Virus record (IMG/VR): IMGVR_UViG_3300042367_000228
Location: 248,001 to 312,000 of that record
Strand: one strand, 5' to 3'
DNA length: 64,000 nt
In this document: piece after piece, positions 1 through 64,000 of the stretch
Position numbering within the stretch: position 1 is the first letter of the stretch
Layout: every line of letters begins with the position of its first letter
Position numbers and translations under genes: made by a program
The notes under the pieces: generated by a model
The model's database searches: none
The model's input: the letters and a program-made list of their open reading frames with translations, nothing else
What the model was told of the DNA's origin: nothing

Positions 1-435
1 TTCATTTCCTATTACACTAACACCTGGGCGAAATGCAATAGTATCTAATTTTACAGGTTCGTTAGTTGCGGTCTGCGGTAGTACAACAGGAGAAATTGAA
101 ATAACGTTAGCTAAGTCTGCATCTCTTTTAAATCTATCTGCATCTGGCATAAAGATATTAAACACTACTAATCCTGCACCTCTAGCATATAAGTCTTCAA
201 TTATCTGTGCGTATATGTCGCGAGAGAACGGAAATTGCCCATACTTCTCTAATGCAGCATCGTCAATGTTTACTGTAGTAACTGATGAGTCTTGTATTGG
301 TTTACTTGTAATTAATGTATCAAAGTATCTTAGTCGCATACTTTCTACAAATGACGGATCTGCTATACGTACACCCGCTACTAACATAACTGTTAGTAGC
401 GCAGTCCAGGGGTTTAATAATATTTTTTTAATCAT
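1..435 (-). CDS. CHASE2-domain membrane protein, probably an adenylate/guanylate cyclase (5' part; runs off the window)
   Basis: Not in ORF track. Manual translation from ATG 435: MIKKILLNPWTALLTVMLVAGVRIADPSFVESMRLRYFD...VNIDDAALEKYGQFPFSRDIYAQII..., an N-terminal TM helix plus the CHASE2 'v.IDe.sl...GqwPwpR..ya.li' pattern. The cyclase domain is inferred, not visible. Confidence 0.8.
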   Translation of the reverse strand, partial: MIKKILLNPWTALLTVMLVAGVRIADPSFVESMRLRYFDTLITSKPIQDSSVTTVNIDDAALEKYGQFPFSRDIYAQIIEDLYARGAGLVVFNIFMPDADRFKRDADLANVISISPVVLPQTATNEPVKLDTIAFRPGVSVIGNE

Positions 436-1436
436 TTTATTTTTGGCACCAAGTTGTCTTTAAATATTTCCCAACAATTTTCCCAAGTCCATCTAAATGA
501 ACTTATATATACACGGTGTCTATCAAGTTTTAAACATTCTTCAATTGCTGTTTCTAAGTTAGTATCCATAATACCATTACGACCTTGTTCTATAATATCA
601 ATAGGACCTGGCACTGGATATGCAGCAACTGGACAACCTAACGACATTGCTTCAATTATTACAATACCAAACGTATCAGCTGCACTTGGAAAAACAAATA
701 CATCAGCATTAACATAATAATCAGCTAACTCTGATCCTGACTTGTATCCTACAAATTCTACTAATGGATATTTCTTTTCTAATCGTTTACGATAAGGACC
801 ATCTCCTACAATTTGCACATGATACTTTTCGTTTTTAGATAATACACATAGATCATCTAATGATTTTTCTTTAGACACTCTGCCTACATATAGCAAAACA
901 GTTTTGTCTGAATCTGCTTTGTGTGCAGTTGGTTGTAGTAATTCTCTATCAACACCGCGTGTCCATGGTATAACATTTGGTCTAAACTTATGTTCTTTAA
1001 GTTCTTCAACCATTGTTTGTGTAGTAGTTAATACTACAGTTGAATCTTTATGAAACCAACGCACGTATGCGTATGTAATCCATTTTGGTATTCCGTATAT
1101 TTTTTTAATAAACTCGGGAAACTTTGTATGATAGGACGTATTATAGTTAAACTTACGGTTGCGACAATATCCACGAGCTGCTAGCCCAATTGGCCCTTCT
1201 GTGCAAATATGAATATAATCTGGATTGATCCTGTCAATCATTTTTCTAATACCAGAGGTACGGCTAAGTTTTACTTCTGGATATTTTGGAGCATCTATAT
1301 AACGGAAATGACTAGGGTTTATAATTTCTATTTCATATCCGTTTAATTCTGCTTGTTTTTTTATATTAGTGAACGTAGTCACTACGCCGTTAACTTGATC
1401 AAACAAGTTGTCGGAAACTATTAAAATTTTTTTCAT
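432..1436 (-). CDS. GT4 (GT-B) family glycosyltransferase
   Basis: QVNGVVTT, YHTKFPEF, LLYVGRVSKEK and DTFGIVIIEAMSLGCPV motifs. Confidence 0.9.
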   Translation of the reverse strand: MKKILIVSDNLFDQVNGVVTTFTNIKKQAELNGYEIEIINPSHFRYIDAPKYPEVKLSRTSGIRKMIDRINPDYIHICTEGPIGLAARGYCRNRKFNYNTSYHTKFPEFIKKIYGIPKWITYAYVRWFHKDSTVVLTTTQTMVEELKEHKFRPNVIPWTRGVDRELLQPTAHKADSDKTVLLYVGRVSKEKSLDDLCVLSKNEKYHVQIVGDGPYRKRLEKKYPLVEFVGYKSGSELADYYVNADVFVFPSAADTFGIVIIEAMSLGCPVAAYPVPGPIDIIEQGRNGIMDTNLETAIEECLKLDRHRVYISSFRWTWENCWEIFKDNLVPKIK

Positions 1437-2035
1437 TTGATTACCTTACAATTTTCAAAGTGCCAACGTTTCATAGAACTGTTTACTCCTGTTGTGTTGC
1501 AATGCGGGCAAGAGATATGTTGTCTATTTTGTTGAGAAGCAGACATTTTAGCTCTAGTTTCTATTGAGTGCGGTTTACCTGTATTATGTGCAGGTTTACC
1601 TGTTTTAATGCCTTTATTCCAAGCAGGCTTAGTTGCTTTGATTCCTTTATTTGGACCAGGTTTACCTTTCTTTGAATCACGTATTTTAGATTTAGTTTCT
1701 TCTGTACACGGTTTTCCTTGAACTGCTCCACTAATACCGTTTTCAGGTATTAAGTTAGCCCACTCTTTAGATTCTACTATATTATTTTCTTTTGAAAAGG
1801 TTAATGCAAATTCAGTTAACATAGTTTTATTTGTATATGGATCTGAAACCCAAATAGTTTCTACAAATTCCCTTCCGTGTGCAGTAATATGATTTTTCCA
1901 ATGTTTTCCTGATCCTAAATATCTTTTAGGATCTTGAGAAGTAGTTTTGCCGAAATATTTTAAACCTGTTACTGAATGTTGTTTGATATACAGATAAGTT
2001 GGTTTTATATCTATATAAATAATTGTGCTGGGCAT
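1433..2035 (-). CDS. Free-standing GIY-YIG homing endonuclease with NUMOD3 repeats and C-terminal CPHC zinc finger
   Basis: YLYIKQH...KYFGKT...YLGSG; NUMOD3-like TEETKSKIR and HSIETRAKMS; CPHC...MKRWHFENCK. Start moved to ATG 2035 because SD AAGGAG precedes it. Confidence 0.8.
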   Translation of the reverse strand: MPSTIIYIDIKPTYLYIKQHSVTGLKYFGKTTSQDPKRYLGSGKHWKNHITAHGREFVETIWVSDPYTNKTMLTEFALTFSKENNIVESKEWANLIPENGISGAVQGKPCTEETKSKIRDSKKGKPGPNKGIKATKPAWNKGIKTGKPAHNTGKPHSIETRAKMSASQQNRQHISCPHCNTTGVNSSMKRWHFENCKVIK

Positions 2036-2115
2036 TAGTGTCTCCTTAGATAACATATATAATGTTTAGTGCTAGTGGATGATAGTGCATCGCGACTAGC
2101 TTTTTTTATTTAGTA
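2036..2115 (-). promoter_or_regulatory. Late promoter plus structured 5' leader of the homing endonuclease
   Basis: CTAAATA, A-run, then hairpin GCTAGT-CGC-GATG...CATC-C-ACTAGC; same architecture as 41696-41765. Confidence 0.6.
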
Positions 2116-2123
2116 AATTGTTA

Positions 2124-2294
2124 TTATGATTTTGTACACTCGGCAGTAACTTTAAACCAATCAAATTTTACTGTATATGTTAGTGATGATGCTACATGCA
2201 CACACTCTTGTTCTGTAGGAAAAAACAATTTCATTCTTCCAGGCACGTCTGTTGGATCGTGTATGTTAACTACTAGCATTATTAATGTCCACAT
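2124..2294 (-). CDS. Small hypothetical protein (56 aa)
   Basis: MWTLIMLVVNIHDPTDVPGRMKLFFPTEQECVHVASSLTYTVKFDWFKVTAECTKS*; below ORF-track cutoff. Confidence 0.6.
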   Translation of the reverse strand: MWTLIMLVVNIHDPTDVPGRMKLFFPTEQECVHVASSLTYTVKFDWFKVTAECTKS

Positions 2295-3051
2295 TACTTT
2301 TTATCTCCGTCCAGTATATAATTTCCCATTCACCTGTGTGGTGTTCAACTAATGCTGACATAGATTCAACCCAGTCACCATCATTCATTAGTATAATGCT
2401 GTTAATCTCTTTAATAAGTGGTGTATGTGTATGTCCACATATTACACCGTCATAGTTTCTTTTTTTACAGTAGTCAGTTAAGTTAATCTCAAACTGAAAG
2501 ATAAAATCTACAGCCTTCTTAACTTTATGTTTTAGGTATTTACTTAAACTCCAGTATCCGAACCCTAACTTGTGACGCACCCAATTAAAATGATTGTTAA
2601 GTCCTAAGATAAAGTCGTAGCCTTTATCACCTAAGAAACCTAACCATGGTGCTAATCTAGTTATACCGTCAAACAAGTCGCCGTGTGTAACTAAGTAACG
2701 CTTTCCATCTACGCCAATATGATCACACTGATTAACAATAGATATCTTTCCAAATGATATTCCTAATCGTAGCATAGGTCTTAAAAATTCATCATGATTA
2801 CCTGCTATGTAGATAACTTGAGTGTGTTGTCTTGAAATTTTTAAAAATCTACGTATGATATCAGTATGGCTTTGTTTCCATCTTAGTTTATTTTGCTGAA
2901 CTTTCCAACCATCTATAATGTCACCTACTAAGTATAGTGTTTCGCAAGTGTTATGTTTAAGGAAGTCGTTAAGTTGTTCTGCTTTACAATCTCGAGTACC
3001 TAAGTGTATATCCGAGATAAAGATTGATTTATAAGTTTTAAGTTTTTTCAT
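2266..3051 (-). CDS. Calcineurin-like metallophosphoesterase (LpxH/UDP-2,3-diacylglucosamine diphosphatase-like)
   Basis: SDIHLG, GDIID, GNHD, HGD, GHTH and NDGDWVES motifs; commonly paired with a GT4 gene. Confidence 0.9.
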   Translation of the reverse strand: MKKLKTYKSIFISDIHLGTRDCKAEQLNDFLKHNTCETLYLVGDIIDGWKVQQNKLRWKQSHTDIIRRFLKISRQHTQVIYIAGNHDEFLRPMLRLGISFGKISIVNQCDHIGVDGKRYLVTHGDLFDGITRLAPWLGFLGDKGYDFILGLNNHFNWVRHKLGFGYWSLSKYLKHKVKKAVDFIFQFEINLTDYCKKRNYDGVICGHTHTPLIKEINSIILMNDGDWVESMSALVEHHTGEWEIIYWTEIKSNVDINNASS

Positions 3052-3052
3052 A

Positions 3053-3370
3053 TTATTTTTGATGACTCTCTAATGCAGAAATACGCCATTCTAAAACTTT
3101 AACTGAACTTTTATTGTCTGCAGAACGTTCAATGTTTTCAGTTTGCAAGGTTAATAAATCTTGACGTAGTTTTTCACGAGCTAGATCTAATCTGTTATTC
3201 ATTTAGTGTAATGCATCAGCAGTAACTATAGTTTGATTTTTTGCCTCTAACATAGTAATGCGTTCATTAGCACTGGACAATGAGTTAATTAAATACACTA
3301 TACACGAGAATAAGATTGGTATTAGTGCAAACATTATCTTTTCAATAAGTGCGCCTCTTGAAGTTTCCAT
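3053..3370 (-). pseudogene. TM/coiled-coil protein interrupted by an in-frame TAA
   Basis: One frame from ATG 3370 to TAA 3053 with a single internal TAA at 3203-3205 (..DALH*MNNRLDLAREKLRQD..). Confidence 0.55.
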
Positions 3371-3379
3371 ATTAATTCC

Positions 3380-3703
3380 TTATTTACATTTTAATTTCCT
3401 AATAGCCTTAACTAAAAGTTTTTTTTCTTTCCAGCAACTTAATATTGGCTCGTCTATTCCACAGTGTATAAAATATGCACCGGGACTATCCTTCCATCGT
3501 TCTGTACTAGACCAATATTCGTCTTTTAAAAATTCAGTTGGATATTCTACCGAAAGTTGACCTAAATCGTATATATTTGGCAATTGCCAATCTGTATGCC
3601 CGTATGTTGTTAGACTCTCACAATATTTGATTGCTGCATACCAGCTTAATCTTACTTCTGTTTCTTTTGGTGCAAGTATTAAATGCATTGTTCGCTCCTT
3701 CAA
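3380..3703 (-). CDS. DUF1566 (Lcl C-terminal-like) protein
   Basis: LSWYAAIKYC...DWQLPNIYDL...YWSSTE pattern. Confidence 0.7.
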   Translation of the reverse strand: MKERTMHLILAPKETEVRLSWYAAIKYCESLTTYGHTDWQLPNIYDLGQLSVEYPTEFLKDEYWSSTERWKDSPGAYFIHCGIDEPILSCWKEKKLLVKAIRKLKCK

Positions 3704-3709
3704 TAAAAA

Positions 3710-4867
3710 TTATTGCCCTTGTTGAACTTGAATTGGTGCGCATCCTCCGGCTGTAGCACAATTAAAGTTTATTGAGTAGTACTGTTGAGTAGCACCACTC
3801 TGTTGTAGACTTAAGTCTACTGGTTGTCCTGATAAGGTAATATCAGTTATATGATTTGCTGCACCTTGTTGTAATACATCAACATGTTTATTACCACCAG
3901 ATAATTCAATATTAGCATAATAATTTCCACTACCCTTTTGTTGTAAAATTAAACTGTTGTTATTATCAGTTATATTTATAAAAGCACCTTTACTAAACCC
4001 GGCAGTATATGTATCTTGATCTATACTAAGCAAATTAGAATTGCCATTTACTGTTAAGTCAATAAAGTTTACTTGTAAGTTATTGGCTGCAGTTTGATTA
4101 ATAGTAGTAGTGTTAGACGAGCCATTACTGCTGTAATTTACATAATTGTTGTTAGTACCTTTTTGATCAATTGTAATCTTGTTATTGTTTCCTAACTGAT
4201 CTATATATACTTGATTGTCAGTAGTTGATCTAGATGTAAAAGCCGTTACTTTTGCAGTATTAGCAGGAGCGGCATTAAATGAAGATCCACTGCCACCGCA
4301 GCAATATACACTTGGAAACGTAGTCCATGGTAACGTACTTCCTAAGTCAATGCTAGTAGTAGGATCATTTTGATCGTACAAGAATGTTATTTCTGCAATT
4401 TGCATAGAGTTAGCAGCACCTGCGTCTTTAACAATTGGAAACGTTATATTATAATACACGTATGCTTCTGTATTGTTAATAGGGTATACTGGACTAACTG
4501 CAAGTCTATTATTAGGTAATGCAATAAGTTGAGAAGTTATTAACGTCCAACCTCCTGATGTATCATTACTTCCAAATAAACTAAAACTAGCAGGATCTCG
4601 TTCTGGAGAATCATTTGCTGTAGTAAATTGTACTTGACTAATAACTTTACCTTGTGACAGTTTAAGCATAACACCTGCATTAAGTTTATCAAAGTTAAGA
4701 TACTTAGTTCCGGGATTACCGTCAAACGCATTACTAAAGAACTCACCACCTGGACTATTCATACTTGATGGAATATATCCTAACATTAATGGTCTAAGTG
4801 GTACATAGTTAGGAACAGCATCTACATTTGAATACCATAACAACAATATGAAAAATAAAATTCTCAT
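3710..4867 (-). CDS. Secreted protein: galactose-binding/F5-8-like domain plus curlin-like repeats
   Basis: Signal peptide; AFDGNPGTKY...TANDSPERDP...GSND domain; C-terminal repeats of the I-x-Q-x-G-x-x-N type. Confidence 0.7.
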   Translation of the reverse strand: MRILFFILLLWYSNVDAVPNYVPLRPLMLGYIPSSMNSPGGEFFSNAFDGNPGTKYLNFDKLNAGVMLKLSQGKVISQVQFTTANDSPERDPASFSLFGSNDTSGGWTLITSQLIALPNNRLAVSPVYPINNTEAYVYYNITFPIVKDAGAANSMQIAEITFLYDQNDPTTSIDLGSTLPWTTFPSVYCCGGSGSSFNAAPANTAKVTAFTSRSTTDNQVYIDQLGNNNKITIDQKGTNNNYVNYSSNGSSNTTTINQTAANNLQVNFIDLTVNGNSNLLSIDQDTYTAGFSKGAFINITDNNNSLILQQKGSGNYYANIELSGGNKHVDVLQQGAANHITDITLSGQPVDLSLQQSGATQQYYSINFNCATAGGCAPIQVQQGQ

Positions 4868-5949
4868 CGTCTTAACACTCCAGTAGTTTGTGTAATACTT
4901 ATTGTATTACCGCCACTGCTGTCGCCTATTATTGTAGATGCAGCAGTATCATTTTGAATAATAGATATAGCAGTATTAGAAGTATACCCTTGTGTTTTTA
5001 TTTCAGCATAGTGTTCATCTGGGGTTATACGATATGCAGTACCTTTACCTTTTTGTGTACCGTCTGCATTAGGTTGTTCCCACATTACACATACATGCGA
5101 TGTTGGGTCGCAAGGTGCAATAGATTGTATAGTTTCTGCAATCTGTTCTATTCTAGCAGCAATAGTTTCTTGAGTTTTAGCTACTTGATTTGCTAATCGT
5201 CTAGTTGCTTCTTTTTCTAAATCTTCTTGTTCTTCATCTTTCTTTGTTCTAGCTGCTTGTTTAATTGCGTTAACAATTTCTTTTGGCGCAGAAATGATTA
5301 AGTTATTATTGATTTTAGATTCTACCAAACTAATAACTTCCGGAGCAGTTGGCATTGCAGTTCTACTACTAACATAAGTTGCATGAAACGCTTGATCTAA
5401 AGTAACTTCCCCTGCATCATTTGTAACTACAATTTTACCTACTTTACAAATATTCTCTTGTAGTTCGTATTGTTTAACATCTTTTTCATCTTTACAACTT
5501 GGAAGTAGTACAATAAGAGATTGACCAGTTTCATCTACTGTCATAGTAAAGTCAGTACCACGTACTGCAATTGTAGCAGTGGGAGTTTGTATACCTACTT
5601 GCTGTGGATTAGCTTTTGCTATTTGACCACTTGCGTATCTAACAGTACCTAATCCAACTTTTAATGCAAGTTTACCTGCATCTGATTGTTTTGGATCGTA
5701 TACAAAGTCATCTATTACTAATCTACTATTCTCTGTAATTTTAACTTTTGTTTCATCTTTAAATAAAATGTTACTAACACACCCGCCGGTAATGTATGCA
5801 TCCATACTTTCTATAGATGCGCCTTTATCACCTGCAAGTTTTTCTTTGTTACGTTCAATGCTGCATGCAGTGCCTTTAGCGTCTGAAACTGCACCAATTC
5901 CTGCATAAGCATTATTAACAACTAATAATAAAAAAACTAAGAACCACAT
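4864..5949 (-). CDS. FecR-domain protein
   Basis: Signal peptide; F.DETKVKITENSRLVID, GTVRYASG and IQTPTATIAVRGTDF are FecR-domain signatures. Confidence 0.85.
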   Translation of the reverse strand: MWFLVFLLLVVNNAYAGIGAVSDAKGTACSIERNKEKLAGDKGASIESMDAYITGGCVSNILFKDETKVKITENSRLVIDDFVYDPKQSDAGKLALKVGLGTVRYASGQIAKANPQQVGIQTPTATIAVRGTDFTMTVDETGQSLIVLLPSCKDEKDVKQYELQENICKVGKIVVTNDAGEVTLDQAFHATYVSSRTAMPTAPEVISLVESKINNNLIISAPKEIVNAIKQAARTKKDEEQEDLEKEATRRLANQVAKTQETIAARIEQIAETIQSIAPCDPTSHVCVMWEQPNADGTQKGKGTAYRITPDEHYAEIKTQGYTSNTAISIIQNDTAASTIIGDSSGGNTISITQTTGVLRR

Positions 5950-5950
5950 A

Positions 5951-6718
5951 TTACCTCGAAACGGCTGTATTTGAATTTACAATACTGCTTGAATTAGTTG
6001 ACCTTACAGTAATTGTATTATGATCTCCAATTGTACTAATATCTATCATAGAATCGTTAGTACCTTGCTGCTGTGTTACAACAGAGTTGTAACTCCCAGT
6101 AAAATCTTGTACTAGATGATGCCCGATACCTCCATCGTCTTGTTCGTTAATGAAACTGTTAAACCCGCCACTTACTGTTGTATCTACTACACCGTTAGTG
6201 CTATTTAATCGTGTTGTAACTTCATTGTTACTGCCATTAATATCAATTGTACTATGTATGCTACCTTTAGTTAAACTTTGTATAACATAGTTTAAATCAC
6301 CAGTAATTGTTTCAGTAACAACATTAGCATTTACTGGAGTACCAAGTCCAATGTTAAGTAACGTTTGATTTTGATTACCTTTAATGATACTAGAATATAT
6401 ATTATTTGCTCCGCTAATATTATATTGTGCCCAGTTAGTATCTCCAGTGTGCGACAATGTTACTTGGTTAGAATTACCCGTAATAGTCGCATAATTTGAT
6501 GAGCTTGCAGCAGCTGGTACAAAAGCTGTAATAGTGTTACTGGAACTATATAACAAAGGATTGTTAAGAGTTGTACCACTAACGTTATTAGCTCCGCCAA
6601 TCTGATCAATAACGATTGTATTTGCATTTCCGACTTGTTCAATGTATACATTGTTTACTCCTGTACTTGCTGCAAACACTGGACTACTTATTAGTAGTAG
6701 TAGTATTAGTTGTTTCAT
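5951..6718 (-). CDS. Curlin-like repeat protein (CsgA/CsgB-like)
   Basis: Signal peptide; N/Q/G/S-rich repeats (VYIEQVGNANTIVIDQIG, TGSYNSVVTQQQGTN); directly downstream of csgG. Confidence 0.65.
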   Translation of the reverse strand: MKQLILLLLISSPVFAASTGVNNVYIEQVGNANTIVIDQIGGANNVSGTTLNNPLLYSSSNTITAFVPAAASSSNYATITGNSNQVTLSHTGDTNWAQYNISGANNIYSSIIKGNQNQTLLNIGLGTPVNANVVTETITGDLNYVIQSLTKGSIHSTIDINGSNNEVTTRLNSTNGVVDTTVSGGFNSFINEQDDGGIGHHLVQDFTGSYNSVVTQQQGTNDSMIDISTIGDHNTITVRSTNSSSIVNSNTAVSR

Positions 6719-7538
6719 TTTTTAGCTCCTGTGGCGCTTCTTTAAAAGCCCAATGACCTTTCTTAGCACCTTCTTTAATAGTTTCGACCACAGCGGCTTG
6801 AATAGCTTTGTTAGTCGCTTTGTTAATACTTTCATTTATACTTCCGCCCACTTCTGTTTCTAATGCTTTAGTATCTGAAGAGAACATTCTTAATACACCG
6901 ACTTTATCCATATAACTTAGTACGGTTTTAGTTACTACAACTGATGTTAGAATTTCACCAGATGTTACTGATACAATTCTTAAACTTACTGTAACAGTAT
7001 CGCTTTGATATTGAGTTTCACCACCTATGCCAAATATCCTTACACCTGCTCCGCCTGTGATTGTATTTGAATCGTAGCCAACAACTGCGCCTTCTGCAAT
7101 AATTCCAGCAAATGTCATAGCTGGTAATGAAGTAGCATCTTTGCCTTGGAACTGTTCGCGTGTTTGGCGAATCATTTGACGCTCTTTAACTAGGTTGTCT
7201 AAGCCAACGCGTTCTAGTACTACAAACCAACGACTATCACCGACTTCTTTTAATGACTTGATTAAATAGTTTTCAGCACCTTGAGTAATTGCAGAACTTA
7301 AACTAGCAATGTTTGGTATTGATTTGCGTTGTCCAGTTTTATCCGTAAAACCGTATACTGCAATTGGAATAGGTCCACCTTGCGGCGGAGCTAAATAATT
7401 TTCTTCTTTTTTTAAATACGGTGTATTGTCAACGATTGGATCGTCAAACTGTTCACCTGTTATAAGTTTTTCAATTGAACTACTTGCTGCACATCCTTGT
7501 AGTAGTAGAATAATTGCTAATAATAGTAATTTTTTCAT
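6684..7538 (-). CDS. csgG: Curli secretion channel lipoprotein CsgG
   Basis: Lipobox LQGC; IAVYGFTDKTGQRK, SAITQGAENYLI, WFVVLERVGLDNLVKERQMIR, EGAVVGYDSN. Confidence 0.92.
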   Translation of the reverse strand: MKKLLLLAIILLLQGCAASSSIEKLITGEQFDDPIVDNTPYLKKEENYLAPPQGGPIPIAVYGFTDKTGQRKSIPNIASLSSAITQGAENYLIKSLKEVGDSRWFVVLERVGLDNLVKERQMIRQTREQFQGKDATSLPAMTFAGIIAEGAVVGYDSNTITGGAGVRIFGIGGETQYQSDTVTVSLRIVSVTSGEILTSVVVTKTVLSYMDKVGVLRMFSSDTKALETEVGGSINESINKATNKAIQAAVVETIKEGAKKGHWAFKEAPQELKNETTNTTTTNK

Positions 7539-7545
7539 AGTTACC

Positions 7546-8022
7546 TCAAAAATAGAAAGTACCGGCCGGTACTTTCATTGTTGTTGTTTGATTTGGATTA
7601 CTATTACTTGTAATATTGATAATAATTAGTCCATTATCTGTACCTGATCCTAATCCCCATGTAACCGTGTTTCCACCTAAGTCTGGAATATTTCCACAAG
7701 TTGCACCTGGGATAGTACATGTAGACCCTTCGGCAAACATGCTATCAGTAAGTTGTTTTGCTAGTTGTGAATAGATCCTTGATTCTAAGTTTGCTAAGAA
7801 TTTAGCCGCTGGCGTATTAGCTGCTGCTGATGCTGCTTTAGCTGCTAATGAATCTGCAAGTGATTTGTTTTTTTCAACACCTTGTTGTTCTAACTGTTGG
7901 ATAGTTAGAATGTGATTGCTATACCCAATTCCGCTAAATGATGGACTATTAAATGAGTGTTGGAGTTCAGCAGAAAATGCTGATGATGATACTAGTAGTA
8001 ATAATACTAAGATTTTGTTCAC
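7546..8022 (-). CDS. csgF: Curli assembly protein CsgF
   Basis: Signal peptide then ELQHSFNSPSFSG (CsgF N-terminal F.NPsFgG motif), F..NLESRIYSQLAKQL; adjacent to csgG. Confidence 0.85.
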   Translation of the reverse strand: MNKILVLLLLVSSSAFSAELQHSFNSPSFSGIGYSNHILTIQQLEQQGVEKNKSLADSLAAKAASAAANTPAAKFLANLESRIYSQLAKQLTDSMFAEGSTCTIPGATCGNIPDLGGNTVTWGLGSGTDNGLIIINITSNSNPNQTTTMKVPAGTFYF

Positions 8023-8129
8023 TTCTCTCTCTCTCCTTGATAAAGTTACTAACGTATTTACCTACAAAAAGAGTAAAAATAAAGCCAGCAGAAATAATGA
8101 TAAATATAGAATATGATTAAGGATACAAC

Positions 8130-8921
8130 ATGAGAATTTCTGAATTACTTGAAAATGATGGACAATTAGGACTTCCGTTTCAAGATGAACCTACAGATTT
8201 ACAACCAAGAGTAAAACAAAAACGTGTTAAAAAAGACTACGGTCAGACACCTGAAAGACCAGAATTAAGATTTAGTTTAGAAGATCATCCAGAATTAAAA
8301 GCTGCAGCTCAAGCTGTTAAAGCTGGAAAGATGTCTAGAGCAGAATATACAGCATTAGTAAAAAAATATAAACCAGTAAGACCGTATGATTATGTTCCTA
8401 CACCTGCAAGTGAAAAAGATATGAATCGCGGGTTAGATGCTGATAAACGTCATAAGATTAATTCACATATTGCAGACGGTGATGTGGTGCAATTACGATT
8501 AGACATCCCTGCGTATAATCATAAAAATGTGTGGGTTCCAACTATTCACAATAAAGCTGGAATTGCTATTTCTCATAGAGGAGCAGCAGTTATTAATAAT
8601 GTAACCATTAAGTTACCGCAAAAAGGTTCAATGAACATTGCAACAGGCGAAACTAGTAAAGTTCCAATTGCTACTCTAAAAGGTTTTTGGGAAGAAGTAT
8701 CGCCTGAAGATGCAAAGACAGAAGCAATGGCTGCGTTACATGATAAGAATTGGGCTCAGGTAGGTATGGATCCTAAACGACATGCATTCTTCTATGATAG
8801 AAAAACTGAAAGACCTATTATTGGTGGATCACGTGCTGTACAAGTAGGACCGTTAGTGTTAATTAAAGATCCTATCTATGACGATGATGGTGAATATATT
8901 TACGAACGAAATAAAAGATAA
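8130..8921 (+). CDS. Hypothetical late protein with N-terminal MRISELLE tag
   Basis: 263-aa ORF; TAAATA at 8101-8106 and AAGGA SD. Confidence 0.75.
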   Translation: MRISELLENDGQLGLPFQDEPTDLQPRVKQKRVKKDYGQTPERPELRFSLEDHPELKAAAQAVKAGKMSRAEYTALVKKYKPVRPYDYVPTPASEKDMNRGLDADKRHKINSHIADGDVVQLRLDIPAYNHKNVWVPTIHNKAGIAISHRGAAVINNVTIKLPQKGSMNIATGETSKVPIATLKGFWEEVSPEDAKTEAMAALHDKNWAQVGMDPKRHAFFYDRKTERPIIGGSRAVQVGPLVLIKDPIYDDDGEYIYERNKR

Positions 8922-8929
8922 ATAACTTT

Positions 8930-9035
8930 AACAACTTAGGACCGTCACAGTTATCTGTGCCTAAGGCGTCAAGGTTGCCCTACCTAACAGTTTGAGATTC
9001 GCTACCTCTTACAACTGTAAACAGGGCTTTTTTTT
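8930..9035 (+). ncRNA. Candidate structured small RNA
   Basis: TAAATA at 8919-8924; stems CTTAGG/CCTAAG, CACAG/CTGTG, AGGT/ACCT, ACAGTT/AACTGT, GCCCT/AGGGC; ends in T8; no ORF. Confidence 0.5.
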
Positions 9036-9037
9036 GA

Positions 9038-9844
9038 CTAGACTAATCTAGCTCTATAATCGTCTAAAGTTTGATAAATTGATTTTAAGTATCTACGATA
9101 TGCTTTTTCGTATCCCGGTTCGGCTCTACCTTTAAAATCACTATAAGTATGTGATTGTTTTGATATTTCTTTTAAGAATACATTAATAGCAGTGGATTGT
9201 TCTTGAGGTGATAGTTTATGAATCTTACTAATTAGATCTGATGCCGCTTCTTGTGCGTATGCTGCGATTTCGTCAGGTTGTGATTTATATATTTCTCTAG
9301 CACGAATCTGTTCTTCTTCACTTTTAAATTCATCTTGTATTAACGCTGTAAAGAATTTAATTTTATCTCTTTCAACATATCCATGTTTGTATTCGTATCG
9401 TTGTCCGTGACTTACTTGTTTAGCATGTGTTACTTCGTGTAAGAATACAGAAGTTAAGTGATTAATGATAGTGTTAATATCGTTAGCATCGATATTATCA
9501 GTATAATGTTTAAATAATAATTTAATTAAGTTTGCAATTACTTTTGGAGCAATTGTTATAGTATTAGTATCTTCAATATATTGTCCAGTACCTTGTGCTA
9601 ACGATTTAAATTGTATAGTAACATCAGTATTTGTTATTTGTTTTGCGTAGTGTGTTAGAATAGGTTTAATAGAATTAACAAATAACGTATTGTACTTAAC
9701 CATAAATTGCATATCCATTTTTTGGATAGGAGTTTGAGGTCGGGTATTAAACACATTCATAACCGCATCATGCAATGCATTATTAATTTCTGGAGCAACG
9801 TTTGTTAATGATATACGTTCGTATAATAATTCTCTAATTTTCAT
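9038..9844 (-). CDS. Zincin-like metallopeptidase with MKIRELLYE tag
   Basis: FLHEVTH (HExxH) plus downstream DEIAAYA; TATAAATA upstream (~9866-9873). Confidence 0.65.
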   Translation of the reverse strand: MKIRELLYERISLTNVAPEINNALHDAVMNVFNTRPQTPIQKMDMQFMVKYNTLFVNSIKPILTHYAKQITNTDVTIQFKSLAQGTGQYIEDTNTITIAPKVIANLIKLLFKHYTDNIDANDINTIINHLTSVFLHEVTHAKQVSHGQRYEYKHGYVERDKIKFFTALIQDEFKSEEEQIRAREIYKSQPDEIAAYAQEAASDLISKIHKLSPQEQSTAINVFLKEISKQSHTYSDFKGRAEPGYEKAYRRYLKSIYQTLDDYRARLV

Positions 9845-9874
9845 GTATAGTCCTAATTGTATACTATTTATACA

Positions 9875-10495
9875 CTAATTCTCATCACCCATTGTGTTGA
9901 AAAAATCATCTAAAAGCATATTAATAGTACGGGTTGATACGCTTCTAGATTTTAACAATTCAGCTTCGGCAGGTGTAATAGTGGCTAATTTTTTAAAATC
10001 TTCAACTATGAATGCAGTCCATTTACCTTTCGGAATTCCGGTAGGTTCTTTAAAACCAATACTCCTATCTAATGAAATCTCAACTCGATCTCTTCCTTTA
10101 TACATACTGTTTGGAATAGCAAGACAGTAAAATTCGTCCGAATATTTAGAATAACATAAAGCTCTAATTAAACCAGTTTTATTTTTAAGACCACTAATAG
10201 CAATAGAATTAGTCCATTCATCTTTTGCAATATTATTGTTTCTAAAACAACTTACTGCTTTTTTAGCATCGGACAAACATGGATAAAAATCATGTCCAAC
10301 TTCGGCAACACGAACATAAGCCCCTTGTGATGTTATCGCTAACGCATTTTCTAATACAGTTTCAATTTGAAGATCGCCAGTTTCTACTAGTTTTCTATAT
10401 AATGCAATTTCGTACTTTGGTGCATTTGGCCAACGATATGGTGCTAAAAAATCAAAAAATTTATAATCTTCGGGTGTAACAAGTGCTGTACTCAT
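9875..10495 (-). CDS. Hypothetical early protein
   Basis: 206-aa ORF behind a sigma70-type promoter. Confidence 0.7.
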   Translation of the reverse strand: MSTALVTPEDYKFFDFLAPYRWPNAPKYEIALYRKLVETGDLQIETVLENALAITSQGAYVRVAEVGHDFYPCLSDAKKAVSCFRNNNIAKDEWTNSIAISGLKNKTGLIRALCYSKYSDEFYCLAIPNSMYKGRDRVEISLDRSIGFKEPTGIPKGKWTAFIVEDFKKLATITPAEAELLKSRSVSTRTINMLLDDFFNTMGDEN

Positions 10496-10564
10496 AATTT
10501 AATTTTAATGTATAATGTGTTTAATAGATTTAATGTATAGATACTCTTTGTATCTAATGTCTAT

Positions 10565-10592
10565 ATTATACAGTAATTACTTCGATTGTCAA
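10565..10592 (-). promoter_or_regulatory. Sigma70-type early promoter
   Basis: TTGACA-16 nt-TATAAT. Confidence 0.7.
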
Positions 10593-11474
10593 TCAGTTAC
10601 TCAATTTTTTAACAATATATTCAACCATCTCTCCTGCTATGTTAGTACCACAATAATGATCAAAACCGTTAAATCCAGGATTTGAATTAGCTTCACATAC
10701 TCTAAATCCGCGATTATCAAATAATAGATCAATACCTGCTATTTCTAATCCTAACGCTTTAGCGGTAGCCAATGCAATTTCTTCTATTTCGGGAGTTACA
10801 GTATAAGGTTCGCCTTTACCACCTATTGTAATGTTTGCACGAAAGTCGCCTTCAGGAGCAATACGTTTCATAGCTCCGAGTACTTTATCTCCTACTACAA
10901 ATACTCTTAAATCTACACCAGGGTAATCATTAAGATATTCTTGTACTAGTAGTTTTTTTTCATTATCTAAATTTTTAAGGAATTCGATTAATTTATGATA
11001 TTCTTTTTCTGTTTGACACAGATATACACCCTCACCGAAACTACCAACTAATACTTTTATTACGCAAGGAAATCCTATATGTGTTGCGATTAAGTTGTGT
11101 GTAATTGGAAAGTGTACTAACATTGTTGTCGGTACTGCTATGTTAGCGTTTGAAAGAATTTGACCAGTGTGGAATTTATTTTGTACTATATGTATACTGT
11201 TGCTCGAGTTAACGCATGGGATGCCTAGTAATTCAAAATACCTAATTACAGCTAATTCAACCGAAGTGATACCGGCACCTAATCTTATTAACACTAGGTC
11301 AGGGAGAGAAAACTCTTTGCCGTCGTATTTGATTGACTCACCAATGATGATATCAAAGTTAGAAAATTGACATACAGATGCGTCGATGTTAGAATCCATG
11401 AAACTAATAAGTAGTTTACTAGTTTCATAGTCTATTGTAGTTTGTTTTGTAAGAATTATAACAGAATGTTTCAT
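10593..11474 (-). CDS. rimK: RimK-family ATP-grasp ligase
   Basis: NKFHTGQIL, GSFGEGVYL, QEYL, DLRVFVVG, FRANITIGG, AGIDLL, EANSNPGF. Confidence 0.88.
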   Translation of the reverse strand: MKHSVIILTKQTTIDYETSKLLISFMDSNIDASVCQFSNFDIIIGESIKYDGKEFSLPDLVLIRLGAGITSVELAVIRYFELLGIPCVNSSNSIHIVQNKFHTGQILSNANIAVPTTMLVHFPITHNLIATHIGFPCVIKVLVGSFGEGVYLCQTEKEYHKLIEFLKNLDNEKKLLVQEYLNDYPGVDLRVFVVGDKVLGAMKRIAPEGDFRANITIGGKGEPYTVTPEIEEIALATAKALGLEIAGIDLLFDNRGFRVCEANSNPGFNGFDHYCGTNIAGEMVEYIVKKLSN

Positions 11475-11500
11475 ACTGTATTTATCAGTATTTGCGCACT

Positions 11501-12178
11501 CTAAATCTCAGGGAATAAACACTCATGAACAAAGCGAGTAACGTCTTCTTCGTTTAAGCCAAGTGCAGCCATTACTCGCGGTGTATGCGGGATTTGTTTT
11601 TGTTGTATTGCATAGTAGTTTTGTGCTTCTACAGTGCTTTTAACTGTGTTATTAGTGCTTGCTACGTTAAATAAGTAGTGTTTGCTAGTAAGATCTATAA
11701 TGCTGTGTATTTGCGCTATTTCACTGTCTTTTTGAATATTGCTTGCTGCAATCATATGTGGGGAAAAGATCTTTTGTCCCCACTCTGGAATATCTCTAAC
11801 TTTATCCCATTTTAACAACCCAGCCTCTGATCCAAAAAAATCTATCATTGGATGATTAGAATTACCAGCCGGACTGTAGTCATGGAAAAAACCAGTTATC
11901 TTATTGCGACCTGCAACAACATCACAACCAAAGATAGGTGCAGGATTATGGATATGTGGGAAAATGCAGCAATGCATCATCCACAATCCGTTTGAATCAC
12001 TTGCGTCTACTATATTAAGATGTGCGCGACGATAAGACTTACTAGACCAAATTCTATTAATCCAACCGTTATAATTAAAACGATCAATACCAGGTTCTGC
12101 TATTTCAGTTCCTGAACTGTTAAATCGATCTATAAGTAAGTCTTGTATTTTAACTAACTGAGATTTTAGATCACTCAT
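11501..12178 (-). CDS. Ferredoxin-dependent bilin reductase (PcyA/PcyX-like)
   Basis: RRAHLNIVD, WMMHCCIFP, PIFGCDVV, FHDYSP, PEWGQKIFS, QKQIPHTPRVM; coupled to heme oxygenase. Confidence 0.85.
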   Translation of the reverse strand: MSDLKSQLVKIQDLLIDRFNSSGTEIAEPGIDRFNYNGWINRIWSSKSYRRAHLNIVDASDSNGLWMMHCCIFPHIHNPAPIFGCDVVAGRNKITGFFHDYSPAGNSNHPMIDFFGSEAGLLKWDKVRDIPEWGQKIFSPHMIAASNIQKDSEIAQIHSIIDLTSKHYLFNVASTNNTVKSTVEAQNYYAIQQKQIPHTPRVMAALGLNEEDVTRFVHECLFPEI

Positions 12179-12708
12179 GCTAACTCTTCAAATAACTTTG
12201 TAGCAAAACTAAAACAAATTAATGCTTCTTCTGCTAGTGAATCATCTAACTTAGCACGTATTGCGTCTTTAAGTTCATTGGTATTTTCAAACTTATAGAA
12301 ATTACCTAAACCGGGAACTTTTTTAGCAATCATTTGACCGCCATACAAATCTCCCATATGCCTGACATAAATATGAGCCATTAGTTTCTTAGGATCGTCT
12401 TTAATTGTTAAAAGATGTCTCAAATACTCGTGAGTAGATTCTAATATTTTAAAATTTGGTAAATCTGGAACATCGGCTTCTAACTCAAGAAGATCTTGTT
12501 TAATTTTTTCAGCACGTTTAATGCCAGGTAGATCATCTAGTATACCTGCATCATTTGCAAATGCTTCTAAGGTTGCGTATGCAAGTTCTTGGTTAAGCAA
12601 ATAATGTGCGTACTGTTCTTTACTAATATTTCCAGAGAAAATTAGGTTAACAAATGGTTGAGATTCTGCTAGTTTATGTGCTTCTGCAGTTAGTTCTTTT
12701 AAACTCAT
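12175..12708 (-). CDS. hemO: Heme oxygenase
   Basis: LKELTAEAHKLAE (proximal His) and AHIYVRHMGDLYGGQMI signature. Confidence 0.92.
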   Translation of the reverse strand: MSLKELTAEAHKLAESQPFVNLIFSGNISKEQYAHYLLNQELAYATLEAFANDAGILDDLPGIKRAEKIKQDLLELEADVPDLPNFKILESTHEYLRHLLTIKDDPKKLMAHIYVRHMGDLYGGQMIAKKVPGLGNFYKFENTNELKDAIRAKLDDSLAEEALICFSFATKLFEELA

Positions 12709-13010
12709 AGATCTTCTTCCATTTTAATTTGTAAAGGATACCCGGCTGATCTAGCAAGTGTAGTTGATTCAACTGCCTTAATTTCTGCAATTTCAAAACT
12801 ATACACACCTGCAATGCCAGATCCAGTTTCGTGTACTTGCATAGTAATATTACCTGCAGAATTAGGATCATGTTTAAACACATCCATTAATAAAGTTACT
12901 ACAAAGTCAACAGGAGTAACGTCGTCATTAATAAGAATAACTTTCCAACGCTTTGGTTCTGAAACCTTAATTCTAACTTTTTCGTCTACTGCTACATCTG
13001 TATTTGCCAT
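12705..13010 (-). CDS. clpS: Clp protease adaptor ClpS
   Basis: WKVILINDDVTPVDFVV...MQVHETGSGIAGVY...AEIK. Confidence 0.93.
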   Translation of the reverse strand: MANTDVAVDEKVRIKVSEPKRWKVILINDDVTPVDFVVTLLMDVFKHDPNSAGNITMQVHETGSGIAGVYSFEIAEIKAVESTTLARSAGYPLQIKMEEDL

Positions 13011-13018
13011 TTGGGCTC

Positions 13019-13465
13019 CTATTTAATTTGAATTTGTCGGGGTTGTAATGCAGTTGGCATTAATCGTTCAATACCAATTGTAAGCATACCGTTTTCTACT
13101 TTAGCATCTTTAACTTCCATATATTCTGCAAGCGTAAAGGTTTGTTCAAAATCTCTAAATGCTAATCCTCGATGTAAGAATTCTTTTCTTTCATTTAGAT
13201 CAGGATTGTATTTTTCGTTATTACGTTTTTTACCTGTTATAACGAGTAAATCTTGATTAACTTCGATGTTAATATCGTACTTAGTAAAACCAGCAACTGC
13301 TACTTCTATTTCGTAGTAAGTATCGTTGTATTTTACAATGTTGTGTGGTGGATAATTGTTAGCTGCGGTTGCTGTTAATACGTTTGAAAATAAAGTATCA
13401 AACCCTATTAGTGCTTTATTTAATAATGCTAATTCTGCATTGCTTATTGTTTTTAATTGTGACAT
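13019..13465 (-). CDS. ibpA: Small heat-shock protein (Hsp20/IbpA family)
   Basis: NYPPHNI, IEVAVAGF, FLHRGLAFRDF, A..ENGMLTI. Start moved to ATG 13465 after SD AAGGAG. Confidence 0.92.
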   Translation of the reverse strand: MSQLKTISNAELALLNKALIGFDTLFSNVLTATAANNYPPHNIVKYNDTYYEIEVAVAGFTKYDINIEVNQDLLVITGKKRNNEKYNPDLNERKEFLHRGLAFRDFEQTFTLAEYMEVKDAKVENGMLTIGIERLMPTALQPRQIQIK

Positions 13466-13520
13466 AAAAATCTCCTTATTGTAAGCGAGGACTATATAAA
13501 CCCTTATGGCGTTTATTTGC
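13466..13520 (-). promoter_or_regulatory. ROSE-like RNA thermometer in hsp20 5' UTR
   Basis: CUC-G-CUU-ACAAU-AAG-GAG hairpin sequesters the SD with a bulged G (UCGCU motif); upstream hairpin AAAC-GCC-AUAA-GG-GUUU. Confidence 0.7.
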
Positions 13521-13574
13521 GTATATAATAACACAGCTGTTAACAAATGTCAACAGCTGTGTTTAAATTGTGTG

Positions 13575-14807
13575 TTACTCTTTTGGTTCTTCTGGAGTTA
13601 CTTCAGTAAAATCTGCACTAACTGTTTCTTCAGTACTCGTTGCTTCAGTAGCAGCAGCTGCAGCAGCGTTGGCTGCATCGGCTTCTTGTTTTTTAGTAAA
13701 TACCGGAGCTGCAGCTTCAAACAGTTTATTAGTTGCTTCAGTAATAGGTTCAACTTCTTCACCGTCTCTTGCAGTTTCTAATGCTAGTAACGCGTCTTCA
13801 AACGCAGTACGTTCTTCTTCAGTTAATTGATCTTTTACTTCGTCATAATCTTTCTTCAATGAATGAGATTGTGCTTCTGCACTGTTACGTGCTTCAATTA
13901 ATGACTTAGCTTTAGCATCTGCTTCTGCATTTTCCTCAGCTTCTTTAACCATACGTTCAATCTCAGCATCTGTTAGTCCTGAATCAGATTTAATAGTAAT
14001 TTTGTTCTCTTTGCCGGTAGTTTTATCTTTAGCACTTACATGCATAATACCGTTAGCATCAATATCAAAAGTTACTTCAATCTGTGGTTGACCGCGTGGA
14101 GCTGCGTCAATCCCTTCTAAGTTAAACTCACCAAGTTGTTTATTGTAACGATACAATTCACGTTCACCTTGACCTACTTTAATAGTAACTGCAGGTTGAT
14201 TATCTTCTGCTGTTGAGAATGTCTGGCTTGCTTTAGTTGGAATGGTTGTATTTTTCTGAATTAACTTAGTAAATACCCCGCCCATTGTTTCAATACCTAA
14301 ACTTAATGGAGTAACGTCAAGTAACAATACGTCAGTTTTATCACCTGCTAATACTGCACCTTGGATAGCAGCACCTGCAGCAACAGCTTCATCTGGATTA
14401 ACGTCTTTACGTGGTGCTTTTCCAAAGAATGCTTCAACAGCTTCTTGTACTTTAGGCATACGTGTTTGACCACCTACTAAAATAACTTCGTCAATATCTG
14501 ACAAACTAACTTTAGCATCAGCAATTGCAATTTTACATGGTTCGATTGAACGTTGTACTAAATCGTCTACTAATGCTTCAAACTTAGCACGAGTTACTGT
14601 TACGTTTAAGTGTTTCGGACCTGTGGCATCTGCAGTAACATATGGTAAGTTAACATTTGTTTGTGCAGTGCTTGACAATTCAATTTTAGCTTTTTCAGCA
14701 GCTTCTTTTAAACGTTGCAACGCCATTGTATCAGATTTAAGATCAACACCTGAGTCTTTCTTAAATTCGTCAATCAAATGATCCATTAATCGTTGGTCAA
14801 AGTCTTC
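13575..14807 (-). CDS. dnaK: DnaK (Hsp70) exon 2
   Basis: Starts [11 protein letters not shown]; [42 protein letters not shown]. Spliced product is 641 aa. Confidence 0.95.
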
Positions 14808-15955
14808 CAGTTATGTTATCGTTAAGCTCTTTATCTTAACTTCTTATACTTTCATATAAGCTCAGACTATATCTTAATTATAGACTTGCAATTATCAAAG
14901 TGCCATCGTTTCATATTTGACGAATCTCCAATTTTATTGCAATGTGGACAAGTTACTTGTTGTCGTTTTTTATTTTGTTTATATCTTTTTCCAGCAGCTA
15001 TACCAACTACCTCTTTAGAAATTAATCTAGGGTCATCTTTATTAACTGTAAATTTATTACCATTAATATCTTTAACAACTATCCGTCCTGCTGAAGTTGA
15101 TGTATACTGCTTTGATAAAAATTTTTCATCAGTAACTGAAACCATAATAATTTTACCAGTTTCATTAAACACTTTTGTTAACCCTTTTGTAATGCCTACT
15201 AACGATGTATCGTTTTTATTGTCAACTACTACAGTTTCGTTAGTTACGGTTTTCATAACTCGTCTACCGGTTGTGTGACCTGCATATCTATCAGGGTTTG
15301 CATCAAATGTACTTTTTGAAATTTTTACCACTGTACCTAATAAATTATCTTTAGCTACTACTTTATCTATAGAGCATTTACGTATTCGTTCAATACCAAA
15401 GGATGAATGTGTAATTACTCCACGACCACCTTCTGTTAAATTATAAACGTCGTCTCGTTTAATAAAGATCGAATCTACTAATTTAGCTTCATATTCATAT
15501 GCATCATGTTTTGAATTGCAAAATTCTAATATGTCGCGTTTGAAATTAGTTTTTCCATATTTCTTTATTGCTTGTTTTAATAATTTTCCAGACCCTATAT
15601 AGCCGTCGTTAATATTAGTAGTTTCATGTACACCAATATAAATGGTGTTATTAATTAAATTAGTTGTTTTGTAAACAAAATATATCTTATCCATATCTTC
15701 CCCTCCTATAATTTTATTTATCATAAGATTAGAAGATCTATAATTTTCCGCACTCTTGGGTCTTTACTGTCCTATCTGGACTCCATGACCTAGTCGTTGA
15801 ACCTTGAACTTATTCCTAAGTCCCTTGGCTGCTGATTTCCCAATCTATTCATTTTTTAACGTTCGCACTTATCATTACTAATTATGCTGTAGTATGAATA
15901 GCTCTAAGGGGTTCCCAGCAATTCACGGAATTTTTATACGGGAGGCTAATACTTA
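14808..15955 (-). mobile_element. Group I intron (phage IA-type) in dnaK, 1148 nt
   Basis: Exon 1 ends in U (GGU), intron ends in G; P1 GGU|UAA..UUAGCC; P GAAUUGCUGGGAA (15911-15924), Q AAUCAGCAG (15829-15837), R GUUCAACGACUA (15791-15802), S AAGAUAUAGUCU (14864-14875); P9 with GAAA loop. Removal restores TFLGG-EDFD. Confidence 0.93.
14867..15694 (-). CDS. Intron-encoded GIY-YIG homing endonuclease
   Basis: FVYKTTNLINNTIYIGVH...YIGSG; C-terminal CPHC...MKRWHFDNCK; internal late promoter GATAAATA ~15715; stop TAG lies inside the S element. Confidence 0.88.
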   Translation of the reverse strand: MDKIYFVYKTTNLINNTIYIGVHETTNINDGYIGSGKLLKQAIKKYGKTNFKRDILEFCNSKHDAYEYEAKLVDSIFIKRDDVYNLTEGGRGVITHSSFGIERIRKCSIDKVVAKDNLLGTVVKISKSTFDANPDRYAGHTTGRRVMKTVTNETVVVDNKNDTSLVGITKGLTKVFNETGKIIMVSVTDEKFLSKQYTSTSAGRIVVKDINGNKFTVNKDDPRLISKEVVGIAAGKRYKQNKKRQQVTCPHCNKIGDSSNMKRWHFDNCKSIIKI

Positions 15956-16728
<773 letters not shown>

Positions 16729-16730
16729 TT

Positions 16731-17039
16731 TTATTTATCTTTTTGAATAATTTCTGAATAATATTCATTAAAGAAATCTAATTTACATGTGAAAAATTCA
16801 CCATTAATATCTTTAACAACATAATCGCCTTCTGTTGCAATATACTTTGCAGGTGGGGCTAAATTATGATTATGCTCTACAACTCCTATCTCCGCCCAAC
16901 CCATTGCATAAGGTTGGCGATCTTTCCCATACTGAATTAGTTCTTCACCAAGGAATTCTTTTAATTGTTCAATACCCTTATCAGAGTATTCAAATTGCAT
17001 TGCTTGTACTACGTGTAGCTTGTTTGTATATTGTTTCAT
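16731..17039 (-). CDS. Conserved-type phage hypothetical protein
   Basis: V.AMQF...ATEGDYVVKD.NGEFF.CK..FF...Y pattern common in phage small proteins. Confidence 0.65.
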   Translation of the reverse strand: MKQYTNKLHVVQAMQFEYSDKGIEQLKEFLGEELIQYGKDRQPYAMGWAEIGVVEHNHNLAPPAKYIATEGDYVVKDINGEFFTCKLDFFNEYYSEIIQKDK

Positions 17040-17263
17040 AATTTTTTAAACACCGGCATTTGATTTGTTATTTCTATAAACTTGTATTTATTTGGGTTCA
17101 AACGTTTTTTAATGTCGTTTACGAGATTGCTAATGCTTACTGGCATTCGTTCAATGTGTCGACCACTATTGTCTATAATCATGTACCACAATAACCCGAC
17201 ACCTGTATCAGCCGGAAATGATTCCAGCTGCGTTTTAAATAATGCATGATATTTTAGTTTCAT
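17036..17263 (-). CDS. Hypothetical protein
   Basis: Start/stop overlap with neighbours. Confidence 0.55.
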   Translation of the reverse strand: MKLKYHALFKTQLESFPADTGVGLLWYMIIDNSGRHIERMPVSISNLVNDIKKRLNPNKYKFIEITNQMPVFKKL

Positions 17264-17820
17264 TTGTATTTCTTAAATGGAGTAATGCCATGTTCCATTA
17301 GTACTTGTGATACATTCTGTACACCGATTGCTTGTGCTACAGCATCTTCTACAGCATTGTGAGCTGTTACTTGTGGCATTTTTGGATCAATGCCTAGATC
17401 AAACATTGTGCGTACATCGCGTATTGCCCAATACTTCCATGGAGCAGCTTTTTGTATACGATCAAAGTAAGTGTCACAGACTACAATATCAAATCCTGCA
17501 CCATTTGACCAAAAGCAACTTGCACCCCAACAGAACTTGTAGAGTTGAGTAAATGCATCAGTTGCTGTTAGTCTACCTTCTTCACCAAACGCTTCTTCTT
17601 GTGCTTCTGGTGATTGTTTAGCCCACCATTCAATAGTGTTATCGTCAATGTGTAGGTCTAAGTCTGCACAACTGTCTAAGTCTATTTTAATATATAGCTT
17701 ATCTTTTTCTTCAATCGGGTCGTTTCCGAGCGGATCAAATCTAACTGCACCGAGAGTTAAGATCGTTGCATTTGTTCTAGTTGACAAAGTTTCCAAATCT
17801 AGCATCACGTGGTTTTTCAT
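17260..17820 (-). CDS. DEDDh 3'-5' exonuclease (RNase AS/ExoVIII-like)
   Basis: MLDLETL, WSNGAGFDI, RDVRT, HNAVEDA. Confidence 0.88.
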   Translation of the reverse strand: MKNHVMLDLETLSTRTNATILTLGAVRFDPLGNDPIEEKDKLYIKIDLDSCADLDLHIDDNTIEWWAKQSPEAQEEAFGEEGRLTATDAFTQLYKFCWGASCFWSNGAGFDIVVCDTYFDRIQKAAPWKYWAIRDVRTMFDLGIDPKMPQVTAHNAVEDAVAQAIGVQNVSQVLMEHGITPFKKYK

Positions 17821-18143
17821 TTCTTACCTTTTTCTAATACTTGTTTACGTTTTGCATCTGCCTTAGCTTTTAAGGTAGCGCGGAATCTTTCATATTTAAG
17901 TTGTAATGGAGATTTACAAACTTCCATTAGTGATACTGCTTCAGTACACTTACCGTTAGTCTTACGTATAGTAGACTTACCTTGTTTACTCTTTGGTATA
18001 TCATAATCAATAGGAGCTATTACATCAGGTAACGGCTGTACTGGATTAGCTGCTGCATATTTCTCAAGCATAGGAGTAATGTCAATATCGTCATTGGCAT
18101 ACGCGGTACTTACTAATAATAAAACCAAAAAGTATTTTTTCAT
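17817..18143 (-). CDS. Hypothetical secreted protein
   Basis: Signal peptide MKKYFLVLLLVSTAYA. Confidence 0.6.
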   Translation of the reverse strand: MKKYFLVLLLVSTAYANDDIDITPMLEKYAAANPVQPLPDVIAPIDYDIPKSKQGKSTIRKTNGKCTEAVSLMEVCKSPLQLKYERFRATLKAKADAKRKQVLEKGKK

Positions 18144-18146
18144 AAA

Positions 18147-18518
18147 TCACCAAGTAATAGTTAATTTGAATGCGTGATCAAATTGCGGAGAATCATGTCC
18201 CTCGGCTCGTAAATGGTAACCGTATTCGTCAAGATCGTCTACTAATTTTGCCATCATTGGTTCAGTAAACCAAGTAGCAACAGATGGCTGATAATACCAA
18301 TCAACGTCAGGCTCTCTAGTTGGGTTGTATTGTCTAGGACTAAACAAGCCTTTATTTTCTTTTATTTTATCGTACATTACTACAGTTAATACACGATCAA
18401 GTCTAGTAGCCTGATCGGACCGTAGTTTGCGGTCTAAATCGTTAATGAACAAGTATGCTGCATGATCTTGTTTTGTGTATTTTTGTAGCTTTCGTGAGTC
18501 TATCATTATTCCTCCCAT
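18147..18518 (-). CDS. Hypothetical protein
   Basis: ORF in a co-directional run. Confidence 0.55.
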   Translation of the reverse strand: MGGIMIDSRKLQKYTKQDHAAYLFINDLDRKLRSDQATRLDRVLTVVMYDKIKENKGLFSPRQYNPTREPDVDWYYQPSVATWFTEPMMAKLVDDLDEYGYHLRAEGHDSPQFDHAFKLTITW

Positions 18519-18994
18519 ACGTTTGGTAATCTGCTTTTGTTACGGATTGCAGTATAAATGTTGATATTCTCGTTATCTGCAAAGTGAATTAGTTTGTTAA
18601 TTATATCTGTACCAACTAAGAAGTCAGCACAGTCAATAACAAGTATGTTTGGCTTAACTGCTAAATCAACACCTTTGTAAAGTTCAAATAAGTAAGGAAC
18701 CATTTCACCATTGTAAATCTCATGTGTAGATTTTACTGCTACACTCATTAAGCTTTCAATAATATGAATGTTTTCAACATTTGAATTTGCGTCATTGAAT
18801 CGTTTTTTAATTGCATCTTCATGCATTTCCATACTAAGAAACACTACTGTGTTACCTCTTAGTGATTCGTGTGCAGCTGCATTAACAAGTAATTGAGTAA
18901 TGCCTCTTTCTTTTTTTGAAAAGTCATAGACCATAACTTTGTTGCGTGATTCTACACCATTGTTCATAGATCTAAATGAAACTTTTTGTATCAT
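18506..18994 (-). CDS. Degenerate DnaB/RecA-like P-loop-fold protein
   Basis: VVFLSMEM and ILVIDCAD resemble DnaB motifs 1a/2; Walker A is degenerate (KKERGIT). Confidence 0.5.
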   Translation of the reverse strand: MIQKVSFRSMNNGVESRNKVMVYDFSKKERGITQLLVNAAAHESLRGNTVVFLSMEMHEDAIKKRFNDANSNVENIHIIESLMSVAVKSTHEIYNGEMVPYLFELYKGVDLAVKPNILVIDCADFLVGTDIINKLIHFADNENINIYTAIRNKSRLPNVWEE

Positions 18995-19018
18995 GTGGAC
19001 TCCTAAGTTAAAAATAAT

Positions 19019-19047
19019 ATTATACTATATTTTGTATACGATGTCAA
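19019..19047 (-). promoter_or_regulatory. Sigma70-type early promoter
   Basis: TTGACA-17 nt-TATAAT. Confidence 0.75.
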
Positions 19048-19188
19048 ACCTTATGAAACACAATTAATAGAGAAAATGCAACTAATCCAGCTGCAACTAG
19101 AGAACCCCCGATAATAGGATTAAAACCAGCAAGTAAAAGAATAATACCAATAAATGATATTAAGTTAAAGAATGTACTAAGCGTAAAA

Positions 19189-19482
19189 TCAGTCATAACG
19201 CTCATGTTTATACCTCGAGTGTTTACGGCTACGCACCCATAGCCAAAAGTTGTGTAAGTAAATGCTTGATACAATACCACATGCACCGCCTAGTACAAAT
19301 ACTATACTTTCGTAAGTAGATGCAGTTGGTGCTAATTTAAATAAAACTAGTTGGCAAGTACCAAGCATTAGTGATGTAATAAATGCAGTTAGAACATGTT
19401 TGTCGCGTACAATTTGAGATTGAAATCCTAACAGCAGTACTGAACAATACGATGAGAAAAACAGCATCAATAACGTTTCCAT
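19189..19482 (-). CDS. Small membrane protein
   Basis: Three hydrophobic segments. Confidence 0.6.
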   Translation of the reverse strand: METLLMLFFSSYCSVLLLGFQSQIVRDKHVLTAFITSLMLGTCQLVLFKLAPTASTYESIVFVLGGACGIVSSIYLHNFWLWVRSRKHSRYKHERYD

Positions 19483-19709
19483 TATGCAGCTGCCTTTTTA
19501 CGTGCTTTAATAATTTTCTTAGCACGCCATCCGATATCAAACCAATATCGTGCAGTCATAAATGGAGAGTTACGTTCAAGTGCAGTTTCATCCATTGAAA
19601 TTAATTGATGATTGCAGATGCTTTTAAAATACTTCCACTGTTTATCAGTAAGTGGACCTTGTAGTTGTTTGTTAAGTGCTTTTTCTAAATCTTTTTTCAT
19701 TATATGCAC
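19482..19709 (-). CDS. Hypothetical protein
   Basis: ORF coupled to neighbours. Confidence 0.5.
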   Translation of the reverse strand: MHIMKKDLEKALNKQLQGPLTDKQWKYFKSICNHQLISMDETALERNSPFMTARYWFDIGWRAKKIIKARKKAAA

Positions 19710-20794
19710 TCCCGTGAATATTCGTGTAAATGGTTGTTTAAAAAGTATTTGGCATACGCAGGTTCTTGACCTTTAAACTTCATCATCAGTAGCCAAAATA
19801 GTGGATGATTATTGTACGTTAACGCAAACTCTTTAAATTGTCCAGTTTCAATACCGCAAGTATTAACAGTAGTGTTTACGTCTTCAATGATTTCAGATAA
19901 TGTTTCGTTTACGCGTGATTCAATTTCTACCACTTTATCAAACAAATCAAAATCTTCAACTGTAGTACAATATGCTTTGAAGTCATCAAGTGTTTCGTCA
20001 AAGATCATTTCAACTATGTTTTTCTCTGTAGTAAATGTTACGTTACGATGTAACGACATATACCACAAAGTTTTCATTTTAATCATTTCGCCAGTATGGA
20101 ACTGAATTACAAAACCTTCAAACGCAGTTAGCGTGTTGATTTTATCTTTGTAGTCTTCAATGTTAGACCATAAGTTAGTACCAACTATAGGCACATTCCA
20201 TGCAGAACCTAACGCTTCAATTTCTCCGCGTGTGATATAGTTACCTGACTCATTGTGTCGTACTGCTAGTAGGGTAAGTTCAGATTCTTTGTATGCTACT
20301 ACAATACGATTTAAAGGAGAAGTTAATTCAAAGATTGGCGTACAATCTAATTGACATAACTCTTTTGACATTTCATATTGCGGAGTACCTGGCCCAAATG
20401 TGTTATTAGCGTGTATTGCTTCATCAGATGTGTAAGTACGTTTAGTTTTGAACTTGATAGTACCATCTGGAAAAAGCACAGGAGATATCATTGAGCCATC
20501 GCGTTTATCCATTACAGATTCAACGTTATTCCAATCTAAGTTAGATTCTAAAGTAGCTTCTTTTTCACCTAAGTTAAAAAACTTGTGAAATGGACGTGAA
20601 ACTAGTTTGCCGTTTTTATCAAATGTAATACCACGACACTCACGCGCATATGGATTGTCAAATACTTTACTATCTAAAATATAGTAAGACGCAACTGTAT
20701 AACCATCCTCATTAGTTTTAAACTCAATGCCAGGTATTTCACCTACATTAGCTTTAAAATCATCTAAGTTAGTTATAGTTGGAAACATGCTCAT
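19700..20794 (-). CDS. T4 Rnl1-like RNA ligase
   Basis: RECRGITFD, RPFHKFFN, KRDGSMI (motif I), FELTSPLNRIVV, EGFV, KMK. Confidence 0.9.
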   Translation of the reverse strand: MSMFPTITNLDDFKANVGEIPGIEFKTNEDGYTVASYYILDSKVFDNPYARECRGITFDKNGKLVSRPFHKFFNLGEKEATLESNLDWNNVESVMDKRDGSMISPVLFPDGTIKFKTKRTYTSDEAIHANNTFGPGTPQYEMSKELCQLDCTPIFELTSPLNRIVVAYKESELTLLAVRHNESGNYITRGEIEALGSAWNVPIVGTNLWSNIEDYKDKINTLTAFEGFVIQFHTGEMIKMKTLWYMSLHRNVTFTTEKNIVEMIFDETLDDFKAYCTTVEDFDLFDKVVEIESRVNETLSEIIEDVNTTVNTCGIETGQFKEFALTYNNHPLFWLLMMKFKGQEPAYAKYFLNNHLHEYSRECI

Positions 20795-21339
20795 TCATCC
20801 TCCTCATTATTATTTAAAAATTTACCTTCAAGTATTTCGTCAATGAATACTTCTAATTTTGCACCTTTTCTAAACTCATCAATTTTAGGATGCAATGAAC
20901 TAAACATACGTATACGGTTATCAGTGTCTGGTTCTAGTGATTGTTTGTAATCATAAATGATAGATCTAATCCGTTTTAATTTAAGTTCTGCAAGTTTAAG
21001 TTTTGGATTAAGTTCTGTTTTAACTATTGCAGTTAGTAGTTGTGCAACAAACTCTGGTCTTTCTTTAAGAGTTGCAAATGTTGTTGTTGTTATTCGCTTT
21101 ACTTCTTCTTCTGTTTGCGCTTTAACTGCATCAATAAATATGTTGTCAATTATAATAAGTCCGTACCATTCCTTAGTTGGCCATGAATCTTCAATTAAGT
21201 AGTAAGTGCCTGTTGGACCGTCAAAGTTGCCTTCGTAGTTAGGAACAGTGTCACCTAACTGAAAACTGCTTAAATTGTTATCAAGAGCTTTTGTTTGTAC
21301 TTCAACGCCTCTCACGTAAAATGAATCAAACATTCCCAT
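20791..21339 (-). CDS. Hypothetical protein (MGMFD-type N-terminus)
   Basis: MGMFD...QTK motif. Confidence 0.65.
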   Translation of the reverse strand: MGMFDSFYVRGVEVQTKALDNNLSSFQLGDTVPNYEGNFDGPTGTYYLIEDSWPTKEWYGLIIIDNIFIDAVKAQTEEEVKRITTTTFATLKERPEFVAQLLTAIVKTELNPKLKLAELKLKRIRSIIYDYKQSLEPDTDNRIRMFSSLHPKIDEFRKGAKLEVFIDEILEGKFLNNNEEDE

Positions 21340-21425
21340 TATTCTTTTCCTGATAGTATAGTTAAAAGTGTAATTATAAGCGGTATTGATATTGATGCTA
21401 TTATAATTAATATGTCTGTGTACAT
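21339..21425 (-). CDS. 28-aa single-TM peptide
   Basis: MYTDILIIIASISIPLIITLLTILSGKE*; SD AAGGAG; TAATG coupling; TATAAT promoter upstream. Confidence 0.55.
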   Translation of the reverse strand: MYTDILIIIASISIPLIITLLTILSGKE

Positions 21426-21483
21426 AAATGAACTCCTTATGTTTTGTATATTATAGCAAATAGTTGCAAGAAATGCAAGAGAT

Positions 21484-21514
21484 AAAAAAGCCGCTTGTAT
21501 AAGCGGCTTGTTTT
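21484..21514 (-). terminator. Intrinsic terminator
   Basis: AAGCCGCTT-GTAT-AAGCGGCTT with flanking A/T runs. Confidence 0.8.
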
Positions 21515-21527
21515 ATACTAATTTATA

Positions 21528-23876
21528 TTATGCTTTAGTTTGCCATGTATTAGGTAACGCTATAAATCCACTATCAATTGCAGTTGATCTATAAGAGTTA
21601 GCAGTAAATACGTTACCGGCGTGGTACACAATTCCTCCTAGTGGACCTTGTACGGCATAACCTGTTCCTGCAGGAACAGTAATTATATTGTTTCCTAATG
21701 TAACAGTACCGCCTGCATCATTTATTAAAATACCAGTACTATTAGCTTTTGCATTAGTTATTGCGCTATTAGTAATAGTTAATGAGCCTGTGCCATACGT
21801 TTCACAGACAATATCACCATTAGCATCTAGTTCAGAACTATCAATTGTTAGTACCGATCCGCTGCGAACTGCAGCAACTTGAGTAGTACCAGTAGTTTCG
21901 ATATCAGTTACATAACAGTTTCCAGTTATAACATTAATACAATATACATCACCAGTACCACTGTGTGCCATATGAGCAGTGTTTACGTGTACAGTAGAAC
22001 CGGTTCCGGAATTGTTAACAACGATGCCAGTTCCAGTTCCGCTAACATCTAACCACAAATCTCTCATAAACAATTTTTGTGGAGCAGTACCTGTAAAATT
22101 AATACAATGGTTATTACCTTCAGCTGCAATTCGTAAATTACTAATAGAATAGTGATTTGATACTGTTGTACCAGTACTAGATGTTACAGTAACAGTTCCT
22201 GCAAGTAGTGGCGAACCGTGTGTACCTGTTCCTAAACTTGTTAAGAATACACCGGGTCTTAATGTAATATTTTCTGCAGTGTTATTCATTAATATAACAG
22301 TAGCCATAAAACTATCGTTAAACCCTGCTGCTACTGCTGCATCAAATGCTGCAGTGATTGTGTTATATGGACTTGTAAATGTGCCAGTACGAGTATATGT
22401 TCCGCTAGTTCTAGTAGGATCAACAAAGAACACGTTAGATGCAACATCACGGAATGCAGTAGTTTGTATAGTAGTGTCAGGGAACGTTAATTGACCGCTT
22501 GAATTAAATTGCCATTGACTTGTTATACCACTGTTAACAATTACTTTGCCGTAGGTGTTATCTTTAACATTACGTCCACCGTTTATATAAATATCGCCAG
22601 GAAGTTTACCTATAGAATCGTTAGTATTTGGTAAATTTGAACCACGAATAAACAATGGTGCTGCAGCATTATTGGGTGTGAGATAATCATTAGTAAACGG
22701 TTGAACTACTATACCATCGTCGTAGTAAATATATAATTCTGGACCAGTACCGCCTGTGTTGTGTGATGGGTGCAATCCAATACCGTGATTAGCATGTATA
22801 TAGTTTGGAGAAGTATCAATGAATGTAGAACCTGGTAATTTTAATTTACCATCTGTGCCAAATTTCCACTGATGTGTATTTAAATTAGTTCCAACAACAA
22901 CATTACCTGCATTTTTCTCAATCTTAACATATTGGTCGTCATCACCTAAATACATGTCAACAGTAGTTGGATTACCAGCTACTAAATGTACGTGATTGTT
23001 TTCAGAACTTGCTGAGCCATTTAATGTAACTGTAATCTCAGGCAACTGTTCAACATAAATTCCGCCAGGTCCTGGAAACCCAGTTCCGCCAGTTAGATCA
23101 AATGTAAATGTAGTCATACTGCTTTGTACAGGTATTGTCCAAGTTACTGCTTTTGTAGACTCTGAACTAAATGTTAGTGTACCAGTTGTTGCACGTCCTA
23201 ATTGTTCAGTAGTAGCCCCAGTGATTGTATAGTACAATTCACCACTATCGCTGCCAAATTGAGTTGATACCGTTATTGTTATAGATTCACCCGGAACAAA
23301 TCCACTTAGATGATCTGTTGATATAGTAAATTGTCCAGCAGTTGGACGAATAACTAAACTTTGACCAGCTGCTGCAGTAGGTGGAGCAAATGCTATAGTA
23401 TTAGATGTTTCACCTACACTGCCACCTTTTGGTAATGTTAAGTTACCATTAGTACCAAATGCCCATTGATGAGAATTAGCTTGTAATGTTAATGCACAGT
23501 TAGCATCTGCAGATAATTTTATGCTACCGTCAATATTAAGATCTAAATTCCCACTCCAACCTGTAAGATGATTTCCGTCTGTAGCAATATTACCAGGAAA
23601 TGTCACAACGCCTGATGAATTTAAAGATACTGTATGTAATCCGTTTACTAACTCATTAGTAGCACCAGCCGGTCCAACATTACCTTGTGGTCCAACATCA
23701 CCTTGTGGTCCAATATCCCCAACAAAGAATGATAATGCAGACCAAGTTGATGTGCCGTTGCCAATTTTAATTTTGTCTAATGTAGTATCTAAGCCAAGTT
23801 CGCCTTCGCTTAGAATAGGATTTACTGCCGTCCAGTTTGTAGTAGTATCCCTTCTTATTTGTATTTTATTTGCCAT
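21528..23876 (-). CDS. Tail fibre/spike protein (Mtd/hyaluronidase-like N-terminus, short collagen repeat, beta-helix C-terminus)
   Basis: IQIRRDTTTNWTAVNPILSEGELGLDT; GPQGDV repeats. Confidence 0.75.
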   Translation of the reverse strand: MANKIQIRRDTTTNWTAVNPILSEGELGLDTTLDKIKIGNGTSTWSALSFFVGDIGPQGDVGPQGNVGPAGATNELVNGLHTVSLNSSGVVTFPGNIATDGNHLTGWSGNLDLNIDGSIKLSADANCALTLQANSHQWAFGTNGNLTLPKGGSVGETSNTIAFAPPTAAAGQSLVIRPTAGQFTISTDHLSGFVPGESITITVSTQFGSDSGELYYTITGATTEQLGRATTGTLTFSSESTKAVTWTIPVQSSMTTFTFDLTGGTGFPGPGGIYVEQLPEITVTLNGSASSENNHVHLVAGNPTTVDMYLGDDDQYVKIEKNAGNVVVGTNLNTHQWKFGTDGKLKLPGSTFIDTSPNYIHANHGIGLHPSHNTGGTGPELYIYYDDGIVVQPFTNDYLTPNNAAAPLFIRGSNLPNTNDSIGKLPGDIYINGGRNVKDNTYGKVIVNSGITSQWQFNSSGQLTFPDTTIQTTAFRDVASNVFFVDPTRTSGTYTRTGTFTSPYNTITAAFDAAVAAGFNDSFMATVILMNNTAENITLRPGVFLTSLGTGTHGSPLLAGTVTVTSSTGTTVSNHYSISNLRIAAEGNNHCINFTGTAPQKLFMRDLWLDVSGTGTGIVVNNSGTGSTVHVNTAHMAHSGTGDVYCINVITGNCYVTDIETTGTTQVAAVRSGSVLTIDSSELDANGDIVCETYGTGSLTITNSAITNAKANSTGILINDAGGTVTLGNNIITVPAGTGYAVQGPLGGIVYHAGNVFTANSYRSTAIDSGFIALPNTWQTKA

Positions 23877-24235
23877 TATGCGGCTCCTCCGTTGATTAGC
23901 ATATCTGTAAATGATGATGTAGCAGAATTGCCACCGTCAAAAATTAGATCCTCAAACACTGTAGATGCATATCCGTTATCTACATTTGCAGATGTATTAT
24001 ATAAATCAAGTGCATTATTTGGGTCGTCATAAGTAGCAGTTAAACCAAGCAGAGTACCGTTGGCTATCATTTCTGCTATTGTGTCTTGTATAAGTTCTTT
24101 TAGATTGGCAGATGATCCGCCAGTGAATGTGTACAATTCCTCAAAGTTAGCATTAACTTTATTAAACGCGGCGAATAAACTATCACCACTTCTGTCGTTT
24201 GGAACTGTACCTGTTTTAATAATTAATCGTGACAT
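23876..24235 (-). CDS. Virion protein with T4 gp9/gp10-like N-terminal motif
   Basis: GTVPNDRSGDSLFAAFNKVNANFEELY. Confidence 0.7.
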   Translation of the reverse strand: MSRLIIKTGTVPNDRSGDSLFAAFNKVNANFEELYTFTGGSSANLKELIQDTIAEMIANGTLLGLTATYDDPNNALDLYNTSANVDNGYASTVFEDLIFDGGNSATSSFTDMLINGGAA

Positions 24236-24366
24236 AAATGATCCTCATTCTAATATTTATCGTAAAATGAGGATCATTAAGGTTACATTATTAAATATGT
24301 CTAAATAATGCATTGCACAATTGTTTAGAACTGATAGTTAAAGGTATTACTACCCTTTTAAATTTG

Positions 24367-24642
24367 TTATACTTCTGTAATAGGTTCTTCTACTACTGCA
24401 TTAGATTCTTCACTAGCGGTTTTTTGTGCTAGTAATTCTGCTGCTGCTAGTAATTCTTCCTCTGTGGGAACAATTTGTTTTTTTTGTAAAACGTTAATTT
24501 CCATATTAGTTCCAATATATTTTATACCATTAAATTCTGTTGCATACATAGCACATGGAATTTTTTCTAATTCTTTTGTTGTTACATCTGCATAGATAAA
24601 TGGTGAGTCTGAAAGAAATTCTTTTAATTGTGTATAGTTCAT
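24367..24642 (-). CDS. Hypothetical protein
   Basis: ORF downstream of the fibre cluster. Confidence 0.55.
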   Translation of the reverse strand: MNYTQLKEFLSDSPFIYADVTTKELEKIPCAMYATEFNGIKYIGTNMEINVLQKKQIVPTEEELLAAAELLAQKTASEESNAVVEEPITEV

Positions 24643-24643
24643 A

Positions 24644-25144
24644 TTAAGTCCATGAAAAAGTTAATGTAGCACCTTTTGAAGATGATGTGCTACTAGGTAA
24701 TCCAGCATAAGTAGCTGTTATATCAGTATAAATAGGTCTACTAATAGATAGACTAGGTATACTTGCAGGGATACTTATAGCTACCTGATCTATTGTACTA
24801 AAAGTACCCATATAAGTATTGACGTTACTTATACCTACATAAGTAGCTGCTATATCAGTATAAATAGGTCTACTAATAGATAGACTAGGTATACTTGCAG
24901 GGATACTTATAGCTACCTGATCTATTGTACTAAAAGTACCCATATAAGTATCGACGTTACTTATACCTACATAAGTAGCTGCTATATCAGTATAAGTAGG
25001 TCTACTAATAGATAGACTAGGTATACTTGCAGGGATAGCAACAATAGTAGTATCTATTGAATCTGTTACCCCTGTCTTTGAACTACTTCCTAGCCCTACA
25101 TAGTCCCCAACAGTTATACTAGTATAATCTGATGCGACTGTCAT
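24644..25144 (-). CDS. Repeat-containing virion-associated protein
   Basis: 44-aa repeat x ~2.5. Confidence 0.6.
   Translation of the reverse strand: MTVASDYTSITVGDYVGLGSSSKTGVTDSIDTTIVAIPASIPSLSISRPTYTDIAATYVGISNVDTYMGTFSTIDQVAISIPASIPSLSISRPIYTDIAATYVGISNVNTYMGTFSTIDQVAISIPASIPSLSISRPIYTDITATYAGLPSSTSSSKGATLTFSWT
24706..25037. repeat. 132-bp tandem repeat, ~2.5 near-identical copies
   Basis: Unit starts at 24706, 24838 and 24970. Confidence 0.9.
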
Positions 25145-27522
25145 ACAGGTATAGCAAACTGAGCAAAGTAGACATTACTGCCATATTGTCCCCCAGGTTT
25201 GTTAGGATTGCCAACGCCTTTAATTACTTTCATACGATCTCCTGCCCATGAGATAATTCTGCTACCATCCATCCGAGCACCATTAAAACTTCCACCTTCC
25301 CAAATATAGTCTATACCATAGTTTGTAGAACCTCTCATAGCGGCGTTAGGTGCGCTGGTTTTGAAACTAAGCAGGTTAACTGTAAGGAAGTATGAGTTAG
25401 TGCCAGTACCTTTACACCACATAAAGAAGCCTCCACCAAATTTCATGAAGCCCATTCTATTAAATCTTGGTTGTTCATTTTGGTTTCCATAACTATTCCA
25501 TGCATTAGGTACAGCCCAGCCTGTAATTGCCACTGCATCAGAGTCATTAATATAAGTAGAAGCACCGTTATTACTTTTATAAAGATATGGAGAGCATCCA
25601 ATATACCAGCCAGATGCGCTAACTGCAGTAGTATTAGAAGAGCTAAATGCAACAGCATAATCTTTATTTATTTGTGACCAACCGTATGGAAAGCCTGAAC
25701 CTGCTAGGTTATTATTTGATGAAGGGCCTGTCACTACACCCCATGTATTACCGTTATCTTTAAATAATGGTATAGTAGTGGAGAAAAGAGTGCCGCTATT
25801 ATGTATCGGTACGAGAACAAAATTACCCTCATGTGTAACTTCAATACAACCTGGATGCCCAGTAGTAGACGTACCGATAGTAGCAGTTACAAGTGTAGTC
25901 CATGGATTGGTAGTAAAAGTACCTGTAAGTGGCAAAGTATAACAAATAGTACTGATACCGCCTACTTGGGTGCCTACCATTAGCGTTTTATTGTTGATAT
26001 TCATGCAAAAAATACTTTGAGCAACAGTAGCTGAACCTGGGTATACTACACTAGTGGCCACAGTCTCATCTGTAATATCTAGCCTTTGAATTCTATCAGT
26101 TCTAGCAATATACACATATCGCTCACCGTCGTATTTAATATCTGCAATACGTGAGGTATTCGCATTAACAGCTGCAATAGGCGTTACTATAAAAGTTCTT
26201 AGATCAACACGAGAAAATTTATTTAGATCATCAAATATATACGCGTAGGTACCTATTACAACACAGTCAGTAACTGCAGAAGCACCAATAGATATTACGC
26301 CAGAACCTAGTTTAGCTACATAACTAAGTGGGTAGTTTTGTATCATATTTGTTAAATTGTTATTAGATACCCAGAGATTATTAAGCAACCAGTGAGGTCT
26401 ACTAGTTCCTGTTTTAGAAGCATTACCATCACTATCAGTAGCTACAGTAATCTTATTCATCTGATAGCCTGCTGGATACAGCATTTTTAGACCATATGCC
26501 GCACCATAATTAATAGGTGGGTTACTTTGCGCATTCATAATAGGCTTAAAAGGCAACGTTTGTGCTATTGATTGATTCCAGCCATTATATCTGAAATAAG
26601 CTTGTGACGGGCCTAGGGTGTACACTACTGGCTCTTGCTTATCAGTAAACGGTGTGGGGTATACACAGACACCTAGATCAAACCCCCATACTCTCTGTAA
26701 TGCATTTTTACCAGTACCGCCATCTTTAGTTCGAGGGAATGAACCTACTTGGTGATAGCTCCCAGCTCCAGGTTTTGTAGATGCGCCACCAGTTGGTGAA
26801 ACTTCTGCGTCACCCCTAACTCCCGCCATCATTGAATATTGGCATAACCAGACATAGCATGGAAAATTAGCAGCAGCAGTATCATAGACGTCTTCACGCT
26901 CTAATTCAAATACGCCAGACCATGGTCCAGGATCTCCGTCAATAAATGAAGTAAGACATAGCCAGCGAGGATTTACCATCACTATAATATCAGCACAGCA
27001 ATTATTAAAACCTATTGGAGAGCAATCAAAGTGTGTCCAGACTTCATTAGTAGGTTGGTGTGTTGTGGTATTCCACGATTCGCATGAAGATGTATTTAAT
27101 ACCATAGTCTGTTTATTATATCTAATAATAAAGTACTTATAGGTGCTACCATCTTTATTTAAAGATCTAAATACTTGTGTAAATAAAATAGAACGTGGGT
27201 CAGGAGTATTAGCCACTACTGCATAAGCTATATCACCGCCCCAGAAAGCATCATAAAGAGACCATCCAGAACTTGCCTGCGCAGTAATGCCAGATGCTTG
27301 AGCAAATGTCACTGAGGTAGATGGTTGAATATTTACATTATAGGCAGTAGAGCCTCCAGCAGAAGTAGCCCCTGCAGCACCTGGCTGTGTGCCGATAATA
27401 GCGTCTGCAATAGTATCTGCAATAGTTGAAAAAGATGTCAGCGTTGCTGCACCCTCTACAGGCGTATAAGCCGTTGTAATTTGGACAGTACTCTGTCCTA
27501 TGTAAGTAGCTGATATTGTCAT
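25141..27522 (-). CDS. Large putative virion/receptor-binding protein
   Basis: 793 aa, G/S/T-rich, propeller-like C-terminal half, inside fibre cluster. Confidence 0.6.
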   Translation of the reverse strand: MTISATYIGQSTVQITTAYTPVEGAATLTSFSTIADTIADAIIGTQPGAAGATSAGGSTAYNVNIQPSTSVTFAQASGITAQASSGWSLYDAFWGGDIAYAVVANTPDPRSILFTQVFRSLNKDGSTYKYFIIRYNKQTMVLNTSSCESWNTTTHQPTNEVWTHFDCSPIGFNNCCADIIVMVNPRWLCLTSFIDGDPGPWSGVFELEREDVYDTAAANFPCYVWLCQYSMMAGVRGDAEVSPTGGASTKPGAGSYHQVGSFPRTKDGGTGKNALQRVWGFDLGVCVYPTPFTDKQEPVVYTLGPSQAYFRYNGWNQSIAQTLPFKPIMNAQSNPPINYGAAYGLKMLYPAGYQMNKITVATDSDGNASKTGTSRPHWLLNNLWVSNNNLTNMIQNYPLSYVAKLGSGVISIGASAVTDCVVIGTYAYIFDDLNKFSRVDLRTFIVTPIAAVNANTSRIADIKYDGERYVYIARTDRIQRLDITDETVATSVVYPGSATVAQSIFCMNINNKTLMVGTQVGGISTICYTLPLTGTFTTNPWTTLVTATIGTSTTGHPGCIEVTHEGNFVLVPIHNSGTLFSTTIPLFKDNGNTWGVVTGPSSNNNLAGSGFPYGWSQINKDYAVAFSSSNTTAVSASGWYIGCSPYLYKSNNGASTYINDSDAVAITGWAVPNAWNSYGNQNEQPRFNRMGFMKFGGGFFMWCKGTGTNSYFLTVNLLSFKTSAPNAAMRGSTNYGIDYIWEGGSFNGARMDGSRIISWAGDRMKVIKGVGNPNKPGGQYGSNVYFAQFAIPV

Positions 27523-27523
27523 A

Positions 27524-28234
27524 TTATCCGTGTGTAAATGTTAGTGAAAGATCTTTGCCAGTTGTTAAATTACAAGTGACAGTTAAAAACTCGGTAGTAC
27601 TTAACGATAGGATTAACGGGATATTTGCAATCCTAGTAACACCTGCGGCTATTGGTATAGTTAACACAGGAGTAGCGTTTTTATTTACTACAACTGTACT
27701 TGCAATAGTCGGTGCTACACCTACGTCAACTGATACACTAGTTATTCCTATATTATTTGCCGGATAATATTTTATGTTACTACTCATAATCTCCAATAGC
27801 CCTGAAAAATTTGCCCTAAAACTTGAGTTAACTGTTTTATTTATCCATTTGCTAGTAGTACTATCATAGCGTAAAAAGTCAGAATTTAACGGAGTAGTTA
27901 ATGTTACATCTGTTAAGTTAGCAATAGAAGAATTACCACTAATTGTTGAAATAACACCATTGATTATGCTTATTGAAGTGCCATCTACTCGTACACCGCC
28001 TAACGCAGTTGTTGATGCAGTTGGTAAAACATAATTATTAGCAGCGATAGTAATATCACCCGTTCCTAAAATTGAAGAACCGTTAATTGTTTTAATATTA
28101 GTATTTGAAATTAATGTAGGTTGCGCGCCTAATGCCGTTAATGCATCTGCTGCAGATGCAGCGCCGGTGCCACCGTTTGCTAACGGCAAGGTTCCGTAGT
28201 TCGTGCCCCTTAAAATTGAAGATAAATTTTTCAT
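27524..28234 (-). CDS. Tail fibre-like protein
   Basis: GTLPLANGGTGA, NIKTINGSSILG, LPTASTTALGGV fibre motifs. Confidence 0.7.
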   Translation of the reverse strand: MKNLSSILRGTNYGTLPLANGGTGAASAADALTALGAQPTLISNTNIKTINGSSILGTGDITIAANNYVLPTASTTALGGVRVDGTSISIINGVISTISGNSSIANLTDVTLTTPLNSDFLRYDSTTSKWINKTVNSSFRANFSGLLEIMSSNIKYYPANNIGITSVSVDVGVAPTIASTVVVNKNATPVLTIPIAAGVTRIANIPLILSLSTTEFLTVTCNLTTGKDLSLTFTHG

Positions 28235-28266
28235 TATTATACAATTCCTTTATTACGTATTTAGTA

Positions 28267-28545
28267 TCATACAGTTGGCCAGCTTACATCAAAAGGAAAA
28301 CCTTCTTGTGTAGTAATAGTAAACGTACCTGATGTGCAATTTATAATTTTACCCAAGTCACCTGCTACAACTGTATATGCGCCTGTTATATTTGAAATGG
28401 TTTTTGTAGCACTTACTCCAGATGCTGCTGGAGCAGAACTAGTCCATGTATTTCCTGTGCTTGTTAAAACGTTTCCAGTATTTCCAGGCAACGGTAATAC
28501 AATAGAAGTTGTACCTTTTAATACGGTTGACAAATTTTTTGACAT
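28267..28545 (-). pseudogene. Deletion remnant: fibre N-terminus fused to a fibre-assembly-chaperone C-terminus
   Basis: Middle duplicates 29741-29835 (TKTI.NIT.AYTVVAGDLGKIINCTSGTFTI), then jumps to TTQEGFPFDVSWPTV. Confidence 0.55.
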
Positions 28546-28580
28546 TACTATCCCTGTTTAATTATATCTTTTGTTAATAT

Positions 28581-30275
28581 TTATGCGTATACAACTTCAG
28601 CTGAATTAATAGCTGCAACCCATCGGATATTTACACCGGCCTGTCCTGTACCTCTAATTAATAAGCCACCGTAGGTAGTATCAGCAACAAGCGTAAGACT
28701 CCACCCATTGGCATTGCTGATTGCAGTGACTGTGCCAACAACTAAGGTTGTAGTTGCTTCACTGGCACCTCTAACAATCATACCTTCTACTTTCCAAGCT
28801 GACGCATTGGTTGTTCCTTGTCGTTTAGCTACAACTGTACCTATAAATGAATAAGCACATTGGTTAGTCATCAACATTATATATGCAGGACTACCTGTTG
28901 ATCCAGTTGATGTTAGCGTTGTAGTTGTAGCATCAGTTGTATTTGCTACAAAAATGAAATGACCTGTTTGCGCATTTCCTACACCTAACGCACCAATAGT
29001 TCCAAATGCCTGCCTATTGTGTTGACCCCTATCAGAAGCACAACCTCCTCCCAATGTTGCGCTGTATGGTCCATTTATCACGCTACTGTAAGAACCTATT
29101 GCTGCAGAATTATCCCCTGCTGTAGACGCATAACCACCTATTACAACGCTTCTATTCCCTGCTTGAGCACCCCATCCAATAGCCACTGAATAAGAACTAT
29201 ATGCGCTTGCTTGAGGACCAATAGCCACGCTATTAGTACCAGTTGCTCCATAACTACTTGTATTATTCCCAATACCTGCAGCAAAACTGTCTGTACCAGA
29301 AGCGTAAGAGCCACCTAATGCCATTGCTCCTGCGCCTGTGGCGGTGACTGAACCATTAAATCCGGAATTGTGACCTAATGCAAAAGACGCAGATGCTCCG
29401 GCATTTGATAGATGACCAAACGCATATGCACCTTCTCCAGACGCGGTTGCACTATTTCCCAATGCCATAGATACATTGCCAGTAGATGTACTCCTACCAA
29501 TAGTTTGACCCATATTTTCAGTATACCCACGCATTGGCTTTTTATTATTAATTTGCCAATTTGTTCCGTCACATACTATGTCTAGACCTTCACCACGTCT
29601 TAATATAAGCGTGGCTACACCGTCAATTGTGCCTGTTGCAGGAGAAATAGTAATTGCAGCTGTAGCAGTATTAGAAGTATTCCAAATAGTACAAGTAAAC
29701 CCACTTCCGAGTGTAGCAGCGGCAGTTAAACTAATAGTAAACGTACCTGAGGTACAATTAATGATTTTACCCAAGTCACCAGCTACTACCGTGTATGCAG
29801 CTGTTATATTGGCAATTGTTTTAGTAGCACTTGCTCCTCCGCTAATAACCAAATCACCACTACCTAGTAATGTTGTGCCATTGACAGTTTTAATATTAGT
29901 TGCAGATACTAGAGCAGCTTGCTTAGAGTTAAATGTATTCCAATCTGTAGATGTCAGATAACCACTTACTGATGCACTAGCTGTACCTAATGCAGCTTGC
30001 TTAGAGTTAAATGTATTCCAATCTGTAGATGTTAATATACCACTTACAGTTGCACTAGCATTACTTAAAGCAGCTTGCGCACCTAATGCAGTTAGCGCAG
30101 CTGATGCTGATGTTGCACCAGTTCCGCCTTGCGCTACACTTAATGCAGTAGTTAACCCAGTTAACGAGGTAATATCACTGTTAGCTCCAGAAGCAGCCAT
30201 TCCAGCAACTGTGTCCCCTGTTTGTAATTCTTGTATTGTAGTGCCGTTAAGCACTAATGGATATCTTGCTGTCAT
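28581..30275 (-). CDS. Tail fibre/adhesin with YadA-like head repeats
   Basis: SVAIG/SMALG/AYAFG repeats; duplicated STDWNTFNSKQAAL. Confidence 0.7.
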   Translation of the reverse strand: MTARYPLVLNGTTIQELQTGDTVAGMAASGANSDITSLTGLTTALSVAQGGTGATSASAALTALGAQAALSNASATVSGILTSTDWNTFNSKQAALGTASASVSGYLTSTDWNTFNSKQAALVSATNIKTVNGTTLLGSGDLVISGGASATKTIANITAAYTVVAGDLGKIINCTSGTFTISLTAAATLGSGFTCTIWNTSNTATAAITISPATGTIDGVATLILRRGEGLDIVCDGTNWQINNKKPMRGYTENMGQTIGRSTSTGNVSMALGNSATASGEGAYAFGHLSNAGASASFALGHNSGFNGSVTATGAGAMALGGSYASGTDSFAAGIGNNTSSYGATGTNSVAIGPQASAYSSYSVAIGWGAQAGNRSVVIGGYASTAGDNSAAIGSYSSVINGPYSATLGGGCASDRGQHNRQAFGTIGALGVGNAQTGHFIFVANTTDATTTTLTSTGSTGSPAYIMLMTNQCAYSFIGTVVAKRQGTTNASAWKVEGMIVRGASEATTTLVVGTVTAISNANGWSLTLVADTTYGGLLIRGTGQAGVNIRWVAAINSAEVVYA

Positions 30276-31852
30276 TAATTTACTCCTACCTGTGTAGTTG
30301 TTGAGTTGTTATTTAGTATTGGTAATATTCCCAATACTGCTAATACGCATATCGTTCCGTATGCCTGTGAGGTTAGTATAGGAAGTAATCCTGCTGATAT
30401 AACTACTGATATAGTAGAAGCTGATCTAGTTAAAATTGAAATAGATCCAACTCCTGCAGATGATCCTGCTACCCAACTAGCAGTAGTTCCGTTTGTAGTT
30501 AAATACTTACCGTTGTTACCAGTTTGACTTGGCAATGATATAGGCGCAGCTTGTGACACCCATGCAGTTCCGTTACTAGTTAACACATTACCGGATGCAC
30601 CAACTACAGTTAACCCAGTGCCACCGTTTGCTACAGTCAATGCAGTAGATAATGTGATTGATGTAGCAGATGCTGTACCTAAAATAGGTGTAACTAATGT
30701 CGGACTTGTCGAAAGTACAACATTACCTGATCCAGTAAACCCGTTCCAAAATGCAGACGACGTGCCTGATGGTGTTTCTAACAACTTCCAATTTGCTGTA
30801 GACGTTGTGTACATAAACGACACATACGTACCACTTACATCTAACATAAATCCAACACTGTCATCTTCAATAGTATTACCGTTTGCTAATAATGTAATTG
30901 CATTATTAGCAAACGTATTATTAATGTCAATTATACCAATAATAGCACCATCATTTGGAGATGCAGGGAATGTTATATTAAACGCACTTGAAATAGTATT
31001 ACATCTTACTAATTCATTTGCACTTGCAGTATAGGATGCAGTTTTGATTGCAGTTGCAACCAAACCGGAACTAATTGTACTCCAAAGTGCAGTAGTTCCG
31101 TCTGTTGTTAGGTACTTACCTGAATTACTAGTTTGTGTTGGCAACGAGACAGGTGCAGATTGTGATACCCAGGTAGTCCCGTCTGATGTTAATACATTAC
31201 CAGATATTCCAGGAGCAACTGATTGTACTGCACTCAGGCCATTACCTAAAATTACACTGTTAGCCACAAGTGACGTAGCACCAGTACCGCCTTTAGTTAC
31301 TGACAATGTTGCACTAAGTCCGGCTGCAGTACCTGTTGTGTTCTGATTAAAAGTAGGCCATGTAAATGTACCGGTACTAAAGTTACCGCTTACAGGTGTG
31401 CCTAATGCGGGTGTGGTATTAAACAACACACTAGCACCAGATTGATTAACAATATCTCCACCGGGTGGTAATGTAATCTTACCACTATTATTAAACGCCC
31501 AAGTGTAGCCGTTATTTGTAACTGATAAACCACCACCGACTTGTAATGCGCCACCAATGCCAACCCCACCAGATACGGTTAATGCACCAGTAGACGGAGA
31601 AGTCGAACTAGTTGCAGCAGTAACTGATAAATTCGTAAATGCAGGACTTGCAGATGTTTGCAAGTCCTGAGGAGTATTAATTAAATCACTATAGTTATTA
31701 CTAAGTGTGGCAATTGATTGGACACCACTAGCTGTTTTTTTAATAAACAGTCGTCCATCATATGTATTAATTGATATTTCACCATCTAATAAATCGGTAA
31801 CCAACGGTACCTTTGCAGATACCGAACTTCGTTTATGTAAAATGTGTGCCAT
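30275..31852 (-). CDS. Tail fibre-like protein
   Basis: KRSSVSAKVP...GEISINTYDGRLF N-terminus; LPTQTSNSGKYLTTDG repeats. Confidence 0.7.
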   Translation of the reverse strand: MAHILHKRSSVSAKVPLVTDLLDGEISINTYDGRLFIKKTASGVQSIATLSNNYSDLINTPQDLQTSASPAFTNLSVTAATSSTSPSTGALTVSGGVGIGGALQVGGGLSVTNNGYTWAFNNSGKITLPPGGDIVNQSGASVLFNTTPALGTPVSGNFSTGTFTWPTFNQNTTGTAAGLSATLSVTKGGTGATSLVANSVILGNGLSAVQSVAPGISGNVLTSDGTTWVSQSAPVSLPTQTSNSGKYLTTDGTTALWSTISSGLVATAIKTASYTASANELVRCNTISSAFNITFPASPNDGAIIGIIDINNTFANNAITLLANGNTIEDDSVGFMLDVSGTYVSFMYTTSTANWKLLETPSGTSSAFWNGFTGSGNVVLSTSPTLVTPILGTASATSITLSTALTVANGGTGLTVVGASGNVLTSNGTAWVSQAAPISLPSQTGNNGKYLTTNGTTASWVAGSSAGVGSISILTRSASTISVVISAGLLPILTSQAYGTICVLAVLGILPILNNNSTTTQVGVN

Positions 31853-31861
31853 ATTAAGTTT

Positions 31862-34573
31862 TTAGAAAGTACCACCGTCTATGTCAGACCATGTAGGTAA
31901 GCCACCACTTAGCATTAAGACTTGACCATCGGTCGCCTTTGCTAATTTTGATAATGTGTTAGTTGCAGATGCATATAGAATGTCCCCTGCAGCATATGAA
32001 GTAATACCAGTACCGCCATATGTAGCACCAATTGCAGTACCGTTCCAAGTACCAGTTCCAACTGTACCTAATGTTGTAATACTAGTTTGACCGACGTATG
32101 TACTTGCGATATCAATGCTTGTACCAGATGATGTAATTCTATTTGCAGTACCGCCAACTGTTAATACACCTGATGCATATGATAAACCGTTACCAGCAAC
32201 TGATGATGCAAGTTGTACATTTCCGCCACTTATTGTAATACCGTTAGCAGTGTTGACACTAAACGAGTTACCAGTTAGTGTTAAACCTGCACCTGCTTGC
32301 CACGAACCTTGTCCAGCAAACTGTGTAAATATAACATTAGAAGAACCAAAAATTACACCTTCGGTTGTTTGTACATAACCATATCCGCTGTCAGACACAT
32401 AAAAATAGTCACCACCACCAAAGTTACCATAACCGGCTGCAATGTTAATTGCACCTGCAGTAGCATGGTTAACTGTTAATGTAATTTGGGTAGCACTATT
32501 AATACTTAAAATACGTGCATTTGAACCTAAAATACCAGTTCCACCAACTTTAAATACAGGCATACCTTCTGACAATGCTGAAGTATTACCAGATGTTAAT
32601 GTTACAACTGCAGTTAGTGTTGATAATGTAGCTGACAGACTGTTAACTGCATATGATGAATCGGCGTCAATTGCACGAACAAATGTAGTAGCAGTTGCCC
32701 AAACATAAACACCATTTTGTTTAGCATCAGTTTGACCAATAACTAATACACGGCATTGACTATGACTAGTAAATGTTGCAACTTCGCTGCCGCCATCCCA
32801 ACTATATGTAAATTGCGGAGCAGTTGCAAATGTTAAGTAAGAACCAGGTCCTACGTCTCCTAAGTTTGGAGCAGTACCGGCACCTGGAGTATATGATGCA
32901 GCACCTACGTCAGTTGATGTTACAAAATCTACAGTTTCATGTACACGTAAACCCTGTGCTAACGTGTCAACATAATTTTTAGTTGCAGCGTCTTGTGCAA
33001 CAACTGGATCTGCTAATCCGGTAATTTTGTAACCACCCATTGCTACAGTATTGCCAAATGTAGTAGCACCTGTTACACTTAATGTACCAGCAACTGCAGT
33101 ATTACCTGTTGCAGACGCAACTGTAAATTTATCAGTAGCAACAGATAAGTTACCTGAGAATGAACCAGTTGACGCACTTAATGTACCTAATGTAGAGTTA
33201 CCAGCATTTAATGTACCAGCAATCGTAGTGTTACCTGATGATGCAACTACTTGAAATTTATTTGTATTAACGTTAAAGTTACCAGTAACATCAGCTTGTC
33301 CAGTTACACCTAATGTGCCAGCAATTACAGTGTTACCTGTTGCAGCAGCAATTGTAAATTTATTAGTAGCAACTGCAAAATCACCTGTTGCATTTAATGT
33401 ACCAGCAACTGCAGTATTACCTGTTGCAGAAGCAACTGTGAATTTATTAGTAGCGACAGATAAGTCACCTGTTGCATTTAAAGAAGATACCGTAGTACTA
33501 CCAGTTACACCTAATGTGCCAGCAATTACAGTGTTACCTGTTGCAGCAGCAATTGTAAATTTATTAGTAGCAACTGCAACATCACCTGAGAATGAACCAG
33601 TTGTTGCACTTAATGTACTAAGTGTAGTATTACCTGCGCTCAACGTGCCTGATATAGTTGTATTGCCAGATGTTGTATCTACTAAGAATTTAGTAGCCAC
33701 ACTATCAGTAATTCTAAAATATTCAGAAGCAGCAGTTGTGTTACCGGAAATTGTAACACCGTTATTAAATGTAGCAGTATCAGTGAATGTCGAAACACCG
33801 GTAGTCGTTAACGCACCGCCAATCCATAAATTGCCCCCAATACCTGCACCGCCTGCAACTTGTAACGCACCCGAAGTAGCATTGCCTGCGTTTGCAGTAG
33901 ATTGTAGTAATTTTAATCCGGTAGTATCTAATTTTGAAACTTCAACTGCAGATGTGCCATTGCTTGCATAAAAATGTAATATATCATCACTTGCGCCCGG
34001 TGCTGATTCTGCAATAATGTAAGTAAGACCGTCAACTGATCTAACACCGCCTAACGATGCCCAGTTGCCGCTTCCGCTAGTTCCGGTATACCCTTCAAAT
34101 GTTGAACGTTCTGAATTATAACGAACCGCGCCGGCTAATGCAGGACTTTGTTGAGCAGTAGTACCTGATGGTAGTATTAATGCGTTGGTTCCTTCAATAA
34201 TAACATAACCAGCGCCATTTGGTTTGAGTTTAATATTACCGTCAGTATTTGTTGAACTAATAACACCTGTGCTACCAGTAATTGTGATATTACCAATGTT
34301 AATTGCATCAATTTTACTATTAGCATCAACAAGAATTGCTGAACTTGCAGTTAATGTACCAGGAACATGACTCATCATGTCTGTAAAATATTTACCACCT
34401 AATAGTACCGGAGTAGTTGTTGCGTCAGCTGCACCTATCCCGATATATAATCTGTCGCCAGTATTTGACTGGGTACCTGCTAACGATGAATATCCTAATT
34501 CACCAATTGCAAGTGTACCAGTAGTTATTGCACTGGTACTGGTTCTTTTAATTCTGATTTTTGAGCTTGCCAT
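31862..34573 (-). CDS. Long tail fibre-like protein with internal repeats
   Basis: VATNKFTIAAATGNTVIAGTL repeats; DAATKNYVD; ends IDGGTF. Confidence 0.75.
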   Translation of the reverse strand: MASSKIRIKRTSTSAITTGTLAIGELGYSSLAGTQSNTGDRLYIGIGAADATTTPVLLGGKYFTDMMSHVPGTLTASSAILVDANSKIDAINIGNITITGSTGVISSTNTDGNIKLKPNGAGYVIIEGTNALILPSGTTAQQSPALAGAVRYNSERSTFEGYTGTSGSGNWASLGGVRSVDGLTYIIAESAPGASDDILHFYASNGTSAVEVSKLDTTGLKLLQSTANAGNATSGALQVAGGAGIGGNLWIGGALTTTGVSTFTDTATFNNGVTISGNTTAASEYFRITDSVATKFLVDTTSGNTTISGTLSAGNTTLSTLSATTGSFSGDVAVATNKFTIAAATGNTVIAGTLGVTGSTTVSSLNATGDLSVATNKFTVASATGNTAVAGTLNATGDFAVATNKFTIAAATGNTVIAGTLGVTGQADVTGNFNVNTNKFQVVASSGNTTIAGTLNAGNSTLGTLSASTGSFSGNLSVATDKFTVASATGNTAVAGTLSVTGATTFGNTVAMGGYKITGLADPVVAQDAATKNYVDTLAQGLRVHETVDFVTSTDVGAASYTPGAGTAPNLGDVGPGSYLTFATAPQFTYSWDGGSEVATFTSHSQCRVLVIGQTDAKQNGVYVWATATTFVRAIDADSSYAVNSLSATLSTLTAVVTLTSGNTSALSEGMPVFKVGGTGILGSNARILSINSATQITLTVNHATAGAINIAAGYGNFGGGDYFYVSDSGYGYVQTTEGVIFGSSNVIFTQFAGQGSWQAGAGLTLTGNSFSVNTANGITISGGNVQLASSVAGNGLSYASGVLTVGGTANRITSSGTSIDIASTYVGQTSITTLGTVGTGTWNGTAIGATYGGTGITSYAAGDILYASATNTLSKLAKATDGQVLMLSGGLPTWSDIDGGTF

Positions 34574-34587
34574 TTAATTACCCTTAT

Positions 34588-35363
34588 TTAAAATTCGCCA
34601 CCGTCCATGTTTTGATTTAACAGTGAAGATTGAACGTCCCATTGACTTGTTGTTTCGTTGTATACTAATAATGAGCCGTCTAATAACCCTGTGCTGTTCA
34701 CGTCAGGAATGTCTATAACTTTATTTATCTGGTTTCCGGGAATACCTTGATCCCCTTTCTCACCCGATACATATGGAAGATCATTCCAATGTAATATGCC
34801 ATCTCCAAGTTTGAATGTATTTGTATCTATTTCAAATGCTAATTCACCGTCACTTAATATTGGATTTACATCTGTCCATAATTGTGCAGTTGCTCTGCGA
34901 ATTGGCGCACTTGTAGTAGTGCCGGTAACATTTATTATACCATTATTGATTTCTAAACCGGCGCCAATCTTAACACCACCTAATGTGGTACTAGATGCAA
35001 CTGGTAATGTATAGGTTGACCCCGATGATCCTGATGATCCAAATGTAACTTCGCTCCAATTTATTTCAGCATTAGGAACTGCACCTGTAGAAGTACTTCT
35101 AACTTCTCCGCTTTGTAATTTGTATGTATAGTACCGATCACCTGTTCTAGTATATGATCCAGATACGTACTCGTTTTTAATATACACTAACATACCTTCT
35201 TGTATGCGTTGTCCAGGTATATTAGTTAGTTGATCATTAGGTAATCCAGTAATACTTTGTAGTGTACCACGAAGTTCTGTATCTAATGCAATTGGCGCAT
35301 TAGTAGCAGGACTCCACGTACCTGGCCAAGTGTTTCTTGTTAACCCGTCATAGTTAGCTGCCA

Positions 35364-35364
<1 letters not shown>
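34588..35364 (-). CDS. Virion fibre-associated protein (Mtd-N-like domain)
   Basis: IRRATAQLWTDVNPILSDGELAFEIDT...KLGDG. Confidence 0.65.
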
Positions 35365-37448
<2,084 letters not shown>

Positions 37449-37496
37449 ACTGTATTTATTGTATGCTAAACAAAAGATCAATCAGTAGTTATGTGA

Positions 37497-37742
37497 TTAG
37501 TACATGCGTTTACGATTTGCAGATACTGGATTTGCTTCTTTTTGCAGTTTTTTACGATAGCGTGCTTTAGCTGCACCTGCTTCTCGTTTACGTTTCGTAG
37601 TTGGTTTTTCATAAAACTCTTTTTTACGTAACGTTTCTAATTTTCCAGAATCTTCAACTTTGCGCTTAAATCGTCTTAACGATTGTGTAATGTTTTCATT
37701 TTCGCGCATTGTTACTTTAACTCTATTCTGCGTTGTTATCAT
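37497..37742 (-). CDS. rpsU: Ribosomal protein bS21
   Basis: RENENITQSLRRFKRKVEDSGKLETLRKKEFYEKPTTKRKR. Confidence 0.92.
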   Translation of the reverse strand: MITTQNRVKVTMRENENITQSLRRFKRKVEDSGKLETLRKKEFYEKPTTKRKREAGAAKARYRKKLQKEANPVSANRKRMY

Positions 37743-38133
37743 CGTCTTCCTCTTTGTTGATTTGTTCTACAATCCAATCTAAATCAAATATTCTATTTTT
37801 AGAGATTAAATTGTAAGGTGTTAGTTCGTCATTAGTTATATAGTATGCATTAGGATGTGTAAGCATAAATGTGACAAACGATTTTGTAATCGGATCACAA
37901 TTATCAATATCGATAATTACTACTGCTACTTGATTTGTAACACTTAGTAACCAATCAATATCTGCCTCATCAGTGTCATAGATAAAAATATTAATATCTT
38001 CATCGCTTTCGCCAATAATTGCATGAAACTGTTCTAGTACATGCGTTGATGGTTTTACTAACAAATAACCAACATCTAAATTAAAAAATTTATCAGGAGG
38101 GGTAATAACCGTAATTCTTCCTAATGGATTCAT
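37723..38133 (-). CDS. Hypothetical protein
   Basis: 136-aa ORF (ITPPD motif). Confidence 0.65.
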   Translation of the reverse strand: MNPLGRITVITPPDKFFNLDVGYLLVKPSTHVLEQFHAIIGESDEDINIFIYDTDEADIDWLLSVTNQVAVVIIDIDNCDPITKSFVTFMLTHPNAYYITNDELTPYNLISKNRIFDLDWIVEQINKEEDDDNNAE

Positions 38134-38141
38134 GTGACCTT

Positions 38142-38648
38142 CTATGTGGTAATTAATTTTGCCTTGTATTTATCAGAGAAGGACTTGACCGCTAATGATA
38201 CTTTCTGTACCCCAGCTATTCCAATTGCTTTTGCAGCAGCCTTTGATAAATCAATAATTCTACCTTTAGAAAAGGGACCTCTATCATTTATTCTAACTAA
38301 TACTGTTTGGTTATTAGCTAAATTAGTTACTTCAACTATAGTTCCAAATGGCAATGTTTTATGTGCTGCAGTTAGTTCTTTTGGACTAAAATATTCTCCG
38401 TTTGCAGTTTTAGGTCTGCGTCGATATCTAGGTCCAGATTCGTAACCATACCAACTAGCTATACCTTGCATTTCGTTAGATGTATGTGCTGATCTAAGTC
38501 TATGCTTATAATGCAGGTGTTTAGTTTTTTTATGTACACTGTGTTGTATTGAATGATTGTCAGTCGAATGTTTAGTAGCTGCATCTACTGGAGCTACGGT
38601 GGTAATTATTGAGAGGGCAAGGATCCCTGTTATTAGTGAATTTTTCAT
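38142..38648 (-). CDS. rlpA: RlpA-like DPBB lytic transglycosylase
   Basis: [39 protein letters not shown]; start moved to MKNSL after SD AAAGGAG. Confidence 0.9.
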
Positions 38649-38654
38649 TTTTTC

Positions 38655-38890
38655 TCCTTTCACTTGGTGTGTATTAAAACAACTACACATTACATTAAGG
38701 GAGTAAACTGCACGAGGTTCTTCGAACCCATTTTGTTCGTGACGTCTTCTCCATCAGCCACAACATAAACTGCATGTTGCACCTTTGGCAAGCCTGGCTT
38801 CCCGAATTTCGCGGGTTTCTACTTTGGCCAAGACTCGCAGGATTGATTACATCTCTCAATCCAACTATCTTAGTTTCTCTCGAAACATAT
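38655..38890 (-). ncRNA. Long structured 5' leader of rlpA (candidate cis-regulatory RNA)
   Basis: GC-richer ORF-free region with at least six hairpins, e.g. GTTTC-GAGA-GAAAC, GGATTGA/TCAATCC, CCCG-CGAAATT-CGGG, CAACAT/ATGTTG, CACGA..GGTTC-GAA-GAACC-TCGTG. Confidence 0.6.
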
Positions 38891-38963
38891 AATATATAGC
38901 ATTGAACTTTAAAATTCTGTTAAAAAAGTGACTTTTTAACGAATTAAACTATACTATTTGCAC

Positions 38964-38992
38964 ATTATACGCTTGTTATTATATTTTGTCAA
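38964..38992 (-). promoter_or_regulatory. Sigma70-type promoter upstream of the rlpA leader
   Basis: TTGACA-17 nt-TATAAT. Confidence 0.75.
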
Positions 38993-39029
38993 GCAAAAAC
39001 TACTAAATATAAGATAATAGGAGTTTTTA

Positions 39030-40016
39030 ATGAAAATACAAGATTTAATGGAAGGATATATTGCTGATTCACTTCCAGATTTAATTAATCACGCAAAATC
39101 GTTAATTATAATGTATACGAAAACATTACCTGAAATAGTACACAAATATGATTTCTCAGTTAATGATCCATATAATCCAACTGAACTTGGATTAGCAAAT
39201 AGAGATATCAATGCATGTAAATTACAAGTAGGTAGTGTTAGATCAGTCTGGTTTACTAACAATTATTTGTCAGTTACTAAAAACAGAGCAGGTACCGGAA
39301 TGCAAGGCGGCAAATCTGCACGCGGTTTGAAAAATGCGTTAGTTACCTTATCAGAAATTCCAGAACTACGTAAAGTACACGGTTTAAATCGTTTAGCGCA
39401 TTTAGATGTAAACATTAATCCAAATAATAAAGTTCAAGCAACTGTATCTCAGCGTGTAAAAGGAACTGCACCAAAAGAAGCTGATATTCAAACATATGGT
39501 GAATTAATGAGGCATCTTGAAAATCTTTTACCAGACGTTATAAAAGCTATTGCTAAAGTGGCTAAGCCGCAGGATTTAGAATCTAGTTTTTTAAATGCAG
39601 AAGAAGTATTCGGAATAGGTGTTAGACTTGAAAATGCTATTGATAGATGGGAAAGTGTAAAAGGTACTATTCCAAAAAAATACGAAGGCGGAACTAGTTA
39701 TAAAAAACAAGGTGACGCATTAGTAGCTACACACAAAAATAAAGGTGCAGACCTAGGTAAAAGTGATATAATGAAACCGGCTGAAAAGCCTGTTAAGAAA
39801 CATGATACACATTCTCAAAATATGAGTGCTGCTCAAGACGCAATTAATCAAGGGTTTGAAGTACTTAAAAAGAATGGTATTAAAGATCATGAACTACATG
39901 CAATTAGACAAAAAGTTCAAAGAAGTGATAATCAACTAATGGCGTTAATGCAAGTATTCCAAGAATTTGGAATCAATCCAAATCCGTTAATGGAAGCTTG
40001 GTTAAAAACATATTAA
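39030..40016 (+). CDS. Hypothetical late protein with MKIQDLME tag
   Basis: TAAATA at 39004-39009, SD AGGAG. Confidence 0.75.
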   Translation: MKIQDLMEGYIADSLPDLINHAKSLIIMYTKTLPEIVHKYDFSVNDPYNPTELGLANRDINACKLQVGSVRSVWFTNNYLSVTKNRAGTGMQGGKSARGLKNALVTLSEIPELRKVHGLNRLAHLDVNINPNNKVQATVSQRVKGTAPKEADIQTYGELMRHLENLLPDVIKAIAKVAKPQDLESSFLNAEEVFGIGVRLENAIDRWESVKGTIPKKYEGGTSYKKQGDALVATHKNKGADLGKSDIMKPAEKPVKKHDTHSQNMSAAQDAINQGFEVLKKNGIKDHELHAIRQKVQRSDNQLMALMQVFQEFGINPNPLMEAWLKTY

Positions 40017-40017
40017 G

Positions 40018-40044
40018 AAAAAAGGGCTAATTAGCCCTTTTTTT
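40018..40044. terminator. Bidirectional intrinsic terminator
   Basis: AAAAAAGGGCTAA-TTAGCCCTTTTTTT between convergent genes. Confidence 0.8.
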
Positions 40045-40117
40045 AACGATTGTGAATATACATAGTAACTTCAAAGCCGAAACGTAAATCAACATATGTT
40101 GGTGTTTCCCATTTCAT
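40043..40117 (-). CDS. pqqA: Coenzyme PQQ precursor peptide PqqA (24 aa)
   Basis: MKWETPTYVDLRFGFEVTMYIHNR*: W-x-x-P...D-x-R-x-G-F-E-V-T-x-Y with the ExxxY cross-link motif; SD AAAGGAGGTGA upstream; terminator downstream. Confidence 0.93.
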   Translation of the reverse strand: MKWETPTYVDLRFGFEVTMYIHNR

Positions 40118-40133
40118 AACTATCACCTCCTTT

Positions 40134-40811
40134 TTATTTTGGTTTTATCGTAATTGTTATTGTACTTTCTGAACTAGTATCTTTACCTTTGTTTAAGGTA
40201 CCGCCTGAATCTTTTATTTTAAATCCTATAGCTGCATGTTGAGTACCATTTTTAGATCCATCTGGATAATACGCTAACAACGATACATTAGCTGATGGAA
40301 CACTTTGATTAGCTTTAACATTAGCTTTTCCTAATTTAAGTCTTCCGACTTTTGGTAATTTTGATATAATAACTGCGCTAATGCTGTTATTATCAATATC
40401 TTTAAATTTAAAATCAGATTGAGTAAAATGTTTAACAACTCTTTTAGTTATAGTAAACGCATTAGCGATTGCAGTCGGTGGTTCATTAGCAGAAACCGAC
40501 GATGTGCTATCGCCGGCATACACGTTATCACTGCCTGACGAAATTGTTCCAGCATCTGCTTTATCAGTATCTCTTGCAATCGGTATATTATTAACAAACA
40601 CAGTTGCAGATCCAGCTTTAATAGTTTCTGTGTGATTTACACACTTGTCACCTACTTTATGAGTATGAACTTTTATAGCATCTCCTTTTCTACAAACACC
40701 AATGTTATTAACAAATACATTAGTTGAACATTTGTCGGTGTTAGTAGTCGCAGTGCATAAGTGACCTGTTGATACTGTATCTTTACCTTTACCTCTTGCA
40801 ACTCGTGGCAT
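40134..40811 (-). CDS. PAAR spike-tip protein (gp5.4-like) with C-terminal Ig/cadherin-like extension
   Basis: MPRVAR, NVFVNNIGVCRKGD, GSATVFVNNIPIAR, SGSDNVYAG, followed by NEPPTA...DFKFKDIDN. Confidence 0.8.
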   Translation of the reverse strand: MPRVARGKGKDTVSTGHLCTATTNTDKCSTNVFVNNIGVCRKGDAIKVHTHKVGDKCVNHTETIKAGSATVFVNNIPIARDTDKADAGTISSGSDNVYAGDSTSSVSANEPPTAIANAFTITKRVVKHFTQSDFKFKDIDNNSISAVIISKLPKVGRLKLGKANVKANQSVPSANVSLLAYYPDGSKNGTQHAAIGFKIKDSGGTLNKGKDTSSESTITITIKPK

Positions 40812-40832
40812 AATATTATCCTAAAATAATAT

Positions 40833-41120
40833 TTATACAATAAGACCTGTAGTAGCTTTAGTGTAAGAAGATGCTGATTCTTTTTCAGTTGGTTCTAATA
40901 CTACTACCGTTGCGATTGCAATCTTAATTGTTTTATCTGGATCAACAGTAAACAAATAAGGTGCCATTCCAATTCCACCTTGTGCAGCTGCTAATACACG
41001 TGGTTTTGAAACTTTAATGTATTTGTCAGTTTCTTCAACTAATGATGCAATTAGTTCTTCGCCTGAAGTAAGTTTAATTGTAACTACTTCGCCTGGTGAT
41101 ACACCTTTATCTATAATCAT
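40833..41120 (-). CDS. Conserved phage protein (Sm-like fold suspected)
   Basis: GEVVTIKLTSGEELIA...KP pattern. Confidence 0.55.
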   Translation of the reverse strand: MIIDKGVSPGEVVTIKLTSGEELIASLVEETDKYIKVSKPRVLAAAQGGIGMAPYLFTVDPDKTIKIAIATVVVLEPTEKESASSYTKATTGLIV

Positions 41121-41349
41121 AATTTGCCTTTAAGTATTGTTGTAATTCTGAAAACCCACCGATGTAATTGCCATCAATTTGAATCTGTGGTAATGTTCTT
41201 GCTGTTGGTACATCTTCTAACAGTTGTTCTTTAGTCCAACCTCCATTAGAGATATTTCTTTCTTCAAAGTTAATGTTTTTCATTTGTAACAAGCTCTTAG
41301 CTTGCACGCAGTACGGGCACTGGTCTTTCGACCAAATTATTGCTGTCAT
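41107..41349 (-). CDS. grx: Glutaredoxin
   Basis: CPYC, RTLPQI, YIGGF. Confidence 0.93.
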   Translation of the reverse strand: MTAIIWSKDQCPYCVQAKSLLQMKNINFEERNISNGGWTKEQLLEDVPTARTLPQIQIDGNYIGGFSELQQYLKANYDYR

Positions 41350-41454
41350 TTAATAAAATCCTTGTACGGGGTTGACCAATCAATTTTTGCTATATTTTTC
41401 ATCATAGCACCTATTGCTTGTTGTTTGGCAACATTGATTGCATTGTTACCAATT

Positions 41455-41631
41455 TTACGTCTTTTTTTCAAATATCTGTCTGAGCGCATCTATCAAAGCC
41501 TTTTCGTCTGTCGTAGTCCATAATCTATATGATGGGTGTTTTCCTTCTCTAAGCATTGCGCATGGACATACAGGATCCTCGCCCTGCGGTCCCATGCATG
41601 CACAAATGGTTAAATCGTTGTATTCTTTCAT
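41455..41631 (-). CDS. Small Cys-rich hypothetical protein (58 aa)
   Basis: MKEYNDLTICACMGPQGEDPVCPCAM...; SD AAGG; sigma70-type promoter at 41660-41688. Confidence 0.55.
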   Translation of the reverse strand: MKEYNDLTICACMGPQGEDPVCPCAMLREGKHPSYRLWTTTDEKALIDALRQIFEKKT

Positions 41632-41695
41632 AATTACCTTATGATGTTTAAAAAACTGTATTATACAATATTATTATCATCCTGTCAATAATATT

Positions 41696-41765
41696 GATAA
41701 ATAAAAAAATGTAGTTCACGATATGGGGATATCTAACTACTCTAACGCCGCGGGAGGCATCAGCA
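41696..41765 (+). promoter_or_regulatory. Late promoter plus structured leader of HNH endonuclease
   Basis: GATAAATA, A-run, GTAGTT-CAC-GATAT-GGGG-ATATC-T-AACTAC, then GCC-GCGGGA-GGC around the SD. Confidence 0.6.
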
Positions 41766-42545
41766 ATGATATTTATCGATAACAAATACACACGATTATA
41801 TTTTAAAATAATCAATCGCGCTAACTCTAAAAGATTGTCTGAGTATTCAGAAAATCATCATATTATTCCAGAATCATTTTTTATTAATCGATCTAGAAAA
41901 GGACCTGCCGGATGGCTTAATGGAAACCCAGAAGATTCATCAAATATTGTGTCGTTAACTGCAAGAGAACATTTTATTTGTCATTGGTTACTTATTAAAA
42001 TGACTACCGGAGATGCTAAACACAAAATGATATTTGCTATAACGATGATGAAACGTAAAGGCACAAATCAACAAAATAGATATAACACTATGATTACTAG
42101 TAGAGTTTATGCAATTTATAAGGAACAATCTGCTAAAATAAAAAGTGAGATATATTTTGGTCGAGTGCGGAATAAAACACTATATACATTTTGTCATTCT
42201 AATGGAACAGTAGAAACTTGCTCTATACTAGAATTATCTCACAAATATAATCTAGAGCGTTCTAGTATTGCGCATCTTGTTAAAAAACCGTTTGGAAAGC
42301 ATCATGTAAAAGGATGGTCTATTAACCATCCTATATTAGATACTGCTAGAAGTGTATTATATTCCGGCTCAGGAGGACCAAAGTATGATCATACTGTTTA
42401 TTCATTTAAACATAAAAGTGGAATAACTGAACAATGTACTAAGTATGATTTATTTTCTAAATATAATTTAGCTAGAGACGGAATATATTACATTTGTAAT
42501 GGTAAACAAAAATCATCACAAGGATGGTTTTTAGATATCAGGTAA
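41766..42545 (+). CDS. Free-standing HNH (MobE-like) homing endonuclease
   Basis: ENHHIIPES...NIVSLTAREHFICHWLL; two C-terminal HTH-like repeats ending KGW/QGW; convergent on the nrdB 3' end. Confidence 0.85.
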   Translation: MIFIDNKYTRLYFKIINRANSKRLSEYSENHHIIPESFFINRSRKGPAGWLNGNPEDSSNIVSLTAREHFICHWLLIKMTTGDAKHKMIFAITMMKRKGTNQQNRYNTMITSRVYAIYKEQSAKIKSEIYFGRVRNKTLYTFCHSNGTVETCSILELSHKYNLERSSIAHLVKKPFGKHHVKGWSINHPILDTARSVLYSGSGGPKYDHTVYSFKHKSGITEQCTKYDLFSKYNLARDGIYYICNGKQKSSQGWFLDIR

Positions 42546-43634
42546 CTCGGCGTAGTTAACGTCGCCGCCCATTACTCCTACTACATAATTTACACTCTCC
42601 GACTCTTGTAAAGCAGTTTGTTTTTTACTGGGGTCGGAATGTTTTGTAAACCACGGTATAGGTGTTGATTTAGGGGCTATTGCTTTATATTTAATACCAA
42701 CTTCTTTTAAAGCGTGTACTGCAGTATAGTCAACAAATTCTTTTAAGATGTTAGCGTTAAGTCCAATTACTGGACCTTTTAAGAACAAGTAGTCTGCCCA
42801 TTCTTTTTCCTCGCGGATCACATCGAGATACATGCTATAAACTTCTTCTTCACATTCTGCTTTAATTTCGGTAAAACGCGGATCATCTTTAATTACTAAA
42901 TTAATCATGTAAGCAGTCCATTCTTTATGTAACAGCTCATCTTGTAATATAAGTGCAATAATGTTACCGTTACCGATAAACAACTTATTTTCGACCATTG
43001 CTAAACTAGTAGCAAACGATACCATAAATCTAAATGCTTCTAATGCGTAACTTGCATGTAGCGCAAGCCAAATAGCTTTAATATGATCTCTTTCATCTAC
43101 AGGTAATCCGAGTTCTTTTTGACAGTTAAATATGTGTAATTTATTATAGTATCTACCGACACTGCTTGCCATGTCAACAATCGGTGTAGTATCATGAATA
43201 GTATTAAATATCTCTTTTGGAACATTATAGATATTACGAATAATATGACTATAACTGCGACTATGAATATTTGATTCATAGAATCCCCAATTAAGCATTA
43301 ACAGTTCTGCTTCAGGTACACTTACTACAGGTGTAAACACTTGGGTAGGCCCACGTCCTTGTAAGCTGTCTAATGCAGTTTGTCTTAATAAGTTGCTAGT
43401 AAATATATGTTTAACCGCATCACTAGCATCTTTGAAATCATTAGCGTCTTTGCTTAATGAGATCTCTTCCGGAGTCCAAAAGAATCCTCTAGCAGTTGCC
43501 TCGAACTTTTGAATACGTGGATATCGTACTTCTTCAAATCGTTGAATTGTAACTGTTCCGTCTAGAAACAATTTTCTAGACAGATAGTTAGTTTGTTCTC
43601 CTAGGTTATATTGTTCTTCACTCATAGCCGTCAC
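42531..43634 (-). CDS. nrdB: Class Ia ribonucleotide reductase beta subunit
   Basis: FFWTPEE, DSLQGR, ESNIHSRSY, LEAFRFMVSFA, DELLH. Confidence 0.95.
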   Translation of the reverse strand: MTAMSEEQYNLGEQTNYLSRKLFLDGTVTIQRFEEVRYPRIQKFEATARGFFWTPEEISLSKDANDFKDASDAVKHIFTSNLLRQTALDSLQGRGPTQVFTPVVSVPEAELLMLNWGFYESNIHSRSYSHIIRNIYNVPKEIFNTIHDTTPIVDMASSVGRYYNKLHIFNCQKELGLPVDERDHIKAIWLALHASYALEAFRFMVSFATSLAMVENKLFIGNGNIIALILQDELLHKEWTAYMINLVIKDDPRFTEIKAECEEEVYSMYLDVIREEKEWADYLFLKGPVIGLNANILKEFVDYTAVHALKEVGIKYKAIAPKSTPIPWFTKHSDPSKKQTALQESESVNYVVGVMGGDVNYAELPDI

Positions 43635-43836
43635 CTGAGTAATTTATACATAACCCGTTTTCTTTATCGATGTAAACACTTAAGATGTCATCGGCAGATA
43701 ATGCAGCAAGTACCGGGCCTTTAACTTCATCTTCGATTATATAATTATCAGGAACACCCCATAATTTTAATTTTTCTTTAAGTCTTTCATCTAACAGTTC
43801 GTCGTTTGTTAGTTCTCTTGTTACAAGTTCGTTCAT
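43618..43836 (-). CDS. Hypothetical protein
   Basis: Short ORF coupled to neighbours. Confidence 0.5.
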   Translation of the reverse strand: MNELVTRELTNDELLDERLKEKLKLWGVPDNYIIEDEVKGPVLAALSADDILSVYIDKENGLCINYSGDGYE

Positions 43837-44192
43837 GTTGTCACCTGTTGTTCTTTAACCTGAATAAAAATAGACTCAGGTTCTTTTTCAAAATATTTGT
43901 ATAGAGAACCGCATAACCAACCATCGAGCCCTAATTTTTCACAGGTATACCAGTTGCCATGTAGTTCATCTCCACGCAGTTTTAATTTTAACTCATATTG
44001 ATGAGTTGGGAATGTGTTTTTAGAAAATATGCAAGTAAATCCTGTTTTTGCATTTGGAATATCTCTAACCATAAGATCAATGATTACATCTGCACCTGAT
44101 ACAAACGCTTCGCGAACTAATCCAGTCGACTCGTCATCGAATACCCATGTGCCGTTATAGTTATAAATTGTAATAACGTTAATTGTATTCAT
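43833..44192 (-). CDS. Conserved hypothetical protein
   Basis: WVFDD...LVREAFVSGAD...GNWY...GWLC; sigma70-type promoter at 44222-44250. Confidence 0.7.
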   Translation of the reverse strand: MNTINVITIYNYNGTWVFDDESTGLVREAFVSGADVIIDLMVRDIPNAKTGFTCIFSKNTFPTHQYELKLKLRGDELHGNWYTCEKLGLDGWLCGSLYKYFEKEPESIFIQVKEQQVTT

Positions 44193-44256
44193 AATGCACC
44201 TCGTAAGTTAAGTAAAAATATATTATACACTAACTTACGAGTAATGTCAACAATAA

Positions 44257-44790
44257 TTAGTGTCTTACTTGTAATACAAACATCGATTCTTTACTAGTAC
44301 CAGTAACATCTGAGAATGCTTTAAATCCATATTTCTTAGTCATAAGATGTGATAACGCACGATATGCACCTGGTCTATCGTTAGTGCCATCATTAGATGC
44401 AGCAGTGTACACAAGGTACGGAACACTTGGATGTTTTTTAAGCCAATCTAATGTGCATGCAACTACTGTTGATAATATCTGGCGAGCGAACCCTTGTGTA
44501 TTAAAACCTCGAAACTCTTCATCTATCGAATATTGTAAATAACCATAGTATACATCTTTTGTAGAATCGATTATAGTTGTGATTCGTTCATTAAATGGAG
44601 ACCTTTGCTCGGCACCACGTCTCGGTGTAGTTGTACCTTCATCTATTGCGACTTCACCGTGATGAAAGTTTCCATCTGGTGTTCTAAATGAAAAGAAATA
44701 CGAACCAGGTGATATTTCTTTAAATGGTAACGGATTGTTTAAATCAGTTTCTATTAAGTCTATTGACTCTAAAAGTTCGCTTATTAACAT
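44257..44790 (-). CDS. Hypothetical late protein with MLISELLE tag
   Basis: TATAAATA at ~44813-44820. Confidence 0.7.
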   Translation of the reverse strand: MLISELLESIDLIETDLNNPLPFKEISPGSYFFSFRTPDGNFHHGEVAIDEGTTTPRRGAEQRSPFNERITTIIDSTKDVYYGYLQYSIDEEFRGFNTQGFARQILSTVVACTLDWLKKHPSVPYLVYTAASNDGTNDRPGAYRALSHLMTKKYGFKAFSDVTGTSKESMFVLQVRH

Positions 44791-44815
44791 TGCTAATCCT
44801 TGTATAATTTAATAT

Positions 44816-45001
44816 TTATACAATTCTTATTGTGCTTTTTTCATCTAATGCATACCACGCACTTTCAAGATATTTTGTTATGTCGGTTAATGTTTCTTCT
44901 GGAAGACGCATTACCCATTCGTTAGTGTTAACATCGTGTTTAAGTGGTAATTCAACTTTTAAATTATGTCTCATTGAGATTACTAACTTTTTATCTTTCA
45001 T
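44816..45001 (-). CDS. Hypothetical protein
   Basis: 61-aa ORF with SD AGGAG. Confidence 0.5.
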   Translation of the reverse strand: MKDKKLVISMRHNLKVELPLKHDVNTNEWVMRLPEETLTDITKYLESAWYALDEKSTIRIV

Positions 45002-45151
45002 TTCTTAAGTACTCCTAATGATACTAACAGTAAGCATAATGCAATTAGAATCATTTCAAATTTTAATTGAACATGTTCTACTGTGCGTCTTGTTAAATAA
45101 GCAGCCTTCCACTTATAATACGGAAGGCCTCCGTTTTCTATTGCGTGTAAA

Positions 45152-45703
45152 TTAACTAACTGTTTCATTTATGTAGTTCCAGTTTATTATTTTCCATTGA
45201 TTTTCTAAGTACTTTTTCTTGTCTGATTGATAGTCTAACGCCCATGAATGTTCCCACCAATCAACTAACAATACAATGTCTTTTTTAATAGCATGATTAG
45301 TTATTGTTTTGATCTTGCCATCTTTAGCAAGATAGACCCAACCACTGCCTTGTATGCCCATTGCTACTTTTAAAAACTCTTCTTTAAACTTATCAAAAGT
45401 TTTATAATGTGTTTCAATTAAATCTAAAACTTTGCCAACTGGTTTGTTTAAGTTGCCAGTTGACTCTTGATATTGTTGGAATAAGATATTGTGTAAAAAT
45501 ACACCTGCTTCATTAAACACAGGATCACCTTCACCTGCATTATAACGCTTTGCGTATGTTTTAGCAAGACGTTCATAATGATAATCTAATGTTGCTTTTG
45601 ATATAGCAGGACTTAACTCATCCATTCCGTATGGTAGAGGATCTATTTTTAATGATGCAGGTTTACCTTCAGTTATGAATTGCTTAATAAAACTATAGCT
45701 CAT
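45152..45703 (-). CDS. sod: Fe/Mn superoxide dismutase
   Basis: LPY...TLDYHY, LHNILF, QGSGWVYL, DWWEHSW. Confidence 0.88.
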   Translation of the reverse strand: MSYSFIKQFITEGKPASLKIDPLPYGMDELSPAISKATLDYHYERLAKTYAKRYNAGEGDPVFNEAGVFLHNILFQQYQESTGNLNKPVGKVLDLIETHYKTFDKFKEEFLKVAMGIQGSGWVYLAKDGKIKTITNHAIKKDIVLLVDWWEHSWALDYQSDKKKYLENQWKIINWNYINETVS

Positions 45704-46662
45704 AGCTTACAGGCCTCGCAGGATTCTTCATCGTCTTCAATAATTGCACTAGGTAAATCAACTTCGGCTTCTTCTTTACTACCTGTTTTATCAATTAAAC
45801 TATAGTAGAAAGTTTTCAAACCCCAATAGTGACCTAACATTAAGTTTTTAGCAATTAGTGTAGTTGGGACTTTTCTACCTTCAAAGTGTCTAGGTGAATA
45901 AAATGTATTTGTGCTAATACTTTGATCTACGTATGCAGCCAATACAGCAGCAGTTTTCAAATAACCTACACAATCAGTTTGTTCCCACATAAGTTGATAT
46001 TTGTTTTTCAATTTATGATATTCCGGAACTACTTGTGTAAGTGAACCAGCTTTTGATTCTTTAACTTGAATAAGTTGCATTGGCATTTCAATTCCATTAG
46101 TTGAATTAATTACAACTGAACTTGATTCTACTGGAGCTATAGCCATTTGAGTCGCATTTCGTACACCGTATTTTTTCATTTCAACACGCAATGGTTCCCA
46201 ATCAAGTTCTGGTGTAAAATCAGTCAATTCATTAACACCGTCTGCACGTAGTTCCCATGGAAATATACCTTGTCCGTATCGAGTTTTATCACTATCTAAA
46301 CATGGTCCACGCTCCTTAGCCAGTTCAACCGATATTTCAGTAGTATAAAATGCTAAATGTTCCATCCAGCTTTTAACTTCAGCAAGCATATCTGCGTCTC
46401 CGTATTTAAAATTGCGTTTAGCTGCCCAGTATGCTAAATTTGTAACTCCAATTCCTAATGGTCGAATTTCATCATTACTTAGTTTACTGTGGATTGACAG
46501 ATAATCTTGGTAATCTAAAATATTGTTTAAACTGCGGTGAAGAATACGACAAGCTCTGCGCATATCTTCCGGATTTCTAAAACTCCCCCAATTAATACTG
46601 CCTAAGGTGCATAAGGCTATTTTTGGAACTTTACGCACACATTCTTTTTTAATTATTTTCAT
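45700..46662 (-). CDS. nrdA: RNR alpha subunit C-terminal fragment (NrdA-b)
   Basis: IALCTLGSINWG, RPLGIG, AIAPVESSS, DQSISTN, KTFYY, CEACKL; preceded by non-NrdA MKIIKKECVRKVP. Confidence 0.93.
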   Translation of the reverse strand: MKIIKKECVRKVPKIALCTLGSINWGSFRNPEDMRRACRILHRSLNNILDYQDYLSIHSKLSNDEIRPLGIGVTNLAYWAAKRNFKYGDADMLAEVKSWMEHLAFYTTEISVELAKERGPCLDSDKTRYGQGIFPWELRADGVNELTDFTPELDWEPLRVEMKKYGVRNATQMAIAPVESSSVVINSTNGIEMPMQLIQVKESKAGSLTQVVPEYHKLKNKYQLMWEQTDCVGYLKTAAVLAAYVDQSISTNTFYSPRHFEGRKVPTTLIAKNLMLGHYWGLKTFYYSLIDKTGSKEEAEVDLPSAIIEDDEESCEACKL

Positions 46663-47425
46663 GATTTATTGTTCTTCCTATACGCCAATTTGTATTTTCT
46701 AAAAGATACTCATTAATAGACGATGAGTCAATCCTAATATTAGTGTACCCATCTGTTATCCATCTCCATTTTGAAGACTGTATTGATAACAAACTTTTTT
46801 GTGTTGGGCTTCTATAATGCGGGTTGTATTTAACTTGTTCAGTGGCAGTTAATGTAGCGTTAACTAAGTTAATCAAATCTGTATGATTTTTAATTCCTCG
46901 ATTAGATATCAATCTACTGCTAATAGATAGCTCAGATTTTAATACAGAATCAATTTCATTTCGAAGTAAATAACTACCGTATTTGAAATTTTCATGTATA
47001 TAATTAACTATAGTGTTAATAATATCGATAGCTGTAATATCAGGCCGAGCATTTCCGTTATTCATACCTGCACTTAGCTTACTTCTATTTTTACCCCATT
47101 CTATTAATTGTTTTTTAGAATATCGTTCTTTTGTGTTGCCGCCATCACCGCCACGGGTCATATTGTACCCGTAGCTAAACGTATCAAGCAAGTCTATATA
47201 ATATATTTCTTTTGATTTTGCATCAGATTGTGTACTACATTCATCTAATTTTTCAGTTATAATAGTATTTTCACCATATTTTCTAATTGCACGATGAAAA
47301 TATGTATCAGAACCGTTTCTACTATCTTGAATGTGTTCGTCTAATCGAACGTTAATATTTTTTTCAGTGTATCCTATGTATTTTTTGTTATTAATAGTGT
47401 GACAATATATATTATAAGTTTTCAT
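46649..47425 (-). CDS. GIY-YIG homing endonuclease inserted in nrdA
   Basis: NIYCHTINNKKYIGYT...RLDEH...FHRAIRKYG...E.YYI...GYNMTRGGDG; own late promoter CTAAATA at ~47446-47452. Confidence 0.88.
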   Translation of the reverse strand: MKTYNIYCHTINNKKYIGYTEKNINVRLDEHIQDSRNGSDTYFHRAIRKYGENTIITEKLDECSTQSDAKSKEIYYIDLLDTFSYGYNMTRGGDGGNTKERYSKKQLIEWGKNRSKLSAGMNNGNARPDITAIDIINTIVNYIHENFKYGSYLLRNEIDSVLKSELSISSRLISNRGIKNHTDLINLVNATLTATEQVKYNPHYRSPTQKSLLSIQSSKWRWITDGYTNIRIDSSSINEYLLENTNWRIGRTINHENN

Positions 47426-47463
47426 AAATATCTTCCTCTTGCTTGTATTTAGCAGAGATACTA

Positions 47464-48993
47464 CTACCCACTTATTAAAAGATTATCAATATCGTCATCT
47501 TCAGACAACTCTCGAACTTTCTTTTTCTCACCTGATTTTAATAATACCGTGTGTTCTCCTGCTAATGTTACTTCCTCTCCAGTGTCAAGTGTGAGTTTAA
47601 ATCCACCTTCATCGGATAACGAATTAAACGGTGCAGTTGGTAAAAGTATTTCGCAGCATAAATTACTTTGATAAATTGTATGCCATAACGGATCAAATGG
47701 TCCTTGCTTAATTACGTTATCTATAAAGACTAAGTAGATGCGCCCGGTGTCAGTTCGTTCTTTTAGGAGTCCTCCTTTGAATACTTCTTCCGCAGACATG
47801 GTCTTCTTCCGAACTCCTGTATTTTTTTCATACTGTAGGTACAGTTTTTCAAAGAGAGCTGTATCAGTGTAAAACGCTTCGTATAAGTCTGGAACTTCAT
47901 TAGGATCAAAAAATGTTATGTTTTCTTTGTTTTTAAATCTACGCCAAAAGAACGCGCTTAATACAACGCTGTAATCTAAATGACGCACCCGTGTTTCATC
48001 TGTGCCTTGATTGTTTTTAAGTACAATTAAGTCGTCGAACTGATAATGCCAAATCGGATATGTTACAGTAGCACTAGCATTTCTAATACCACCTTGTGAA
48101 CAGCAACGCAAGTCACCAAACCATTTCTTTAAAAATGGAATCATACCTGTGTGCATAATTTCACCACCGCGTATAGGACTTCCTAGTGCGCGTACACGAC
48201 CAATTTCTAAACCTATGCCAGCACGTTTGCTAGCATATTTTGCCATCATCTCGCCACTAGCAAATATAGAATCCAAATCGTCATCACTGCGTATGAGAAC
48301 GCAGCTGCTGAATTGTTTAGTTGGAGTTCCGAGCCCAGCAAGAACGGGTGTAGCAAGAGTAAATAAGCCATCGGATGCAGCATTATAATATTCCTTAATA
48401 TATTTCATTCTAGCTGCATTTGGTTCTTCCTTATGGAACACAGTTGCAGCTGCAATCATATACCTAACTTGTGGAGTTTCGTAAATGTCTTTAGTAGATC
48501 GATTACGGACTAAGTATTTCTCAATAAGCTGTTCAATTGCAGCATATGAGTAAGTTTCATCTTTTGAATGATCAAGCATGTCATTCATTTTGTTCCATTC
48601 TTCAGTTGAATACCACTCTAATAACTCTGGTGTGTATAATCCAACTTCGATGTTCTTTTTAACTATTGTAAATAGATGCGGTGGCTCGTATTGGCCGTAT
48701 ACATCTTTGCGGAGCATAGACAAACGCTGTTTGCCTGCAACGTATTGATAATTTGTATGACCTACATCTGGGTTGGCGTCAACATCAATTAAGTTAACGA
48801 TTGCTCGCAGTGTAATTTCGTCAATTTCAGATGTAGTAATATTATCGTAAAATTGTGGCTGGCTTTTAATTTCGATCATTGATTGACTAACATCGGCAAT
48901 TCCACTGCAAATCTTTGCAATCTGCGCCTGCCATTTGTCAATTGTTAGTTCTACTTTAGTGCCATTTCTTTTTGTAACTGTTATTTTATTCAT
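47464..48993 (-). CDS. nrdA: RNR alpha subunit N-terminal fragment (NrdA-a)
   Basis: ATP cone VTKRNG, QFSSCVL, CSQGGIRN, QSNLCCEILLP, then a ~47-aa non-NrdA tail. Confidence 0.93.
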   Translation of the reverse strand: MNKITVTKRNGTKVELTIDKWQAQIAKICSGIADVSQSMIEIKSQPQFYDNITTSEIDEITLRAIVNLIDVDANPDVGHTNYQYVAGKQRLSMLRKDVYGQYEPPHLFTIVKKNIEVGLYTPELLEWYSTEEWNKMNDMLDHSKDETYSYAAIEQLIEKYLVRNRSTKDIYETPQVRYMIAAATVFHKEEPNAARMKYIKEYYNAASDGLFTLATPVLAGLGTPTKQFSSCVLIRSDDDLDSIFASGEMMAKYASKRAGIGLEIGRVRALGSPIRGGEIMHTGMIPFLKKWFGDLRCCSQGGIRNASATVTYPIWHYQFDDLIVLKNNQGTDETRVRHLDYSVVLSAFFWRRFKNKENITFFDPNEVPDLYEAFYTDTALFEKLYLQYEKNTGVRKKTMSAEEVFKGGLLKERTDTGRIYLVFIDNVIKQGPFDPLWHTIYQSNLCCEILLPTAPFNSLSDEGGFKLTLDTGEEVTLAGEHTVLLKSGEKKKVRELSEDDDIDNLLISG

Positions 48994-49171
48994 ATAATTT
49001 CACTTCTGGTTAGGATAGTATTTATTTGGCAGACAACTCTCTAAAATAAGTTTAGATTGTAAAAAAATACTAATTAAAACAATAAGATATAAATGTAAAA
49101 CGGTAGACTTATCTCTTATCATTTAGAGCAATTATACGCTCTTTTTTCTGATAAGTCTACCGTTATGGTAA

Positions 49172-50755
49172 TTAGGAAGTAGCGATATACGAGTAAGTTA
49201 GTGTACCGTCGTTACCTGAAATTGTATTAGTATACGAAACAACTATTGAATTGTTAACAATAGCTGCTGTAAATTTTAAAAGCATAGCAGTTCCGGAAAT
49301 ACCAGTACAAGTATAATCATCGGAAGAGTTAATAGAAGGAGGAGACGCAATTAATGAAATTTGTCCTTGTCTAATATAATTCCCGTTAAAAATGTAATTT
49401 ATAGTATATGACATAAATCCAGCGACTGTTCCGGTGCTGTCTGTTTTTAATGGTAATCTAAATAAATCTACACTTTCTACAGATTGAGCAATATCTACAG
49501 TTAAAGGTGTACTAGTATATACTGCAGATCCTGATACTTCTGGAACGTATTGTAAAGCTGATAACGGATCTGATAACGCTATTGATCTATCAGATGTGAT
49601 ACTTGAATTATAATTTCCAAGTTGGCTAAAGTAAATTTGCGGAACTGTTGACTCTGTATCGCCACCTTCTCCAACATTAGTTAAGTTACAATTTATAACC
49701 GTGTTCTTAATACTATTATCGCTGTTAATTGCATGCGCTATAATATTATCAAATTTATAATTAGAGATATTAATATTAGATGGGCCGTCAGATACTAAAT
49801 CAACCCCTAAAGAAAACCCAGTATGTGCTGTCGAAATAACACCATTAATAAAATTAATATCTGTAGATGCATTGCCTATAAACACACCGCAGAAATAATT
49901 GTTAATTACAACATTGTCAAATATAATGTCAGACGAAGTTGTAGCTAATAAACTTGAAATACTAATTCCTTTATTATCAGGTCTAGACCCAGAATCCCAA
50001 GTTCCGATAATTTTTATATTTTGAAATTTACTATTACTAGTATTAGCAAGATCTAAACCGATAGTTGCAGTTGTTTCTGTTGACTGAATAGTAATATCTT
50101 GAATATTAATATATCGTGGATTAGTAAGCGGATAAGATGATCCAACATCTGATATACATCTAAATGCAGTTTCTAAACCAGTATATTGGATAATAGTTTT
50201 ATCTATGCCTGCTCCGATAATTGTAGTGTAGCTTGGAATAGTAATTGCATTAATTGTTTTAAAAATGCCAGCTGGCATTTTTAGTATAACTCGTCGTTTA
50301 ACTCCTTCAGATGTATTAGAGAACGATTTAATACCACTGTTTGCAAACAACTGAGTAATTGCACGTTGAATTGCACTTGAATCATCAGTGATGCCGTCGC
50401 CTTTTGCTCCAAAATCATAGACATTTACAGTATCATCTAAAATATTCTGTAATGATCGAACTACTGGAAAACTAATTGACGGTCCGGTAGTTATTAACGT
50501 ATCAGATAATTTGTAAGTATGTTCTAATAATGATATTAATCCAGTTCCGCCTGATCCAGATATAATATCTTTAGATGTTAAAATTTTTGTATTACCTACA
50601 GTAGGTGCGCCTTCTGATACAGAACCATTACCGATGTACAGTTCTTGAGAATCAACTGCCCATCCTAATTCTCCAGATGCTAACTGTGGAAACCCGGGGC
50701 CGGTTCTAGCCTTTCCTCTTCGTATTTGAATTTTTGAAATTTGATAAACTGCCAT
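49172..50755 (-). CDS. Virion protein with pectate-lyase-like beta-helix
   Basis: PQLASGELGWAVD N-terminus; VYDFGAKGDGITDDSSAIQRAI. Confidence 0.75.
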   Translation of the reverse strand: MAVYQISKIQIRRGKARTGPGFPQLASGELGWAVDSQELYIGNGSVSEGAPTVGNTKILTSKDIISGSGGTGLISLLEHTYKLSDTLITTGPSISFPVVRSLQNILDDTVNVYDFGAKGDGITDDSSAIQRAITQLFANSGIKSFSNTSEGVKRRVILKMPAGIFKTINAITIPSYTTIIGAGIDKTIIQYTGLETAFRCISDVGSSYPLTNPRYINIQDITIQSTETTATIGLDLANTSNSKFQNIKIIGTWDSGSRPDNKGISISSLLATTSSDIIFDNVVINNYFCGVFIGNASTDINFINGVISTAHTGFSLGVDLVSDGPSNINISNYKFDNIIAHAINSDNSIKNTVINCNLTNVGEGGDTESTVPQIYFSQLGNYNSSITSDRSIALSDPLSALQYVPEVSGSAVYTSTPLTVDIAQSVESVDLFRLPLKTDSTGTVAGFMSYTINYIFNGNYIRQGQISLIASPPSINSSDDYTCTGISGTAMLLKFTAAIVNNSIVVSYTNTISGNDGTLTYSYIATS

Positions 50756-50829
50756 GAAATATATCCTCTTTGCTATATTTATGATAATTTAGCCATAAAA
50801 AAGCCCTAGTAAAAACTAGGGCTAATTAA

Positions 50830-51387
50830 TTAAGCGATTGTAATTGATGCAGCTGGAGCCACTGTAGTACCAGTAATATCAAATGACAATGTGAATACTA
50901 CTGCAGTTGCGTTAGTAGTAGTTGCGGCAGCTGAAAGGGTTAAACTAGTTCCTGCACTAACAGATGATACTGTAGTACCAGCAGGAATACCAGGTCCGAT
51001 AACAGTTGCACCGACCATGGTAGCAAGAGCAGCCGATGTTGTTAAGGTAGTAGTTCCAGCAGTTGTGCCTAAAATGTCGGCACCTGTAATTCTACGAATA
51101 CGTGTTTGTAATTCAGTAGCATCATTAATTGCTTTATCCATAATTACGTGAATTACACCAGTCGATGCTGCAGGAGCATAATATGCTAGTGGGTTAATTT
51201 CTTTAATAATCATTTCATACAAACTATTTGGCATTTGTGTAGATGCATCAATATAGCTGTCTTCTACTTGTAAATCAATAGCAGTAGCTGATGTGTTTTT
51301 CACTGTAATTAAGTAAGCGTTTGCGTTTGGGGTATATAAGGTTCCTGTTTTTGCAAGGGAACCGTTAATTCTGGTAATGGTTTGCAT
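50830..51387 (-). CDS. Putative abundant structural protein
   Basis: Late promoter GATAAATA, SD, own terminator (GCCCTAGT/ACTAGGGC at ~50803-50823), A/T/G-rich. Confidence 0.6.
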   Translation of the reverse strand: MQTITRINGSLAKTGTLYTPNANAYLITVKNTSATAIDLQVEDSYIDASTQMPNSLYEMIIKEINPLAYYAPAASTGVIHVIMDKAINDATELQTRIRRITGADILGTTAGTTTLTTSAALATMVGATVIGPGIPAGTTVSSVSAGTSLTLSAAATTTNATAVVFTLSFDITGTTVAPAASITIA

Positions 51388-51412
51388 TATAAATCTCCGT
51401 TTGTTATATTTA

Positions 51413-52129
51413 TCAGTTCATACTGTAATACATATCAACTCGATCCCACCATTTATTAACGTATTTGTTAAACTCGCTACCTTCTAATATAAATTCTTGA
51501 TATTGTGGTTCTCCCCATACCCACGGTTTAAGTTCAGGAGGTTTAACACACATTAGAACTACACCTTTTTGTATATTAGTTTCGTGTATCTTATTATGTG
51601 CAATAGAATATGCAGCTAGTTGAAGATAGTAATCTTCAATGTACTCACGTTTTTTAGGTTTATTAGATTGTTTATAATCAAGGATAGCAGGTTCACCTTT
51701 ATGTAATCCTACAGCATCTGTAGTACCTGCATACAGTTCTGGATAGTAAAGTGCAACTTCATTACCCCAAACTTCGTTGACGTTTTTTAATCCGTGATCT
51801 ATAATGTGTTGAGCCATTTTATGACTTTGCTGACTATATGGATTAGAGCCAGATTCATTTAGAAATCCTTGTGCGACAAAATCTTCCAAAAATTTATGCA
51901 TACGAGTTCCGCGACTAGCAGCTTCAGTTGTAATTTGTTGTGCTTTGTCATAGCCAACAGCTTTACGCCATGCTTGTAGTGCAGCTTTATCTTCTTCTGG
52001 TTTTGTTGCTGATAGTATTGTAGTTACGGAAGGAACTTTAGATCCATCAGGGCAAGAATATAAACGCTTGCCCTTAACGGATTGTCTGTTTATTGGTGTG
52101 TATTGATATTTTTCAGTTAGTAGTTTCAT
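51413..52129 (-). CDS. PD-(D/E)XK exonuclease (Cas4/RecB-like)
   Basis: PSVTTILS, RGTRMH, AGTTD...ILDYKQS, LQLAAY; sigma70-type promoter at 52136-52164. Confidence 0.85.
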   Translation of the reverse strand: MKLLTEKYQYTPINRQSVKGKRLYSCPDGSKVPSVTTILSATKPEEDKAALQAWRKAVGYDKAQQITTEAASRGTRMHKFLEDFVAQGFLNESGSNPYSQQSHKMAQHIIDHGLKNVNEVWGNEVALYYPELYAGTTDAVGLHKGEPAILDYKQSNKPKKREYIEDYYLQLAAYSIAHNKIHETNIQKGVVLMCVKPPELKPWVWGEPQYQEFILEGSEFNKYVNKWWDRVDMYYSMN

Positions 52130-52160
52130 AACATAATTATAATACATTTAACTGTCAATG

Positions 52161-52490
52161 TCAATCTTTATTTTTTCTTCTGTTAAATGCTTCTCTAGAT
52201 CTTTTAGAAAAGTCACTTTCAACTTCTTTATGTTGAGTTAATGGATCCGGCATAGCTTGATTTGTTTTAATTACTAACCCTGATTCGTCATACCGATCAA
52301 CAAATTGTTGAACTAACGGGTCTGATTCGTAACGTTGAGCAAAGCTTTCAAAATCAATAAACGGTGCACCACCTGTTCTGTCTACTCTATTAAGAGCGTC
52401 CCATGTTAGTGATGCACTCGATTTATTGTTGTTTGCTGCAGATTGAATTGTCCGTAGTGTATTAATTAACGGATCAATTGATTCATTTAC
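52161..52490 (-). CDS. Start-less 109-codon ORF, predicted -1 frameshift extension of 52487-53467
   Basis: Open from the A9-G run (VNESIDPLINTLRT...FNRRKNKD*); no ATG/GTG/TTG near the 5' end; fills the intergenic gap exactly. Confidence 0.7.
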   Translation of the reverse strand, partial: VNESIDPLINTLRTIQSAANNNKSSASLTWDALNRVDRTGGAPFIDFESFAQRYESDPLVQQFVDRYDESGLVIKTNQAMPDPLTQHKEVESDFSKRSREAFNRRKNKD

Positions 52491-53467
52491 TTTTTTTTTG
52501 AGCTTAACATCATACCTAATTTACGGCTGTATTCAACGCTTTCACGTTTCATACGACCTGCATCAGGAGCTGCGCTTGCTAATTCTTCAGGTGAACCAGG
52601 TTGTTCTTCACCAGGAGCTGCGCCGCCAAAATTAGGAGCTGGAGCACCTGCTACTTGAGCTGCTGCACCGATCGGTGCAGTTTCACCGGCTACTGGCGCA
52701 CCTAACATTTCTGGTTCATCGCCGGTTACAACTGCTAGCCCTTGGTTTAAACCTTGACGTGATGTTTCTAATGCTGTGTAGATATTATCCATTGCAGGTC
52801 TAACAACACTATCGTATCTTTGAGCAACGTCACTACCGGCTACACGTTTAATATTATCTAACAATTCTAAGAATTGCTCAGAACGCATAGCAGCCATATC
52901 TTCTAACCATCCTGTGATACGTTGTACAATGTCACGTGTTTGGATAATTACATCGGCCTTTGTTTCTTCATCTTCTAATAAAATCCAGCTAGCTTGTGAT
53001 TCGTTTAAATCATAACGTACTTTTAATTCTGCAGACAATTCACGACGATCAGATTCGCCTAATGAAATTCTACGAATTGCACTATTGATCCAACTTTCTG
53101 GAACTGATAATTTTGTAGCACGTTGGCGTAATCTACTTTGAGCATACCCTTCGTCTGTTTTTTCTTTTTTCTTTTTACGAGGTGCATCATCTTCAACATC
53201 TACTTCATCACAGTTTTCACGTTCAAAAATTTCTTGATTTAATACATCAAGAAACATACGTGTTTTTTGATATGTAGCATTTTCGACAACTGAGTTATAG
53301 CTTTCATTCATTTCAAATTGGCTAATTTTAGTACGTAATTTATTACGTGCATCTTCAAGCTGTGCATCTGTAAAATTTTCTAATTTTACCGTATAACCAA
53401 AGTTTTTAGCTAAACTTTCGTTTAGTTTTAAACTAGTTAACGGTTGATTTAAATCATTAATTTGCAT
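52487..53467 (-). CDS. Acidic helical head/core-like protein with MQINDL tag
   Basis: TATAAATA upstream; repeated LNES/MNES/KRES motifs; ends TCA AAA AAA AAG TAA. Confidence 0.7.
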   Translation of the reverse strand: MQINDLNQPLTSLKLNESLAKNFGYTVKLENFTDAQLEDARNKLRTKISQFEMNESYNSVVENATYQKTRMFLDVLNQEIFERENCDEVDVEDDAPRKKKKEKTDEGYAQSRLRQRATKLSVPESWINSAIRRISLGESDRRELSAELKVRYDLNESQASWILLEDEETKADVIIQTRDIVQRITGWLEDMAAMRSEQFLELLDNIKRVAGSDVAQRYDSVVRPAMDNIYTALETSRQGLNQGLAVVTGDEPEMLGAPVAGETAPIGAAAQVAGAPAPNFGGAAPGEEQPGSPEELASAAPDAGRMKRESVEYSRKLGMMLSSKKK

Positions 53468-53499
53468 AATTGGTTCCTAGGTTATTTCTTATTACGTAT

Positions 53500-53937
53500 T
53501 TATATAAAAGACTGACGAAACAATCGAAAAATTAGCTGCTGATAGTATTGAGTCAATGCTGTACTTTCTTCTAACCGTGTTAACATTATTTGATATCTGT
53601 TTTCGTCAGCTACTAACGCTATGTTATTTTTAAAAACTACAGCATCTGTAGAAACTGACGCATACTTATTATCTAACATTTTGATATTTTGATATTTTTC
53701 GTAGTGCCTGTTATTGTATTCTTTTGCAGCAATTAAGGCACAGCTTTTAAGATAGTAATCGTTTATCAATTCTTTTGAAGTTGTATTATACACACCCCAA
53801 TACTTGTTGTCAAGTTGTTTAACTAAGAATCCTTTATAAACTAATGACCCATCAGGTAATACTGAAATTGGTAACGACGCTTGTAATTCTTGATCAAAGT
53901 ACGAAGCTAATTCTTTAATTGATTTCTTGTTTTTCAT
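53500..53937 (-). CDS. Hypothetical protein
   Basis: ORF in the late cluster. Confidence 0.65.
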   Translation of the reverse strand: MKNKKSIKELASYFDQELQASLPISVLPDGSLVYKGFLVKQLDNKYWGVYNTTSKELINDYYLKSCALIAAKEYNNRHYEKYQNIKMLDNKYASVSTDAVVFKNNIALVADENRYQIMLTRLEESTALTQYYQQLIFRLFRQSFI

Positions 53938-54127
53938 TTGCTACAACTGTAGGATCGTTAAATCCGATCTTTTTCAGTAAACTTTTTCGTATCATAGTTT
54001 CTGCAATACACTGTTCACGGTCTGTAAGATTTGCTAACTTAATTGGAGTTTTTAATCTTTCAAATAACTTCTTTTCTTCGTTAGTGATGAAGATTTCAAA
54101 ATCTGATATAAGCTCGTTTATTTTCAT
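53915..54127 (-). CDS. Hypothetical protein with MKINELISD tag
   Basis: ITNEE...L...REQ..A...RK pattern. Confidence 0.65.
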   Translation of the reverse strand: MKINELISDFEIFITNEEKKLFERLKTPIKLANLTDREQCIAETMIRKSLLKKIGFNDPTVVANEKQEIN

Positions 54128-54762
54128 CTTAAACCTGCGATAGTTAACATTGCTATTAATTCTTCTGATTCTTTTATAGGTGTTGGGTGTACAACATTAC
54201 GGTGATTTCTACCAGAATTCTTTTCAAACTTTTTATCAACTACATCGTTAATAAAGTCATCAGTTGGATCACCACTAATGTCTTTATTCTCATGTGACGC
54301 TATAAGATCTGCATCATCTTTGTCATCAAGCATCTCTTGCATAGTAGAACCAATATTATCAGGTAATTCTATTTCGGAACCAACTTTAGGTAATTGTGCT
54401 TGTTGCTGCTGCTGAGGAGCAGGTTGTCCAGGCTGTTGTTGTCCCGGTGCAGGTTGTTGTCCGTTAGCAACTGGAATTTGTCCTTGTTGCGGTTGTCCAT
54501 CTTGAGGAACTTGTCCTTGTTGTGCAGGTGCAGGTTGTTGCCCTGGTACAGGCTGACCCATTGTTTCGTTACCTTGTTGACCTTGCGGTGCATTTGCAGG
54601 ATTAAGGTTTAATGTTGATATGTTAGGTGTATTTGGTTTTGGCTGAATAGCAGCCGGTGTTGTAGTTATTTTAGTAGCACCGTCAGCTGACGAGATTTCA
54701 ACTTTTTCGGGGTCACTTTGTGTTACTTTGTAATTACTTTCTGTAATTTCTTTAATCTTCAT
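54124..54762 (-). CDS. Q/P-rich low-complexity protein with MKIKEITE tag
   Basis: PGQQ repeats; ends ESEELIAMLTIAGLR. Confidence 0.7.
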   Translation of the reverse strand: MKIKEITESNYKVTQSDPEKVEISSADGATKITTTPAAIQPKPNTPNISTLNLNPANAPQGQQGNETMGQPVPGQQPAPAQQGQVPQDGQPQQGQIPVANGQQPAPGQQQPGQPAPQQQQQAQLPKVGSEIELPDNIGSTMQEMLDDKDDADLIASHENKDISGDPTDDFINDVVDKKFEKNSGRNHRNVVHPTPIKESEELIAMLTIAGLR

Positions 54763-55454
54763 ATTTGTTCTCCAAGGCTTAATTCTGCACTTTGTAATTT
54801 GTCGATATGTTTGCGCAAGTTATTAATTTTGCCGTTAGCCCGAAGCAACTTAAACGCTAGATTTTCTACACTAAACTCGCCGCCTTTCTCTAAACCAGAT
54901 TTTCTTAATCGAGCTATATCATTTAACGTATCAGTAGCTAGTGTTAGATTTGATGATGTTAATGCTTGATCAATTTGACTTTGGTAAGTGTCGGCTTTGC
55001 TTTCAACTTCTTCGTTGTTTACAGAAGGCGGTCGATGTTTTGGTTTGTTAATCCATTTTTCGTCTATGATACTGTATATACCAGCCGAATGATGGGGTTG
55101 TTTACTATCTTGTACATATACTTCTACAGCAATATCTTTAATTTTTAAATCGTATTTAAAATTGTAATGATTCTTTTTAGCATTGAACAATTCTGCCATA
55201 TTTGGATCATCAATATCAACTATTAAATGTAGATCAATGTCTGAATATTCAGAATATCCAAAACTTGCATTACTACCGCTAACAGTAATATCTTTTAAAT
55301 GTAACTGTGTAACATTTAAGAATTGTGCAAAGTGTTTAGCTATAAGAAGTAACTTATAACGAACATCAGTTTTTAAATGATTATCCGTCCATAATACTGG
55401 ATTTAATGTATCATGATAAGGTACAGCTTTTTCGGATAATTCGGTAAATCTCAT
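54759..55454 (-). CDS. Pol-beta-type nucleotidyltransferase with MRFTELSE tag
   Basis: ITVSGSNA...SDIDLHL (GS...DxD), VEVYVQD, ENLAFKLLR. Confidence 0.75.
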   Translation of the reverse strand: MRFTELSEKAVPYHDTLNPVLWTDNHLKTDVRYKLLLIAKHFAQFLNVTQLHLKDITVSGSNASFGYSEYSDIDLHLIVDIDDPNMAELFNAKKNHYNFKYDLKIKDIAVEVYVQDSKQPHHSAGIYSIIDEKWINKPKHRPPSVNNEEVESKADTYQSQIDQALTSSNLTLATDTLNDIARLRKSGLEKGGEFSVENLAFKLLRANGKINNLRKHIDKLQSAELSLGEQI

Positions 55455-55455
55455 A

Positions 55456-55692
55456 TTAAAATTTTATTAAAATAGTTACTACTGTTGATAACAATCCGGC
55501 GATAATTGTTGCAGTTGCTCCGATAACTACTTTACTCATGCTAGATTGGCTTTCTTGAATCTTTTCAGCGAGTGATACTACTTTTGATTCGATCGTTGTT
55601 AAACGTGTTTCTAAATTTTGATAGCGCAACGCGCATAATTCTACGTGGCTTTCTAAATTATTTTTTTCTATATCTGTTGGTTTTAATGACAT
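55456..55692 (-). CDS. Coiled-coil plus C-terminal TM protein
   Basis: LESHVELCALRY..LETRL; hydrophobic C-terminus. Confidence 0.65.
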   Translation of the reverse strand: MSLKPTDIEKNNLESHVELCALRYQNLETRLTTIESKVVSLAEKIQESQSSMSKVVIGATATIIAGLLSTVVTILIKF

Positions 55693-55742
55693 CTCATCGC
55701 TCCAGTGGTCGTTCGGTGAGTTACTTCACGTAACGTTAATAT

Positions 55743-56150
55743 TTATTGCTTTTTGTGAAAAACAATATTCTTATTTTTTCCGTGTGTTAGAAATACTGCA
55801 TGTGTTTGGTGTAACCATTCATCTAACCCTTGTATGTACGGCACTAACTCAAAGTCATCTTTAAGAAACGAAATTGGATCACCGTTTTCTTCATAAACAA
55901 AATCGCGTTCAGTAGCAAAGTCAAATCGCCAAAGTCTAACAATTTCATCAGTATCAAAACCTACTAAACTACCTCTTACTTCAGTAGCTTGTGGACTCTG
56001 AGAGTACAAGATGTTACAACGAATGCCTAATGTTTGAACAATCGTATTAAAGTTTTGTTCCTTCCATCGGGCAGCCTCTTTACCTGGTTCAGCTCTGTAT
56101 TGACCAGTATGCGTTATATCAACAAATGTATAAAGTTTATAATCTTCCAT
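55743..56150 (-). CDS. Hypothetical protein
   Basis: TFVDITHTG...QNFNTIVQTLGIR motif. Confidence 0.65.
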   Translation of the reverse strand: MEDYKLYTFVDITHTGQYRAEPGKEAARWKEQNFNTIVQTLGIRCNILYSQSPQATEVRGSLVGFDTDEIVRLWRFDFATERDFVYEENGDPISFLKDDFELVPYIQGLDEWLHQTHAVFLTHGKNKNIVFHKKQ

Positions 56151-56168
56151 GTTGTATTTAACAGTCAT

Positions 56169-56200
56169 AAAAAAAGGGTTCACAAAATGTGAACCCTTTT
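56169..56200 (-). terminator. Intrinsic terminator
   Basis: AAAGGGTTCAC-AAAAT-GTGAACCCTTT with U-run on the minus strand. Confidence 0.8.
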
Positions 56201-56223
56201 AATCCCATCCCTAAGAAGGTTAA

Positions 56224-56721
56224 TTAAGCAACTGCGCCTAATACAGTACCTGTTGCGTCAACAGTTAATGCAGTAATTGTAGTAGCTGCACCTGTACCAG
56301 TTGCAACTGCTGCTGTGATTGCAGCTTCTAAGTCGCCGTATGAAGCGCCTGAAACTGGACCGCCAGCTGTGTTACCTGATGTATCAGAATCGTTAATTGT
56401 ATCTTCTGAAACTGCAACTAAGAAACCAGTTGTACCTGGTACCCAAATTTGATAAATTTCTGCACCAACTTGCAATGCACGAACTGCTAATGCAAATTTG
56501 CTAGCAGCTGATTGATAGTTAACTGAAAAATCAACAGCTGTTGTAGAACCTGAAGCACCAGTAACTGCTGTAATTTTCAATAGACGTAATTGGCGTGTAC
56601 CGAAGTTGCTGTAAACTTGACCAACACCATATGTATGTTGTGGGGTCATTTTCAAATAGTTTGTTGTAGCTAGGCTGTTACCGCCGGTTACTAATAAATC
56701 TGAACTGATTAATGATGGCAT
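56224..56721 (-). CDS. Putative abundant structural (decoration-like) protein
   Basis: Late promoter CTAAATA, SD GAGGAG, A/G/T-rich, own terminator. Confidence 0.6.
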   Translation of the reverse strand: MPSLISSDLLVTGGNSLATTNYLKMTPQHTYGVGQVYSNFGTRQLRLLKITAVTGASGSTTAVDFSVNYQSAASKFALAVRALQVGAEIYQIWVPGTTGFLVAVSEDTINDSDTSGNTAGGPVSGASYGDLEAAITAAVATGTGAATTITALTVDATGTVLGAVA

Positions 56722-56800
56722 GATATTTCTCCTCTATTACCATAACTTACTACTCTGTAAGTGTTATAATTATTTAGCATCTATATTAAAAATGCTTGTG

Positions 56801-57052
56801 TTATTGCTTATTTTCCTGAATACGTTTAATACTACGCTTAAACTTATTAGTATCGCCTGTTTTAATACTATTAATAAAACGGCGTTCTAATTCAGCAGCA
56901 GTTTCTAGATCATAGTTTTCTCTTATTAATTCTAATAAATTAATTGCGCTTTCTATTAGGTTAGAACCGCGGCTTTCTATAACTAAATTTGTATCACGGC
57001 TAATTCCAATGTCGCTGAGTTCTTGTAATATTGATCGAGTGCTTTTTCTCAT
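56801..57052 (-). CDS. Conserved hypothetical protein
   Basis: TRSILQEL...IESR...LERRFINSIK..D..KF.R. Confidence 0.7.
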   Translation of the reverse strand: MRKSTRSILQELSDIGISRDTNLVIESRGSNLIESAINLLELIRENYDLETAAELERRFINSIKTGDTNKFKRSIKRIQENKQ

Positions 57053-57054
57053 AG

Positions 57055-57456
57055 TTAGTCCACTGCTGGCTGTTTAAACAGATTAGGATGCATTTTACCC
57101 CACTTTCTCATAACCACAGCTGCTTGCGCATTTGCTTCATTTTCATGTGGACTGCCATCTTTACCACTATCTGGTGTTAATTCATTATTTAAATCTTGTC
57201 TATAGTGTACAAGTTCATGTGCTAATGTTCTGCACACATCCATAATATGTCTGTTAGATAAAGTAACAGTAATATGCTTATTACCGTATCCTCCGAATGA
57301 ACTATGCTTTACACTAATCTCATTACCGTCTTGTAAATCGATATCAGGCAATTCATCTAGTTGCAGTTCGCTAGCAGCAAACTCAATGAACTTATCAATA
57401 ATGCGTGTAGCTTTATTGTACTGTAAACCTTCTGTTAAAATTTCTTGTACTTTCAT
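57055..57456 (-). CDS. Zincin-like metallopeptidase with MKVQEILTE tag
   Basis: RTLAHELVHYRQ...ENEANA. Confidence 0.75.
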   Translation of the reverse strand: MKVQEILTEGLQYNKATRIIDKFIEFAASELQLDELPDIDLQDGNEISVKHSSFGGYGNKHITVTLSNRHIMDVCRTLAHELVHYRQDLNNELTPDSGKDGSPHENEANAQAAVVMRKWGKMHPNLFKQPAVD

Positions 57457-57464
57457 AACAATAC

Positions 57465-57746
57465 TTATCGTTTTAACAGTTGAAGTATACGAGAAAGATC
57501 GTCAATTTCATCAGTCGGTTCTGCACCGACATCTTCAGGTTCAGTCAATTTATCAATTACTGCACTGTCTTTGCCAGCATCAGCTTTTTTAAGTTCTAAC
57601 TCTTGCTGCAATGGTGAAACAAAGATTGGATTTTCATCAGGTTCTGCTGAATCAGATCCATTGCCTGCTACGTCAATCTCAGGATCGCCGTCACCGTTTA
57701 TTTTAATGTTAATCGGTACATTGATTGTAAATTCTTTTGCTCTCAT
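57465..57746 (-). CDS. Acidic hypothetical protein with MRAKEF tag
   Basis: Start moved to ATG after SD AAAGGA; FVSPLQQELELKK. Confidence 0.6.
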   Translation of the reverse strand: MRAKEFTINVPINIKINGDGDPEIDVAGNGSDSAEPDENPIFVSPLQQELELKKADAGKDSAVIDKLTEPEDVGAEPTDEIDDLSRILQLLKR

Positions 57747-57778
57747 TATAAATCCTTTAGCTATACTATACTTATCTT

Positions 57779-59815
57779 TTATATATGCTCTTGCCAAGTG
57801 ACCACGCCTACAGCACGATCGTTATTAGTAGTGGCAATAGCAGCCAAACACCATATATCTGATACTCCGGCAATAGTGCGTCCTAGTTGTTGACTAAAGT
57901 CTACGTCATTTGAAGTAATAGAGGCTGATCCTCCTTTGTTTAATCCCACAAATATTCCTTGATCAATCACAGTTCCACCTGACAATTCGGTAGCAGAAAG
58001 GTCATACTCTACTGAACTGTCTGCGCTAGCACTAGTCCAACTAGCATTAGTTAATGTTGGATTTATAATTATCCGATAGACAAATGCAGCCTGTTGTAGA
58101 CCAAACAGATCAAACTTAACAGGGACAACAACTGAATCAAGATTAGCTGCTTTGAGTCTAATACATACTAGAGGTCTATATACTGTGTTGCTGAGATCCT
58201 TGCCTGTTAGACTAGTTCCATTACTTCGACTAACACTACGATTCATGTAGCCACCTTCGGATATCACAGTTGAACATATGGCTCGCATGGTGCCCGCAGC
58301 TCCGGTGCTTGTTAGTTCATATCTAACAGGTAATGAAGCAGTAGTCATGTAAACTTTGTTAAAGCTGACTTGGTTAGCGTGATGGAATGTATGACAGAGT
58401 ATAAACTGCCCATCGATAACAAATCCGCAACGAACTGATCCTACGCCCAGCCATTCAATATCACACCAAAAAATCTGTGCTCTACTTACAACTAACGTGA
58501 TGCCGCTTGGCCCGGTTCCATTAAGTTTATCACCATTCCAATTTGCTTGAGCAAACTTTTCTGTAGTATTGTCTACAGACCCTGATGTATATTTTCTAAT
58601 CACAAGATTTAATGTATTACCATCTACTTCAAAGTATACACCGTTCTGTGCTCCAAACAATCCTACCCGCTGACGCAAGCCTGCGGTAGGTGTGGTCATA
58701 ACAAAAGTAGCCAACGTCAGCAAACTCTTACCAGGCTGATAAGCAAACACTGATTTGGTTTGTCTCAAACTTTCATCGCCGTTGCCTAACACCGACATTA
58801 ATACTGAACTTTCATTAGGTAGAAATACACTTGTAGCCGCACCAGTATCTACTTGATTCCATTTGAATGGGTCATCTCTGTATCGTTGAGCACCATCAAA
58901 CAAAGTAAACGGATTACTAACTCGTAATCTGCCAAACGCATCTAGATTTGCTCCACCAAACGATACAACAGGTGTACCTGTAATCGTAGCATTAACATTT
59001 CCACTAATAGGAACTGGATTGCCACTGTCGTTCTTAATCTCTACTTCAGGTATAGTACCGATGTTAACTGTAGGTGTTCCACTAATAGTAACTGTAGTAT
59101 TCTCTAAGGCTGATAATGTACTAGCACCTAGTTCTACTGTGCCACTCACAGTTGCTGATACTGTACCGTCTACTGTTATGCTACCACCGCCATCTTGTAC
59201 TGTAACTGTGCCAGTAACACCTACATTTTCTAATGCTGTTAATGTTGTACTACCTAACTCAACTGTACCGCTTACTATGGCATTGATGTTTTCAAGTGCT
59301 GACAAACTTCCGCTGTCTAACGTAACTGTGCCACTTACTTGTTGGGTAGTTGGGAATGTTACATTAGCTGTTACAGTTCCGCTAACTGGTTGTGTAGTTT
59401 GCCAAAATGTTCCTGTAACCGGAGTAGTTGGCATGCTTGCAATAGATACTGGTTGGGTAGTTTGCCAAAATGTTCCAGTTACTGCAATTGGATTAGTATT
59501 AGAAACATTAGCATCAACATATATACGATTATTTACAGTGTTGTCATTACTATCTTTAGATACTTTGATTAATGTTGGAAATGCTGGGAAGTTACCTACA
59601 TCAATATCACTTGTTAAATGAACTGGAATACTTTGTAATTCGGTGTTATTAATTTTAATTTCAGATGCAATGTTAACATTTCCAGTTACTGTAATATTAT
59701 CAGATCCTAACGTAACTCGAACATGTGGAAGTTCGTCAACGAGTTCCATTGCATGATGTAAATTATTTAAATTAGGATTTTTATTGTCGTGTTCGTACGC
59801 CATTATGTAATCCAA
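57779..59815 (-). CDS. Virion structural protein with T/V/G-rich repeats
   Basis: VTGTFWQTTQPVS repeats; DAFGRLRVSNPFTLFD; DIEWLGVGSVRCGF. Confidence 0.7.
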   Translation of the reverse strand: MDYIMAYEHDNKNPNLNNLHHAMELVDELPHVRVTLGSDNITVTGNVNIASEIKINNTELQSIPVHLTSDIDVGNFPAFPTLIKVSKDSNDNTVNNRIYVDANVSNTNPIAVTGTFWQTTQPVSIASMPTTPVTGTFWQTTQPVSGTVTANVTFPTTQQVSGTVTLDSGSLSALENINAIVSGTVELGSTTLTALENVGVTGTVTVQDGGGSITVDGTVSATVSGTVELGASTLSALENTTVTISGTPTVNIGTIPEVEIKNDSGNPVPISGNVNATITGTPVVSFGGANLDAFGRLRVSNPFTLFDGAQRYRDDPFKWNQVDTGAATSVFLPNESSVLMSVLGNGDESLRQTKSVFAYQPGKSLLTLATFVMTTPTAGLRQRVGLFGAQNGVYFEVDGNTLNLVIRKYTSGSVDNTTEKFAQANWNGDKLNGTGPSGITLVVSRAQIFWCDIEWLGVGSVRCGFVIDGQFILCHTFHHANQVSFNKVYMTTASLPVRYELTSTGAAGTMRAICSTVISEGGYMNRSVSRSNGTSLTGKDLSNTVYRPLVCIRLKAANLDSVVVPVKFDLFGLQQAAFVYRIIINPTLTNASWTSASADSSVEYDLSATELSGGTVIDQGIFVGLNKGGSASITSNDVDFSQQLGRTIAGVSDIWCLAAIATTNNDRAVGVVTWQEHI

Positions 59816-60063
59816 GGACGACCTAATACTAGTCCGCCTGCATTAGGATTGTCTGTAATTCCGTCACCGTTATATTTTGTTGGTAATTGCGTAATATCAT
59901 AATTGTTTCTATCACGATAGTATTGTTTAGTAGGATCTACACTTCCTGTAACTGTACCATCAGCTGCTACAATTTTACCTTGACGTTTAGCTTTTGCTAA
60001 CGCAAGTTTAGCTGCTTGTTTTGCTTCTTTGGTTGATAACCATGCGATTCCGTTAGCTGACAT
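59803..60063 (-). CDS. Hypothetical virion-associated protein
   Basis: MSANGI...LPTKY...GRPW. Confidence 0.6.
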   Translation of the reverse strand: MSANGIAWLSTKEAKQAAKLALAKAKRQGKIVAADGTVTGSVDPTKQYYRDRNNYDITQLPTKYNGDGITDNPNAGGLVLGRPWIT

Positions 60064-60437
60064 TATTGCCCCCTCATTGCTTTAATCATTACAATATGTT
60101 CAGGATGATCGTCTGTTGGTTCAAATTCTGTATCAATTAAATGCGGATACGCACTTGGATCTTTAACTCTTATATCAGCAGGATGTTTTGGACCATTCAT
60201 TCCGCCACCTGCATGTATTGTAACTGAATCTACACCTGCATACGCCGGATTAGGTTCATTAATAAATCTGTGTCGTTCTGGACTATCTGCCAAATCAACA
60301 ATTTGCCTAAATCTGTTAATGTCATCACCTGCTGTTACTTTGTGATCAGGTTTAAGTATAAACTCTGGCTCAATAGGTTGTTGTTCTCCCCCGTCTAAAA
60401 CGTTTAATATGTTTCTAATAATATCTTGAACTCTCAT
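60063..60437 (-). CDS. Hypothetical late protein with MRVQDII tag
   Basis: CTAAATA and SD GAGGA upstream. Confidence 0.65.
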   Translation of the reverse strand: MRVQDIIRNILNVLDGGEQQPIEPEFILKPDHKVTAGDDINRFRQIVDLADSPERHRFINEPNPAYAGVDSVTIHAGGGMNGPKHPADIRVKDPSAYPHLIDTEFEPTDDHPEHIVMIKAMRGQ

Positions 60438-60490
60438 TTTTGTGTCCTCTTAGTATATTTAGCGTAAGAATAAACAATACAGAATGAATT

Positions 60491-60622
60491 TATAAATATC
60501 ATGTCGCAGTAAAGTCTACGATTTAGGATGATAAGATATTACATGGATGGTAGACATAGTCAATGCCAATGTAGGTAGGTGTAATGAGACAATAATAGGA
60601 GCTTACGCTCCTATTTTATTTT
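60491..60622 (+). ncRNA. Candidate late small RNA with GGA motifs
   Basis: TATAAATA at 60491-60498, ~115 nt without a credible ORF, terminator ATAGGAGC-TTAC-GCTCCTAT-TTT. Confidence 0.45.
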
Positions 60623-60666
60623 AAGTCAATTTTTAATTAAATACATATAAAACTAAGGAGCATAAT

Positions 60667-60810
60667 ATGGACTTAATTAAAAGTATTATCCACAATGTAT
60701 TAGTACACCCTATTCTACCATTCTTACCACGCAGATTAGCAAGAACAATACATGAAAAGAATGCGCTATGGGCGTATGGAAAAGATGGCCCGTTTAACGG
60801 CTTAGACTAG
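60667..60810 (+). CDS. Small hypothetical protein (47 aa)
   Basis: MDLIKSIIHNVLVHPILPFLPRRLARTIHEKNALWAYG...; TAAATA and SD AAGGAG. Confidence 0.65.
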   Translation: MDLIKSIIHNVLVHPILPFLPRRLARTIHEKNALWAYGKDGPFNGLD

Positions 60811-60819
60811 GAGAGTATT

Positions 60820-61557
60820 ATGATATCAGATTTGACGTTTGAGCAAAAATCATTAACAATGGCAACATTAAGCAGTCTTGCATATAATGACGATCAAGAA
60901 TTTAAAGAATTAGGATATGACAGTAAATTTATAAGCCATGGTGGGTCAGACTTGTATGTATTATGGGACAACGATGATTTAATAGTAGTGTGTCGTGGAA
61001 CACAACCAACTCACTTTAATGATGTTGCACATGACATAGAATTTGCACTAGTACCAAGTAGATCAGGATACGGGTTAGTGCATCATGGATTTAGAACAAG
61101 TGTAGATCTTATTTGGGTTGACTTATTAAAGATGTTACAAAAATACGGTGCTAATCGTAAAGTATGGTGTACAGGTCATAGTTTAGGTGCAGCAATGGCA
61201 ACCCTTATAACTGCAAGATGTGCGCGTACAGAAAAATTAACTACGCCGTTTTTATATACATACGGTAGTCCGCGTGTTGGTGATATGACATTTATTAAAC
61301 ACATGAATAGCTTAAACATTGAACATCATAGATGGGTAAACAATGCAGATGCAGTTACACGGAATCCAATATTTCCATATAAGCATCATGGTCAGCTACA
61401 CTACTTTGATCATCATGGTAATGTAAGAGTTTTTACAAGATGGCAGACAATCAAAGATAGAGTAAAAGGTTTTTATATTGGACTTAAAAAAGGTAAGATT
61501 AATTTCTTTGTTAATCACGATATTGGAAATTACATTAAAAATTTAGGAAGGTTATAA
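60820..61557 (+). CDS. Class 3 lipase
   Basis: CRGT, VHHGF, TGHSLGAA (GxSxG), YTYGSPRVG, NNADAV. Confidence 0.9.
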   Translation: MISDLTFEQKSLTMATLSSLAYNDDQEFKELGYDSKFISHGGSDLYVLWDNDDLIVVCRGTQPTHFNDVAHDIEFALVPSRSGYGLVHHGFRTSVDLIWVDLLKMLQKYGANRKVWCTGHSLGAAMATLITARCARTEKLTTPFLYTYGSPRVGDMTFIKHMNSLNIEHHRWVNNADAVTRNPIFPYKHHGQLHYFDHHGNVRVFTRWQTIKDRVKGFYIGLKKGKINFFVNHDIGNYIKNLGRL

Positions 61558-62307
61558 ACCTTTCCATAAGTTACGATTAATAGTTTGTTCAATTGGACTA
61601 GTCCCAAGTGCCGGAAAGAAGTTAATGTTTACTACGTTTTGTAACTGCTCAACAGTTAAAATAAACTTAGGTAACTCTCTAGCAGAAATTCCGTCATTTG
61701 GTATTAAGAATGCAATTGTTTGATTATTAGTTGCATCATAAATTGCCTTCCATAAGTAATCAGGAATAGCTACACCTTTACCAATTGTTTTAATTTGTTT
61801 ACTAGGTTGATAATAAGTTCCAGAAGTTACATAAATGTCACGCCCTTCCCCTGCCCAGTTACGAACAGTTGATTCTAACTTATTCCAAATACCTCTGTTG
61901 TTGGCAGGTACTTGTGGAACCATATTAGTAAGTGCAAAACTTTCACTCATAATTTCTTTAGTTTGAGTACTGTCACCTGCAGGAACTAGGTGTCCTCTGT
62001 CATATGGATGACCTGCATAGTCGTGTAGTGTTGCTCTAAATTGTTCCGGTACATCTAAGTCTGGATGAAAGTCGTCTTGACGATGAACTACTCCACTCAT
62101 ATCTTCAGGTGATACATGTTCAACTACATACTCTGCAGTTTTAGTATCGTAACGATAATGAATAGCATAATTTTGTTTACACAAGTATTGTGAAGCAGTA
62201 AGTTGCGACACTGGAGCACCGTGTATAGAAAACTGTGGACATTTGTCATCAATGGGATTTGCTGCTACCGTTAAAGGTAACAGGAGTAATAATAAAAGTT
62301 TTTTCAT
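61552..62307 (-). CDS. DNA/RNA non-specific endonuclease (NucA/EndoG family)
   Basis: YDRGHLVP, TNMVPQ...NRGIW..LE; signal peptide. Confidence 0.92.
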   Translation of the reverse strand: MKKLLLLLLLPLTVAANPIDDKCPQFSIHGAPVSQLTASQYLCKQNYAIHYRYDTKTAEYVVEHVSPEDMSGVVHRQDDFHPDLDVPEQFRATLHDYAGHPYDRGHLVPAGDSTQTKEIMSESFALTNMVPQVPANNRGIWNKLESTVRNWAGEGRDIYVTSGTYYQPSKQIKTIGKGVAIPDYLWKAIYDATNNQTIAFLIPNDGISARELPKFILTVEQLQNVVNINFFPALGTSPIEQTINRNLWKGL

Positions 62308-62720
62308 TTAAACCAGCCTATTCGTTTGTTGTTAGTAATACGGAAGTTGTAGTCTTCTACACTTCCGGGGAATCTCCATGCCCATATTGCAACTAGTATC
62401 ATAAATCCACCAGAACCAATTATAGCATGTAAATTATGTGTTGTGAACCAAATTATAAGTAATGAACTAGACATTACAAGTAACATCATGTATTTCATTT
62501 TAGTTGGAAAAACTTGTTTGTTTACCCAATTAGTTAAAAATGGTCCAAAATGTTTGTGATCATAAATCCATTTATGCATAGTAGGACTGCCTTTGCTAAA
62601 TGCATAAGCAGCTCCTACTAAGAACGGACTAAAAGGAATACCTGGAGTAACAACTCCAATGTATGCTAGTCCTAATAATATAAAACCTAGTATTTTCCAA
62701 AGGCCTGCTTTTAATTTCAT
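62304..62720 (-). CDS. ybaN: DUF454/YbaN membrane protein
   Basis: LAYIGVVTPGIPFSPF...FSKGSP..HKW..H..FGP. Confidence 0.8.
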   Translation of the reverse strand: MKLKAGLWKILGFILLGLAYIGVVTPGIPFSPFLVGAAYAFSKGSPTMHKWIYDHKHFGPFLTNWVNKQVFPTKMKYMMLLVMSSSLLIIWFTTHNLHAIIGSGGFMILVAIWAWRFPGSVEDYNFRITNNKRIGWFK

Positions 62721-63268
62721 AGCATAAAGTTTTGTGCAAATTCTAAACTACATCTTTCTAATGCAATATCCCAGGTGTCGTCGAGATCAGCATCGAAAAT
62801 TAGTTCAGGGTCGCACGTAGATGTACACCAGTTGATATAACTATTACCAGTAATGTCACCAGTTATTTGTTTTGTAAGTTTTTCAACAGGCCAAACACAC
62901 ATGCCTAAAAACATTCTCCATTGATTCGGTTCGTCACCTTCTTGGAATCTTTTAAGTACATCGTCATTTGACGTAATAGAAAAGTGTTTTGATATTCTAT
63001 ATGTATTTTTACACTTCCATTCTGGCGAATGTAAAATTGTAAAACTTGTCTGTCTTTCAGGTCCACCGATGTGTAACATTCCTGAAACATGATCTAAGTC
63101 ATAACCAAGTCTATCACCGAACTCAGAAAGTGACATTCGACTAATTTTATTTGTAATTAGTCCTATTGCGTTGTCCCCTTCGATATCTGTAATTAATATG
63201 GTCGAACTACCCCATAAATTATGTTGTACTGACGGTGGAGCTATTAATAATGTTCCTTGTTTTATCAT
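62717..63268 (-). CDS. YqgE/AlgH (DUF179) family protein
   Basis: GTLLIAPP, GLITNK, IGGP, LHS, RMFLGMCVW. Confidence 0.8.
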   Translation of the reverse strand: MIKQGTLLIAPPSVQHNLWGSSTILITDIEGDNAIGLITNKISRMSLSEFGDRLGYDLDHVSGMLHIGGPERQTSFTILHSPEWKCKNTYRISKHFSITSNDDVLKRFQEGDEPNQWRMFLGMCVWPVEKLTKQITGDITGNSYINWCTSTCDPELIFDADLDDTWDIALERCSLEFAQNFML

Positions 63269-63349
63269 TGTTTATTATGTGTTATAATGTTTAAAATAAT
63301 TGATTACATCACCGTTAGTGTAATAATCTTGTCATTTGTACCGATTAAG

Positions 63350-64000
63350 TTAGACCGTAGTTACTGTTCCAACTTTAAAACCTTCCAACTTAGCTTGTTT
63401 CTTAAGCATGTTCTTTAATTGCTCATCAGACAAGTCAGATACTTTAGTGTGTATCGAAGCGCCAGCGGCATTGGCCATGTCAATAGTATACTGACTAGTT
63501 CCTGTCTTTTTACCCACTCCAGTTGCCCACGTTCTACACGCTTGGTTGATAGTTAAATTGTTGTATTTAGGTCGTCTCCACTGCACCATTTGCAATTTCA
63601 ATCCGTCCTCTAATGTAGGCATGATAGCAACCGGTTCACCATCAGCTGCACGAATATAACCTAATGCGCCATAACTTTTAGCAATACCGCTGTACGCAAT
63701 ATTACCTGGATTGTTTGTTCTCCAAGAGATAGACCCGCCGGTGCGTCTTTCGTTGCCAATAATAACTTCTCTGCCTTTTGCAGATGCGGTCGTTGGTGCA
63801 GGTCCTGATCTCGACGGTTCAAGTTCTGCTCCTACATCTACAGACGCTTTAGATTTTACTTCAGGTTTCGATGGAGCTGGCTCGCTCTTAACTATACTTA
63901 ATGAACTCGGTAATGCACCTTTACTCATGTAATCTGACATGCCTGGTACTTGTTTAATCGCACCATTCATTGCGTCAATTGTAGTAGCATCCGGTTTGCC
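63350..64000 (-). CDS. Lysozyme-like virion/cell-wall protein, C-terminal part (starts beyond the window)
   Basis: Frame open to the window edge; WRTNNPGNI motif; ends ...LEG. Confidence 0.55.
   Translation of the reverse strand, partial: GKPDATTIDAMNGAIKQVPGMSDYMSKGALPSSLSIVKSEPAPSKPEVKSKASVDVGAELEPSRSGPAPTTASAKGREVIIGNERRTGGSISWRTNNPGNIAYSGIAKSYGALGYIRAADGEPVAIMPTLEDGLKLQMVQWRRPKYNNLTINQACRTWATGVGKKTGTSQYTIDMANAAGASIHTKVSDLSDEQLKNMLKKQAKLEGFKVGTVTTV

What the first reader, a model, noticed from the sequence alone, without database searches (positions are those of the whole stretch)
1..8065. Late-expressed curli-like trans-envelope cassette: CsgF-CsgG, two curlin-repeat proteins, FecR and a CHASE2 protein
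Seen: a co-directional cluster behind a late promoter (GGTAAATA at ~8056-8063) with csgF, csgG, a curlin-like protein, FecR, a lectin-like+curlin protein, DUF1566, a phosphoesterase, GT4 and a CHASE2 membrane protein. Established: csgF/csgG cassettes have been reported in SAR11 and OM43 myophages, generally noted as lacking clear curlin subunits; FecR plus CHASE2 cyclase loci occur in bacterial signalling. Inference: a complete secretion-plus-signalling module that could display amyloid-like fibres on the infected cell (aggregation, superinfection or grazing protection) and relay to cyclic-nucleotide synthesis.
Basis: partly seen in the sequence, partly recalled or inferred. Interest (0 to 1): 0.68.

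Follow-up and report, generated by a model that had tools for sequence, protein, structure and literature searches.

The report
Phage curli operon with receptor cyclase
A 372-kb T4-like phage from lake water carries a curli (type VIII) secretion operon joined to a FecR/CHASE2 adenylate cyclase; this cassette was already described in marine SAR11 and OM43 phages, so this is a new member in a new habitat and genome type, not a new system.

Summary
The gene cluster is real. On the minus strand lie csgF, csgG, a six-repeat curlin protein, a secreted FecR-domain protein, a CBM32-lectin+curlin protein and, after a 5.4-kb insert, a CHASE2 receptor.

The same six-gene core, in the same order, is present in HTVC008M, Melnitz and 32 IMG/VR contigs. 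It was published in 2022 (PMC9599517), so the kind is known.

New or corrected here:
- The host phage is a 372-kb T4-like genome found in at least 18 lake-water metagenome runs.
- DUF1566, the phosphoesterase, GT4 and a missed GIY-YIG endonuclease sit in a variable slot and are not core.
- The second curlin carries interchangeable glycan-binding heads (CBM32 here, PA14 in HTVC008M).
- FecR plus CHASE2-cyclase is a bacterial two-gene module: 9 of 20 alphaproteobacterial CHASE2 loci against 0 of 20 controls, never with CsgG.
- GGTAAATA is not this genome's late consensus (NATAAATA), although a TAAATA core keeps its position in 14 of 17 relatives.

Fibre formation, FecR–CHASE2 binding and expression timing remain untested.

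The parts
8055..8062 (-). GGTAAATA box 38-39 nt upstream of the csgF start; candidate (non-consensus) T4-type late promoter
   Evidence: Sequence read. A TAAATA core sits at the same distance in 14 of 17 relatives. GTAAATA is not enriched upstream of genes in this genome (5 observed, 2.6 expected).
7546..8022 (-). csgF: signal peptide, then an N-terminal FNSPSFSG motif matching the CsgG-binding peptide of E. coli CsgF
   Evidence: PF10614, 26.9 bits, cut-off 25.8. The family profile's only PDB hits are CsgF 6l7a/6lqh, weak (E 0.58), aligned at the N-terminus. 42% identical to Melnitz CsgF.
6684..7538 (-). csgG: outer-membrane lipoprotein channel (lipobox LLQGC)
   Evidence: PF03783 E 2.5e-48. 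E. coli CsgG structures E 1e-47; the constriction residues Y51/N55/F56 align to I/S/L.
5951..6718 (-). curA: secreted protein of about 12 strand-turn units (six curlin-type repeats); candidate major fibre subunit
   Evidence: Periodic G-x-x-N/Q columns in an 18-sequence alignment. Profile hit to 8c50 CsgA, E 1.7e-7. Model pLDDT 78.7, all beta. Top structural match 8c50_A, Z 19.5.
4864..5949 (-). Secreted FecR-domain protein (FecR fold 52-146, charged coiled-coil linker, Cys-containing C-terminal domain); proposed periplasmic partner of the CHASE2 receptor
   Evidence: PF04773 E 2.2e-9. Best conserved of the non-enzymatic parts (mean column identity 67%). FecR genes flank CHASE2 cyclases in bacteria.
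3710..4867 (-). curB: signal peptide, CBM32/F5-8C lectin-like domain (about 46-170), CCGG linker, 3-4 curlin repeats, C-terminal Cys pair
   Evidence: PF22633 and PF07012. NCBIfam CsgB/CsgA, weak. Model residues 56-166 match CBM32/discoidin at Z 10-12.5; residues 212-385 match CsgA 8c50 at Z 15.3 and 8enq at Z 14.3.
3380..3703 (-). Lcl_C (DUF1566) domain protein; accessory, present only in this phage and in the identical contig L008
   Evidence: PF07603 E 3e-9. Absent from L009-L012, which are otherwise 95-99% identical.
3203..3370 (-). 55-aa ORF with one hydrophobic helix; accessory
   Evidence: Conserved in L009-L012.
3053..3202 (-). 49-aa coiled-coil-like ORF that fills the only apparent gap in the cluster
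   Evidence: Read from the sequence.
2266..3051 (-). LpxH-like metallophosphoesterase; accessory, probably a PlcP-like lipid phosphoesterase
   Evidence: PF00149 E 2e-12. NCBIfam LpxH, partial. 77% identical copy in the same slot in L022/L023/L038.
2124..2294 (-). 56-aa ORF; accessory
1433..2056 (-).
   Evidence: PF07460 E 8e-11; PF01541 weak. No such gene between MPE and GT4 in L022.
432..1436 (-). GT4 glycosyltransferase; accessory, best matches are lipid glycosyltransferases
   Evidence: PF00534 E 4e-25 and PF13439. NCBIfam GlcNAc-PG synthase and MGlcDAG synthase. 44% identical to the GT4 next to an MPE in bacterial locus L048.
1..435 (-). First 145 codons of a 682-aa CHASE2 receptor adenylate cyclase. 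The gene continues 1,614 nt beyond the left edge of the window (genome 246387-248435).
   Evidence: PF05226 E 1e-36 and PF00211 E 1.3e-13 on the full protein P0001. Catalytic residues checked.

Best explanation
This is a phage-borne type VIII (curli) secretion operon fused to a bacterial-type FecR/CHASE2 receptor adenylate cyclase. It is carried as one tightly packed transcription unit by a 372-kb T4-like lake-water phage.

Shown by sequence, profiles and models:
- CsgG is a lipoprotein channel.
- CsgF keeps the N-terminal CsgG-binding motif.
- CurA and CurB are Sec-exported curlin-repeat beta-solenoids.
- CurB carries a CBM32-type glycan-binding head.
- The last gene encodes a periplasmic CHASE2 sensor, three membrane helices and a class III cyclase with both metal-binding aspartates, the Lys/Asp pair that specifies ATP, and the catalytic Arg. 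The transition-state Asn is replaced by Ser.

Inferred:
- In the infected cell CsgG/CsgF export CurA, which polymerises into amyloid fibres. CurB is incorporated as a nucleator or tip subunit and makes the fibres sticky for glycans.
- The secreted FecR-domain protein is the periplasmic partner of CHASE2. Some envelope or secretion state is thereby converted into cAMP, which is read by a host effector, since the phage encodes no cNMP-binding protein.
- Transcription starts at a TAAATA-type box upstream of csgF and is probably driven by the phage gp55 late system.

The Lcl_C gene, the PlcP-like phosphoesterase with GT4, and the homing endonuclease are separate cargo in a variable slot.
For: Domains.

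Synteny: the same six-gene order in HTVC008M and Melnitz and in 32 IMG/VR loci.

Selection: dN/dS 0.03-0.25 for all six genes.

Curlin subunits: the CurA profile hits curli CsgA 8c50 at E 1.7e-7; the model has pLDDT 78.7 and top match 8c50_A at Z 19.5. The CurB model matches CBM32 and CsgA.

Export signals: signal peptides on CsgF, CurA, FecR and CurB, and a lipobox on CsgG, across all relatives.

Cyclase residues.

FecR-CHASE2 linkage: a FecR-domain gene lies next to a CHASE2 cyclase in bacterial loci L048 and L060, and in 9 of 20 sampled alphaproteobacterial CHASE2 loci against 0 of 20 control regions (Fisher p 0.0012).

Late transcription: a gp55 homologue is present in the genome and the TAAATA core is positionally conserved.

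Expression hint: contigs from lake metatranscriptome libraries, 90-95% alike, lie on csgG, FecR and the phosphoesterase.

Literature: PMC9599517 reports the same cassette.
Against: - No phage curli fibre has ever been seen. Buchholz et al. saw no clumping in Melnitz cultures (PMC9004378).
- The CsgG constriction residues are not conserved and CsgE is absent, so gating and substrate selection must differ from E. coli.
- The cyclase has Ser where the transition-state Asn normally stands.
- The FecR-CHASE2 fold test gave no verdict.
- The promoter box is not the genome's late consensus.
- The RNA-library contigs come from relatives and could be DNA carry-over.
- The host is unknown.
Confidence: 0.6

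Rival explanations
1. Sensor first. The curlin-repeat proteins and the CsgG/F channel mainly serve the receptor: they act as a surface antenna or ligand-delivery path for FecR/CHASE2. The main output would then be cAMP-driven reprogramming of the infected cell, not adhesion.
For: - FecR and the cyclase are the best conserved parts (mean column identity 67% and 66%), against 39% for CurB.
- In bacterial locus L048 a FecR protein and a CHASE2 cyclase flank a different outer-membrane channel, a TolC-like OEP.
- PMC5498481, which surfaced in the CHASE2+FecR paper search (not read here), concerns cAMP signalling (Clr) in Sinorhizobium. From my own knowledge, the Sinorhizobium CHASE2 cyclases need an outer-membrane protein for signal perception.
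Against: - Two full curlin subunits with 6 and 3-4 repeats, under purifying selection, are more than an antenna needs.
- Per PMC9599517, the second curlin gene and the cyclase are less often present in podophage versions than in myophage versions, yet CsgG, CsgF and one curlin gene are always kept.
Confidence: 0.15
2. Pore only. CsgG/CsgF is repurposed as a gated outer-membrane pore that times lysis or acts as a secretin/pinholin analogue (Buchholz et al. 2022). On this reading the repeat proteins are unrelated to fibres.
For: - The constriction residues Y51/N55/F56 are replaced and there is no CsgE gate.
- The proposal is made in PMC9004378.
Against: - That paper assumed csgA/B were missing, but they are present and conserved.
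- An outer-membrane pore cannot depolarise the inner membrane.
- CsgF keeps its CsgG-binding motif.
- In E. coli, CsgF serves fibre nucleation (PMC7029224, citing Nenninger et al. 2009).
Confidence: 0.08
3. Uptake channel. The ungated CsgG pore lets nutrients or cofactors (iron chelates, vitamins) into the periplasm, with FecR acting as an iron-related regulator (ideas in PMC7029224 and PMC9599517).
For: - No CsgE.
- The name of the FecR family.
Against: - The FecR-domain protein has a signal peptide but no N-terminal anti-sigma domain or membrane anchor.
- Its bacterial relatives pair with CHASE2 cyclases, not with TonB receptors or ECF sigma factors.
- The idea does not explain the two curlin proteins or the lectin head.
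Confidence: 0.07
4. Passenger DNA. The cassette is a recently transferred mobile block without a role in this phage.
For: - Cassette proteins are more similar to Melnitz (42-48%) than core proteins are (25-35%).
- The window's cyclase nests inside the clade of the other viral cyclases.
- Homing endonucleases are nearby.
Against: - All ORFs are intact in 32 loci, the order is conserved, and dN/dS is 0.03-0.25.
- The cassette is kept in two 372-kb genomes that differ by 12-42% in the proteins of the cassette.
Confidence: 0.03

Closest known systems
T8SS-FecR-adenylate cyclase cassette of marine pelagiphages (HTVC008M, HTVC023P-type podophages) and OM43 phage Melnitz; described in PMC9599517, partly in PMC7029224 and PMC9004378
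   Same: - Same six genes in the same order: csgF, csgG, curlin, FecR, curlin, CHASE2 cyclase.
- 42-48% identity to Melnitz.
- The cyclase belongs to the same viral clade (99/98 support).
- No CsgE/C/D.
   Different: - The host genome is 372 kb, against about 140-147 kb, and is only 25-35% identical in T4 core proteins.
- The habitat is lake water. PMC7029224 found no curli operon in freshwater pelagimyophages.
- A 5.4-kb accessory insert lies before the cyclase.
- There is no adjacent histidine kinase, unlike the podophage versions.
- The head domain of the second curlin is CBM32 instead of PA14.
E. coli/Salmonella curli system (csgBAC-csgDEFG)
   Same: - CsgG lipoprotein channel (E 1e-47).
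- CsgF with the N-terminal FxNPxFxG motif.
- Secreted subunits made of Q/N/G-rich strand-turn-strand repeats that model as a beta-solenoid.
   Different: - No CsgE, CsgC or CsgD.
- All genes in one operon.
- Constriction residues I/S/L instead of Y/N/F.
- Subunits lack a Gly-rich N22-like leader and contain cysteines.
- One subunit is fused to a lectin domain.
- The operon is linked to FecR and a receptor cyclase.
Bacterial FecR-domain protein + CHASE2 sensor pairs (e.g. LysM-FecR with CHASE2 histidine kinase in Burkholderia, PMC5192318; FecR with CHASE2 cyclase in Alphaproteobacteria, this work)
   Same: - A secreted FecR-domain protein is encoded next to a membrane receptor with a periplasmic CHASE2 domain.
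- The receptor has the same CHASE2-3TM-class III cyclase architecture.
   Different: - In bacteria the pair is not next to csgG (0 of 20 loci).
- No CsgG was found anywhere in three such genomes.
- Bacterial FecR partners are often far larger (up to about 2,100 aa).
Pontibacter korlensis CsgA (PDB 8c50) and other multi-repeat curlins (PMC10192328)
   Same: Best sequence and structure match of CurA and of the CurB C-terminal half: E 1.7e-7, Z 19.5 and 15.3, 23-24% identity.
   Different: - Repeat number differs.
- rmsd is about 9 Å, because the solenoids twist differently in model and fibre.
- The phage proteins have a long insert between repeats 1 and 2 (low pLDDT, residues 49-71).

Membership tests
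Curli / type VIII secretion system | CsgG-family outer-membrane lipoprotein channel | tested here: met
   PF03783 E 2.5e-48. E. coli CsgG structures E 1e-47 over residues 1-268. Lipobox LLQGC.
Curli / type VIII secretion system | Canonical constriction residues of E. coli CsgG (Y51, N55, F56) | tested here: not met
   They align to I, S and L, with a one-residue longer loop.
Curli / type VIII secretion system | CsgF with an N-terminal CsgG-binding peptide | tested here: met
   PF10614, 26.9 bits against a cut-off of 25.8. The motif F-N-S-P-S-F-S-G aligns to F-R-N-P-N-F-G-G of 6l7a CsgF; F24, P27, F29 and G31 are invariant in 17 relatives.
Curli / type VIII secretion system | Secreted subunits built of curlin repeats that fold as a stacked beta-solenoid | tested here: met
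   CurA profile against 8c50, E 1.7e-7. Curlin_rpt is found only in CurA and CurB genome-wide. Models and matches. These are predictions, not fibres.
Curli / type VIII secretion system | Accessory CsgE gate/adaptor | tested here: not met
   PF10627 has no match in the 372-kb genome; the E. coli control rings. It is also absent from the marine phage cassettes (PMC9599517).
Curli / type VIII secretion system | Formation of extracellular amyloid fibres | not testable with these tools
   Needs expression, Congo red/ThT and electron microscopy.
Pelagiphage-type T8SS-FecR-cyclase cassette (PMC9599517) | Gene order csgF-csgG-curlin-FecR-curlin-cyclase, with homology of each gene | tested here: met
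Pelagiphage-type T8SS-FecR-cyclase cassette (PMC9599517) | Histidine kinase gene directly upstream (podophage form) | tested here: not met
   The upstream neighbours 8130-8921 and 9038-9844 have no kinase domain. This agrees with the myophage form.
Pelagiphage-type T8SS-FecR-cyclase cassette (PMC9599517) | Carried by a marine SAR11/OM43-type phage of about 40-150 kb | tested here: not met
   A 372-kb genome with terminal repeats. It is held by lake-water and freshwater metagenomes. The host is unknown.
CHASE2 receptor class III adenylate cyclase | Periplasmic CHASE2 between membrane helices, followed by a cyclase domain | tested here: met
   PF05226 at residues 15-325 and PF00211 at 422-580. 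Hydrophobic segments read.
CHASE2 receptor class III adenylate cyclase | Complete catalytic set: two metal Asp, substrate Lys/Asp, transition-state Asn and Arg | tested here: inconclusive
   D430, D476, K472, D546 and R557 are present. The Asn position is Ser in this clade and in Melnitz, but Asn in HTVC008M, L015, L019 and L036. Activity is untested.
FecR/CHASE2 sensor pair | A FecR-domain gene adjacent to the CHASE2 gene more often than chance | tested here: met
   9 of 20 CHASE2 loci against 0 of 20 control regions in the same genomes, p 0.0012. Pfam-confirmed in L048 and L060.
FecR/CHASE2 sensor pair | Physical binding of the FecR domain to the CHASE2 domain | tested here: inconclusive
   The fold test returned 'no answer', which is evidence neither way.
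T4-type late promoter | gp55-type late sigma factor encoded by the phage | tested here: met
   tblastn with Melnitz gp55: 35% identity, E 8e-14, at genome 106112-106366. gp33 and gp45 were not detected at that threshold.
T4-type late promoter | Match to the genome's own late box NATAAATA, 20-35 nt before the start | tested here: not met
   The box reads GGTAAATA. GTAAATA occurs 5 times against 2.6 expected; ATAAATA occurs 45 times against 3.3 expected.
T4-type late promoter | Conservation of the box in relatives | tested here: met
   A TAAATA core lies 20-40 nt upstream of csgF in 14 of 17 divergent loci, within otherwise unalignable sequence. The base before it is T, G or C, not A.

The most novel reading that the evidence does not exclude
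The cassette is a virus-encoded outside-in signalling organelle. Lectin-tipped amyloid fibres are exported through CsgG/F, and their secretion or engagement state is read in the periplasm by the FecR-domain protein. It is passed to the CHASE2 cyclase, so that contact of the infected cell with glycans (other cells, particles, grazers) changes cAMP and reprograms the infected cell. The interchangeable CBM32/PA14 heads would tune what the infected cell sticks to and senses. The module has moved between at least three phage lineages and from sea to lakes.
Probability: 0.15. Interest if true: 0.75.

Novelty: new member of a known kind. Interest (0 to 1): 0.4.

Why it matters
Phage-encoded curli operons are common in ocean viromes. 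PMC9599517 found them at all 65 GOV2.0 stations, yet no function has been shown.

This member extends the cassette in two ways: to lake water, and to a 372-kb T4-like genome. The comparison also sharpens what should be tested:
- The conserved unit is six genes.
- The 'FecR' gene is best read as the partner of a CHASE2 receptor, not as an iron regulator.
- The second curlin is a modular glycan-binding subunit.

If fibres are made, infected planktonic cells would become sticky. That bears on aggregation, particle export, superinfection and phage spread in dilute waters.

The finding itself is not a new kind of system.

Tried and rejected
- FecR-CHASE2 complex prediction (FecR 17-215 with CHASE2 24-313, own alignments): score 0.01, verdict 'no answer'. 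This is no evidence either way.
- My idea that the FecR C-terminus is a curlin repeat: hhalign of the last 60 residues against the CurA profile gave only a 12-column match at probability 2.9%. Dropped.
- Foldseek against the PDB with the CurA model gave nothing below E 0.1. The exhaustive VIA search found CsgA.
- blastn of the region against 50,697 phage records: no match. Only protein-level searches find the relatives.
- Sigma-70 and terminator scans of 1-10600 were not above shuffles: 55 against 48.3 promoters, 4 against 4.4 terminators.
- The perfect hairpin at 7555-7576 is weak in relatives and follows from the codons of the conserved KVPAGTF, so it is not proposed as an attenuator.
- The FecR profile against PDB sequences gave no hit.
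- No cNMP-binding protein and no CsgE in the phage genome.
- No Rfam family in the window.
- The top 'bacterial' hits for FecR in MAGs of six phyla (L040-L047) proved to be mis-binned phage contigs. L041 carries T4-type DNA polymerase and gp44/45/62. They were not used as evidence for a bacterial origin.
- Host identification was not attempted beyond habitat.

Full report
**What is there.** The window is bases 248001-312000 of a 372,016-bp IMG/VR virus record with direct terminal repeats. From 8022 down to the left edge, thirteen minus-strand ORFs follow each other with overlaps or gaps of at most about 70 nt.
- csgF, 7546-8022.
- csgG, 6684-7538.
- A curlin-repeat protein, here called CurA, 5951-6718.
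- A FecR-domain protein, 4864-5949.
- A second curlin-repeat protein with a lectin-like head, CurB, 3710-4867.
- An Lcl_C (DUF1566) protein, 3380-3703.
- Two small ORFs, 3203-3370 and 3053-3202.
- A metallophosphoesterase, 2266-3051.
- A small ORF, 2124-2294.
- A GIY-YIG/NUMOD3 homing endonuclease, 1433-2056.
- A GT4 glycosyltransferase, 432-1436.
- A CHASE2 protein, 1-435.

Pfam supports every named domain.

**The cyclase prediction.** The CHASE2 ORF continues 1.6 kb beyond the window. The full 682-aa protein has CHASE2 at residues 15-325 and a class III nucleotide cyclase domain at 422-580. After it the gene direction changes, so it is the last gene of the unit.

Alignment to solved cyclases and to 15 viral homologues shows:
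- both metal-binding Asp residues;
- the Lys and Asp that specify ATP;
- the catalytic Arg;
- Ser in place of the transition-state Asn in this clade and in Melnitz, while HTVC008M and three other loci keep Asn.

It is therefore an adenylate, not a guanylate, cyclase by sequence. Its activity is untested.

**The secretion half.**
- CsgG matches E. coli CsgG structures at E 1e-47 and has a lipobox. The three constriction residues of the E. coli channel are replaced by I, S and L.
- CsgF passes the Pfam cut-off narrowly. It keeps the N-terminal F-x-N-P-x-F-x-G motif that plugs into CsgG.
- CurA has no Pfam hit alone. Its 18-member family shows G-x-x-N/Q columns at regular spacing. The family profile hits the Pontibacter curli subunit 8c50 at E 1.7e-7. 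The AlphaFold model (pLDDT 78.7, pTM 0.78) is a run of 8-9-residue strands joined by two-residue turns. Its top match among 48,161 chains is 8c50_A at Z 19.5, well above generic beta-helices at Z 15 or less.
- The CurB model is weaker (pLDDT 60.9). Residues 56-166 match CBM32/discoidin galactose-binding modules (Z 10-12.5). Residues 212-385 match CsgA of Pontibacter (Z 15.3) and the E. coli CsgA fibril (Z 14.3), tied with SufD-type helices.
- Curlin_rpt matches occur nowhere else in the genome, and CsgE is absent.
- CsgF, CurA, FecR and CurB all begin with signal peptides in all relatives.

**It is a known cassette.** Protein searches of 50,697 phage records find CsgG and the CHASE2 cyclase together only in Pelagibacter phage HTVC008M and the four Methylophilales Melnitz phages. 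In both, the annotated order is csgF, csgG, curlin, FecR or hypothetical, curlin or hypothetical, cyclase.

The literature moved in three steps:
1. Zaragoza-Solas et al. (PMC7029224) and Buchholz et al. (PMC9004378) wrote that csgA/B are missing.
2. Wittmers et al. (PMC9599517) then identified CsgA/B, FecR, a second CsgA/B and an adenylate cyclase in myo- and podophages.
3. The same paper found the genes at all 65 GOV2.0 stations and in metatranscriptomes, and proposed aggregation, superinfection defence and uptake as roles.

That paper does not mention CHASE2, lectin or PA14 domains, or jumbo phages, and mentions fresh water only in a reference title. A paper search on 'curli', 'jumbo phage' and 'CsgG' listed no paper holding the term 'jumbo phage'.

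**What differs here.**
- *Genome type.* The genome is T4-like. It has homologues of gp23, gp20, gp21, gp55, TerL, gp44, gp46/47, UvsW and UvsX, but they are only 20-40% identical to Melnitz. The cassette proteins are 42-48% identical.
- *Cyclase tree.* All viral cyclases form one clade (99/98). A Rickettsiales MAG (L048) is the nearest bacterial sequence. The window's clade is nested among the HTVC008M/Melnitz-type sequences. This fits the transfer between viruses proposed in PMC9599517.
- *Habitat.* The 8.2-kb stretch is held almost completely by lake-water and freshwater metagenome runs: 18 runs with at least half of its words, from 19 studies, five of them possible sources.
- *Expression hint.* Contigs from two lake metatranscriptome libraries, 90-95% alike, lie on the phosphoesterase, on FecR (5088-5412) and on csgG (7249-7470). 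This hints that relatives are expressed, but it does not exclude DNA carry-over.

**Core and cargo.** Thirty-two IMG/VR loci (CsgG 59-100% identical) include a second 372-kb genome and contigs of 141-188 kb. All keep the six-gene order. The stretch between curB and the cyclase varies from 0 to 5.4 kb. Depending on the locus it holds a RimK-type ATP-grasp (eight loci), GP88, an amidoligase, an fn3 protein, endonucleases, or the phosphoesterase+GT4 pair (this phage and L022/23/38).

Two observations show that these genes are cargo:
- A strain 95-99% identical (L010) has cleanly lost everything from the 55-aa ORF to the end of GT4.
- Lcl_C is present only in the window and its identical contig.

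DUF1566, the phosphoesterase and GT4 are therefore not parts of the module.

CurB is modular. Only its C-terminal curlin part is shared. The head is CBM32 here and in L036, PA14 in HTVC008M, other unassigned domains elsewhere, and absent in four loci.

All six core genes are under purifying selection, with dN/dS 0.03-0.25 in three comparisons.

**The signalling half.** A scan of 185,579 species genomes with the FecR profile gave two kinds of hit.
- Phage contigs mis-binned into MAGs (L040-L047). L041 carries T4 replication genes.
- True bacterial loci at 24-37% identity, mostly Alphaproteobacteria.

In L048 and L060, Pfam confirms a FecR-domain protein close to a CHASE2 cyclase of the same architecture. 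In L048 a TolC-like outer-membrane protein lies between them. None of three such genomes has any CsgG.

In a sample of 151 alphaproteobacterial genomes, 63 have CHASE2. Of 20 CHASE2 loci fetched with 7-kb flanks:
- all encode CHASE2 cyclases;
- none has csgG, csgF or a curlin gene;
- nine have a FecR-domain ORF beside them, against none of 20 control regions 100 kb away (p 0.0012).

A CHASE2 histidine kinase next to a LysM-FecR protein is also described in Burkholderia (PMC5192318). The phage 'FecR' lacks an anti-sigma domain. It is therefore better read as the periplasmic partner of the CHASE2 receptor than as an iron regulator. Direct binding remains unshown; the fold test gave no verdict. 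The phage encodes no cNMP-binding protein, so a host effector would have to read the cAMP.

**Promoter.** The genome's late box is clear. NATAAATA lies 20-35 nt before start codons. In the 100 nt upstream of genes, ATAAATA occurs 59 times against 8.8 expected; in the narrower sense-strand window it occurs 45 times against 3.3. A gp55 homologue is present.

The csgF box reads GGTAAATA at 8055-8062, and GTAAATA is not enriched (5 against 2.6). The consensus GATAAATA in the same intergenic region belongs to the divergent gene 8130-8921.

Even so, 14 of 17 divergent relatives have a TAAATA core 20-40 nt before csgF, within otherwise unalignable sequence. The base before it is always T, G or C rather than A. 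I read this as a real promoter element, possibly a weaker or differently timed variant of the late class. 'Late-expressed' remains an inference.

**Verdict.** The system is an already published kind, so this is a new member. Its points of interest are:
- a lake-water, 372-kb T4-like carrier;
- a delimited six-gene core beside a cargo slot;
- interchangeable lectin heads on the second curlin;
- statistical support for FecR-CHASE2 as a pre-existing bacterial sensor pair.

Function (fibres, binding, cAMP, timing) is inferred, not shown.

Noticed in passing
window 432-3051 (phosphoesterase 2266-3051, GT4 432-1436); L048:1-2095; L022:15057-17050: The LpxH-like metallophosphoesterase and the GT4 (best NCBIfam matches are lipid glycosyltransferases) look like a plcP-agt lipid-renovation pair, as described for SAR11 in PMC4796936. 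In the bacterial locus L048 the same pair is followed by a UDP-glucose dehydrogenase. A phage copy would be an auxiliary gene pair for phosphorus-sparing membrane lipids. Direct comparison with characterised PlcP/Agt was not done.
   Followed up: partly
window 41690-41765 (+); genome 243092(+), 334271(-), 346786(-): There are four copies of a conserved element: a GATAAATA late box followed by a hairpin. The hairpin stem differs between copies by compensatory changes (GTAGTT/AACTAC against GCCGTT/AACGGC). Each copy stands before a 239-265-aa ORF; the two ORFs scanned had no Pfam hit. No Rfam family matches in the window.
   Followed up: partly
genome 324074-357960 (outside the window): The motif CCAGTGAGAGA(T/C) stands a few bases before the start codon of seven small plus-strand genes. 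As an 8-mer it occurs 11 times upstream of genes against 0.7 expected. It may be a shared translation or regulatory signal of one gene class.
   Followed up: no
L020:15744-18408: In this 188-kb relative the CHASE2 cyclase is split into two ORFs (matching residues 1-334 and 355-682), with a homing-endonuclease-like ORF between them. This could be an intron, an intein-less insertion or a broken gene.
   Followed up: no
L010:9068-9344 against window 432-3370: A 95-99% identical strain has a clean deletion that joins the first 35 codons of the 55-aa ORF to the last 61 codons of GT4. It removes the phosphoesterase, the endonuclease and most of GT4.
   Followed up: yes
window 7555-7576 (-): A perfect 9-bp GC-rich hairpin plus a T-run lies inside the last codons of csgF, just before csgG. 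In relatives the hairpin is weak and follows from the codons of the conserved peptide KVPAGTF, so it is probably not a regulatory terminator.
   Followed up: yes
window 8130-8921 (+) and 9038-9844 (-): Both neighbours of the cassette carry consensus late boxes. The 268-aa protein has an HExxH motif and weak DUF4344 (putative metallopeptidase) similarity. It reappears beside the cyclase end of the cassette in L014 (53% identical) and L031 (31% identical). Neither neighbour has a signal peptide.
   Followed up: partly
L040-L047 (genome contigs): Contigs binned as Luteolibacter, Flavobacteriaceae, Legionellales, Pirellulales, Rhodobacteraceae and Bacteroidetes MAGs carry the whole phage cassette. 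One also carries T4-type DNA polymerase and clamp-loader genes. These are phage contigs mis-binned into bacterial MAGs and would mislead host or origin inference.
   Followed up: yes

What the first reader, a model, noticed from the sequence alone, without database searches (positions are those of the whole stretch)
2036..2115. Conserved covarying leader hairpin shared by two unrelated free-standing homing endonucleases
Seen: GIY-YIG leader TAAATA-A-run-GCTAGT-CGC-GATG-loop-CATC-C-ACTAGC-ACTAA, and HNH leader (41696-41765) TAAATA-A-run-T-GTAGTT-CAC-GATAT-loop-ATATC-T-AACTAC-TCTAA. Both have a 6-bp stem, a 3-nt CRC versus 1-nt internal loop, a GAT stem and a trailing CTAA, with compensatory changes. 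Established: T4 homing endonucleases are controlled by late promoters and RBS-occluding hairpins. Inference: a common RNA or DNA control module, here downstream of the late start, that travels with different nuclease families.
Basis: partly seen in the sequence, partly recalled or inferred. Interest (0 to 1): 0.6.

Follow-up and report, generated by a model that had tools for sequence, protein, structure and literature searches.

The report
Two-way control cassette of phage homing endonucleases
The shared "leader hairpin" is real and sits in front of selfish nuclease genes in well over a hundred uncultured T4-like phage sequences, but its RNA folds are tuned for the opposite strand, so it most likely encodes a small antisense RNA that restrains the nuclease.

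Summary
The two window copies (2036-2115 on the minus strand; 41696-41765 on the plus strand) belong to five copies in this 372-kb T4-like jumbo phage. All five lie directly upstream of homing-endonuclease (HE) genes. Two pattern scans of IMG/VR gave 139 unique variants, upstream of GIY-YIG, HNH and one DUF559/Vsr-like ORF.

Dassa et al. 2009 (PMC2677866) already reported conserved hairpins with TATAAATA upstream of GIY-YIG and Vsr-like HE genes. The association itself is therefore not new.

What appears new:
- **Strand.** Both helices, HP1 and a second helix HP2, are selected on the strand antisense to the HE. Non-Watson-Crick cells are almost all sense A.C, which is antisense G.U. One G.U is kept in 68 of 70 sequences. 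The consensus fold is -20.2 kcal/mol antisense and -12.3 sense.
- **Terminator shape.** On the antisense strand, HP1 is followed by a U-tract that is the complement of the HE's late promoter.
- **Second promoter motif.** The first codons of the ORF or uORF carry TATTTA(T) in three reading frames and at synonymous sites. Read on the antisense strand this is a second NATAAATA late promoter.

Best reading (confidence 0.5): face-to-face late promoters give the HE mRNA and a roughly 60-85-nt cis-antisense RNA that covers the ribosome-binding site. No expression data could be obtained.

The parts
2107..2114 (-). Sense late promoter ACTAAATA of the GIY-type HE. With the A-run 2101-2106 it reads on the plus strand as the U-tract after HP1.
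   Evidence: Sequence. NATAAATA enrichment upstream of genes. gp55 homologue. T4 late motif spans -13 to -6 (PMC1524935).
2071..2100 (.). HP1 of the GIY-type copy: 6-bp lower stem, bulged C, G:C pair, bulged C, 4-bp upper stem. On the plus strand it is followed directly by T7 then ATTTA (terminator-like).
2052..2066 (.). Second small hairpin of the GIY-type leader (AACAT / ATGTT).
   Evidence: MFE fold. The sub-family relative L023 keeps it.
1433..2035 (-). GIY-YIG-like / NUMOD3 homing endonuclease ORF (200 aa from the ATG at 2035; SD AAGGAG at 2042-2047). Its 3' end overlaps the downstream glycosyltransferase gene by 4 nt.
2014..2021 (+). Antisense late-promoter motif TATAAATA inside codons 5-8 of the HE ORF. 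The predicted start is G2027.
   Evidence: Sequence. Family-wide conservation of TATTTA at ORF starts.
2027..2108 (+). Predicted cis-antisense RNA (about 82 nt) covering the AUG, SD, small hairpin and HP1, and ending in the U-tract. No gene lies on this strand here.
   Evidence: Inference from promoter and terminator geometry. Not tested by expression data.
41696..41703 (+). Sense late promoter GATAAATA of HNH1. With 41704-41710 it reads on the minus strand as A then T6 then ATTTATC after HP1.
41711..41740 (.). HP1 of the HNH1 copy.
41742..41763 (.). HP2. It is 8 bp with two G.U pairs on the minus-strand RNA but only 3 bp on the sense RNA. The SD GGGAGG (41752-41757) lies in its loop and 3' arm.
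   Evidence: (L008: sense -13.8, antisense -17.5 kcal/mol).
41766..42545 (+). HNH homing endonuclease HNH1 (259 aa), antisense to its neighbours. Its 3' end overlaps the 3' end of nrdB by 15 nt.
41770..41777 (-). Antisense late-promoter motif GATAAATA in codons 2-4 of HNH1. The predicted start is the G at 41764.
41703..41764 (-). Predicted cis-antisense RNA (about 62 nt): HP2', then HP1', then the U-tract.
   Evidence: Inference. Not tested by expression data.
41660..41688 (-). Perfect sigma-70-type promoter (TTGACA, 17 nt, TATAAT) immediately after the terminator-like element. It faces the small gene 41631..41455.
   Evidence: 12 of 12. The same arrangement is seen in 36 of 63 anti-oriented IMG/VR copies.

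Best explanation
The 'leader' is a compact, portable, two-way expression cassette that travels with free-standing homing-endonuclease genes of T4-like phages.

On the HE strand, a gp55-type late promoter (NATAAATA) should start the mRNA at or within 2 nt of the first base of HP1. HP2 follows, with the Shine-Dalgarno sequence in its loop and 3' arm, then (T)CAGC and the ATG.

On the opposite strand, the first codons of the ORF (or of a vestigial uORF) spell a second NATAAATA promoter pointing back. Its transcript should start about 1 nt before HP2'. It would run through the anti-SD, HP2' and HP1', and stop at HP1' plus a U-tract. That U-tract is the complement of the sense promoter and its A-run.

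The product would be a roughly 60-85-nt, two-hairpin cis-antisense RNA, fully complementary to the HE 5' UTR. I infer that it holds HE expression down, by occluding the ribosome-binding site and/or by duplex cleavage, helped by convergent-promoter interference.

When the cassette sits antisense to its neighbours (about three cases in four), the same terminator also ends incoming flanking transcripts. An early sigma-70 promoter often follows directly.

Shown: homology, HE association, strand of structural selection, the promoter motifs and their geometry. Inferred: that both promoters fire, that HP1' terminates, and the sign of regulation.
For: - **Copies and association.** Five copies in the genome and nothing else above noise, all upstream of HE-like ORFs. 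There are 139 unique IMG/VR variants. Of their 117 complete downstream ORFs, 74 match phrog_314 and 44 match phrog_655, both HE families. By their first 95 residues, the 125 downstream ORFs of at least 100 aa form clusters of 55, 29 and 3 (mostly GIY-YIG-like) and 33 (HNH), plus singletons that include one DUF559 protein.
- **Strand of selection in HP1.** In the set not selected on HP1 sequence (101 unique): lower stem 567 Watson-Crick, 39 sense A.C/C.A, 0 G.U; R:Y pair 83, 18, 0; upper stem 411, 21, 3. In set 1: 374, 11, 0.
- **Strand of selection in HP2.** It shows the same bias.
- **RNAalifold on the same 70 leaders.** Antisense: -20.21 kcal/mol, 19 pairs in two helices, 14 with compensatory changes, one G.U kept in 68 of 70. 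Sense: -12.32 kcal/mol, 11 pairs, HP1 only.
- **Single-sequence MFE.** Antisense is more stable in 124 of 137 (means -17.2 and -12.3 kcal/mol; Wilcoxon p = 2e-22).
- **Antisense promoter motif.** TATTTA lies in the first 36 nt of 121 of 137 ORFs or uORFs, against 6.4% of ORFs in this genome. It occurs in all three reading frames. Of 96 MxIY ORFs, 94 use NNT-ATT-TAY, against 14.7% expected from their own codon usage (p = 1.6e-75). 102 of the 121 read NATAAATA on the antisense strand. In HNH2 and HNH3 the motif survives in a 17-codon uORF.
- **Geometry.** Both motifs are followed by 5 nt, then G, then a helix, which fits the -13 to -6 rule. Hexamer spacing is 63-68 bp in 99 of 121.
- **Late transcription system.** NATAAATA is enriched upstream of genes and a gp55 homologue is present.
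- **Precedent.** In S-PM2, the antisense RNA CfrI starts 57 nt inside an HE ORF and crosses its start codon.
Against: - There are no expression data.
- The simple terminator scan does not call HP1. Its stems are bulged and often AT-rich, and in the commonest sub-family two bases (AC) separate the stem from the U-tract.
- TATTTAT is the reverse complement of the sense promoter, so its conservation alone cannot separate 'antisense promoter' from 'pairs with the promoter sequence in read-through RNA'.
- In about three quarters of copies, flanking transcription already supplies antisense RNA, so a dedicated promoter is not strictly needed there.
- The wobble asymmetry is not corrected for phylogeny, and a strand-specific mutation bias is not formally excluded.
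- A degenerate HP1 in Pseudoalteromonas phage vB_Psh_XG4 lacks both the U-tract and the antisense motif.
Confidence: 0.5

Rival explanations
1. Terminator/insulator only. HP1 plus the U-tract (with HP2' as an extra 3' structure) simply ends transcripts of the flanking operon that run antisense through an HE inserted in the opposite orientation. An early promoter then restarts the next gene, as in a PeSL-type terminator-promoter junction. There is no dedicated antisense RNA.
For: The upstream neighbour is divergent in 90 cases and co-oriented in 32. The downstream neighbour is convergent in 63 and co-oriented in 19. A sigma-70 promoter matching at least 10 of 12 positions follows the element on the antisense strand in 36 of 63 such cases, against 3 of 63 on the control strand. 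It is perfect at HNH1 and, read by eye, at the copy next to the tmRNA gene. The antisense bias of the HP1 pairs fits a terminator.
Against: It does not explain the synonymous-site, frame-independent conservation of TATTTA(T) at the ORF start. That motif is equally frequent in co-oriented copies, 28 of 32, as in anti-oriented copies, 77 of 88. It does not explain a conserved 8-bp HP2' with a near-invariant G.U. It gives no role to the element in co-oriented copies, such as the window's GIY-type copy and the fractured terminase loci.
Confidence: 0.25
2. HP1 acts on the sense mRNA, as a 5'-terminal stabilising hairpin or a binding site for a regulator of late HE transcripts.
For: With the -13 to -6 rule, the sense start falls on or within 2 nt of the first base of HP1. 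A 5'-terminal hairpin is a known stabiliser (my own knowledge). Most HP1 cells are Watson-Crick, so the sense hairpin also forms. The two bulged C and the closing G:C are conserved.
Against: All 57 non-canonical cells of the lower stem and the R:Y pair weaken the sense fold and keep the antisense fold; none does the reverse. HP2 barely exists on the sense strand. Sense folds are about 5 kcal/mol weaker.
Confidence: 0.12
3. Classical I-TevI / mobE logic. In read-through transcripts from upstream, the promoter sequence AUAAAUA pairs with UAUUUAU at codons 2-5. This encloses the SD and AUG and blocks translation until late transcripts, which lack the 5' arm, appear.
For: The two heptamers are exact reverse complements and both are conserved. 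The mechanism is established for I-TevI, segB and Aeh1 mobE (PMC2988022), and Dassa et al. invoke it.
Against: Seven A-U pairs closing a loop of about 65 nt with two helices would be marginally stable (my estimate, not computed). The pairing covers codons 2-5, not the SD. In about three quarters of copies the upstream gene is divergent, so no sense read-through exists, yet the motif is kept. It does not explain the antisense-biased helices.
Confidence: 0.08
4. DNA-level element: an operator for HE autorepression (as for I-TevI), or a recombination hot spot that shuffles HE cassettes (as proposed for PeSLs).
For: Stems, loops and ORF types occur in mosaic combinations. For example, the fifth genome copy has the lower stem of HNH1 and the upper stem of the GIY-type copy. 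I-TevI binds an operator overlapping its late promoter.
Against: A strand-asymmetric G.U versus A.C pattern has no meaning for duplex DNA. Nucleases with unrelated DNA-binding domains share the element. The stem sequence is free to vary as long as pairing holds.
Confidence: 0.05

Closest known systems
Conserved 5'-UTR hairpins with TATAAATA upstream of GIY-YIG and Vsr-like free-standing HE genes in 'fractured genes' of ocean metagenomes (Dassa et al. 2009, PMC2677866)
   Same: A hairpin just upstream of HE ORFs of unrelated families, a T4-type late promoter motif, two conserved motifs that pair in the stem, and 3' overlap of the HE with the next gene. Module-bearing HEs here also split genes: T4-type terminase in L099 and L158.
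   Different: They read it as a sense-strand translational hairpin of the Aeh1 mobE type. No strand analysis, second helix, antisense promoter or terminator was described. Their figure and supplement are not held, so sequence identity with this module could not be checked.
CfrI antisense RNA of cyanophage S-PM2 (Millard et al. 2010, as cited in PMC2984593 and annotated in NC_006820)
   Same: A cis-antisense RNA in a T4-like phage that starts inside the 5' part of a free-standing HE ORF and crosses its start codon and leader.
   Different: It is about 200-225 nt long and runs into psbA. The locus has a sense-strand hairpin, then T7, then TATAAATA instead of this module, and model R1 finds nothing there. 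The HE is of the endonuclease VII type. Its function is unknown.
RBS-sequestering hairpins with an internal late promoter (I-TevI, I-TevII, I-TevIII, segB, Aeh1 mobE; PMC2988022)
   Same: Late-promoter-driven HE genes with a structured leader, and the goal of keeping HE expression low and late.
   Different: There the SD lies inside a strong local hairpin and the late promoter lies within it. Here the promoter precedes both helices, HP1 does not touch the SD, and the helices are tuned for the other strand.
PeSL composite promoter-terminator motifs of T4-type phages (PMC2839356, PMC4122927)
   Same: On the flanking strand, a stem-loop terminator is directly followed by an early sigma-70 promoter. 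The unit is mobile and modular.
   Different: PeSLs are not linked to HE genes or late promoters. Here the early promoter is present in only 36 of 63 anti-oriented copies and is absent from co-oriented ones.
Cis-antisense control of mobile-element genes (IS10 RNA-OUT/RNA-IN, hok/sok, plasmid CopA/CopT); from my own knowledge
   Same: A short, structured antisense RNA from a promoter inside the 5' end of the target gene. It overlaps the RBS, has bulged stems, and its loops are complementary to loops in the target.
   Different: Here both promoters are phage late promoters, the antisense terminator overlaps the target's own promoter, and nothing has been shown experimentally.

Membership tests
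T4-type RBS-occluding HE hairpin (I-TevI / mobE type) | The Shine-Dalgarno sequence and/or AUG is sequestered in a stable local hairpin. | tested here: not met
   HP1 ends 15-30 nt before the SD. The sense HP2 holds only part of the SD at -2 to -5 kcal/mol.
T4-type RBS-occluding HE hairpin (I-TevI / mobE type) | The late promoter lies inside the structure, so late transcripts lack its 5' arm. | tested here: not met
   NATAAATA lies upstream of both helices. The predicted +1 is at the first base of HP1.
Intrinsic (Rho-independent) terminator, antisense strand | A stable stem-loop immediately followed by a U-tract on the transcribed strand. | tested here: inconclusive
   HP1' is followed by U5-7 then AUUUA, or by AC then U4 A U3, in all copies. 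The simple consensus scan does not call it because the stem is bulged and AT-rich.
Intrinsic (Rho-independent) terminator, antisense strand | Transcripts end in the U-tract. | not testable with these tools
Cis-encoded antisense RNA gene | A promoter on the antisense strand inside or near the 5' end of the target ORF. | tested here: met
   This holds as a motif only. TAAATA is on the antisense strand in 121 of 137 copies, across frames and at synonymous sites, against a 6.4% background.
Cis-encoded antisense RNA gene | RNA structure is conserved on the antisense strand. | tested here: met
Cis-encoded antisense RNA gene | The antisense transcript is detected. | not testable with these tools
Dassa 2009 HE-upstream hairpin | A hairpin plus TATAAATA upstream of GIY-YIG and Vsr-like free-standing HE ORFs, including in fractured genes. 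| tested here: met
Dassa 2009 HE-upstream hairpin | The same two MEME motifs (their Figure 4A and Figure S4). | not testable with these tools
   The figure and supplement are not held.
PeSL | A stem-loop followed by an early sigma-70 promoter between variable genes. | tested here: inconclusive
   Present in 36 of 63 anti-oriented copies and absent in co-oriented ones. PeSL papers report no link to HE genes or late promoters.
Any Rfam 15 family | A covariance-model match. | tested here: not met
   Nothing on the element in the five genome copies at E <= 5, except a chance-level C0465 hit (22.6 bits, E = 3).

The most novel reading that the evidence does not exclude
Free-standing homing endonucleases of at least three nuclease superfamilies share a self-contained 'governor' cassette. 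Two face-to-face gp55 late promoters about 65 bp apart make the HE mRNA and a two-hairpin antisense RNA whose terminator is the complement of the mRNA promoter. The fast-covarying stems and loops would make each cassette's antisense RNA specific for its own mRNA. Several HEs could then coexist in one phage, five here, without cross-talk, much like plasmid incompatibility groups.
Probability: 0.35. Interest if true: 0.78.

Novelty: new variant of a known kind. Interest (0 to 1): 0.62.

Why it matters
How selfish nuclease genes are kept harmless enough to persist in phage genomes is a long-standing question. The known answers are T4-specific RBS hairpins, autorepression and transcript processing.

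A portable antisense-RNA cassette, shared by GIY-YIG, HNH and DUF559/Vsr-like endonucleases in well over a hundred uncultured T4-like phage contigs, would be a general and testable solution. It would add a widespread small-RNA class to phage biology. It would explain why the first codons and uORFs of these genes are conserved at the nucleotide level. It would also give annotators a sharp marker for HE cassettes and fractured genes.

The strand test used here, sense A.C against antisense G.U, also shows how a 'leader hairpin' can be assigned to the wrong strand.

Tried and rejected
- **Isolated phages.** blastn of two leaders against 50,697 GenBank phage records found nothing. Model R1 on five isolate genomes with related GIY-YIG genes gave only a degenerate HP1 in Pseudoalteromonas phage vB_Psh_XG4.
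- **S-PM2.** The CfrI / F-CphI locus is not homologous to the module.
- **Rfam.** No family matches the element.
- **Fifth HE-like protein (L010:1577-2371).** There is no PDB sequence match. Only weak PHROG hits were found. BLASTP to the DUF559-bearing L122 protein aligns only the N-terminal zinc-finger part, so its nuclease fold stays unassigned.
- **Whole-protein clustering of downstream ORFs.** It collapsed into one cluster through shared NUMOD3 and DNA-binding parts, so the first 95 residues were clustered instead.
- **Crude neighbour calls with small ORFs.** These were unreliable and were redone with ORFs of at least 80 aa.
- **Mechanisms considered and rejected.** HP1 as an RBS-occluding hairpin, a sense-strand terminator (no U-tract follows it on that strand), and a DNA cruciform or operator as the main explanation.
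- **YUNR loop motifs.** I looked for them by eye and found no consistent pattern.

Full report
**Context**

The window is bases 248001-312000 of a single-contig virus record of 372,016 bp with 35.6% G+C and direct terminal repeats. Nearly all genes are on the minus strand. PHROG hits are to tail fibres, virion proteins and ribonucleotide reductase.

The phage uses T4-type late transcription. NATAAATA occurs 135 times in the genome. Of these, 72 lie in the roughly 10% of sequence that is intergenic, and 64 lie within 100 nt upstream of a same-strand ORF. A homologue of the T4 late sigma factor gp55 is encoded at G000:C1:106142-106420 (E = 3.7e-7). In T4 the motif spans -13 to -6, and its first T is poorly conserved in relatives (PMC1524935).

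**The observation**

The GIY-type gene most likely starts at the ATG at 2035, behind AAGGAG.

Searching the whole genome found three more copies:
- Two lie upstream of related HNH/NUMOD3 endonucleases. Each is reached through a 17-codon uORF whose stop overlaps the HE start (ATGA).
- One lies upstream of a 265-aa zinc-finger protein with weak HE PHROG hits.

A covariance model built from four copies scores the five sites at E <= 1.8e-8; the next hit has E = 7. On the four copies all 40 pair cells are paired, and 5 of 10 pairs change on both sides.

At least four other HE-like genes in the genome lack the module:
- For two of them a plain late promoter abutting the SD was seen. These are a GIY-YIG gene at window 14867-15724 and the GIY-YIG gene that splits nrdA.
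- An HNH paralogue at genome position 240023 has an unrelated upstream region.
- A further HNH paralogue lies near genome position 152560.

**Spread and association**

Two pattern scans of IMG/VR were run. One was anchored on the promoter and the HP1 core. The other was anchored only on the promoter, CTCTAA and CAGCATG. Together with the genome copies these give 139 unique variants.

Of 117 complete downstream ORFs, 74 match phrog_314 and 44 match phrog_655, both HE families. Pfam finds NUMOD3, HNH and GIY-YIG domains. By their first 95 residues, the 125 downstream ORFs of at least 100 aa fall into clusters of 55, 29 and 3 (mostly GIY-YIG-like) and 33 (HNH), plus singletons. One singleton carries DUF559, a Vsr-like nuclease domain.

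Some module-bearing HEs split a T4-type terminase gene, in loci L099 and L158.

It is also largely prior art. Dassa et al. 2009 reported conserved hairpins with TATAAATA and two stem-forming motifs upstream of GIY-YIG and Vsr-like HE ORFs in 15 of 16 ocean-metagenome loci. They read them as translational hairpins (PMC2677866). Their figure is not held, so identity of the motif is probable but unverified.

**Anatomy, refined**

HP1 has these parts in order:
- a 6-bp lower stem;
- a bulged C;
- an R:Y pair, where G goes with C and A goes with T;
- a second bulged C;
- an invariant G:C pair;
- a variable 3-5-bp upper stem.

Covariation occurs at almost every variable pair.

The conserved CTAA after HP1 is the 5' arm of a second helix, HP2. 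It pairs with (T)CAG just before the ATG and holds the Shine-Dalgarno sequence in its loop and 3' arm.

**The strand of selection**

This is the main new result. In the 101 unique leaders that were not selected on HP1 sequence, pair cells were classed as Watson-Crick, sense A.C or C.A (which read as G.U on the antisense RNA), or sense G.U:

| Region | Watson-Crick | Sense A.C / C.A | Sense G.U |
|---|---|---|---|
| Lower stem | 567 | 39 | 0 |
| R:Y pair | 83 | 18 | 0 |
| Upper stem | 411 | 21 | 3 (loop-proximal) |

The first set gave 374, 11 and 0. HP2 shows the same bias.

RNAalifold was run on one set of 70 leaders in both orientations:

| Strand | Consensus energy | Pairs | Helices | Pairs with compensatory change |
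|---|---|---|---|---|
| Antisense | -20.21 kcal/mol | 19 | 2 | 14 |
| Sense | -12.32 kcal/mol | 11 | HP1 only | 9 |

On the antisense strand one G.U pair is kept in 68 of 70 sequences. On the sense strand the A.C cells count as broken.

Single-sequence folds are more stable on the antisense strand in 124 of 137 cases. The means are -17.2 and -12.3 kcal/mol (Wilcoxon p = 2e-22).

A.C and G.U each arise from one transition, so a ratio near 80 to 3, with fixed wobble positions, is hard to assign to mutation bias. The counts are not corrected for phylogeny. The structured RNA therefore belongs to the strand opposite the HE gene.

**What that strand looks like**

On the antisense strand, HP1' is followed at once by U5-7 then AUUUA, or, in the commonest sub-family, by AC then U4 A U3 A. 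This tract is the complement of the sense promoter and its A-run. The shape is that of an intrinsic terminator, although the simple scan does not call it.

The first codons of the ORF carry TATTTA(T) in 121 of 137 cases, against 6.4% of ORFs in this genome. The motif sits in three different reading frames:
- MxIY, 98 cases;
- MYLQ or MYLF, 9 cases;
- MIFI, 6 cases;
- a few cases further in, as in the window's GIY-type copy.

Among 96 MxIY ORFs, 94 use NNT-ATT-TAY, where their own codon usage predicts 14.7% (p = 1.6e-75). In HNH2 and HNH3 the block survives as the start of the uORF.

Read on the antisense strand, the block is NATAAATA in 102 cases and N[GC]TAAATA in 19.

Both promoter motifs are followed by 5 nt and then a G that abuts a helix. 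The sense start would fall on the first base of HP1. The antisense start would fall 1 nt before HP2'. The two hexamers are 63-68 bp apart in 99 of 121 cases.

**Mechanism proposed**

Face-to-face late promoters would give the HE mRNA and a roughly 60-85-nt antisense RNA: HP2' with the anti-SD, then HP1', then the U-tract. This RNA would be complementary to the whole 5' UTR. The predicted coordinates are window 2027 to about 2108 on the plus strand and 41764 to about 41703 on the minus strand.

By analogy with other cis-antisense systems, I infer that it lowers HE translation or mRNA stability. Protection of the mRNA is not excluded.

Precedent exists in S-PM2. There the antisense RNA CfrI starts 57 nt inside the F-CphI ORF and crosses its start codon, but that locus is not homologous to this module.

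**Context of insertion**

The cassette is antisense to its neighbours in about three cases out of four. The upstream neighbour is divergent in 90 cases and co-oriented in 32. Both neighbours are on the opposite strand in 48 cases and both co-oriented in 12.

In the anti-oriented layout, flanking transcripts cross the HE in antisense and meet the same terminator. In 36 of 63 such copies a sigma-70 promoter matching at least 10 of 12 positions follows within a few bases, against 3 of 63 on the control strand. It is perfect at HNH1, window 41688-41660. Read by eye, it is also perfect next to the phage tmRNA gene.

This resembles PeSL terminator-promoter units, which have not been linked to HEs or late promoters. 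A terminator-only reading is therefore the main rival. It leaves three things unexplained: the frame-independent promoter motif, which is equally frequent in co-oriented copies; the conserved HP2'; and the co-oriented copies themselves.

**Limits**

No isolate in GenBank carries the full module. Only a degenerate HP1 was found, in Pseudoalteromonas phage vB_Psh_XG4. Rfam has no matching family. Promoter firing, termination and the sign of regulation are all inferences.

**Verdict**

- The association itself was published in 2009.
- The antisense reading appears new and is directly testable.

Noticed in passing
window 45700-48993 (-): nrdA is a fractured gene. The N part is at 47464-48993 (ATP-cone, barrel positions 1-222). 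A GIY-YIG HE lies at 46649-47425. The C part is at 45700-46662 (barrel positions 223-522) and overlaps the HE 3' end by 14 nt. This HE has a plain CTAAATA late promoter and no hairpin module.
   Followed up: partly
L010:1040-1466 (-), about genome 242613-243039, just outside the window: The phage carries a permuted tmRNA gene (RF04321 at 101.9 bits; beta_tmRNA at 90.4 bits). It is driven by a perfect sigma-70-type promoter that directly follows the fifth module on that strand.
   Followed up: partly
L006:622-693 and L006:2594-2667 (+): Two tRNA genes flank the HNH2 cassette near genome position 346 kb.
   Followed up: no
L001:3190-3242 (-) and L002 equivalent: HNH2 and HNH3 are reached through a 17-codon uORF (MYLFNTF...) with a strong SD. 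Its stop overlaps the HE start (ATGA). The uORF start keeps the conserved block that reads as the antisense promoter.
   Followed up: yes
window 42531-42545: The 3' ends of HNH1 (+) and nrdB (-) overlap by 15 nt. Convergent 3' overlaps of 4-59 nt between the HE and its neighbour recur in many IMG/VR loci.
   Followed up: partly
L099:3694-6385 (+) and L158:6099-6860 (-): The T4-type large terminase is split into an N part that ends with an intein-like CF.G.T tail and a C part with about 155 extra N-terminal residues. A module-bearing HE lies between them. This host-gene type is not in the list of Dassa et al. as quoted.
   Followed up: partly
G000:C1:106142-106420 (-): A gp55 (late sigma) homologue within a 283-aa ORF. 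It has its own CATAAATA motif upstream.
   Followed up: partly
window 41107-41349 (-) and 42531-43634 (-): Glutaredoxin and nrdB genes flank HNH1. Ribonucleotide reductase loci are known HE hot spots, and this genome has HEs at both nrdA and nrdB.
   Followed up: no
L192:320-362 (+): Pseudoalteromonas phage vB_Psh_XG4, an isolate, has an HP1-like hairpin with the C-G-C / C core upstream of a GIY-YIG gene. It lacks the adjacent A-run/U-tract and the antisense TAAATA, so it may be a decayed or ancestral form.
   Followed up: partly

Follow-up and report, generated by a model that had tools for sequence, protein, structure and literature searches.

The 116-nt spacer between two convergent ORFs of a lake-water phage genome carries one copy of a widespread family of predicted structured RNAs of about 100 nt. 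The family is not filed in any of the databases searched, and its members are carried mostly once per genome by giant (jumbo) bacteriophages, including the cultured phage PA5oct. The fold is well supported by covariation, whereas a function can only be inferred. The window analysed here is the whole 64,000-nt stretch, positions 248,001-312,000 of a 372,016-bp IMG/VR phage record (IMGVR_UViG_3300042367_000228, hereafter G000) with direct terminal repeats, rated 100% complete. The family comprises at least 236 distinct sequences in IMG/VR phage contigs and shares one architecture: an A-rich leader (AAGAACA in most members); a P1 domain that displays the near-invariant CCUUAGGACC, in the longer form C(C)UUAGGACC; a 4-bp P2 hairpin with a 6-7 nt loop (GGCUGCU in most members); a P3 hairpin, most often with the loop NNNCGCUAC; a YAAA junction; and a 3' strand that pairs with the P2 loop to give an H-type pseudoknot. 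The window copy shows the P1 motif, the P2-tail pseudoknot over 5 bp and the P3 hairpin, and thus falls within the family as defined. The coordinates are summarized in Table 1.

Table 1. Positions of the element, its parts and associated features (window coordinates unless another record is named).
Record	Position	Strand	Feature	Sequence or detail
Window	6684-7538	-	ORF matching CsgG	E 2.5e-48
Window	7546-8022	-	ORF matching CsgF	E 6e-06
Window	8130-8921	+	Upstream ORF, 263 aa	TAA stop at 8919-8921; no Pfam or PHROG family
Window	8752-8902		Single contig from an RNA library	151 nt, inside the upstream ORF
Window	8845-8853	+	Second exact UAGGACCGU	inside the upstream ORF, 92 nt before the element
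Window	8917-8924	+	T4-late-type promoter-like motif	GATAAATA, overlaps the stop codon
Window	8926-8934	+	A-rich 5' leader	UUUAACAAC
Window	about 8930	+	Predicted transcript start	inferred from T4 late-promoter spacing
Window	8935-8965	+	P1 domain	conserved CUUAGGACCGU at 8935-8945
Window	8935-8940 with 8960-8965	+	P1 outer helix	CTTAGG/CCTAAG
Window	8941-8945	+	P1 bulge	ACCGT
Window	8946-8959	+	P1 inner hairpin	CACAG/CTGTG
Window	8972-8985	+	P2 hairpin	AGGT 8972-8975 with ACCT 8982-8985, loop TGCCCT
Window	8977-8981	+	Pseudoknot, 5' strand	GCCCT
Window	8987-9018	+	P3 hairpin	ACAGTT 8987-8992 with AACTGT 9013-9018; GAG 8994-8996 with CTC 9006-9008
Window	8997-9005	+	P3 apical loop, 9 nt, closed by a G-C pair	ATTCGCTAC (AUUCGCUAC in the RNA)
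Window	9019-9022	+	A-rich junction	AAAC
Window	9023-9027	+	Pseudoknot, 3' strand	AGGGC
Window	9028-9035	+	U8 tract	likely 3' end of the RNA
Window	9034-9060	+	Sigma70-type promoter-like sequence	TTGACT, 15-nt spacer, TATAAT
Window	9038-9844	-	Convergent ORF, 268 aa	only weak metallopeptidase hits
G000:C1	242596-243017	-	Permuted (two-piece) tmRNA	about 5 kb before the window starts
PA5oct	115,460-115,569		Family member	E 8.6e-8
L012	3820-3950		Diverged copy (same place as L071)	follows the 268-aa homologue on the same strand
G005:C1	76936-77024	+	Degenerate paralogue (locus L332)	
G006:C1	118544-118635	+	Lone P3-like hairpin (locus L333)	GCAGG / loop CUUCGCUAC / CCUGC; E 0.02

The preliminary description had recorded, from the sequence alone, a late promoter overlapping the upstream stop, nearly complete pairing over about 105 nt, two possible pseudoknots and a terminal T8. 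Its observation held up: every helix it listed is present. The exception is the second pseudoknot, between CGC in the P3 loop and GCG at 8966, which has no family support; those bases lie in or next to the variable 3' strand of P1, which reads GUGU, GGGU, GAGU or AUGU in other members. The minimum-free-energy fold of the + strand is -34.2 kcal/mol (z-score of -3.65 against shuffles), but the - strand folds almost as well (z = -3.14), and folding energy alone therefore proves little. The decisive evidence is comparative, namely the recurrence of the architecture in related phages with compensatory changes.

To find relatives, we first examined homologs of the flanking genes. Close relatives of the 263-aa gene carry the same element directly after it, although the gene that follows the element differs. 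In the relative locus L012, a 53%-identical homolog of the 268-aa gene is followed by a diverged copy in the opposite relative orientation; this copy shares two short blocks with the window, while the stem around the second block is completely different. The two blocks were used as a pattern to scan IMG/VR, which returned at least 120 rows; about 70 of the 106 distinct matches shared the whole architecture. Two further scans, each leaving one conserved block unconstrained, again returned at least 120 rows each, and a profile search over all loci retrieved gave the 236 distinct sequences, so that this figure is a lower bound. The core CCUUAGGACC was conserved even when it was not required by the search pattern, with rare variants reading GGACCU, GGACCA or GGGCC. 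A scan of one genome for each of 185,579 prokaryote species gave six matches, all in MAG contigs, of which three are true family members. The family is therefore phage-specific as far as can be seen.

RNAalifold on a plain MAFFT alignment recovered only P2, because P1 and lower P3 have indels. We therefore supplied the structure by hand, built a covariance model and used it to align 78 matches. In this alignment P2 is 98.4% paired and all four pairs show changes on both sides; the three best-aligned pseudoknot pairs are 89% paired, with 20 double changes at one pair; the P3 closing pair is G-C in 66 sequences, A-U in 9 and U-A in 1, and the next pair shows 42 double changes. The overall covariation score is 0.52 against 0.19 for shuffles (0 of 500 as high), and it drops to 0.24 or less when the partners are slid by one to three columns. 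Thus P2, the top of P3 and the pseudoknot covary strongly. Members were also aligned to an nhmmer profile. In a separate test there were 28 distinct P2 loops, and the minority loops match their own tails over 5.3 contiguous base pairs on average, against 3.45 for the tails of other members. We concluded that the pairing of GCCCU with AGGGC in the window is a bona fide family pseudoknot. G.U pairs outnumber A.C mismatches 70 to 21, which indicates that the + strand is the folded strand. A is present in at least 90% of sequences at the junction in two alignments of members. The covariance model scores the window at 59.0 bits (E 2.8e-12), although this score is not independent because the window was part of the seed; PA5oct, which was not in the seed, scores 39.6 bits.

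The inner part of P1 ranges from a bare 4-bp stem with a 9-nt loop to versions with an extra hairpin. The P3 loop is modular. When it was not imposed by the search pattern, only about half of the members (57 of 111) had AUUCGCUAC, and the others had AUCCGCUAC, AAUCGCUAC, ACUCGCUAC, AACCGCUAC or CCUCCGCUAC, a quite different loop containing ACGCCAUUC, a loop containing GGAGUCGUGCCC, or a short stub. The P1 loop and the pseudoknot are unchanged across these variants; the invariant core is therefore the P1 loop plus the pseudoknot, and P3 looks like an exchangeable add-on. No pairing between the P1 and P3 loops was found, and the phage genome holds only chance-level complements of either conserved loop. 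No other hairpin in G000 presents the P3 loop. The second exact UAGGACCGU in the upstream ORF (Table 1) and the one in the element are the only two occurrences in the 372-kb genome; the former may be chance or a remnant.

The model found one strong match in each of ten jumbo contigs (G000 and nine others), including four records of 338-372 kb rated 97-100% complete, and G000 has no second copy even at permissive thresholds. One complete 353-kb relative, G005, has, besides its normal copy, a degenerate paralogue that keeps P2, a P3 with the loop UCGCUAC and the AAGUGAGCA tail, but has CCUUAAAC in place of the GGACC motif. In another genome, G006, a lone P3-like hairpin occurs without the rest of the element, at a weak model match. 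Among cultured phages PA5oct has one unannotated copy, which starts at the stop codon of gp295 and is followed by a classical terminator hairpin. It was found only with the covariance model: megablast and blastn of the locus and of two elements against 50,697 phage records found no match. A terminase gene next to a family member in another contig has its best cultured match in Pseudomonas phage PA5oct and other jumbo phages, at about 52% identity. RaK2, Atu_ph07, Phosso, Vibrio phage 2.275.O and T4 gave no match at E<=1, although an empty answer there is weak evidence.

Next, we compared the element with known RNAs. None of the 4227 Rfam 15 models (including twister, HDV-like, pistol, hatchet, hammerhead, pRNA, riboswitches and phage RNAs) reached its gathering score anywhere in the 64-kb window, and at E 0.2-10 only spurious miRNA, snoRNA or sRNA matches appeared for the window and three other family variants. 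ARAGORN found no tRNA or tmRNA in the window; in the rest of the genome it called a permuted tmRNA (Table 1) and 7 tRNAs. A search of papers for the motif strings returned only unrelated miRNA hits, and a 2026 ribozyme preprint has no phage classes. The preliminary description had proposed a ribozyme-like or protein-binding ncRNA, made late, more elaborate than a terminator needs and not assignable to a known family. This interpretation is partly supported: the element is a real, conserved, structured non-coding element without a known family, its first pseudoknot is real, and it is more elaborate than termination needs, but the double pseudoknot has no family support, the ribozyme idea has no positive evidence, and protein binding, which we also prefer, remains an inference.

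A new class of small self-cleaving ribozyme, processing a polycistronic or 3'-extended transcript to free the RNA or the downstream message, is a doubtful alternative. The size, the pseudoknot and the invariant unpaired nucleotides resemble small ribozymes, most copies would need some 5' processing to be freed from the upstream mRNA, and phages carry such ribozymes (PMC10879173). However, no covariance model for twister, twister-sister, pistol, hatchet, hammerhead or HDV-like ribozymes reached E<=10 on four variants, the topology lacks the nested double pseudoknot of HDV or twister because the second pseudoknot is not supported, the P3 module can be swapped freely, and self-cleavage would be a conjecture from the fold alone.

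The upstream gene is co-directional with the element in 62 of 70 loci, and its stop lies within about 13 nt of the element or at the UAG inside the conserved motif. A stop-codon recoding signal was rejected because the position of this stop varies, from inside the element to 13 nt before it. The upstream genes are unrelated between lineages. The most frequent downstream neighbor is an 86-aa DsbA-like protein, present in 84 of 236 loci (36%), with only a weak Pfam match to T4 DsbA (E 0.003) and a match to phrog_12534; a family-B DNA polymerase accompanies it downstream in 30 loci. In loci such as L024, L044, L099 and L164 this forms a recurrent module of the element, a sigma70-type promoter, the DsbA-like gene and the polymerase gene, which could point to a locus-specific role. 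Otherwise the neighbors are diverse (large terminase, desaturase, ferritin-like proteins, nucleases and others), which argues against a leader tied to one gene. Within about 60 nt after the pseudoknot strand, 26% of members have a U-tract, 17% a sigma70-type promoter and 29% a TAAATA motif. The element therefore closes the upstream transcription unit and does not lead the downstream one, which argues against a conventional leader or riboswitch. The promoter-like sequence directly after U8 in the window would fire antisense into the convergent 268-aa gene; since many members have a sigma70-type promoter at this position for a co-directional gene, it may be a relic. Two adjacent ORFs upstream of the 263-aa gene match the curli secretion components CsgG and CsgF (Table 1), an unusual pair for a jumbo phage.

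This placement also fits a cis-acting 3'-end element, i.e., a structured terminator, insulator or 3'-exonuclease block that would define or protect the end of the upstream mRNA and keep read-through out of the next unit. The element directly follows the upstream stop codon, U-tracts or a separate terminator follow it, the promoters of the next genes lie downstream of it, and most copies have no promoter of their own. Against this, there is one copy per genome of about 350 kb with hundreds of gene ends, the upstream genes are unrelated between lineages, 74% of members lack a U-tract, and ten near-invariant unpaired bases and a covarying pseudoknot are far more than termination or stability needs. 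We consider this reading unlikely, though the strongest of the rivals. In the window a simple terminator scan found none, because the loop is too large, whereas the minimum-free-energy fold places the GCCCU/AGGGC helix, enclosing P3, directly before U8. A ligand-sensing RNA, in which ligand-stabilized pseudoknot formation would complete the terminator stem and tune read-through, is less likely still. H-type pseudoknot aptamers with an A-rich junction are common, for example preQ1-II/III and SAM-II, and the 3' pseudoknot strand abuts the U-tract in the window and in 26% of members; but the downstream genes are diverse and usually have their own promoter after the element, most members have no U-tract, and no known riboswitch model matches.

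The least likely reading, already disfavored, is that the element is not an RNA gene at all but a chance-elaborate bidirectional terminator between convergent genes, or a DNA-level site such as a recombination, packaging or origin site. In its favor, the window copy lies between convergent ORFs and both strands fold; gene order breaks exactly at its 3' edge between close relatives (in the relative loci L003-L005 the gene after the element is replaced, with the breakpoint right after the U-tract); and in L012 the element is inverted relative to the 268-aa gene. Against it are the compensatory changes in three helices and a pseudoknot, the G.U over A.C asymmetry, the tie of its strand to that of the upstream gene, the absence of a GC-skew inflection at the site, and conservation of the family far beyond what the flanking genes show.

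We then examined whether the window copy may have its own late promoter. Its motif GATAAATA differs in the first base from the canonical T4-type TATAAATA, which is expected about 6 nt upstream of the start. In the window GATAAATA occurs 12 times against 6.2 expected, while TATAAATA is not enriched (10 against 13.7). In the whole genome 16 of 37 GATAAATA lie 5-45 nt upstream of called starts, and NATAAATA does so in 25-43% of its occurrences, whatever the first base, against 0-8% (one rare 8-mer 20%) for control 8-mers. The late-promoter-like core in this phage is ATAAATA with any preceding base, followed by T in 67% of cases. The 263-aa gene has such a motif itself, and the genome encodes a relative of the T4 late sigma factor gp55 (E 3.7e-7). 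The motif is kept in the relative loci L003-L006 and L088, even where the flanking protein is only 79% identical. A late promoter is thus plausible for this lineage, with the start site inferred from spacing alone. Only 15 of 227 members, the window's lineage among them, have a late-promoter-like motif of their own at a fixed distance, so most copies must be co-transcribed with the upstream gene, which fits a cis role equally well. Transcription itself is inferred: 23 lake or freshwater DNA runs hold the stretch, but the single RNA-library run has one contig there, which does not cover the element, and the PA5oct copy is not among the four ncRNAs annotated from RNA-seq in that phage (PMC7318152).

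Taken together, the analysis demonstrates a real family with three hairpin domains and an H-type pseudoknot maintained by compensatory changes, a near-invariant unpaired motif in P1, a conserved A-rich junction, an exchangeable apical module on P3, one full copy per complete genome, restriction to phages as far as can be seen, and placement at the very end of a co-directional upstream gene and ahead of the next gene's own promoter. The remainder is inference. For this phage, the RNA would be made late, starting either at its own GATAAATA promoter or as the tail of the late mRNA for the 263-aa gene, and would end at U8, where the pseudoknot/P3 helix may double as the terminator stem. As to function, the rigid scaffold, the ten-base exposed P1 loop, single-copy status and indifference to neighboring genes fit best with a stand-alone, diffusible RNA that binds a conserved phage or host macromolecule, as an RNP component or a decoy, with the pseudoknot core presenting the P1 loop and the P3 loop as a lineage-specific add-on. 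No partner protein or target was identified, and we hold this reading only tentatively, at somewhat less than even confidence; nothing we could compute excludes a cis 3'-end element, a ribozyme or a ligand-sensing RNA. It is possible, though on balance unlikely, that the family is a new functional RNA class rather than just an orphan motif: a new self-cleaving ribozyme or ligand-binding fold, or the RNA subunit or decoy of a conserved jumbo-phage or host protein machine, with the swappable P3 loop setting lineage-specific recognition. A ten-base invariant loop on a pseudoknot scaffold usually marks a specific molecular partner or a catalytic or ligand pocket, and whichever it is would be a new piece of giant-phage biology. 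Jumbo phages have few known non-coding RNAs beyond tRNAs and tmRNA, and this one is found in hundreds of uncultured giant phages from lakes and other habitats. Its presence in PA5oct, a cultured model with existing RNA-seq data, makes its function directly testable, and the family is a candidate for filing in Rfam.

Orphan structured RNAs of phages are already known as a kind, and the family described here is a new one among them. Like the orphan motifs found by comparative genomics in phages and metagenomes (Weinberg et al. 2017, PMC5737381; Fremin et al. 2023, PMC10690425), it is intergenic, supported by covariation, of unknown function and abundant in IMG/VR contigs; it matches no Rfam 15 model, and it may be among the 8,495 unnamed IMG/VR candidates of Fremin et al. 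The phi29 packaging RNA (pRNA) is likewise a single-copy, phage-encoded structured RNA of about 100-170 nt with conserved loops, and acts as a component of a protein machine, but there is no sequence or model similarity, the phage group differs, the two conserved loops here are neither complementary to each other nor covarying, and no link to packaging is shown. Small self-cleaving ribozymes with pseudoknots (twister, HDV-like or theta, pistol, hatchet) are similar in size, have a pseudoknot and invariant unpaired bases and occur in phage intergenic regions, yet no model matches, only one pseudoknot is supported here and no catalytic-core signature is present. Terminator-ended and 3'UTR-derived bacterial small RNAs share the location at the 3' end of a coding transcript, the U-tract found in many members and, sometimes, a promoter inside the end of the upstream gene; those RNAs act through short seed pairing and are poorly structured, whereas this one has a rigid conserved tertiary-type fold and no detectable target complement. 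The H-type pseudoknot aptamers (preQ1-II/III, SAM-II) and the T4 gene 32 mRNA pseudoknot have the same topology with an A-rich strand before the 3' pairing strand, but here a whole hairpin (P3) is inserted in loop 3, there is an extra conserved P1 domain, the element is not in a 5' leader of a conserved gene, and no model matches. In the PeSL cassettes of T4-type phages a stem-loop is combined with an early promoter; similarly, an early sigma70-type promoter immediately follows the element in 17% of members and gene-order breakpoints lie at its edge, but PeSLs are simple hairpins present in many copies per genome, whereas this element is a pseudoknotted RNA of about 100 nt present once per genome.

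Follow-up and report, generated by a model that had tools for sequence, protein, structure and literature searches.

A putative T4-like capsid-targeting propeptide system, much expanded in a T4-type jumbo phage

The window analysed here is a stretch of 64,000 nucleotides (positions 248,001 to 312,000 of IMG/VR record IMGVR_UViG_3300042367_000228) from the 372,016-bp genome of a T4-type jumbo phage. Eleven genes in the window, and a twelfth that runs past its end, encode proteins that start with variants of one short peptide, here called the tag. The eleven N-terminal peptides and start codons were picked out in a preliminary description of this DNA. All of them are confirmed, and genes called independently on the syntenic contigs of distantly related phages have their orthologue starts at corresponding positions. 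The tagged genes of the window are as follows.

8130..8921, plus strand: tagged gene, 263 aa, MRISELLEND; PSSM score 14.3; late-promoter-like GATAAATATA at 8101-8106
9038..9844, minus strand: tagged zincin-like HExxH protein, 268 aa, MKIRELLYER; HEVTH at residue 136; TATAAATA at 9865-9870
39030..40016, plus strand: tagged gene, 328 aa, MKIQDLMEGY; CTAAATATA at 39004-39009
44257..44790, minus strand: tagged gene, 177 aa, MLISELLESI; PSSM score 11.7; TATAAATA at 44813-44818
52487..53467, minus strand: tagged gene of weak consensus, 326 aa, MQINDLNQPL; PSSM score 4.7; TATAAATA at 53497-53502
53915..54127, minus strand: tagged gene, 70 aa, MKINELISDF; operon-internal, its start overlapping the upstream stop
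54124..54762, minus strand: tagged gene, 212 aa, MKIKEITESN; operon-internal
54759..55454, minus strand: tagged gene of the Pol-beta-type nucleotidyltransferase family, 231 aa, MRFTELSEKA; phrog_36119, E=4e-41
57055..57456, minus strand: tagged small HExxH protein, 133 aa, MKVQEILTEG; HELVH at residue 80; phrog_16532, E=1e-5
57465..57746, minus strand: tagged gene, 93 aa, MRAKEFTINV; PSSM score 7.5; GATAAGTATA at 57769-57774
60063..60437, minus strand: tagged gene, 124 aa, MRVQDIIRNI; CTAAATATA at 60456-60461
63350..64000, minus strand: 3' part of the twelfth tagged gene, MRFSEFKTLQ, 283 aa in full; start at 64201, beyond the window end

Orthologues at 32–90% identity retain the tag. For example, the orthologue of 39030..40016 in genome G003 starts MRIQELMEAK despite only 32% identity, and orthologues of 8130..8921 at 79–99% identity are tagged. 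Orthologue starts are MKVNDLISDF and MKINELIQSF for 53915..54127, MKIKEVTAMP and MKIKEITEMQ for 54124..54762, and MRANDIIRSI and MKMSDLLRSM for 60063..60437. The weakest listed member, 52487..53467, is supported in the same way (MQIREFNQPM, MQINEFNTPI), and its product matches weakly a PHROG annotated as virion structural protein (phrog_14154, E=8e-5). The tag of 57465..57746 is of an MRAxEF flavour, the nearest to MKTYQEFIAE of T4, and the syntenic position in a relative (L149) also holds MRAxEF genes. The product of 8130..8921 has no match in Pfam or PHROG, and for that of 39030..40016 the Atlas gave no lead. Tagged cassettes are gained and lost between strains at 95–99% identity; 9038..9844, for instance, is missing from a near relative (G004). 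The IP loci of T-even phages show comparable turnover (PMC3012670, PMC9026906).

Genome-wide, the set is larger than the roughly eleven proteins first described. The consensus M-K/R-I-x-E-L-L-x-E stands at the N-terminus of about 29 otherwise unrelated late proteins, i.e. 6% of the genes. A search of the 456 called genes with the expression ^M[KRQL][IVFLA].[DE][LIFM], with internal methionines as control, matched 28/456 N-termini and 5/1776 internal positions (Fisher P=2e-15), a 23-fold excess that places the motif well above chance; the 29th member is absent from the gene caller's output. Every member has I, V, L, F or A at position 3, E or D at position 5, and L, I or F at position 6. Outside the expression, position 7 is L or I, and E occurs at position 8 or 9, each in 18 of the 28 tagged N-termini. 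The pattern is thus hydrophobic at positions 3, 6 and 7, and acidic at 5 and 8/9. Of the tagged proteins, 20/29 have an [LI]xE tripeptide that ends at residues 7–10, compared with 29/428 of the rest; nine of the 29 tags are without this ending. Members score at least 7.4 with the PSSM, except MQINDL at 4.7, and the top non-member among 3507 ATG-ORF starts scores 5.1, a separation that is partly circular because the PSSM was trained on the members. The tag codons differ synonymously (AAA/AAG, AGA/CGT, ATT/ATA, TTA/CTT/TTG/CTA, GAA/GAG), so that it is the peptide on which selection acts.

The tagged genes have the promoter signature of late genes. As first described, most of those in the window carry a late promoter: in seven of eleven, TAA[AG]TA lies 18–29 nt upstream of the ATG, and the remaining four are operon-internal. 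A TAAGTA 5 nt upstream of 57456 was ruled out as the promoter of that gene, its distance to the ATG being too small. Over the genome, the tag is associated with the motif [AC]TAAATA, which precedes 15/28 tagged and 48/428 other genes (P=2e-7); when only genes with at least 40 nt of upstream gap are counted, the figures are 10/10 and 30/185. The same motif occurs upstream of head genes, and the early-type TATAAT was found upstream of none of the tagged genes. In silico, the tagged genes are therefore predicted to be expressed late, alongside the head proteins.

Downstream of the tag the proteins are diverse. They are 70–589 aa long, none has more than one or two recognisable domains, and BLASTP finds no match between members at E<1e-3. 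The domains and folds include HicA, PG_binding_1, NTP_transf_2, DUF6321, DUF5591 and zincin-like ones. The set comprises three zincin-like HExxH proteins, a Pol-beta nucleotidyltransferase, a HicA domain, a peptidoglycan-binding protein (the twelfth gene, 63350-64201, with PG_binding_1 at residues 23–78; PF01471, E=3.5e-14), small very basic proteins, a double EndoVII/HNH protein and many proteins without assignment. DUF6321 is elsewhere the C-terminal domain of phage proteins of 450–928 aa. Some of the cargo, for example the double EndoVII/HNH protein, belongs to no type that is known from packaged proteins, and this counts against head-loading.

The HExxH proteins are plausibly zincins, as had been proposed, but they number three and not two. 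The statement that the rest of the tagged proteins is unrelated holds at the level of BLASTP, although these three share an HExxHxxQ signature. Two of them, 9038..9844 and 57055..57456, match the same PHROG, phrog_16532. In the family alignment of 9038..9844, M1, E5, E9, H136, E137 and H140 are invariant; its match to DUF4344 (E=5e-4) is below the Pfam cut-off. In the AF2 model of this protein (pLDDT 80.6) the tag forms a separate short helix of low confidence (residues 3–8) in front of the folded body, and fold comparison gives weak matches only, to minigluzincins and IrrE.

The nucleotidyltransferase call for 54759..55454 is borne out by its PHROG match and by an Atlas cluster (score 0.98) in which 45% of the members have PF01909. 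The top 120 homologues of this protein all begin M-[RQ..]-[FL..]-x-E-[L..], with E5 in 120/120. Over these orthologues, the tag and the domain both have an entropy of 0.84 and the linker one of 1.62; the tag is conserved like the catalytic domain, and the linker between them is variable. In distant homologues the alignment begins only at about residue 14. Only about one orthologue in four has E at residue 8 or 9, and the L/I-x-E ending is not conserved. The distant structural neighbours of the family lie within multidomain proteins with M23, Zeta-toxin, NUDIX and PAP2 domains.

Sequence matches show that the phage encodes a head module of T4 type, including a gp21-family protease and a scaffolding core. 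The prohead protease belongs to the Peptidase_S77/gp21 family (PF03420, E=5e-26), and the capsid protein is of gp23 type (E=2e-80). The N-terminal region of the capsid protein aligns with the T4 gp23 propeptide and has a candidate cleavage site, ...YLME|SPTAG, whose tripeptide LME recurs in the tag of 39030..40016. The genome also encodes an acidic core protein resembling gp67, and a coiled-coil scaffold in which 19 [LI]xE sites were counted, a density of 5.2 per 100 aa where the proteome averages 0.94. A small post-portal protein is a homologue of gp333, a virion protein of PA5oct. The small head-core protein adjoining the portal is tagged in PA5oct and in Vibrio phage 2.275.O, and has a near-match here, MILRELFYID. 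The capsid protein and the portal, both products of structural late genes, are without the tag.

The related phage PA5oct, whose capsid protein is 71% identical to that of this phage, has a published virion proteome obtained by ESI-MS/MS (PMC7318152). Six of its eight proteins with a tag-like N-terminus are in that proteome, the overall rate being 93/461 (P=0.0012), a result that rests on n=8 and reports virion association, not head location. One of these tagged virion proteins is encoded beside a DHFR gene, outside the structural modules. Among other phages with the same head module, Vibrio 2.275.O has few tagged proteins and CBB essentially none; therefore, the head type does not require the tag. 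The tag is widespread in uncultivated phages with T4-type heads.

The N-termini of T4 proteins known to be processed are similar (NC_000866): MKTYQEFIAE in IPII and IPIII, MELITELFDE in Alt and MAKINELLRE in gp24. In IPIII, residues 4 and 7 are needed for targeting, and residues 8 and 10 serve in processing (PMC9026906). With a shift of one residue, the targeting pair falls on tag positions 3 and 6 and the processing pair on 7 and 9, which are the positions conserved best. As the tag is this close to the T4 capsid-loading signal, it probably marks a large set of virion-packed proteins. The likeness of a nine-residue tag to the T4 signal cannot prove homology. A portable head-loading tag had been suggested at the outset, and the in silico tests that were run all favour it, namely the gp21-family protease with the T4-type head module, the likeness to IP, Alt and gp24, the late-promoter link, tag conservation in 120 orthologues and the enrichment in PA5oct virions. 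We give a probability of about 0.7 to the shared N-terminus being a capsid-targeting propeptide of T4 type.

For this phage we infer docking of the cargo to the core, tag cleavage, retention in the head and injection. The tagged proteins would be made late in infection together with the head proteins, and during prohead assembly the amphipathic tag would dock them on the scaffolding core of gp22-, gp67- and gp68-like proteins. The gp21-family prohead protease would then degrade the core and, in most cargo proteins, remove the tag after L/I-x-E at residues 6–9. The freed cargo would remain in the head with the DNA and would probably be delivered to the next host cell. Because L/I-x-E is missing from 9/29 tags and is not conserved in the nucleotidyltransferase family, part of the cargo may enter the head with its tag still attached, or the core of the tag may serve a purpose other than cleavage. 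With its zincin-like peptidases, Pol-beta nucleotidyltransferase, HicA-type RNase domain and peptidoglycan-binding protein, the cargo resembles a host-takeover or counter-defence set, and it draws on the domain repertoire of the injected 'polyvalent proteins' of other phages.

The tag could instead be a docking signal for other late machinery, such as tail or baseplate assembly, the phage Hsp70, a protease degron or CsgG/CsgF export. Hsp70 and a CsgG/CsgF module are indeed encoded within the window, the PA5oct data give virion association rather than head location, and the L/I-x-E site is not universal among the tags. We consider this unlikely, since the motif agrees position by position with T4 head-targeting propeptides, the portal-adjacent head-core protein carries it in PA5oct and Vibrio 2.275.O and nearly so here, and the [LI]xE enrichment is consistent with a gp21 protease. 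Moreover, the tag is without Sec or lipoprotein signal character, whereas real signal peptides occur at 3710-8022.

Still less probable is that the shared start is a feature of translation or of the mRNA, with A/T-rich early codons aiding initiation or a promoter-leader-start cassette spread by recombination, and that the peptide has no function. In its favour, AAA and AGA predominate at codon 2, the early codons are rich in A/T, and in these late genes the spacing between promoter motif and ATG is fixed. Yet each tag position shows synonymous and conservative codon variation, E5 persists in all 120 orthologues though the promoter-to-ATG sequences differ, the tag is also present in operon-internal genes that lack a promoter, the capsid and portal genes are late and do without it, and PA5oct virions are enriched in tagged proteins. 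The tandem paralogue array of tagged genes on another contig (G019), like the HExxHxxQ signature of three members, would fit diverged paralogues of a single ancestral gene whose N-terminus is the last recognisable remnant; this, or a chance pattern, is highly improbable, given the lack of BLASTP similarity between members, the differing Pfam domains and folds, the start of the recognised domains 15–55 residues past the tag, and P=2e-15 against internal methionines.

The capsid-targeting reading may extend further. We put at about even odds that an N-terminal loading signal operates across a large, mostly uncultivated branch of phages with T4-type heads, with dozens of interchangeable single-domain effectors per capsid, in effect unbundled polyvalent proteins. 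If true, the genome sequence of an uncultivated phage could directly reveal which proteins it injects, and the host would receive enzymes such as a HicA-type RNase, zincin peptidases and a nucleotidyltransferase in ready-made form.

Among known systems, polyvalent proteins are similar in cargo (Iyer et al. 2017, PMC5512222). The repertoires overlap (zincin-like MPTase, Pol-beta NTase, GNAT-like and peptidoglycan-directed domains), MPTase, Pol-beta NTase and GNAT being the commonest catalytic domains of the packaged polyvalent proteins (PMC5512222), and both sets are predicted to be effectors delivered with the DNA. Polyvalent proteins join many domains in one giant polypeptide, whereas here each domain has its own small tagged protein; the tagged proteins were rejected as polyvalent proteins, the 2–15 effector domains per polypeptide of that class not being found in them. 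In the phiKZ-like giant phages and SPN3US, many internal head proteins are similarly loaded ahead of DNA packaging. In phiKZ and SPN3US a protease related to gp21 cuts these proteins behind Glu (PMC9026906, PMC5694885, PMC9024508), at short sequence motifs peculiar to these phages (PMC9026906). The N-terminal head-targeting of the P1 Dar proteins is also comparable to the tag. Loading in P1 depends on DarA/Hdf, and the propeptides of phiKZ and SPN3US are longer and of differing sequence. This genome differs from all of these in its canonical T4-type head module.

The closest counterpart is the capsid-targeting sequence (CTS) of T4 IPI, IPII and IPIII, together with the Alt and gp24 propeptides. 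In both phages the signal is a peptide of about 10 residues at the extreme N-terminus, from Met1, with a like alternation of hydrophobic and acidic residues (Y4-E6-F7-I8-E10 in T4, I3-E5-L6-L7-E9 here, in a register one residue shorter). The L/I-x-E end of the T4 IP, Alt and gp24 propeptides recurs in 20 of the 29 tags here, the carriers in both are otherwise unrelated late proteins in variable loci, and both genomes encode a gp21-family protease and a gp22/gp67-like core. T4 has 5–6 carriers, mostly small basic proteins, against about 29 here that include sizeable enzymes, with packaging and cleavage predicted from sequence. The tag thus appears to be a T4-like capsid-targeting propeptide system that is much expanded in this phage.

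The 11 short N-termini that the preliminary description reported in the window are all present there, and they belong to a set that is larger genome-wide, with 29 members. The IMG/VR record is a single 372,016-bp virus with direct terminal repeats and a G+C content of ~35%, of which the window covers bases 248,001-312,000. Among the 456 genes called in it by a simple caller of our own, the pattern ^M[KRQL][IVFLA].[DE][LIFM] matches 28 N-termini, as against 5 of 1776 internal methionines (Fisher P=2e-15); the 29th member (genome 241422-242615, MKIQEIISEA) was overlooked by the caller. Outside the pattern, position 7 is L or I in 18/28 tags and E occupies position 8 or 9 in 18/28, while [LI]xE ends at residues 7-10 in 20/29 tagged proteins vs 29/428 others. 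The tags follow the consensus M-[KR]-[IV]-x-E-[LI]-[LI]-x-E. A motif in the T4 register (M..h.[DE]h) is not enriched at N-termini above chance, and neither is the motif with position 2 relaxed; on this basis, the K/R (also Q/L) found at position 2 is counted as belonging to the tag. The set was not enlarged with matches of either kind. The 240-325 kb region of the genome holds 22 of the 29 tagged genes (P=6e-8), which is why so many tags are visible in one window.

Two classes of upstream motif are found in the genome, one sigma-70-like (TGCTATAAT) and one T4-late-like ([AC]TAAATA), the latter also preceding the head genes. Of the tagged genes, 15/28 have the late motif in the 50 nt upstream, vs 48/428 of the others (P=2e-7), so the proposed association of tag and late promoter is borne out. 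Where the upstream gap is at least 40 nt, TAAATA precedes 10/10 tagged vs 30/185 other genes (P=5e-8), and no tagged gene carries TATAAT[AG]. The claim that most tags in the window have a late promoter just upstream holds for seven genes (18-29 nt from the ATG); the rest are operon-internal.

Since megablast gave no near-identical match to the window in the phage collection, the phage was placed by tblastn with its capsid protein. By this protein, the nearest cultured relative is Sinorhizobium phage Phosso (78%), followed by Vibrio phage 2.275.O and Pseudomonas phage PA5oct (71%) and the Rak2/CBB group (67%); in IMG/VR, uncultivated relatives at 80-96% identity number in the hundreds. The head genes are as follows.

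Genome 84.9-90.8 kb, minus strand: T4-type head module, with the members
portal
78-aa protein (88833-89069)
acidic gp67-like protein (87850-88716)
Peptidase_S77/gp21 prohead protease (~87220-87850; PF03420, E=5e-26)
coiled-coil scaffold (86110-87204)
gp23-type major capsid protein (PF07068, E=2e-80)

The scaffold contains 19 [LI]xE sites, or 5.2 per 100 aa vs a proteome mean of 0.94. The propeptide region of the capsid protein aligns to the T4 gp23 propeptide and includes a candidate LME|S site, with the cleavage point itself proposed here. Together, scaffold sites and capsid propeptide suggest, at the level of sequence, a protease with T4-like L/I-x-E specificity. The tripeptide LME also ends the tag of window gene 39030-40016. 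PF03420 has one match in this genome, vs two head maturation proteases annotated in PA5oct, where the second (gp212, a virion protein; NC_071039, 180349-181020) exists besides that of the head module.

That the tag reflects paralogy or chance is extremely improbable given its N-terminal enrichment, and BLASTP of tag-trimmed proteins finds no mutual similarity, in agreement with the earlier view that they are unrelated beyond the tag. A feature of the mRNA or of translation, with the peptide irrelevant, is slightly more credible but still quite improbable: several synonymous or conservative codons are used for every tag residue, and it is therefore the peptide, not the DNA, that is conserved. 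All three readings, paralogy, chance and an effect of the mRNA alone, were thus rejected.

Docking of the tag on another late target instead of the head core is unlikely, though less so than the explanations just rejected. An experimental comparison is offered by the virion proteome of PA5oct, which comprises 93 of 461 proteins (PMC7318152), marked 'ESI-MS/MS' in the RefSeq record. The strict tag pattern matches eight PA5oct proteins, six of which are in the virion (gp333, gp309, gp254, gp246, gp105 and gp104) and two not (gp375 and gp103), an enrichment with Fisher P=0.0012. In PA5oct, gp333 is the small protein after the portal and a homologue of the 78-aa head-module protein. gp309 is encoded beside a dihydrofolate reductase gene and away from all structural modules, which would be expected if packaging were decided by the tag and not by gene neighbourhood. 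BLAST finds no homologue of any of the 29 cargo proteins in PA5oct or in Vibrio phage 2.275.O, and PMC7318152 makes no mention of propeptides or an N-terminal motif. Overall, we favour a T4-type capsid-targeting propeptide system, with a probability of about 0.7. In such a system the tag would dock late proteins onto the scaffolding core, a gp21-like protease would cut it off in most cases, and the cargo would stay in the head and probably be injected. Some cargo may stay uncut, since the nucleotidyltransferase (NTase) family is without a conserved cleavage site.

Recognised features of the cargo proteins are the following.

Window 54759-55454: Pol-beta-type NTase (phrog_36119, E=4e-41; Atlas cluster with PF01909)
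Window 9038-9844, window 57055-57456 and genome 241422-242615: three HExxHxxQ-signature proteins
Genome 246143-246385 (L010:7143-7385), ~1.6 kb upstream of the window: 80-aa protein with tag (MRVSEILEGIELDE) and HicA mRNA-interferase toxin domain (PF07927, E=2e-8, residues 21-75)
Residues 23-78 of a tagged protein: PG_binding_1 domain
Genome 97982-99667 (L007:17982-19667): double EndoVII/HNH-like tagged protein, 561 aa, MKVTDILKEE, late-type promoter
Other cargo domains: DUF6321, DUF5591, weak GNAT match

The Pol-beta NTase assignment of the preliminary description is supported by the profile and cluster matches. Its HExxH zincins are plausible, but there are three HExxHxxQ proteins rather than two. 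In an 18-member family alignment of 9038-9844, HExxH and a downstream SQPDEI are invariant, and in the AF2 model (pLDDT 80.6) the elements follow one another as in a zincin: helix, three-strand sheet, helices. A Foldseek comparison of the model with the PDB gave weak matches to minigluzincins and IrrE and nothing significant. The zincin call is based on the invariant HExxH, this order and the weak fold matches. If packaged, the HicA protein would be an injected RNase. The EndoVII/HNH-like domains of 97982-99667 also match Srd anti-sigma and sigma-70 decoy PHROGs, and two tagged proteins that are small and very basic (net charge +21 and +16) are reminiscent of the internal proteins of T4. Several cargo proteins gave no leads in PADLOC, PDB sequence searches or the Atlas. 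Recognised domains begin 15-55 residues after Met1 (14-22 for NTase, HicA and PG_binding_1), and the tag is thus an add-on ahead of the domain.

Diverging orthologues retain the tag in the near-identical strains G003-G005. HicA orthologues 72-76% identical start MRVSEILEGI vs MRIRELLESI, and the orthologue of 39030, at 32% identity, starts MRIQELMEAK. Whole tagged cassettes beside 8130-9844 vary among these strains: G005 has two extra tagged genes without a homologue in the source genome, and G004 is without 9038-9844. Homologues of the NTase number 1869. Of these, the 120 best (60-100% identity), many of which lie on contigs of 295-375 kb, share the start M-[RQ]-[FL]-x-E-L, and E5 is found in 120/120; their entropy is 0.84 at residues 1-7, 1.62 in the linker (8-16) and 0.84 in the domain. 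Distant NTase homologues (cyanophage S-CRM01, Maribacter phage Molly, Lak phages) align from ~residue 14 only. In two distant members of the clade, independent gene calls recover the same run of tagged genes across syntenic regions of 20 kb.

As a DNA pattern, the tag has 21 sites in the source genome (control 2) vs 1-5 in PA5oct, Vibrio 2.275.O, CBB, Phosso and T4, and CBB has essentially no tagged proteins. This count is uninformative in long IMG/VR contigs picked by capsid-protein similarity, as the fragments cover the head region, where tags are few even in the source genome. A scan of IMG/VR for 'MKIxELLE' was mostly noise, and only contigs with clustered matches were used. Among the matches listed, more distant tag clusters occur on a 90-kb contig (14 pattern matches, tandem array of ~215-aa paralogues) and on a 15-kb contig (gp23-type capsid protein and five tagged genes). 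Contig G019 (IMGVR_UViG_3300044655_002353; 51.3-56.7 kb, locus L188) carries ~nine tandem ~215-aa genes starting MKI[KRS]EL[LF]; those examined are paralogues that have diverged, with 30-40% identity between their C-terminal halves. The G019 array is a different route of tagged-set expansion, in another phage lineage.

Other features of the window were noted. Window 3710-8022 (minus strand) is a run of five signal-peptide proteins forming a phage-borne curli/type VIII secretion-like module, including

3710-4867, minus: curlin repeat and galactose-binding-like domain protein
4864-5949, minus: FecR-domain protein
6684-7538, minus: CsgG (E=2.5e-48)
7546-8022, minus: CsgF

The Hsp70/DnaK gene appears split (13575-16648, minus strand): 15953-16648 looks by eye like an Hsp70 N-terminus, 13575-14786 covers Hsp70 profile positions 231-596 (E=3e-139), and 14867-15694 (MDKIYFVYKTTNLI...) between them is possibly an inserted mobile endonuclease gene. 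Large tail-fibre-like proteins (21528-23876, 28581-37448 and 49172-50755) start with an Mtd_N motif, a second shared N-terminal module and probably a common attachment domain of interchangeable receptor-binding proteins. A 13-kb block of large genes at ~24279-37497 (G+C 0.39-0.40 vs ~0.34) is missing from G003, where its flanks are almost directly joined; it is a candidate for an exchangeable module of tail fibres or host range. Genes for both subunits of ribonucleotide reductase, large and small, and for glutaredoxin (MTAIIWSKDQCPYC), at 41107-43625 and 47464-48993, are interleaved with tagged genes; these calls rest on N-terminal sequence, synteny and Pfam matches of syntenic relatives' genes.

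Virion-delivered proteins include the first weapons against host defences and are usually found by virion proteomics only. Should the tag function as it does in T4, those of uncultivated jumbo phages could be listed from sequence alone, and the prediction is directly checkable in PA5oct, a relative that can be cultivated. T4 capsid targeting would then not be peculiar to T-even phages but a scalable loading system, used here by ~6% of genes. It would also yield ~29 candidate effectors, mostly of unassigned function, and would suggest a very short tag, already optimised by nature, with which foreign proteins could be loaded into large capsids. The literature searched gave no account of such a tag expansion. 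Four aspects appear to be new: the scale, at ~29 genes or 6% of the gene set; the variant of the consensus; a cargo rich in enzymes; and the spread across a large uncultivated group of jumbo phages with T4-type heads.

The principle of capsid targeting in T4 has been known since the 1990s. In the T4 record, IPII and IPIII start MKTYQEFIAE, IPI MKTFKEFTS..., Alt MELITELFDE and gp24 MAKINELLRE. The T4 protease gp21 cleaves after L/I-X-E, and the first 10 residues of IPIII suffice for head targeting, residues 4 and 7 serving targeting and 8 and 10 processing (PMC9026906). These pairs correspond to the conserved tag positions 3/6 and 7/9, shifted by one residue. Variable internal proteins bearing a CTS are known from T-even phages (PMC3012670, PMC9026906). 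Packaged polyvalent proteins have a similar domain repertoire (zincin MPTase, Pol-beta NTase, GNAT-like, peptidoglycan-directed; PMC5512222), and the two kinds of cargo may be linked, the repertoire of the polyvalent proteins being split into single tagged proteins in the present phage.
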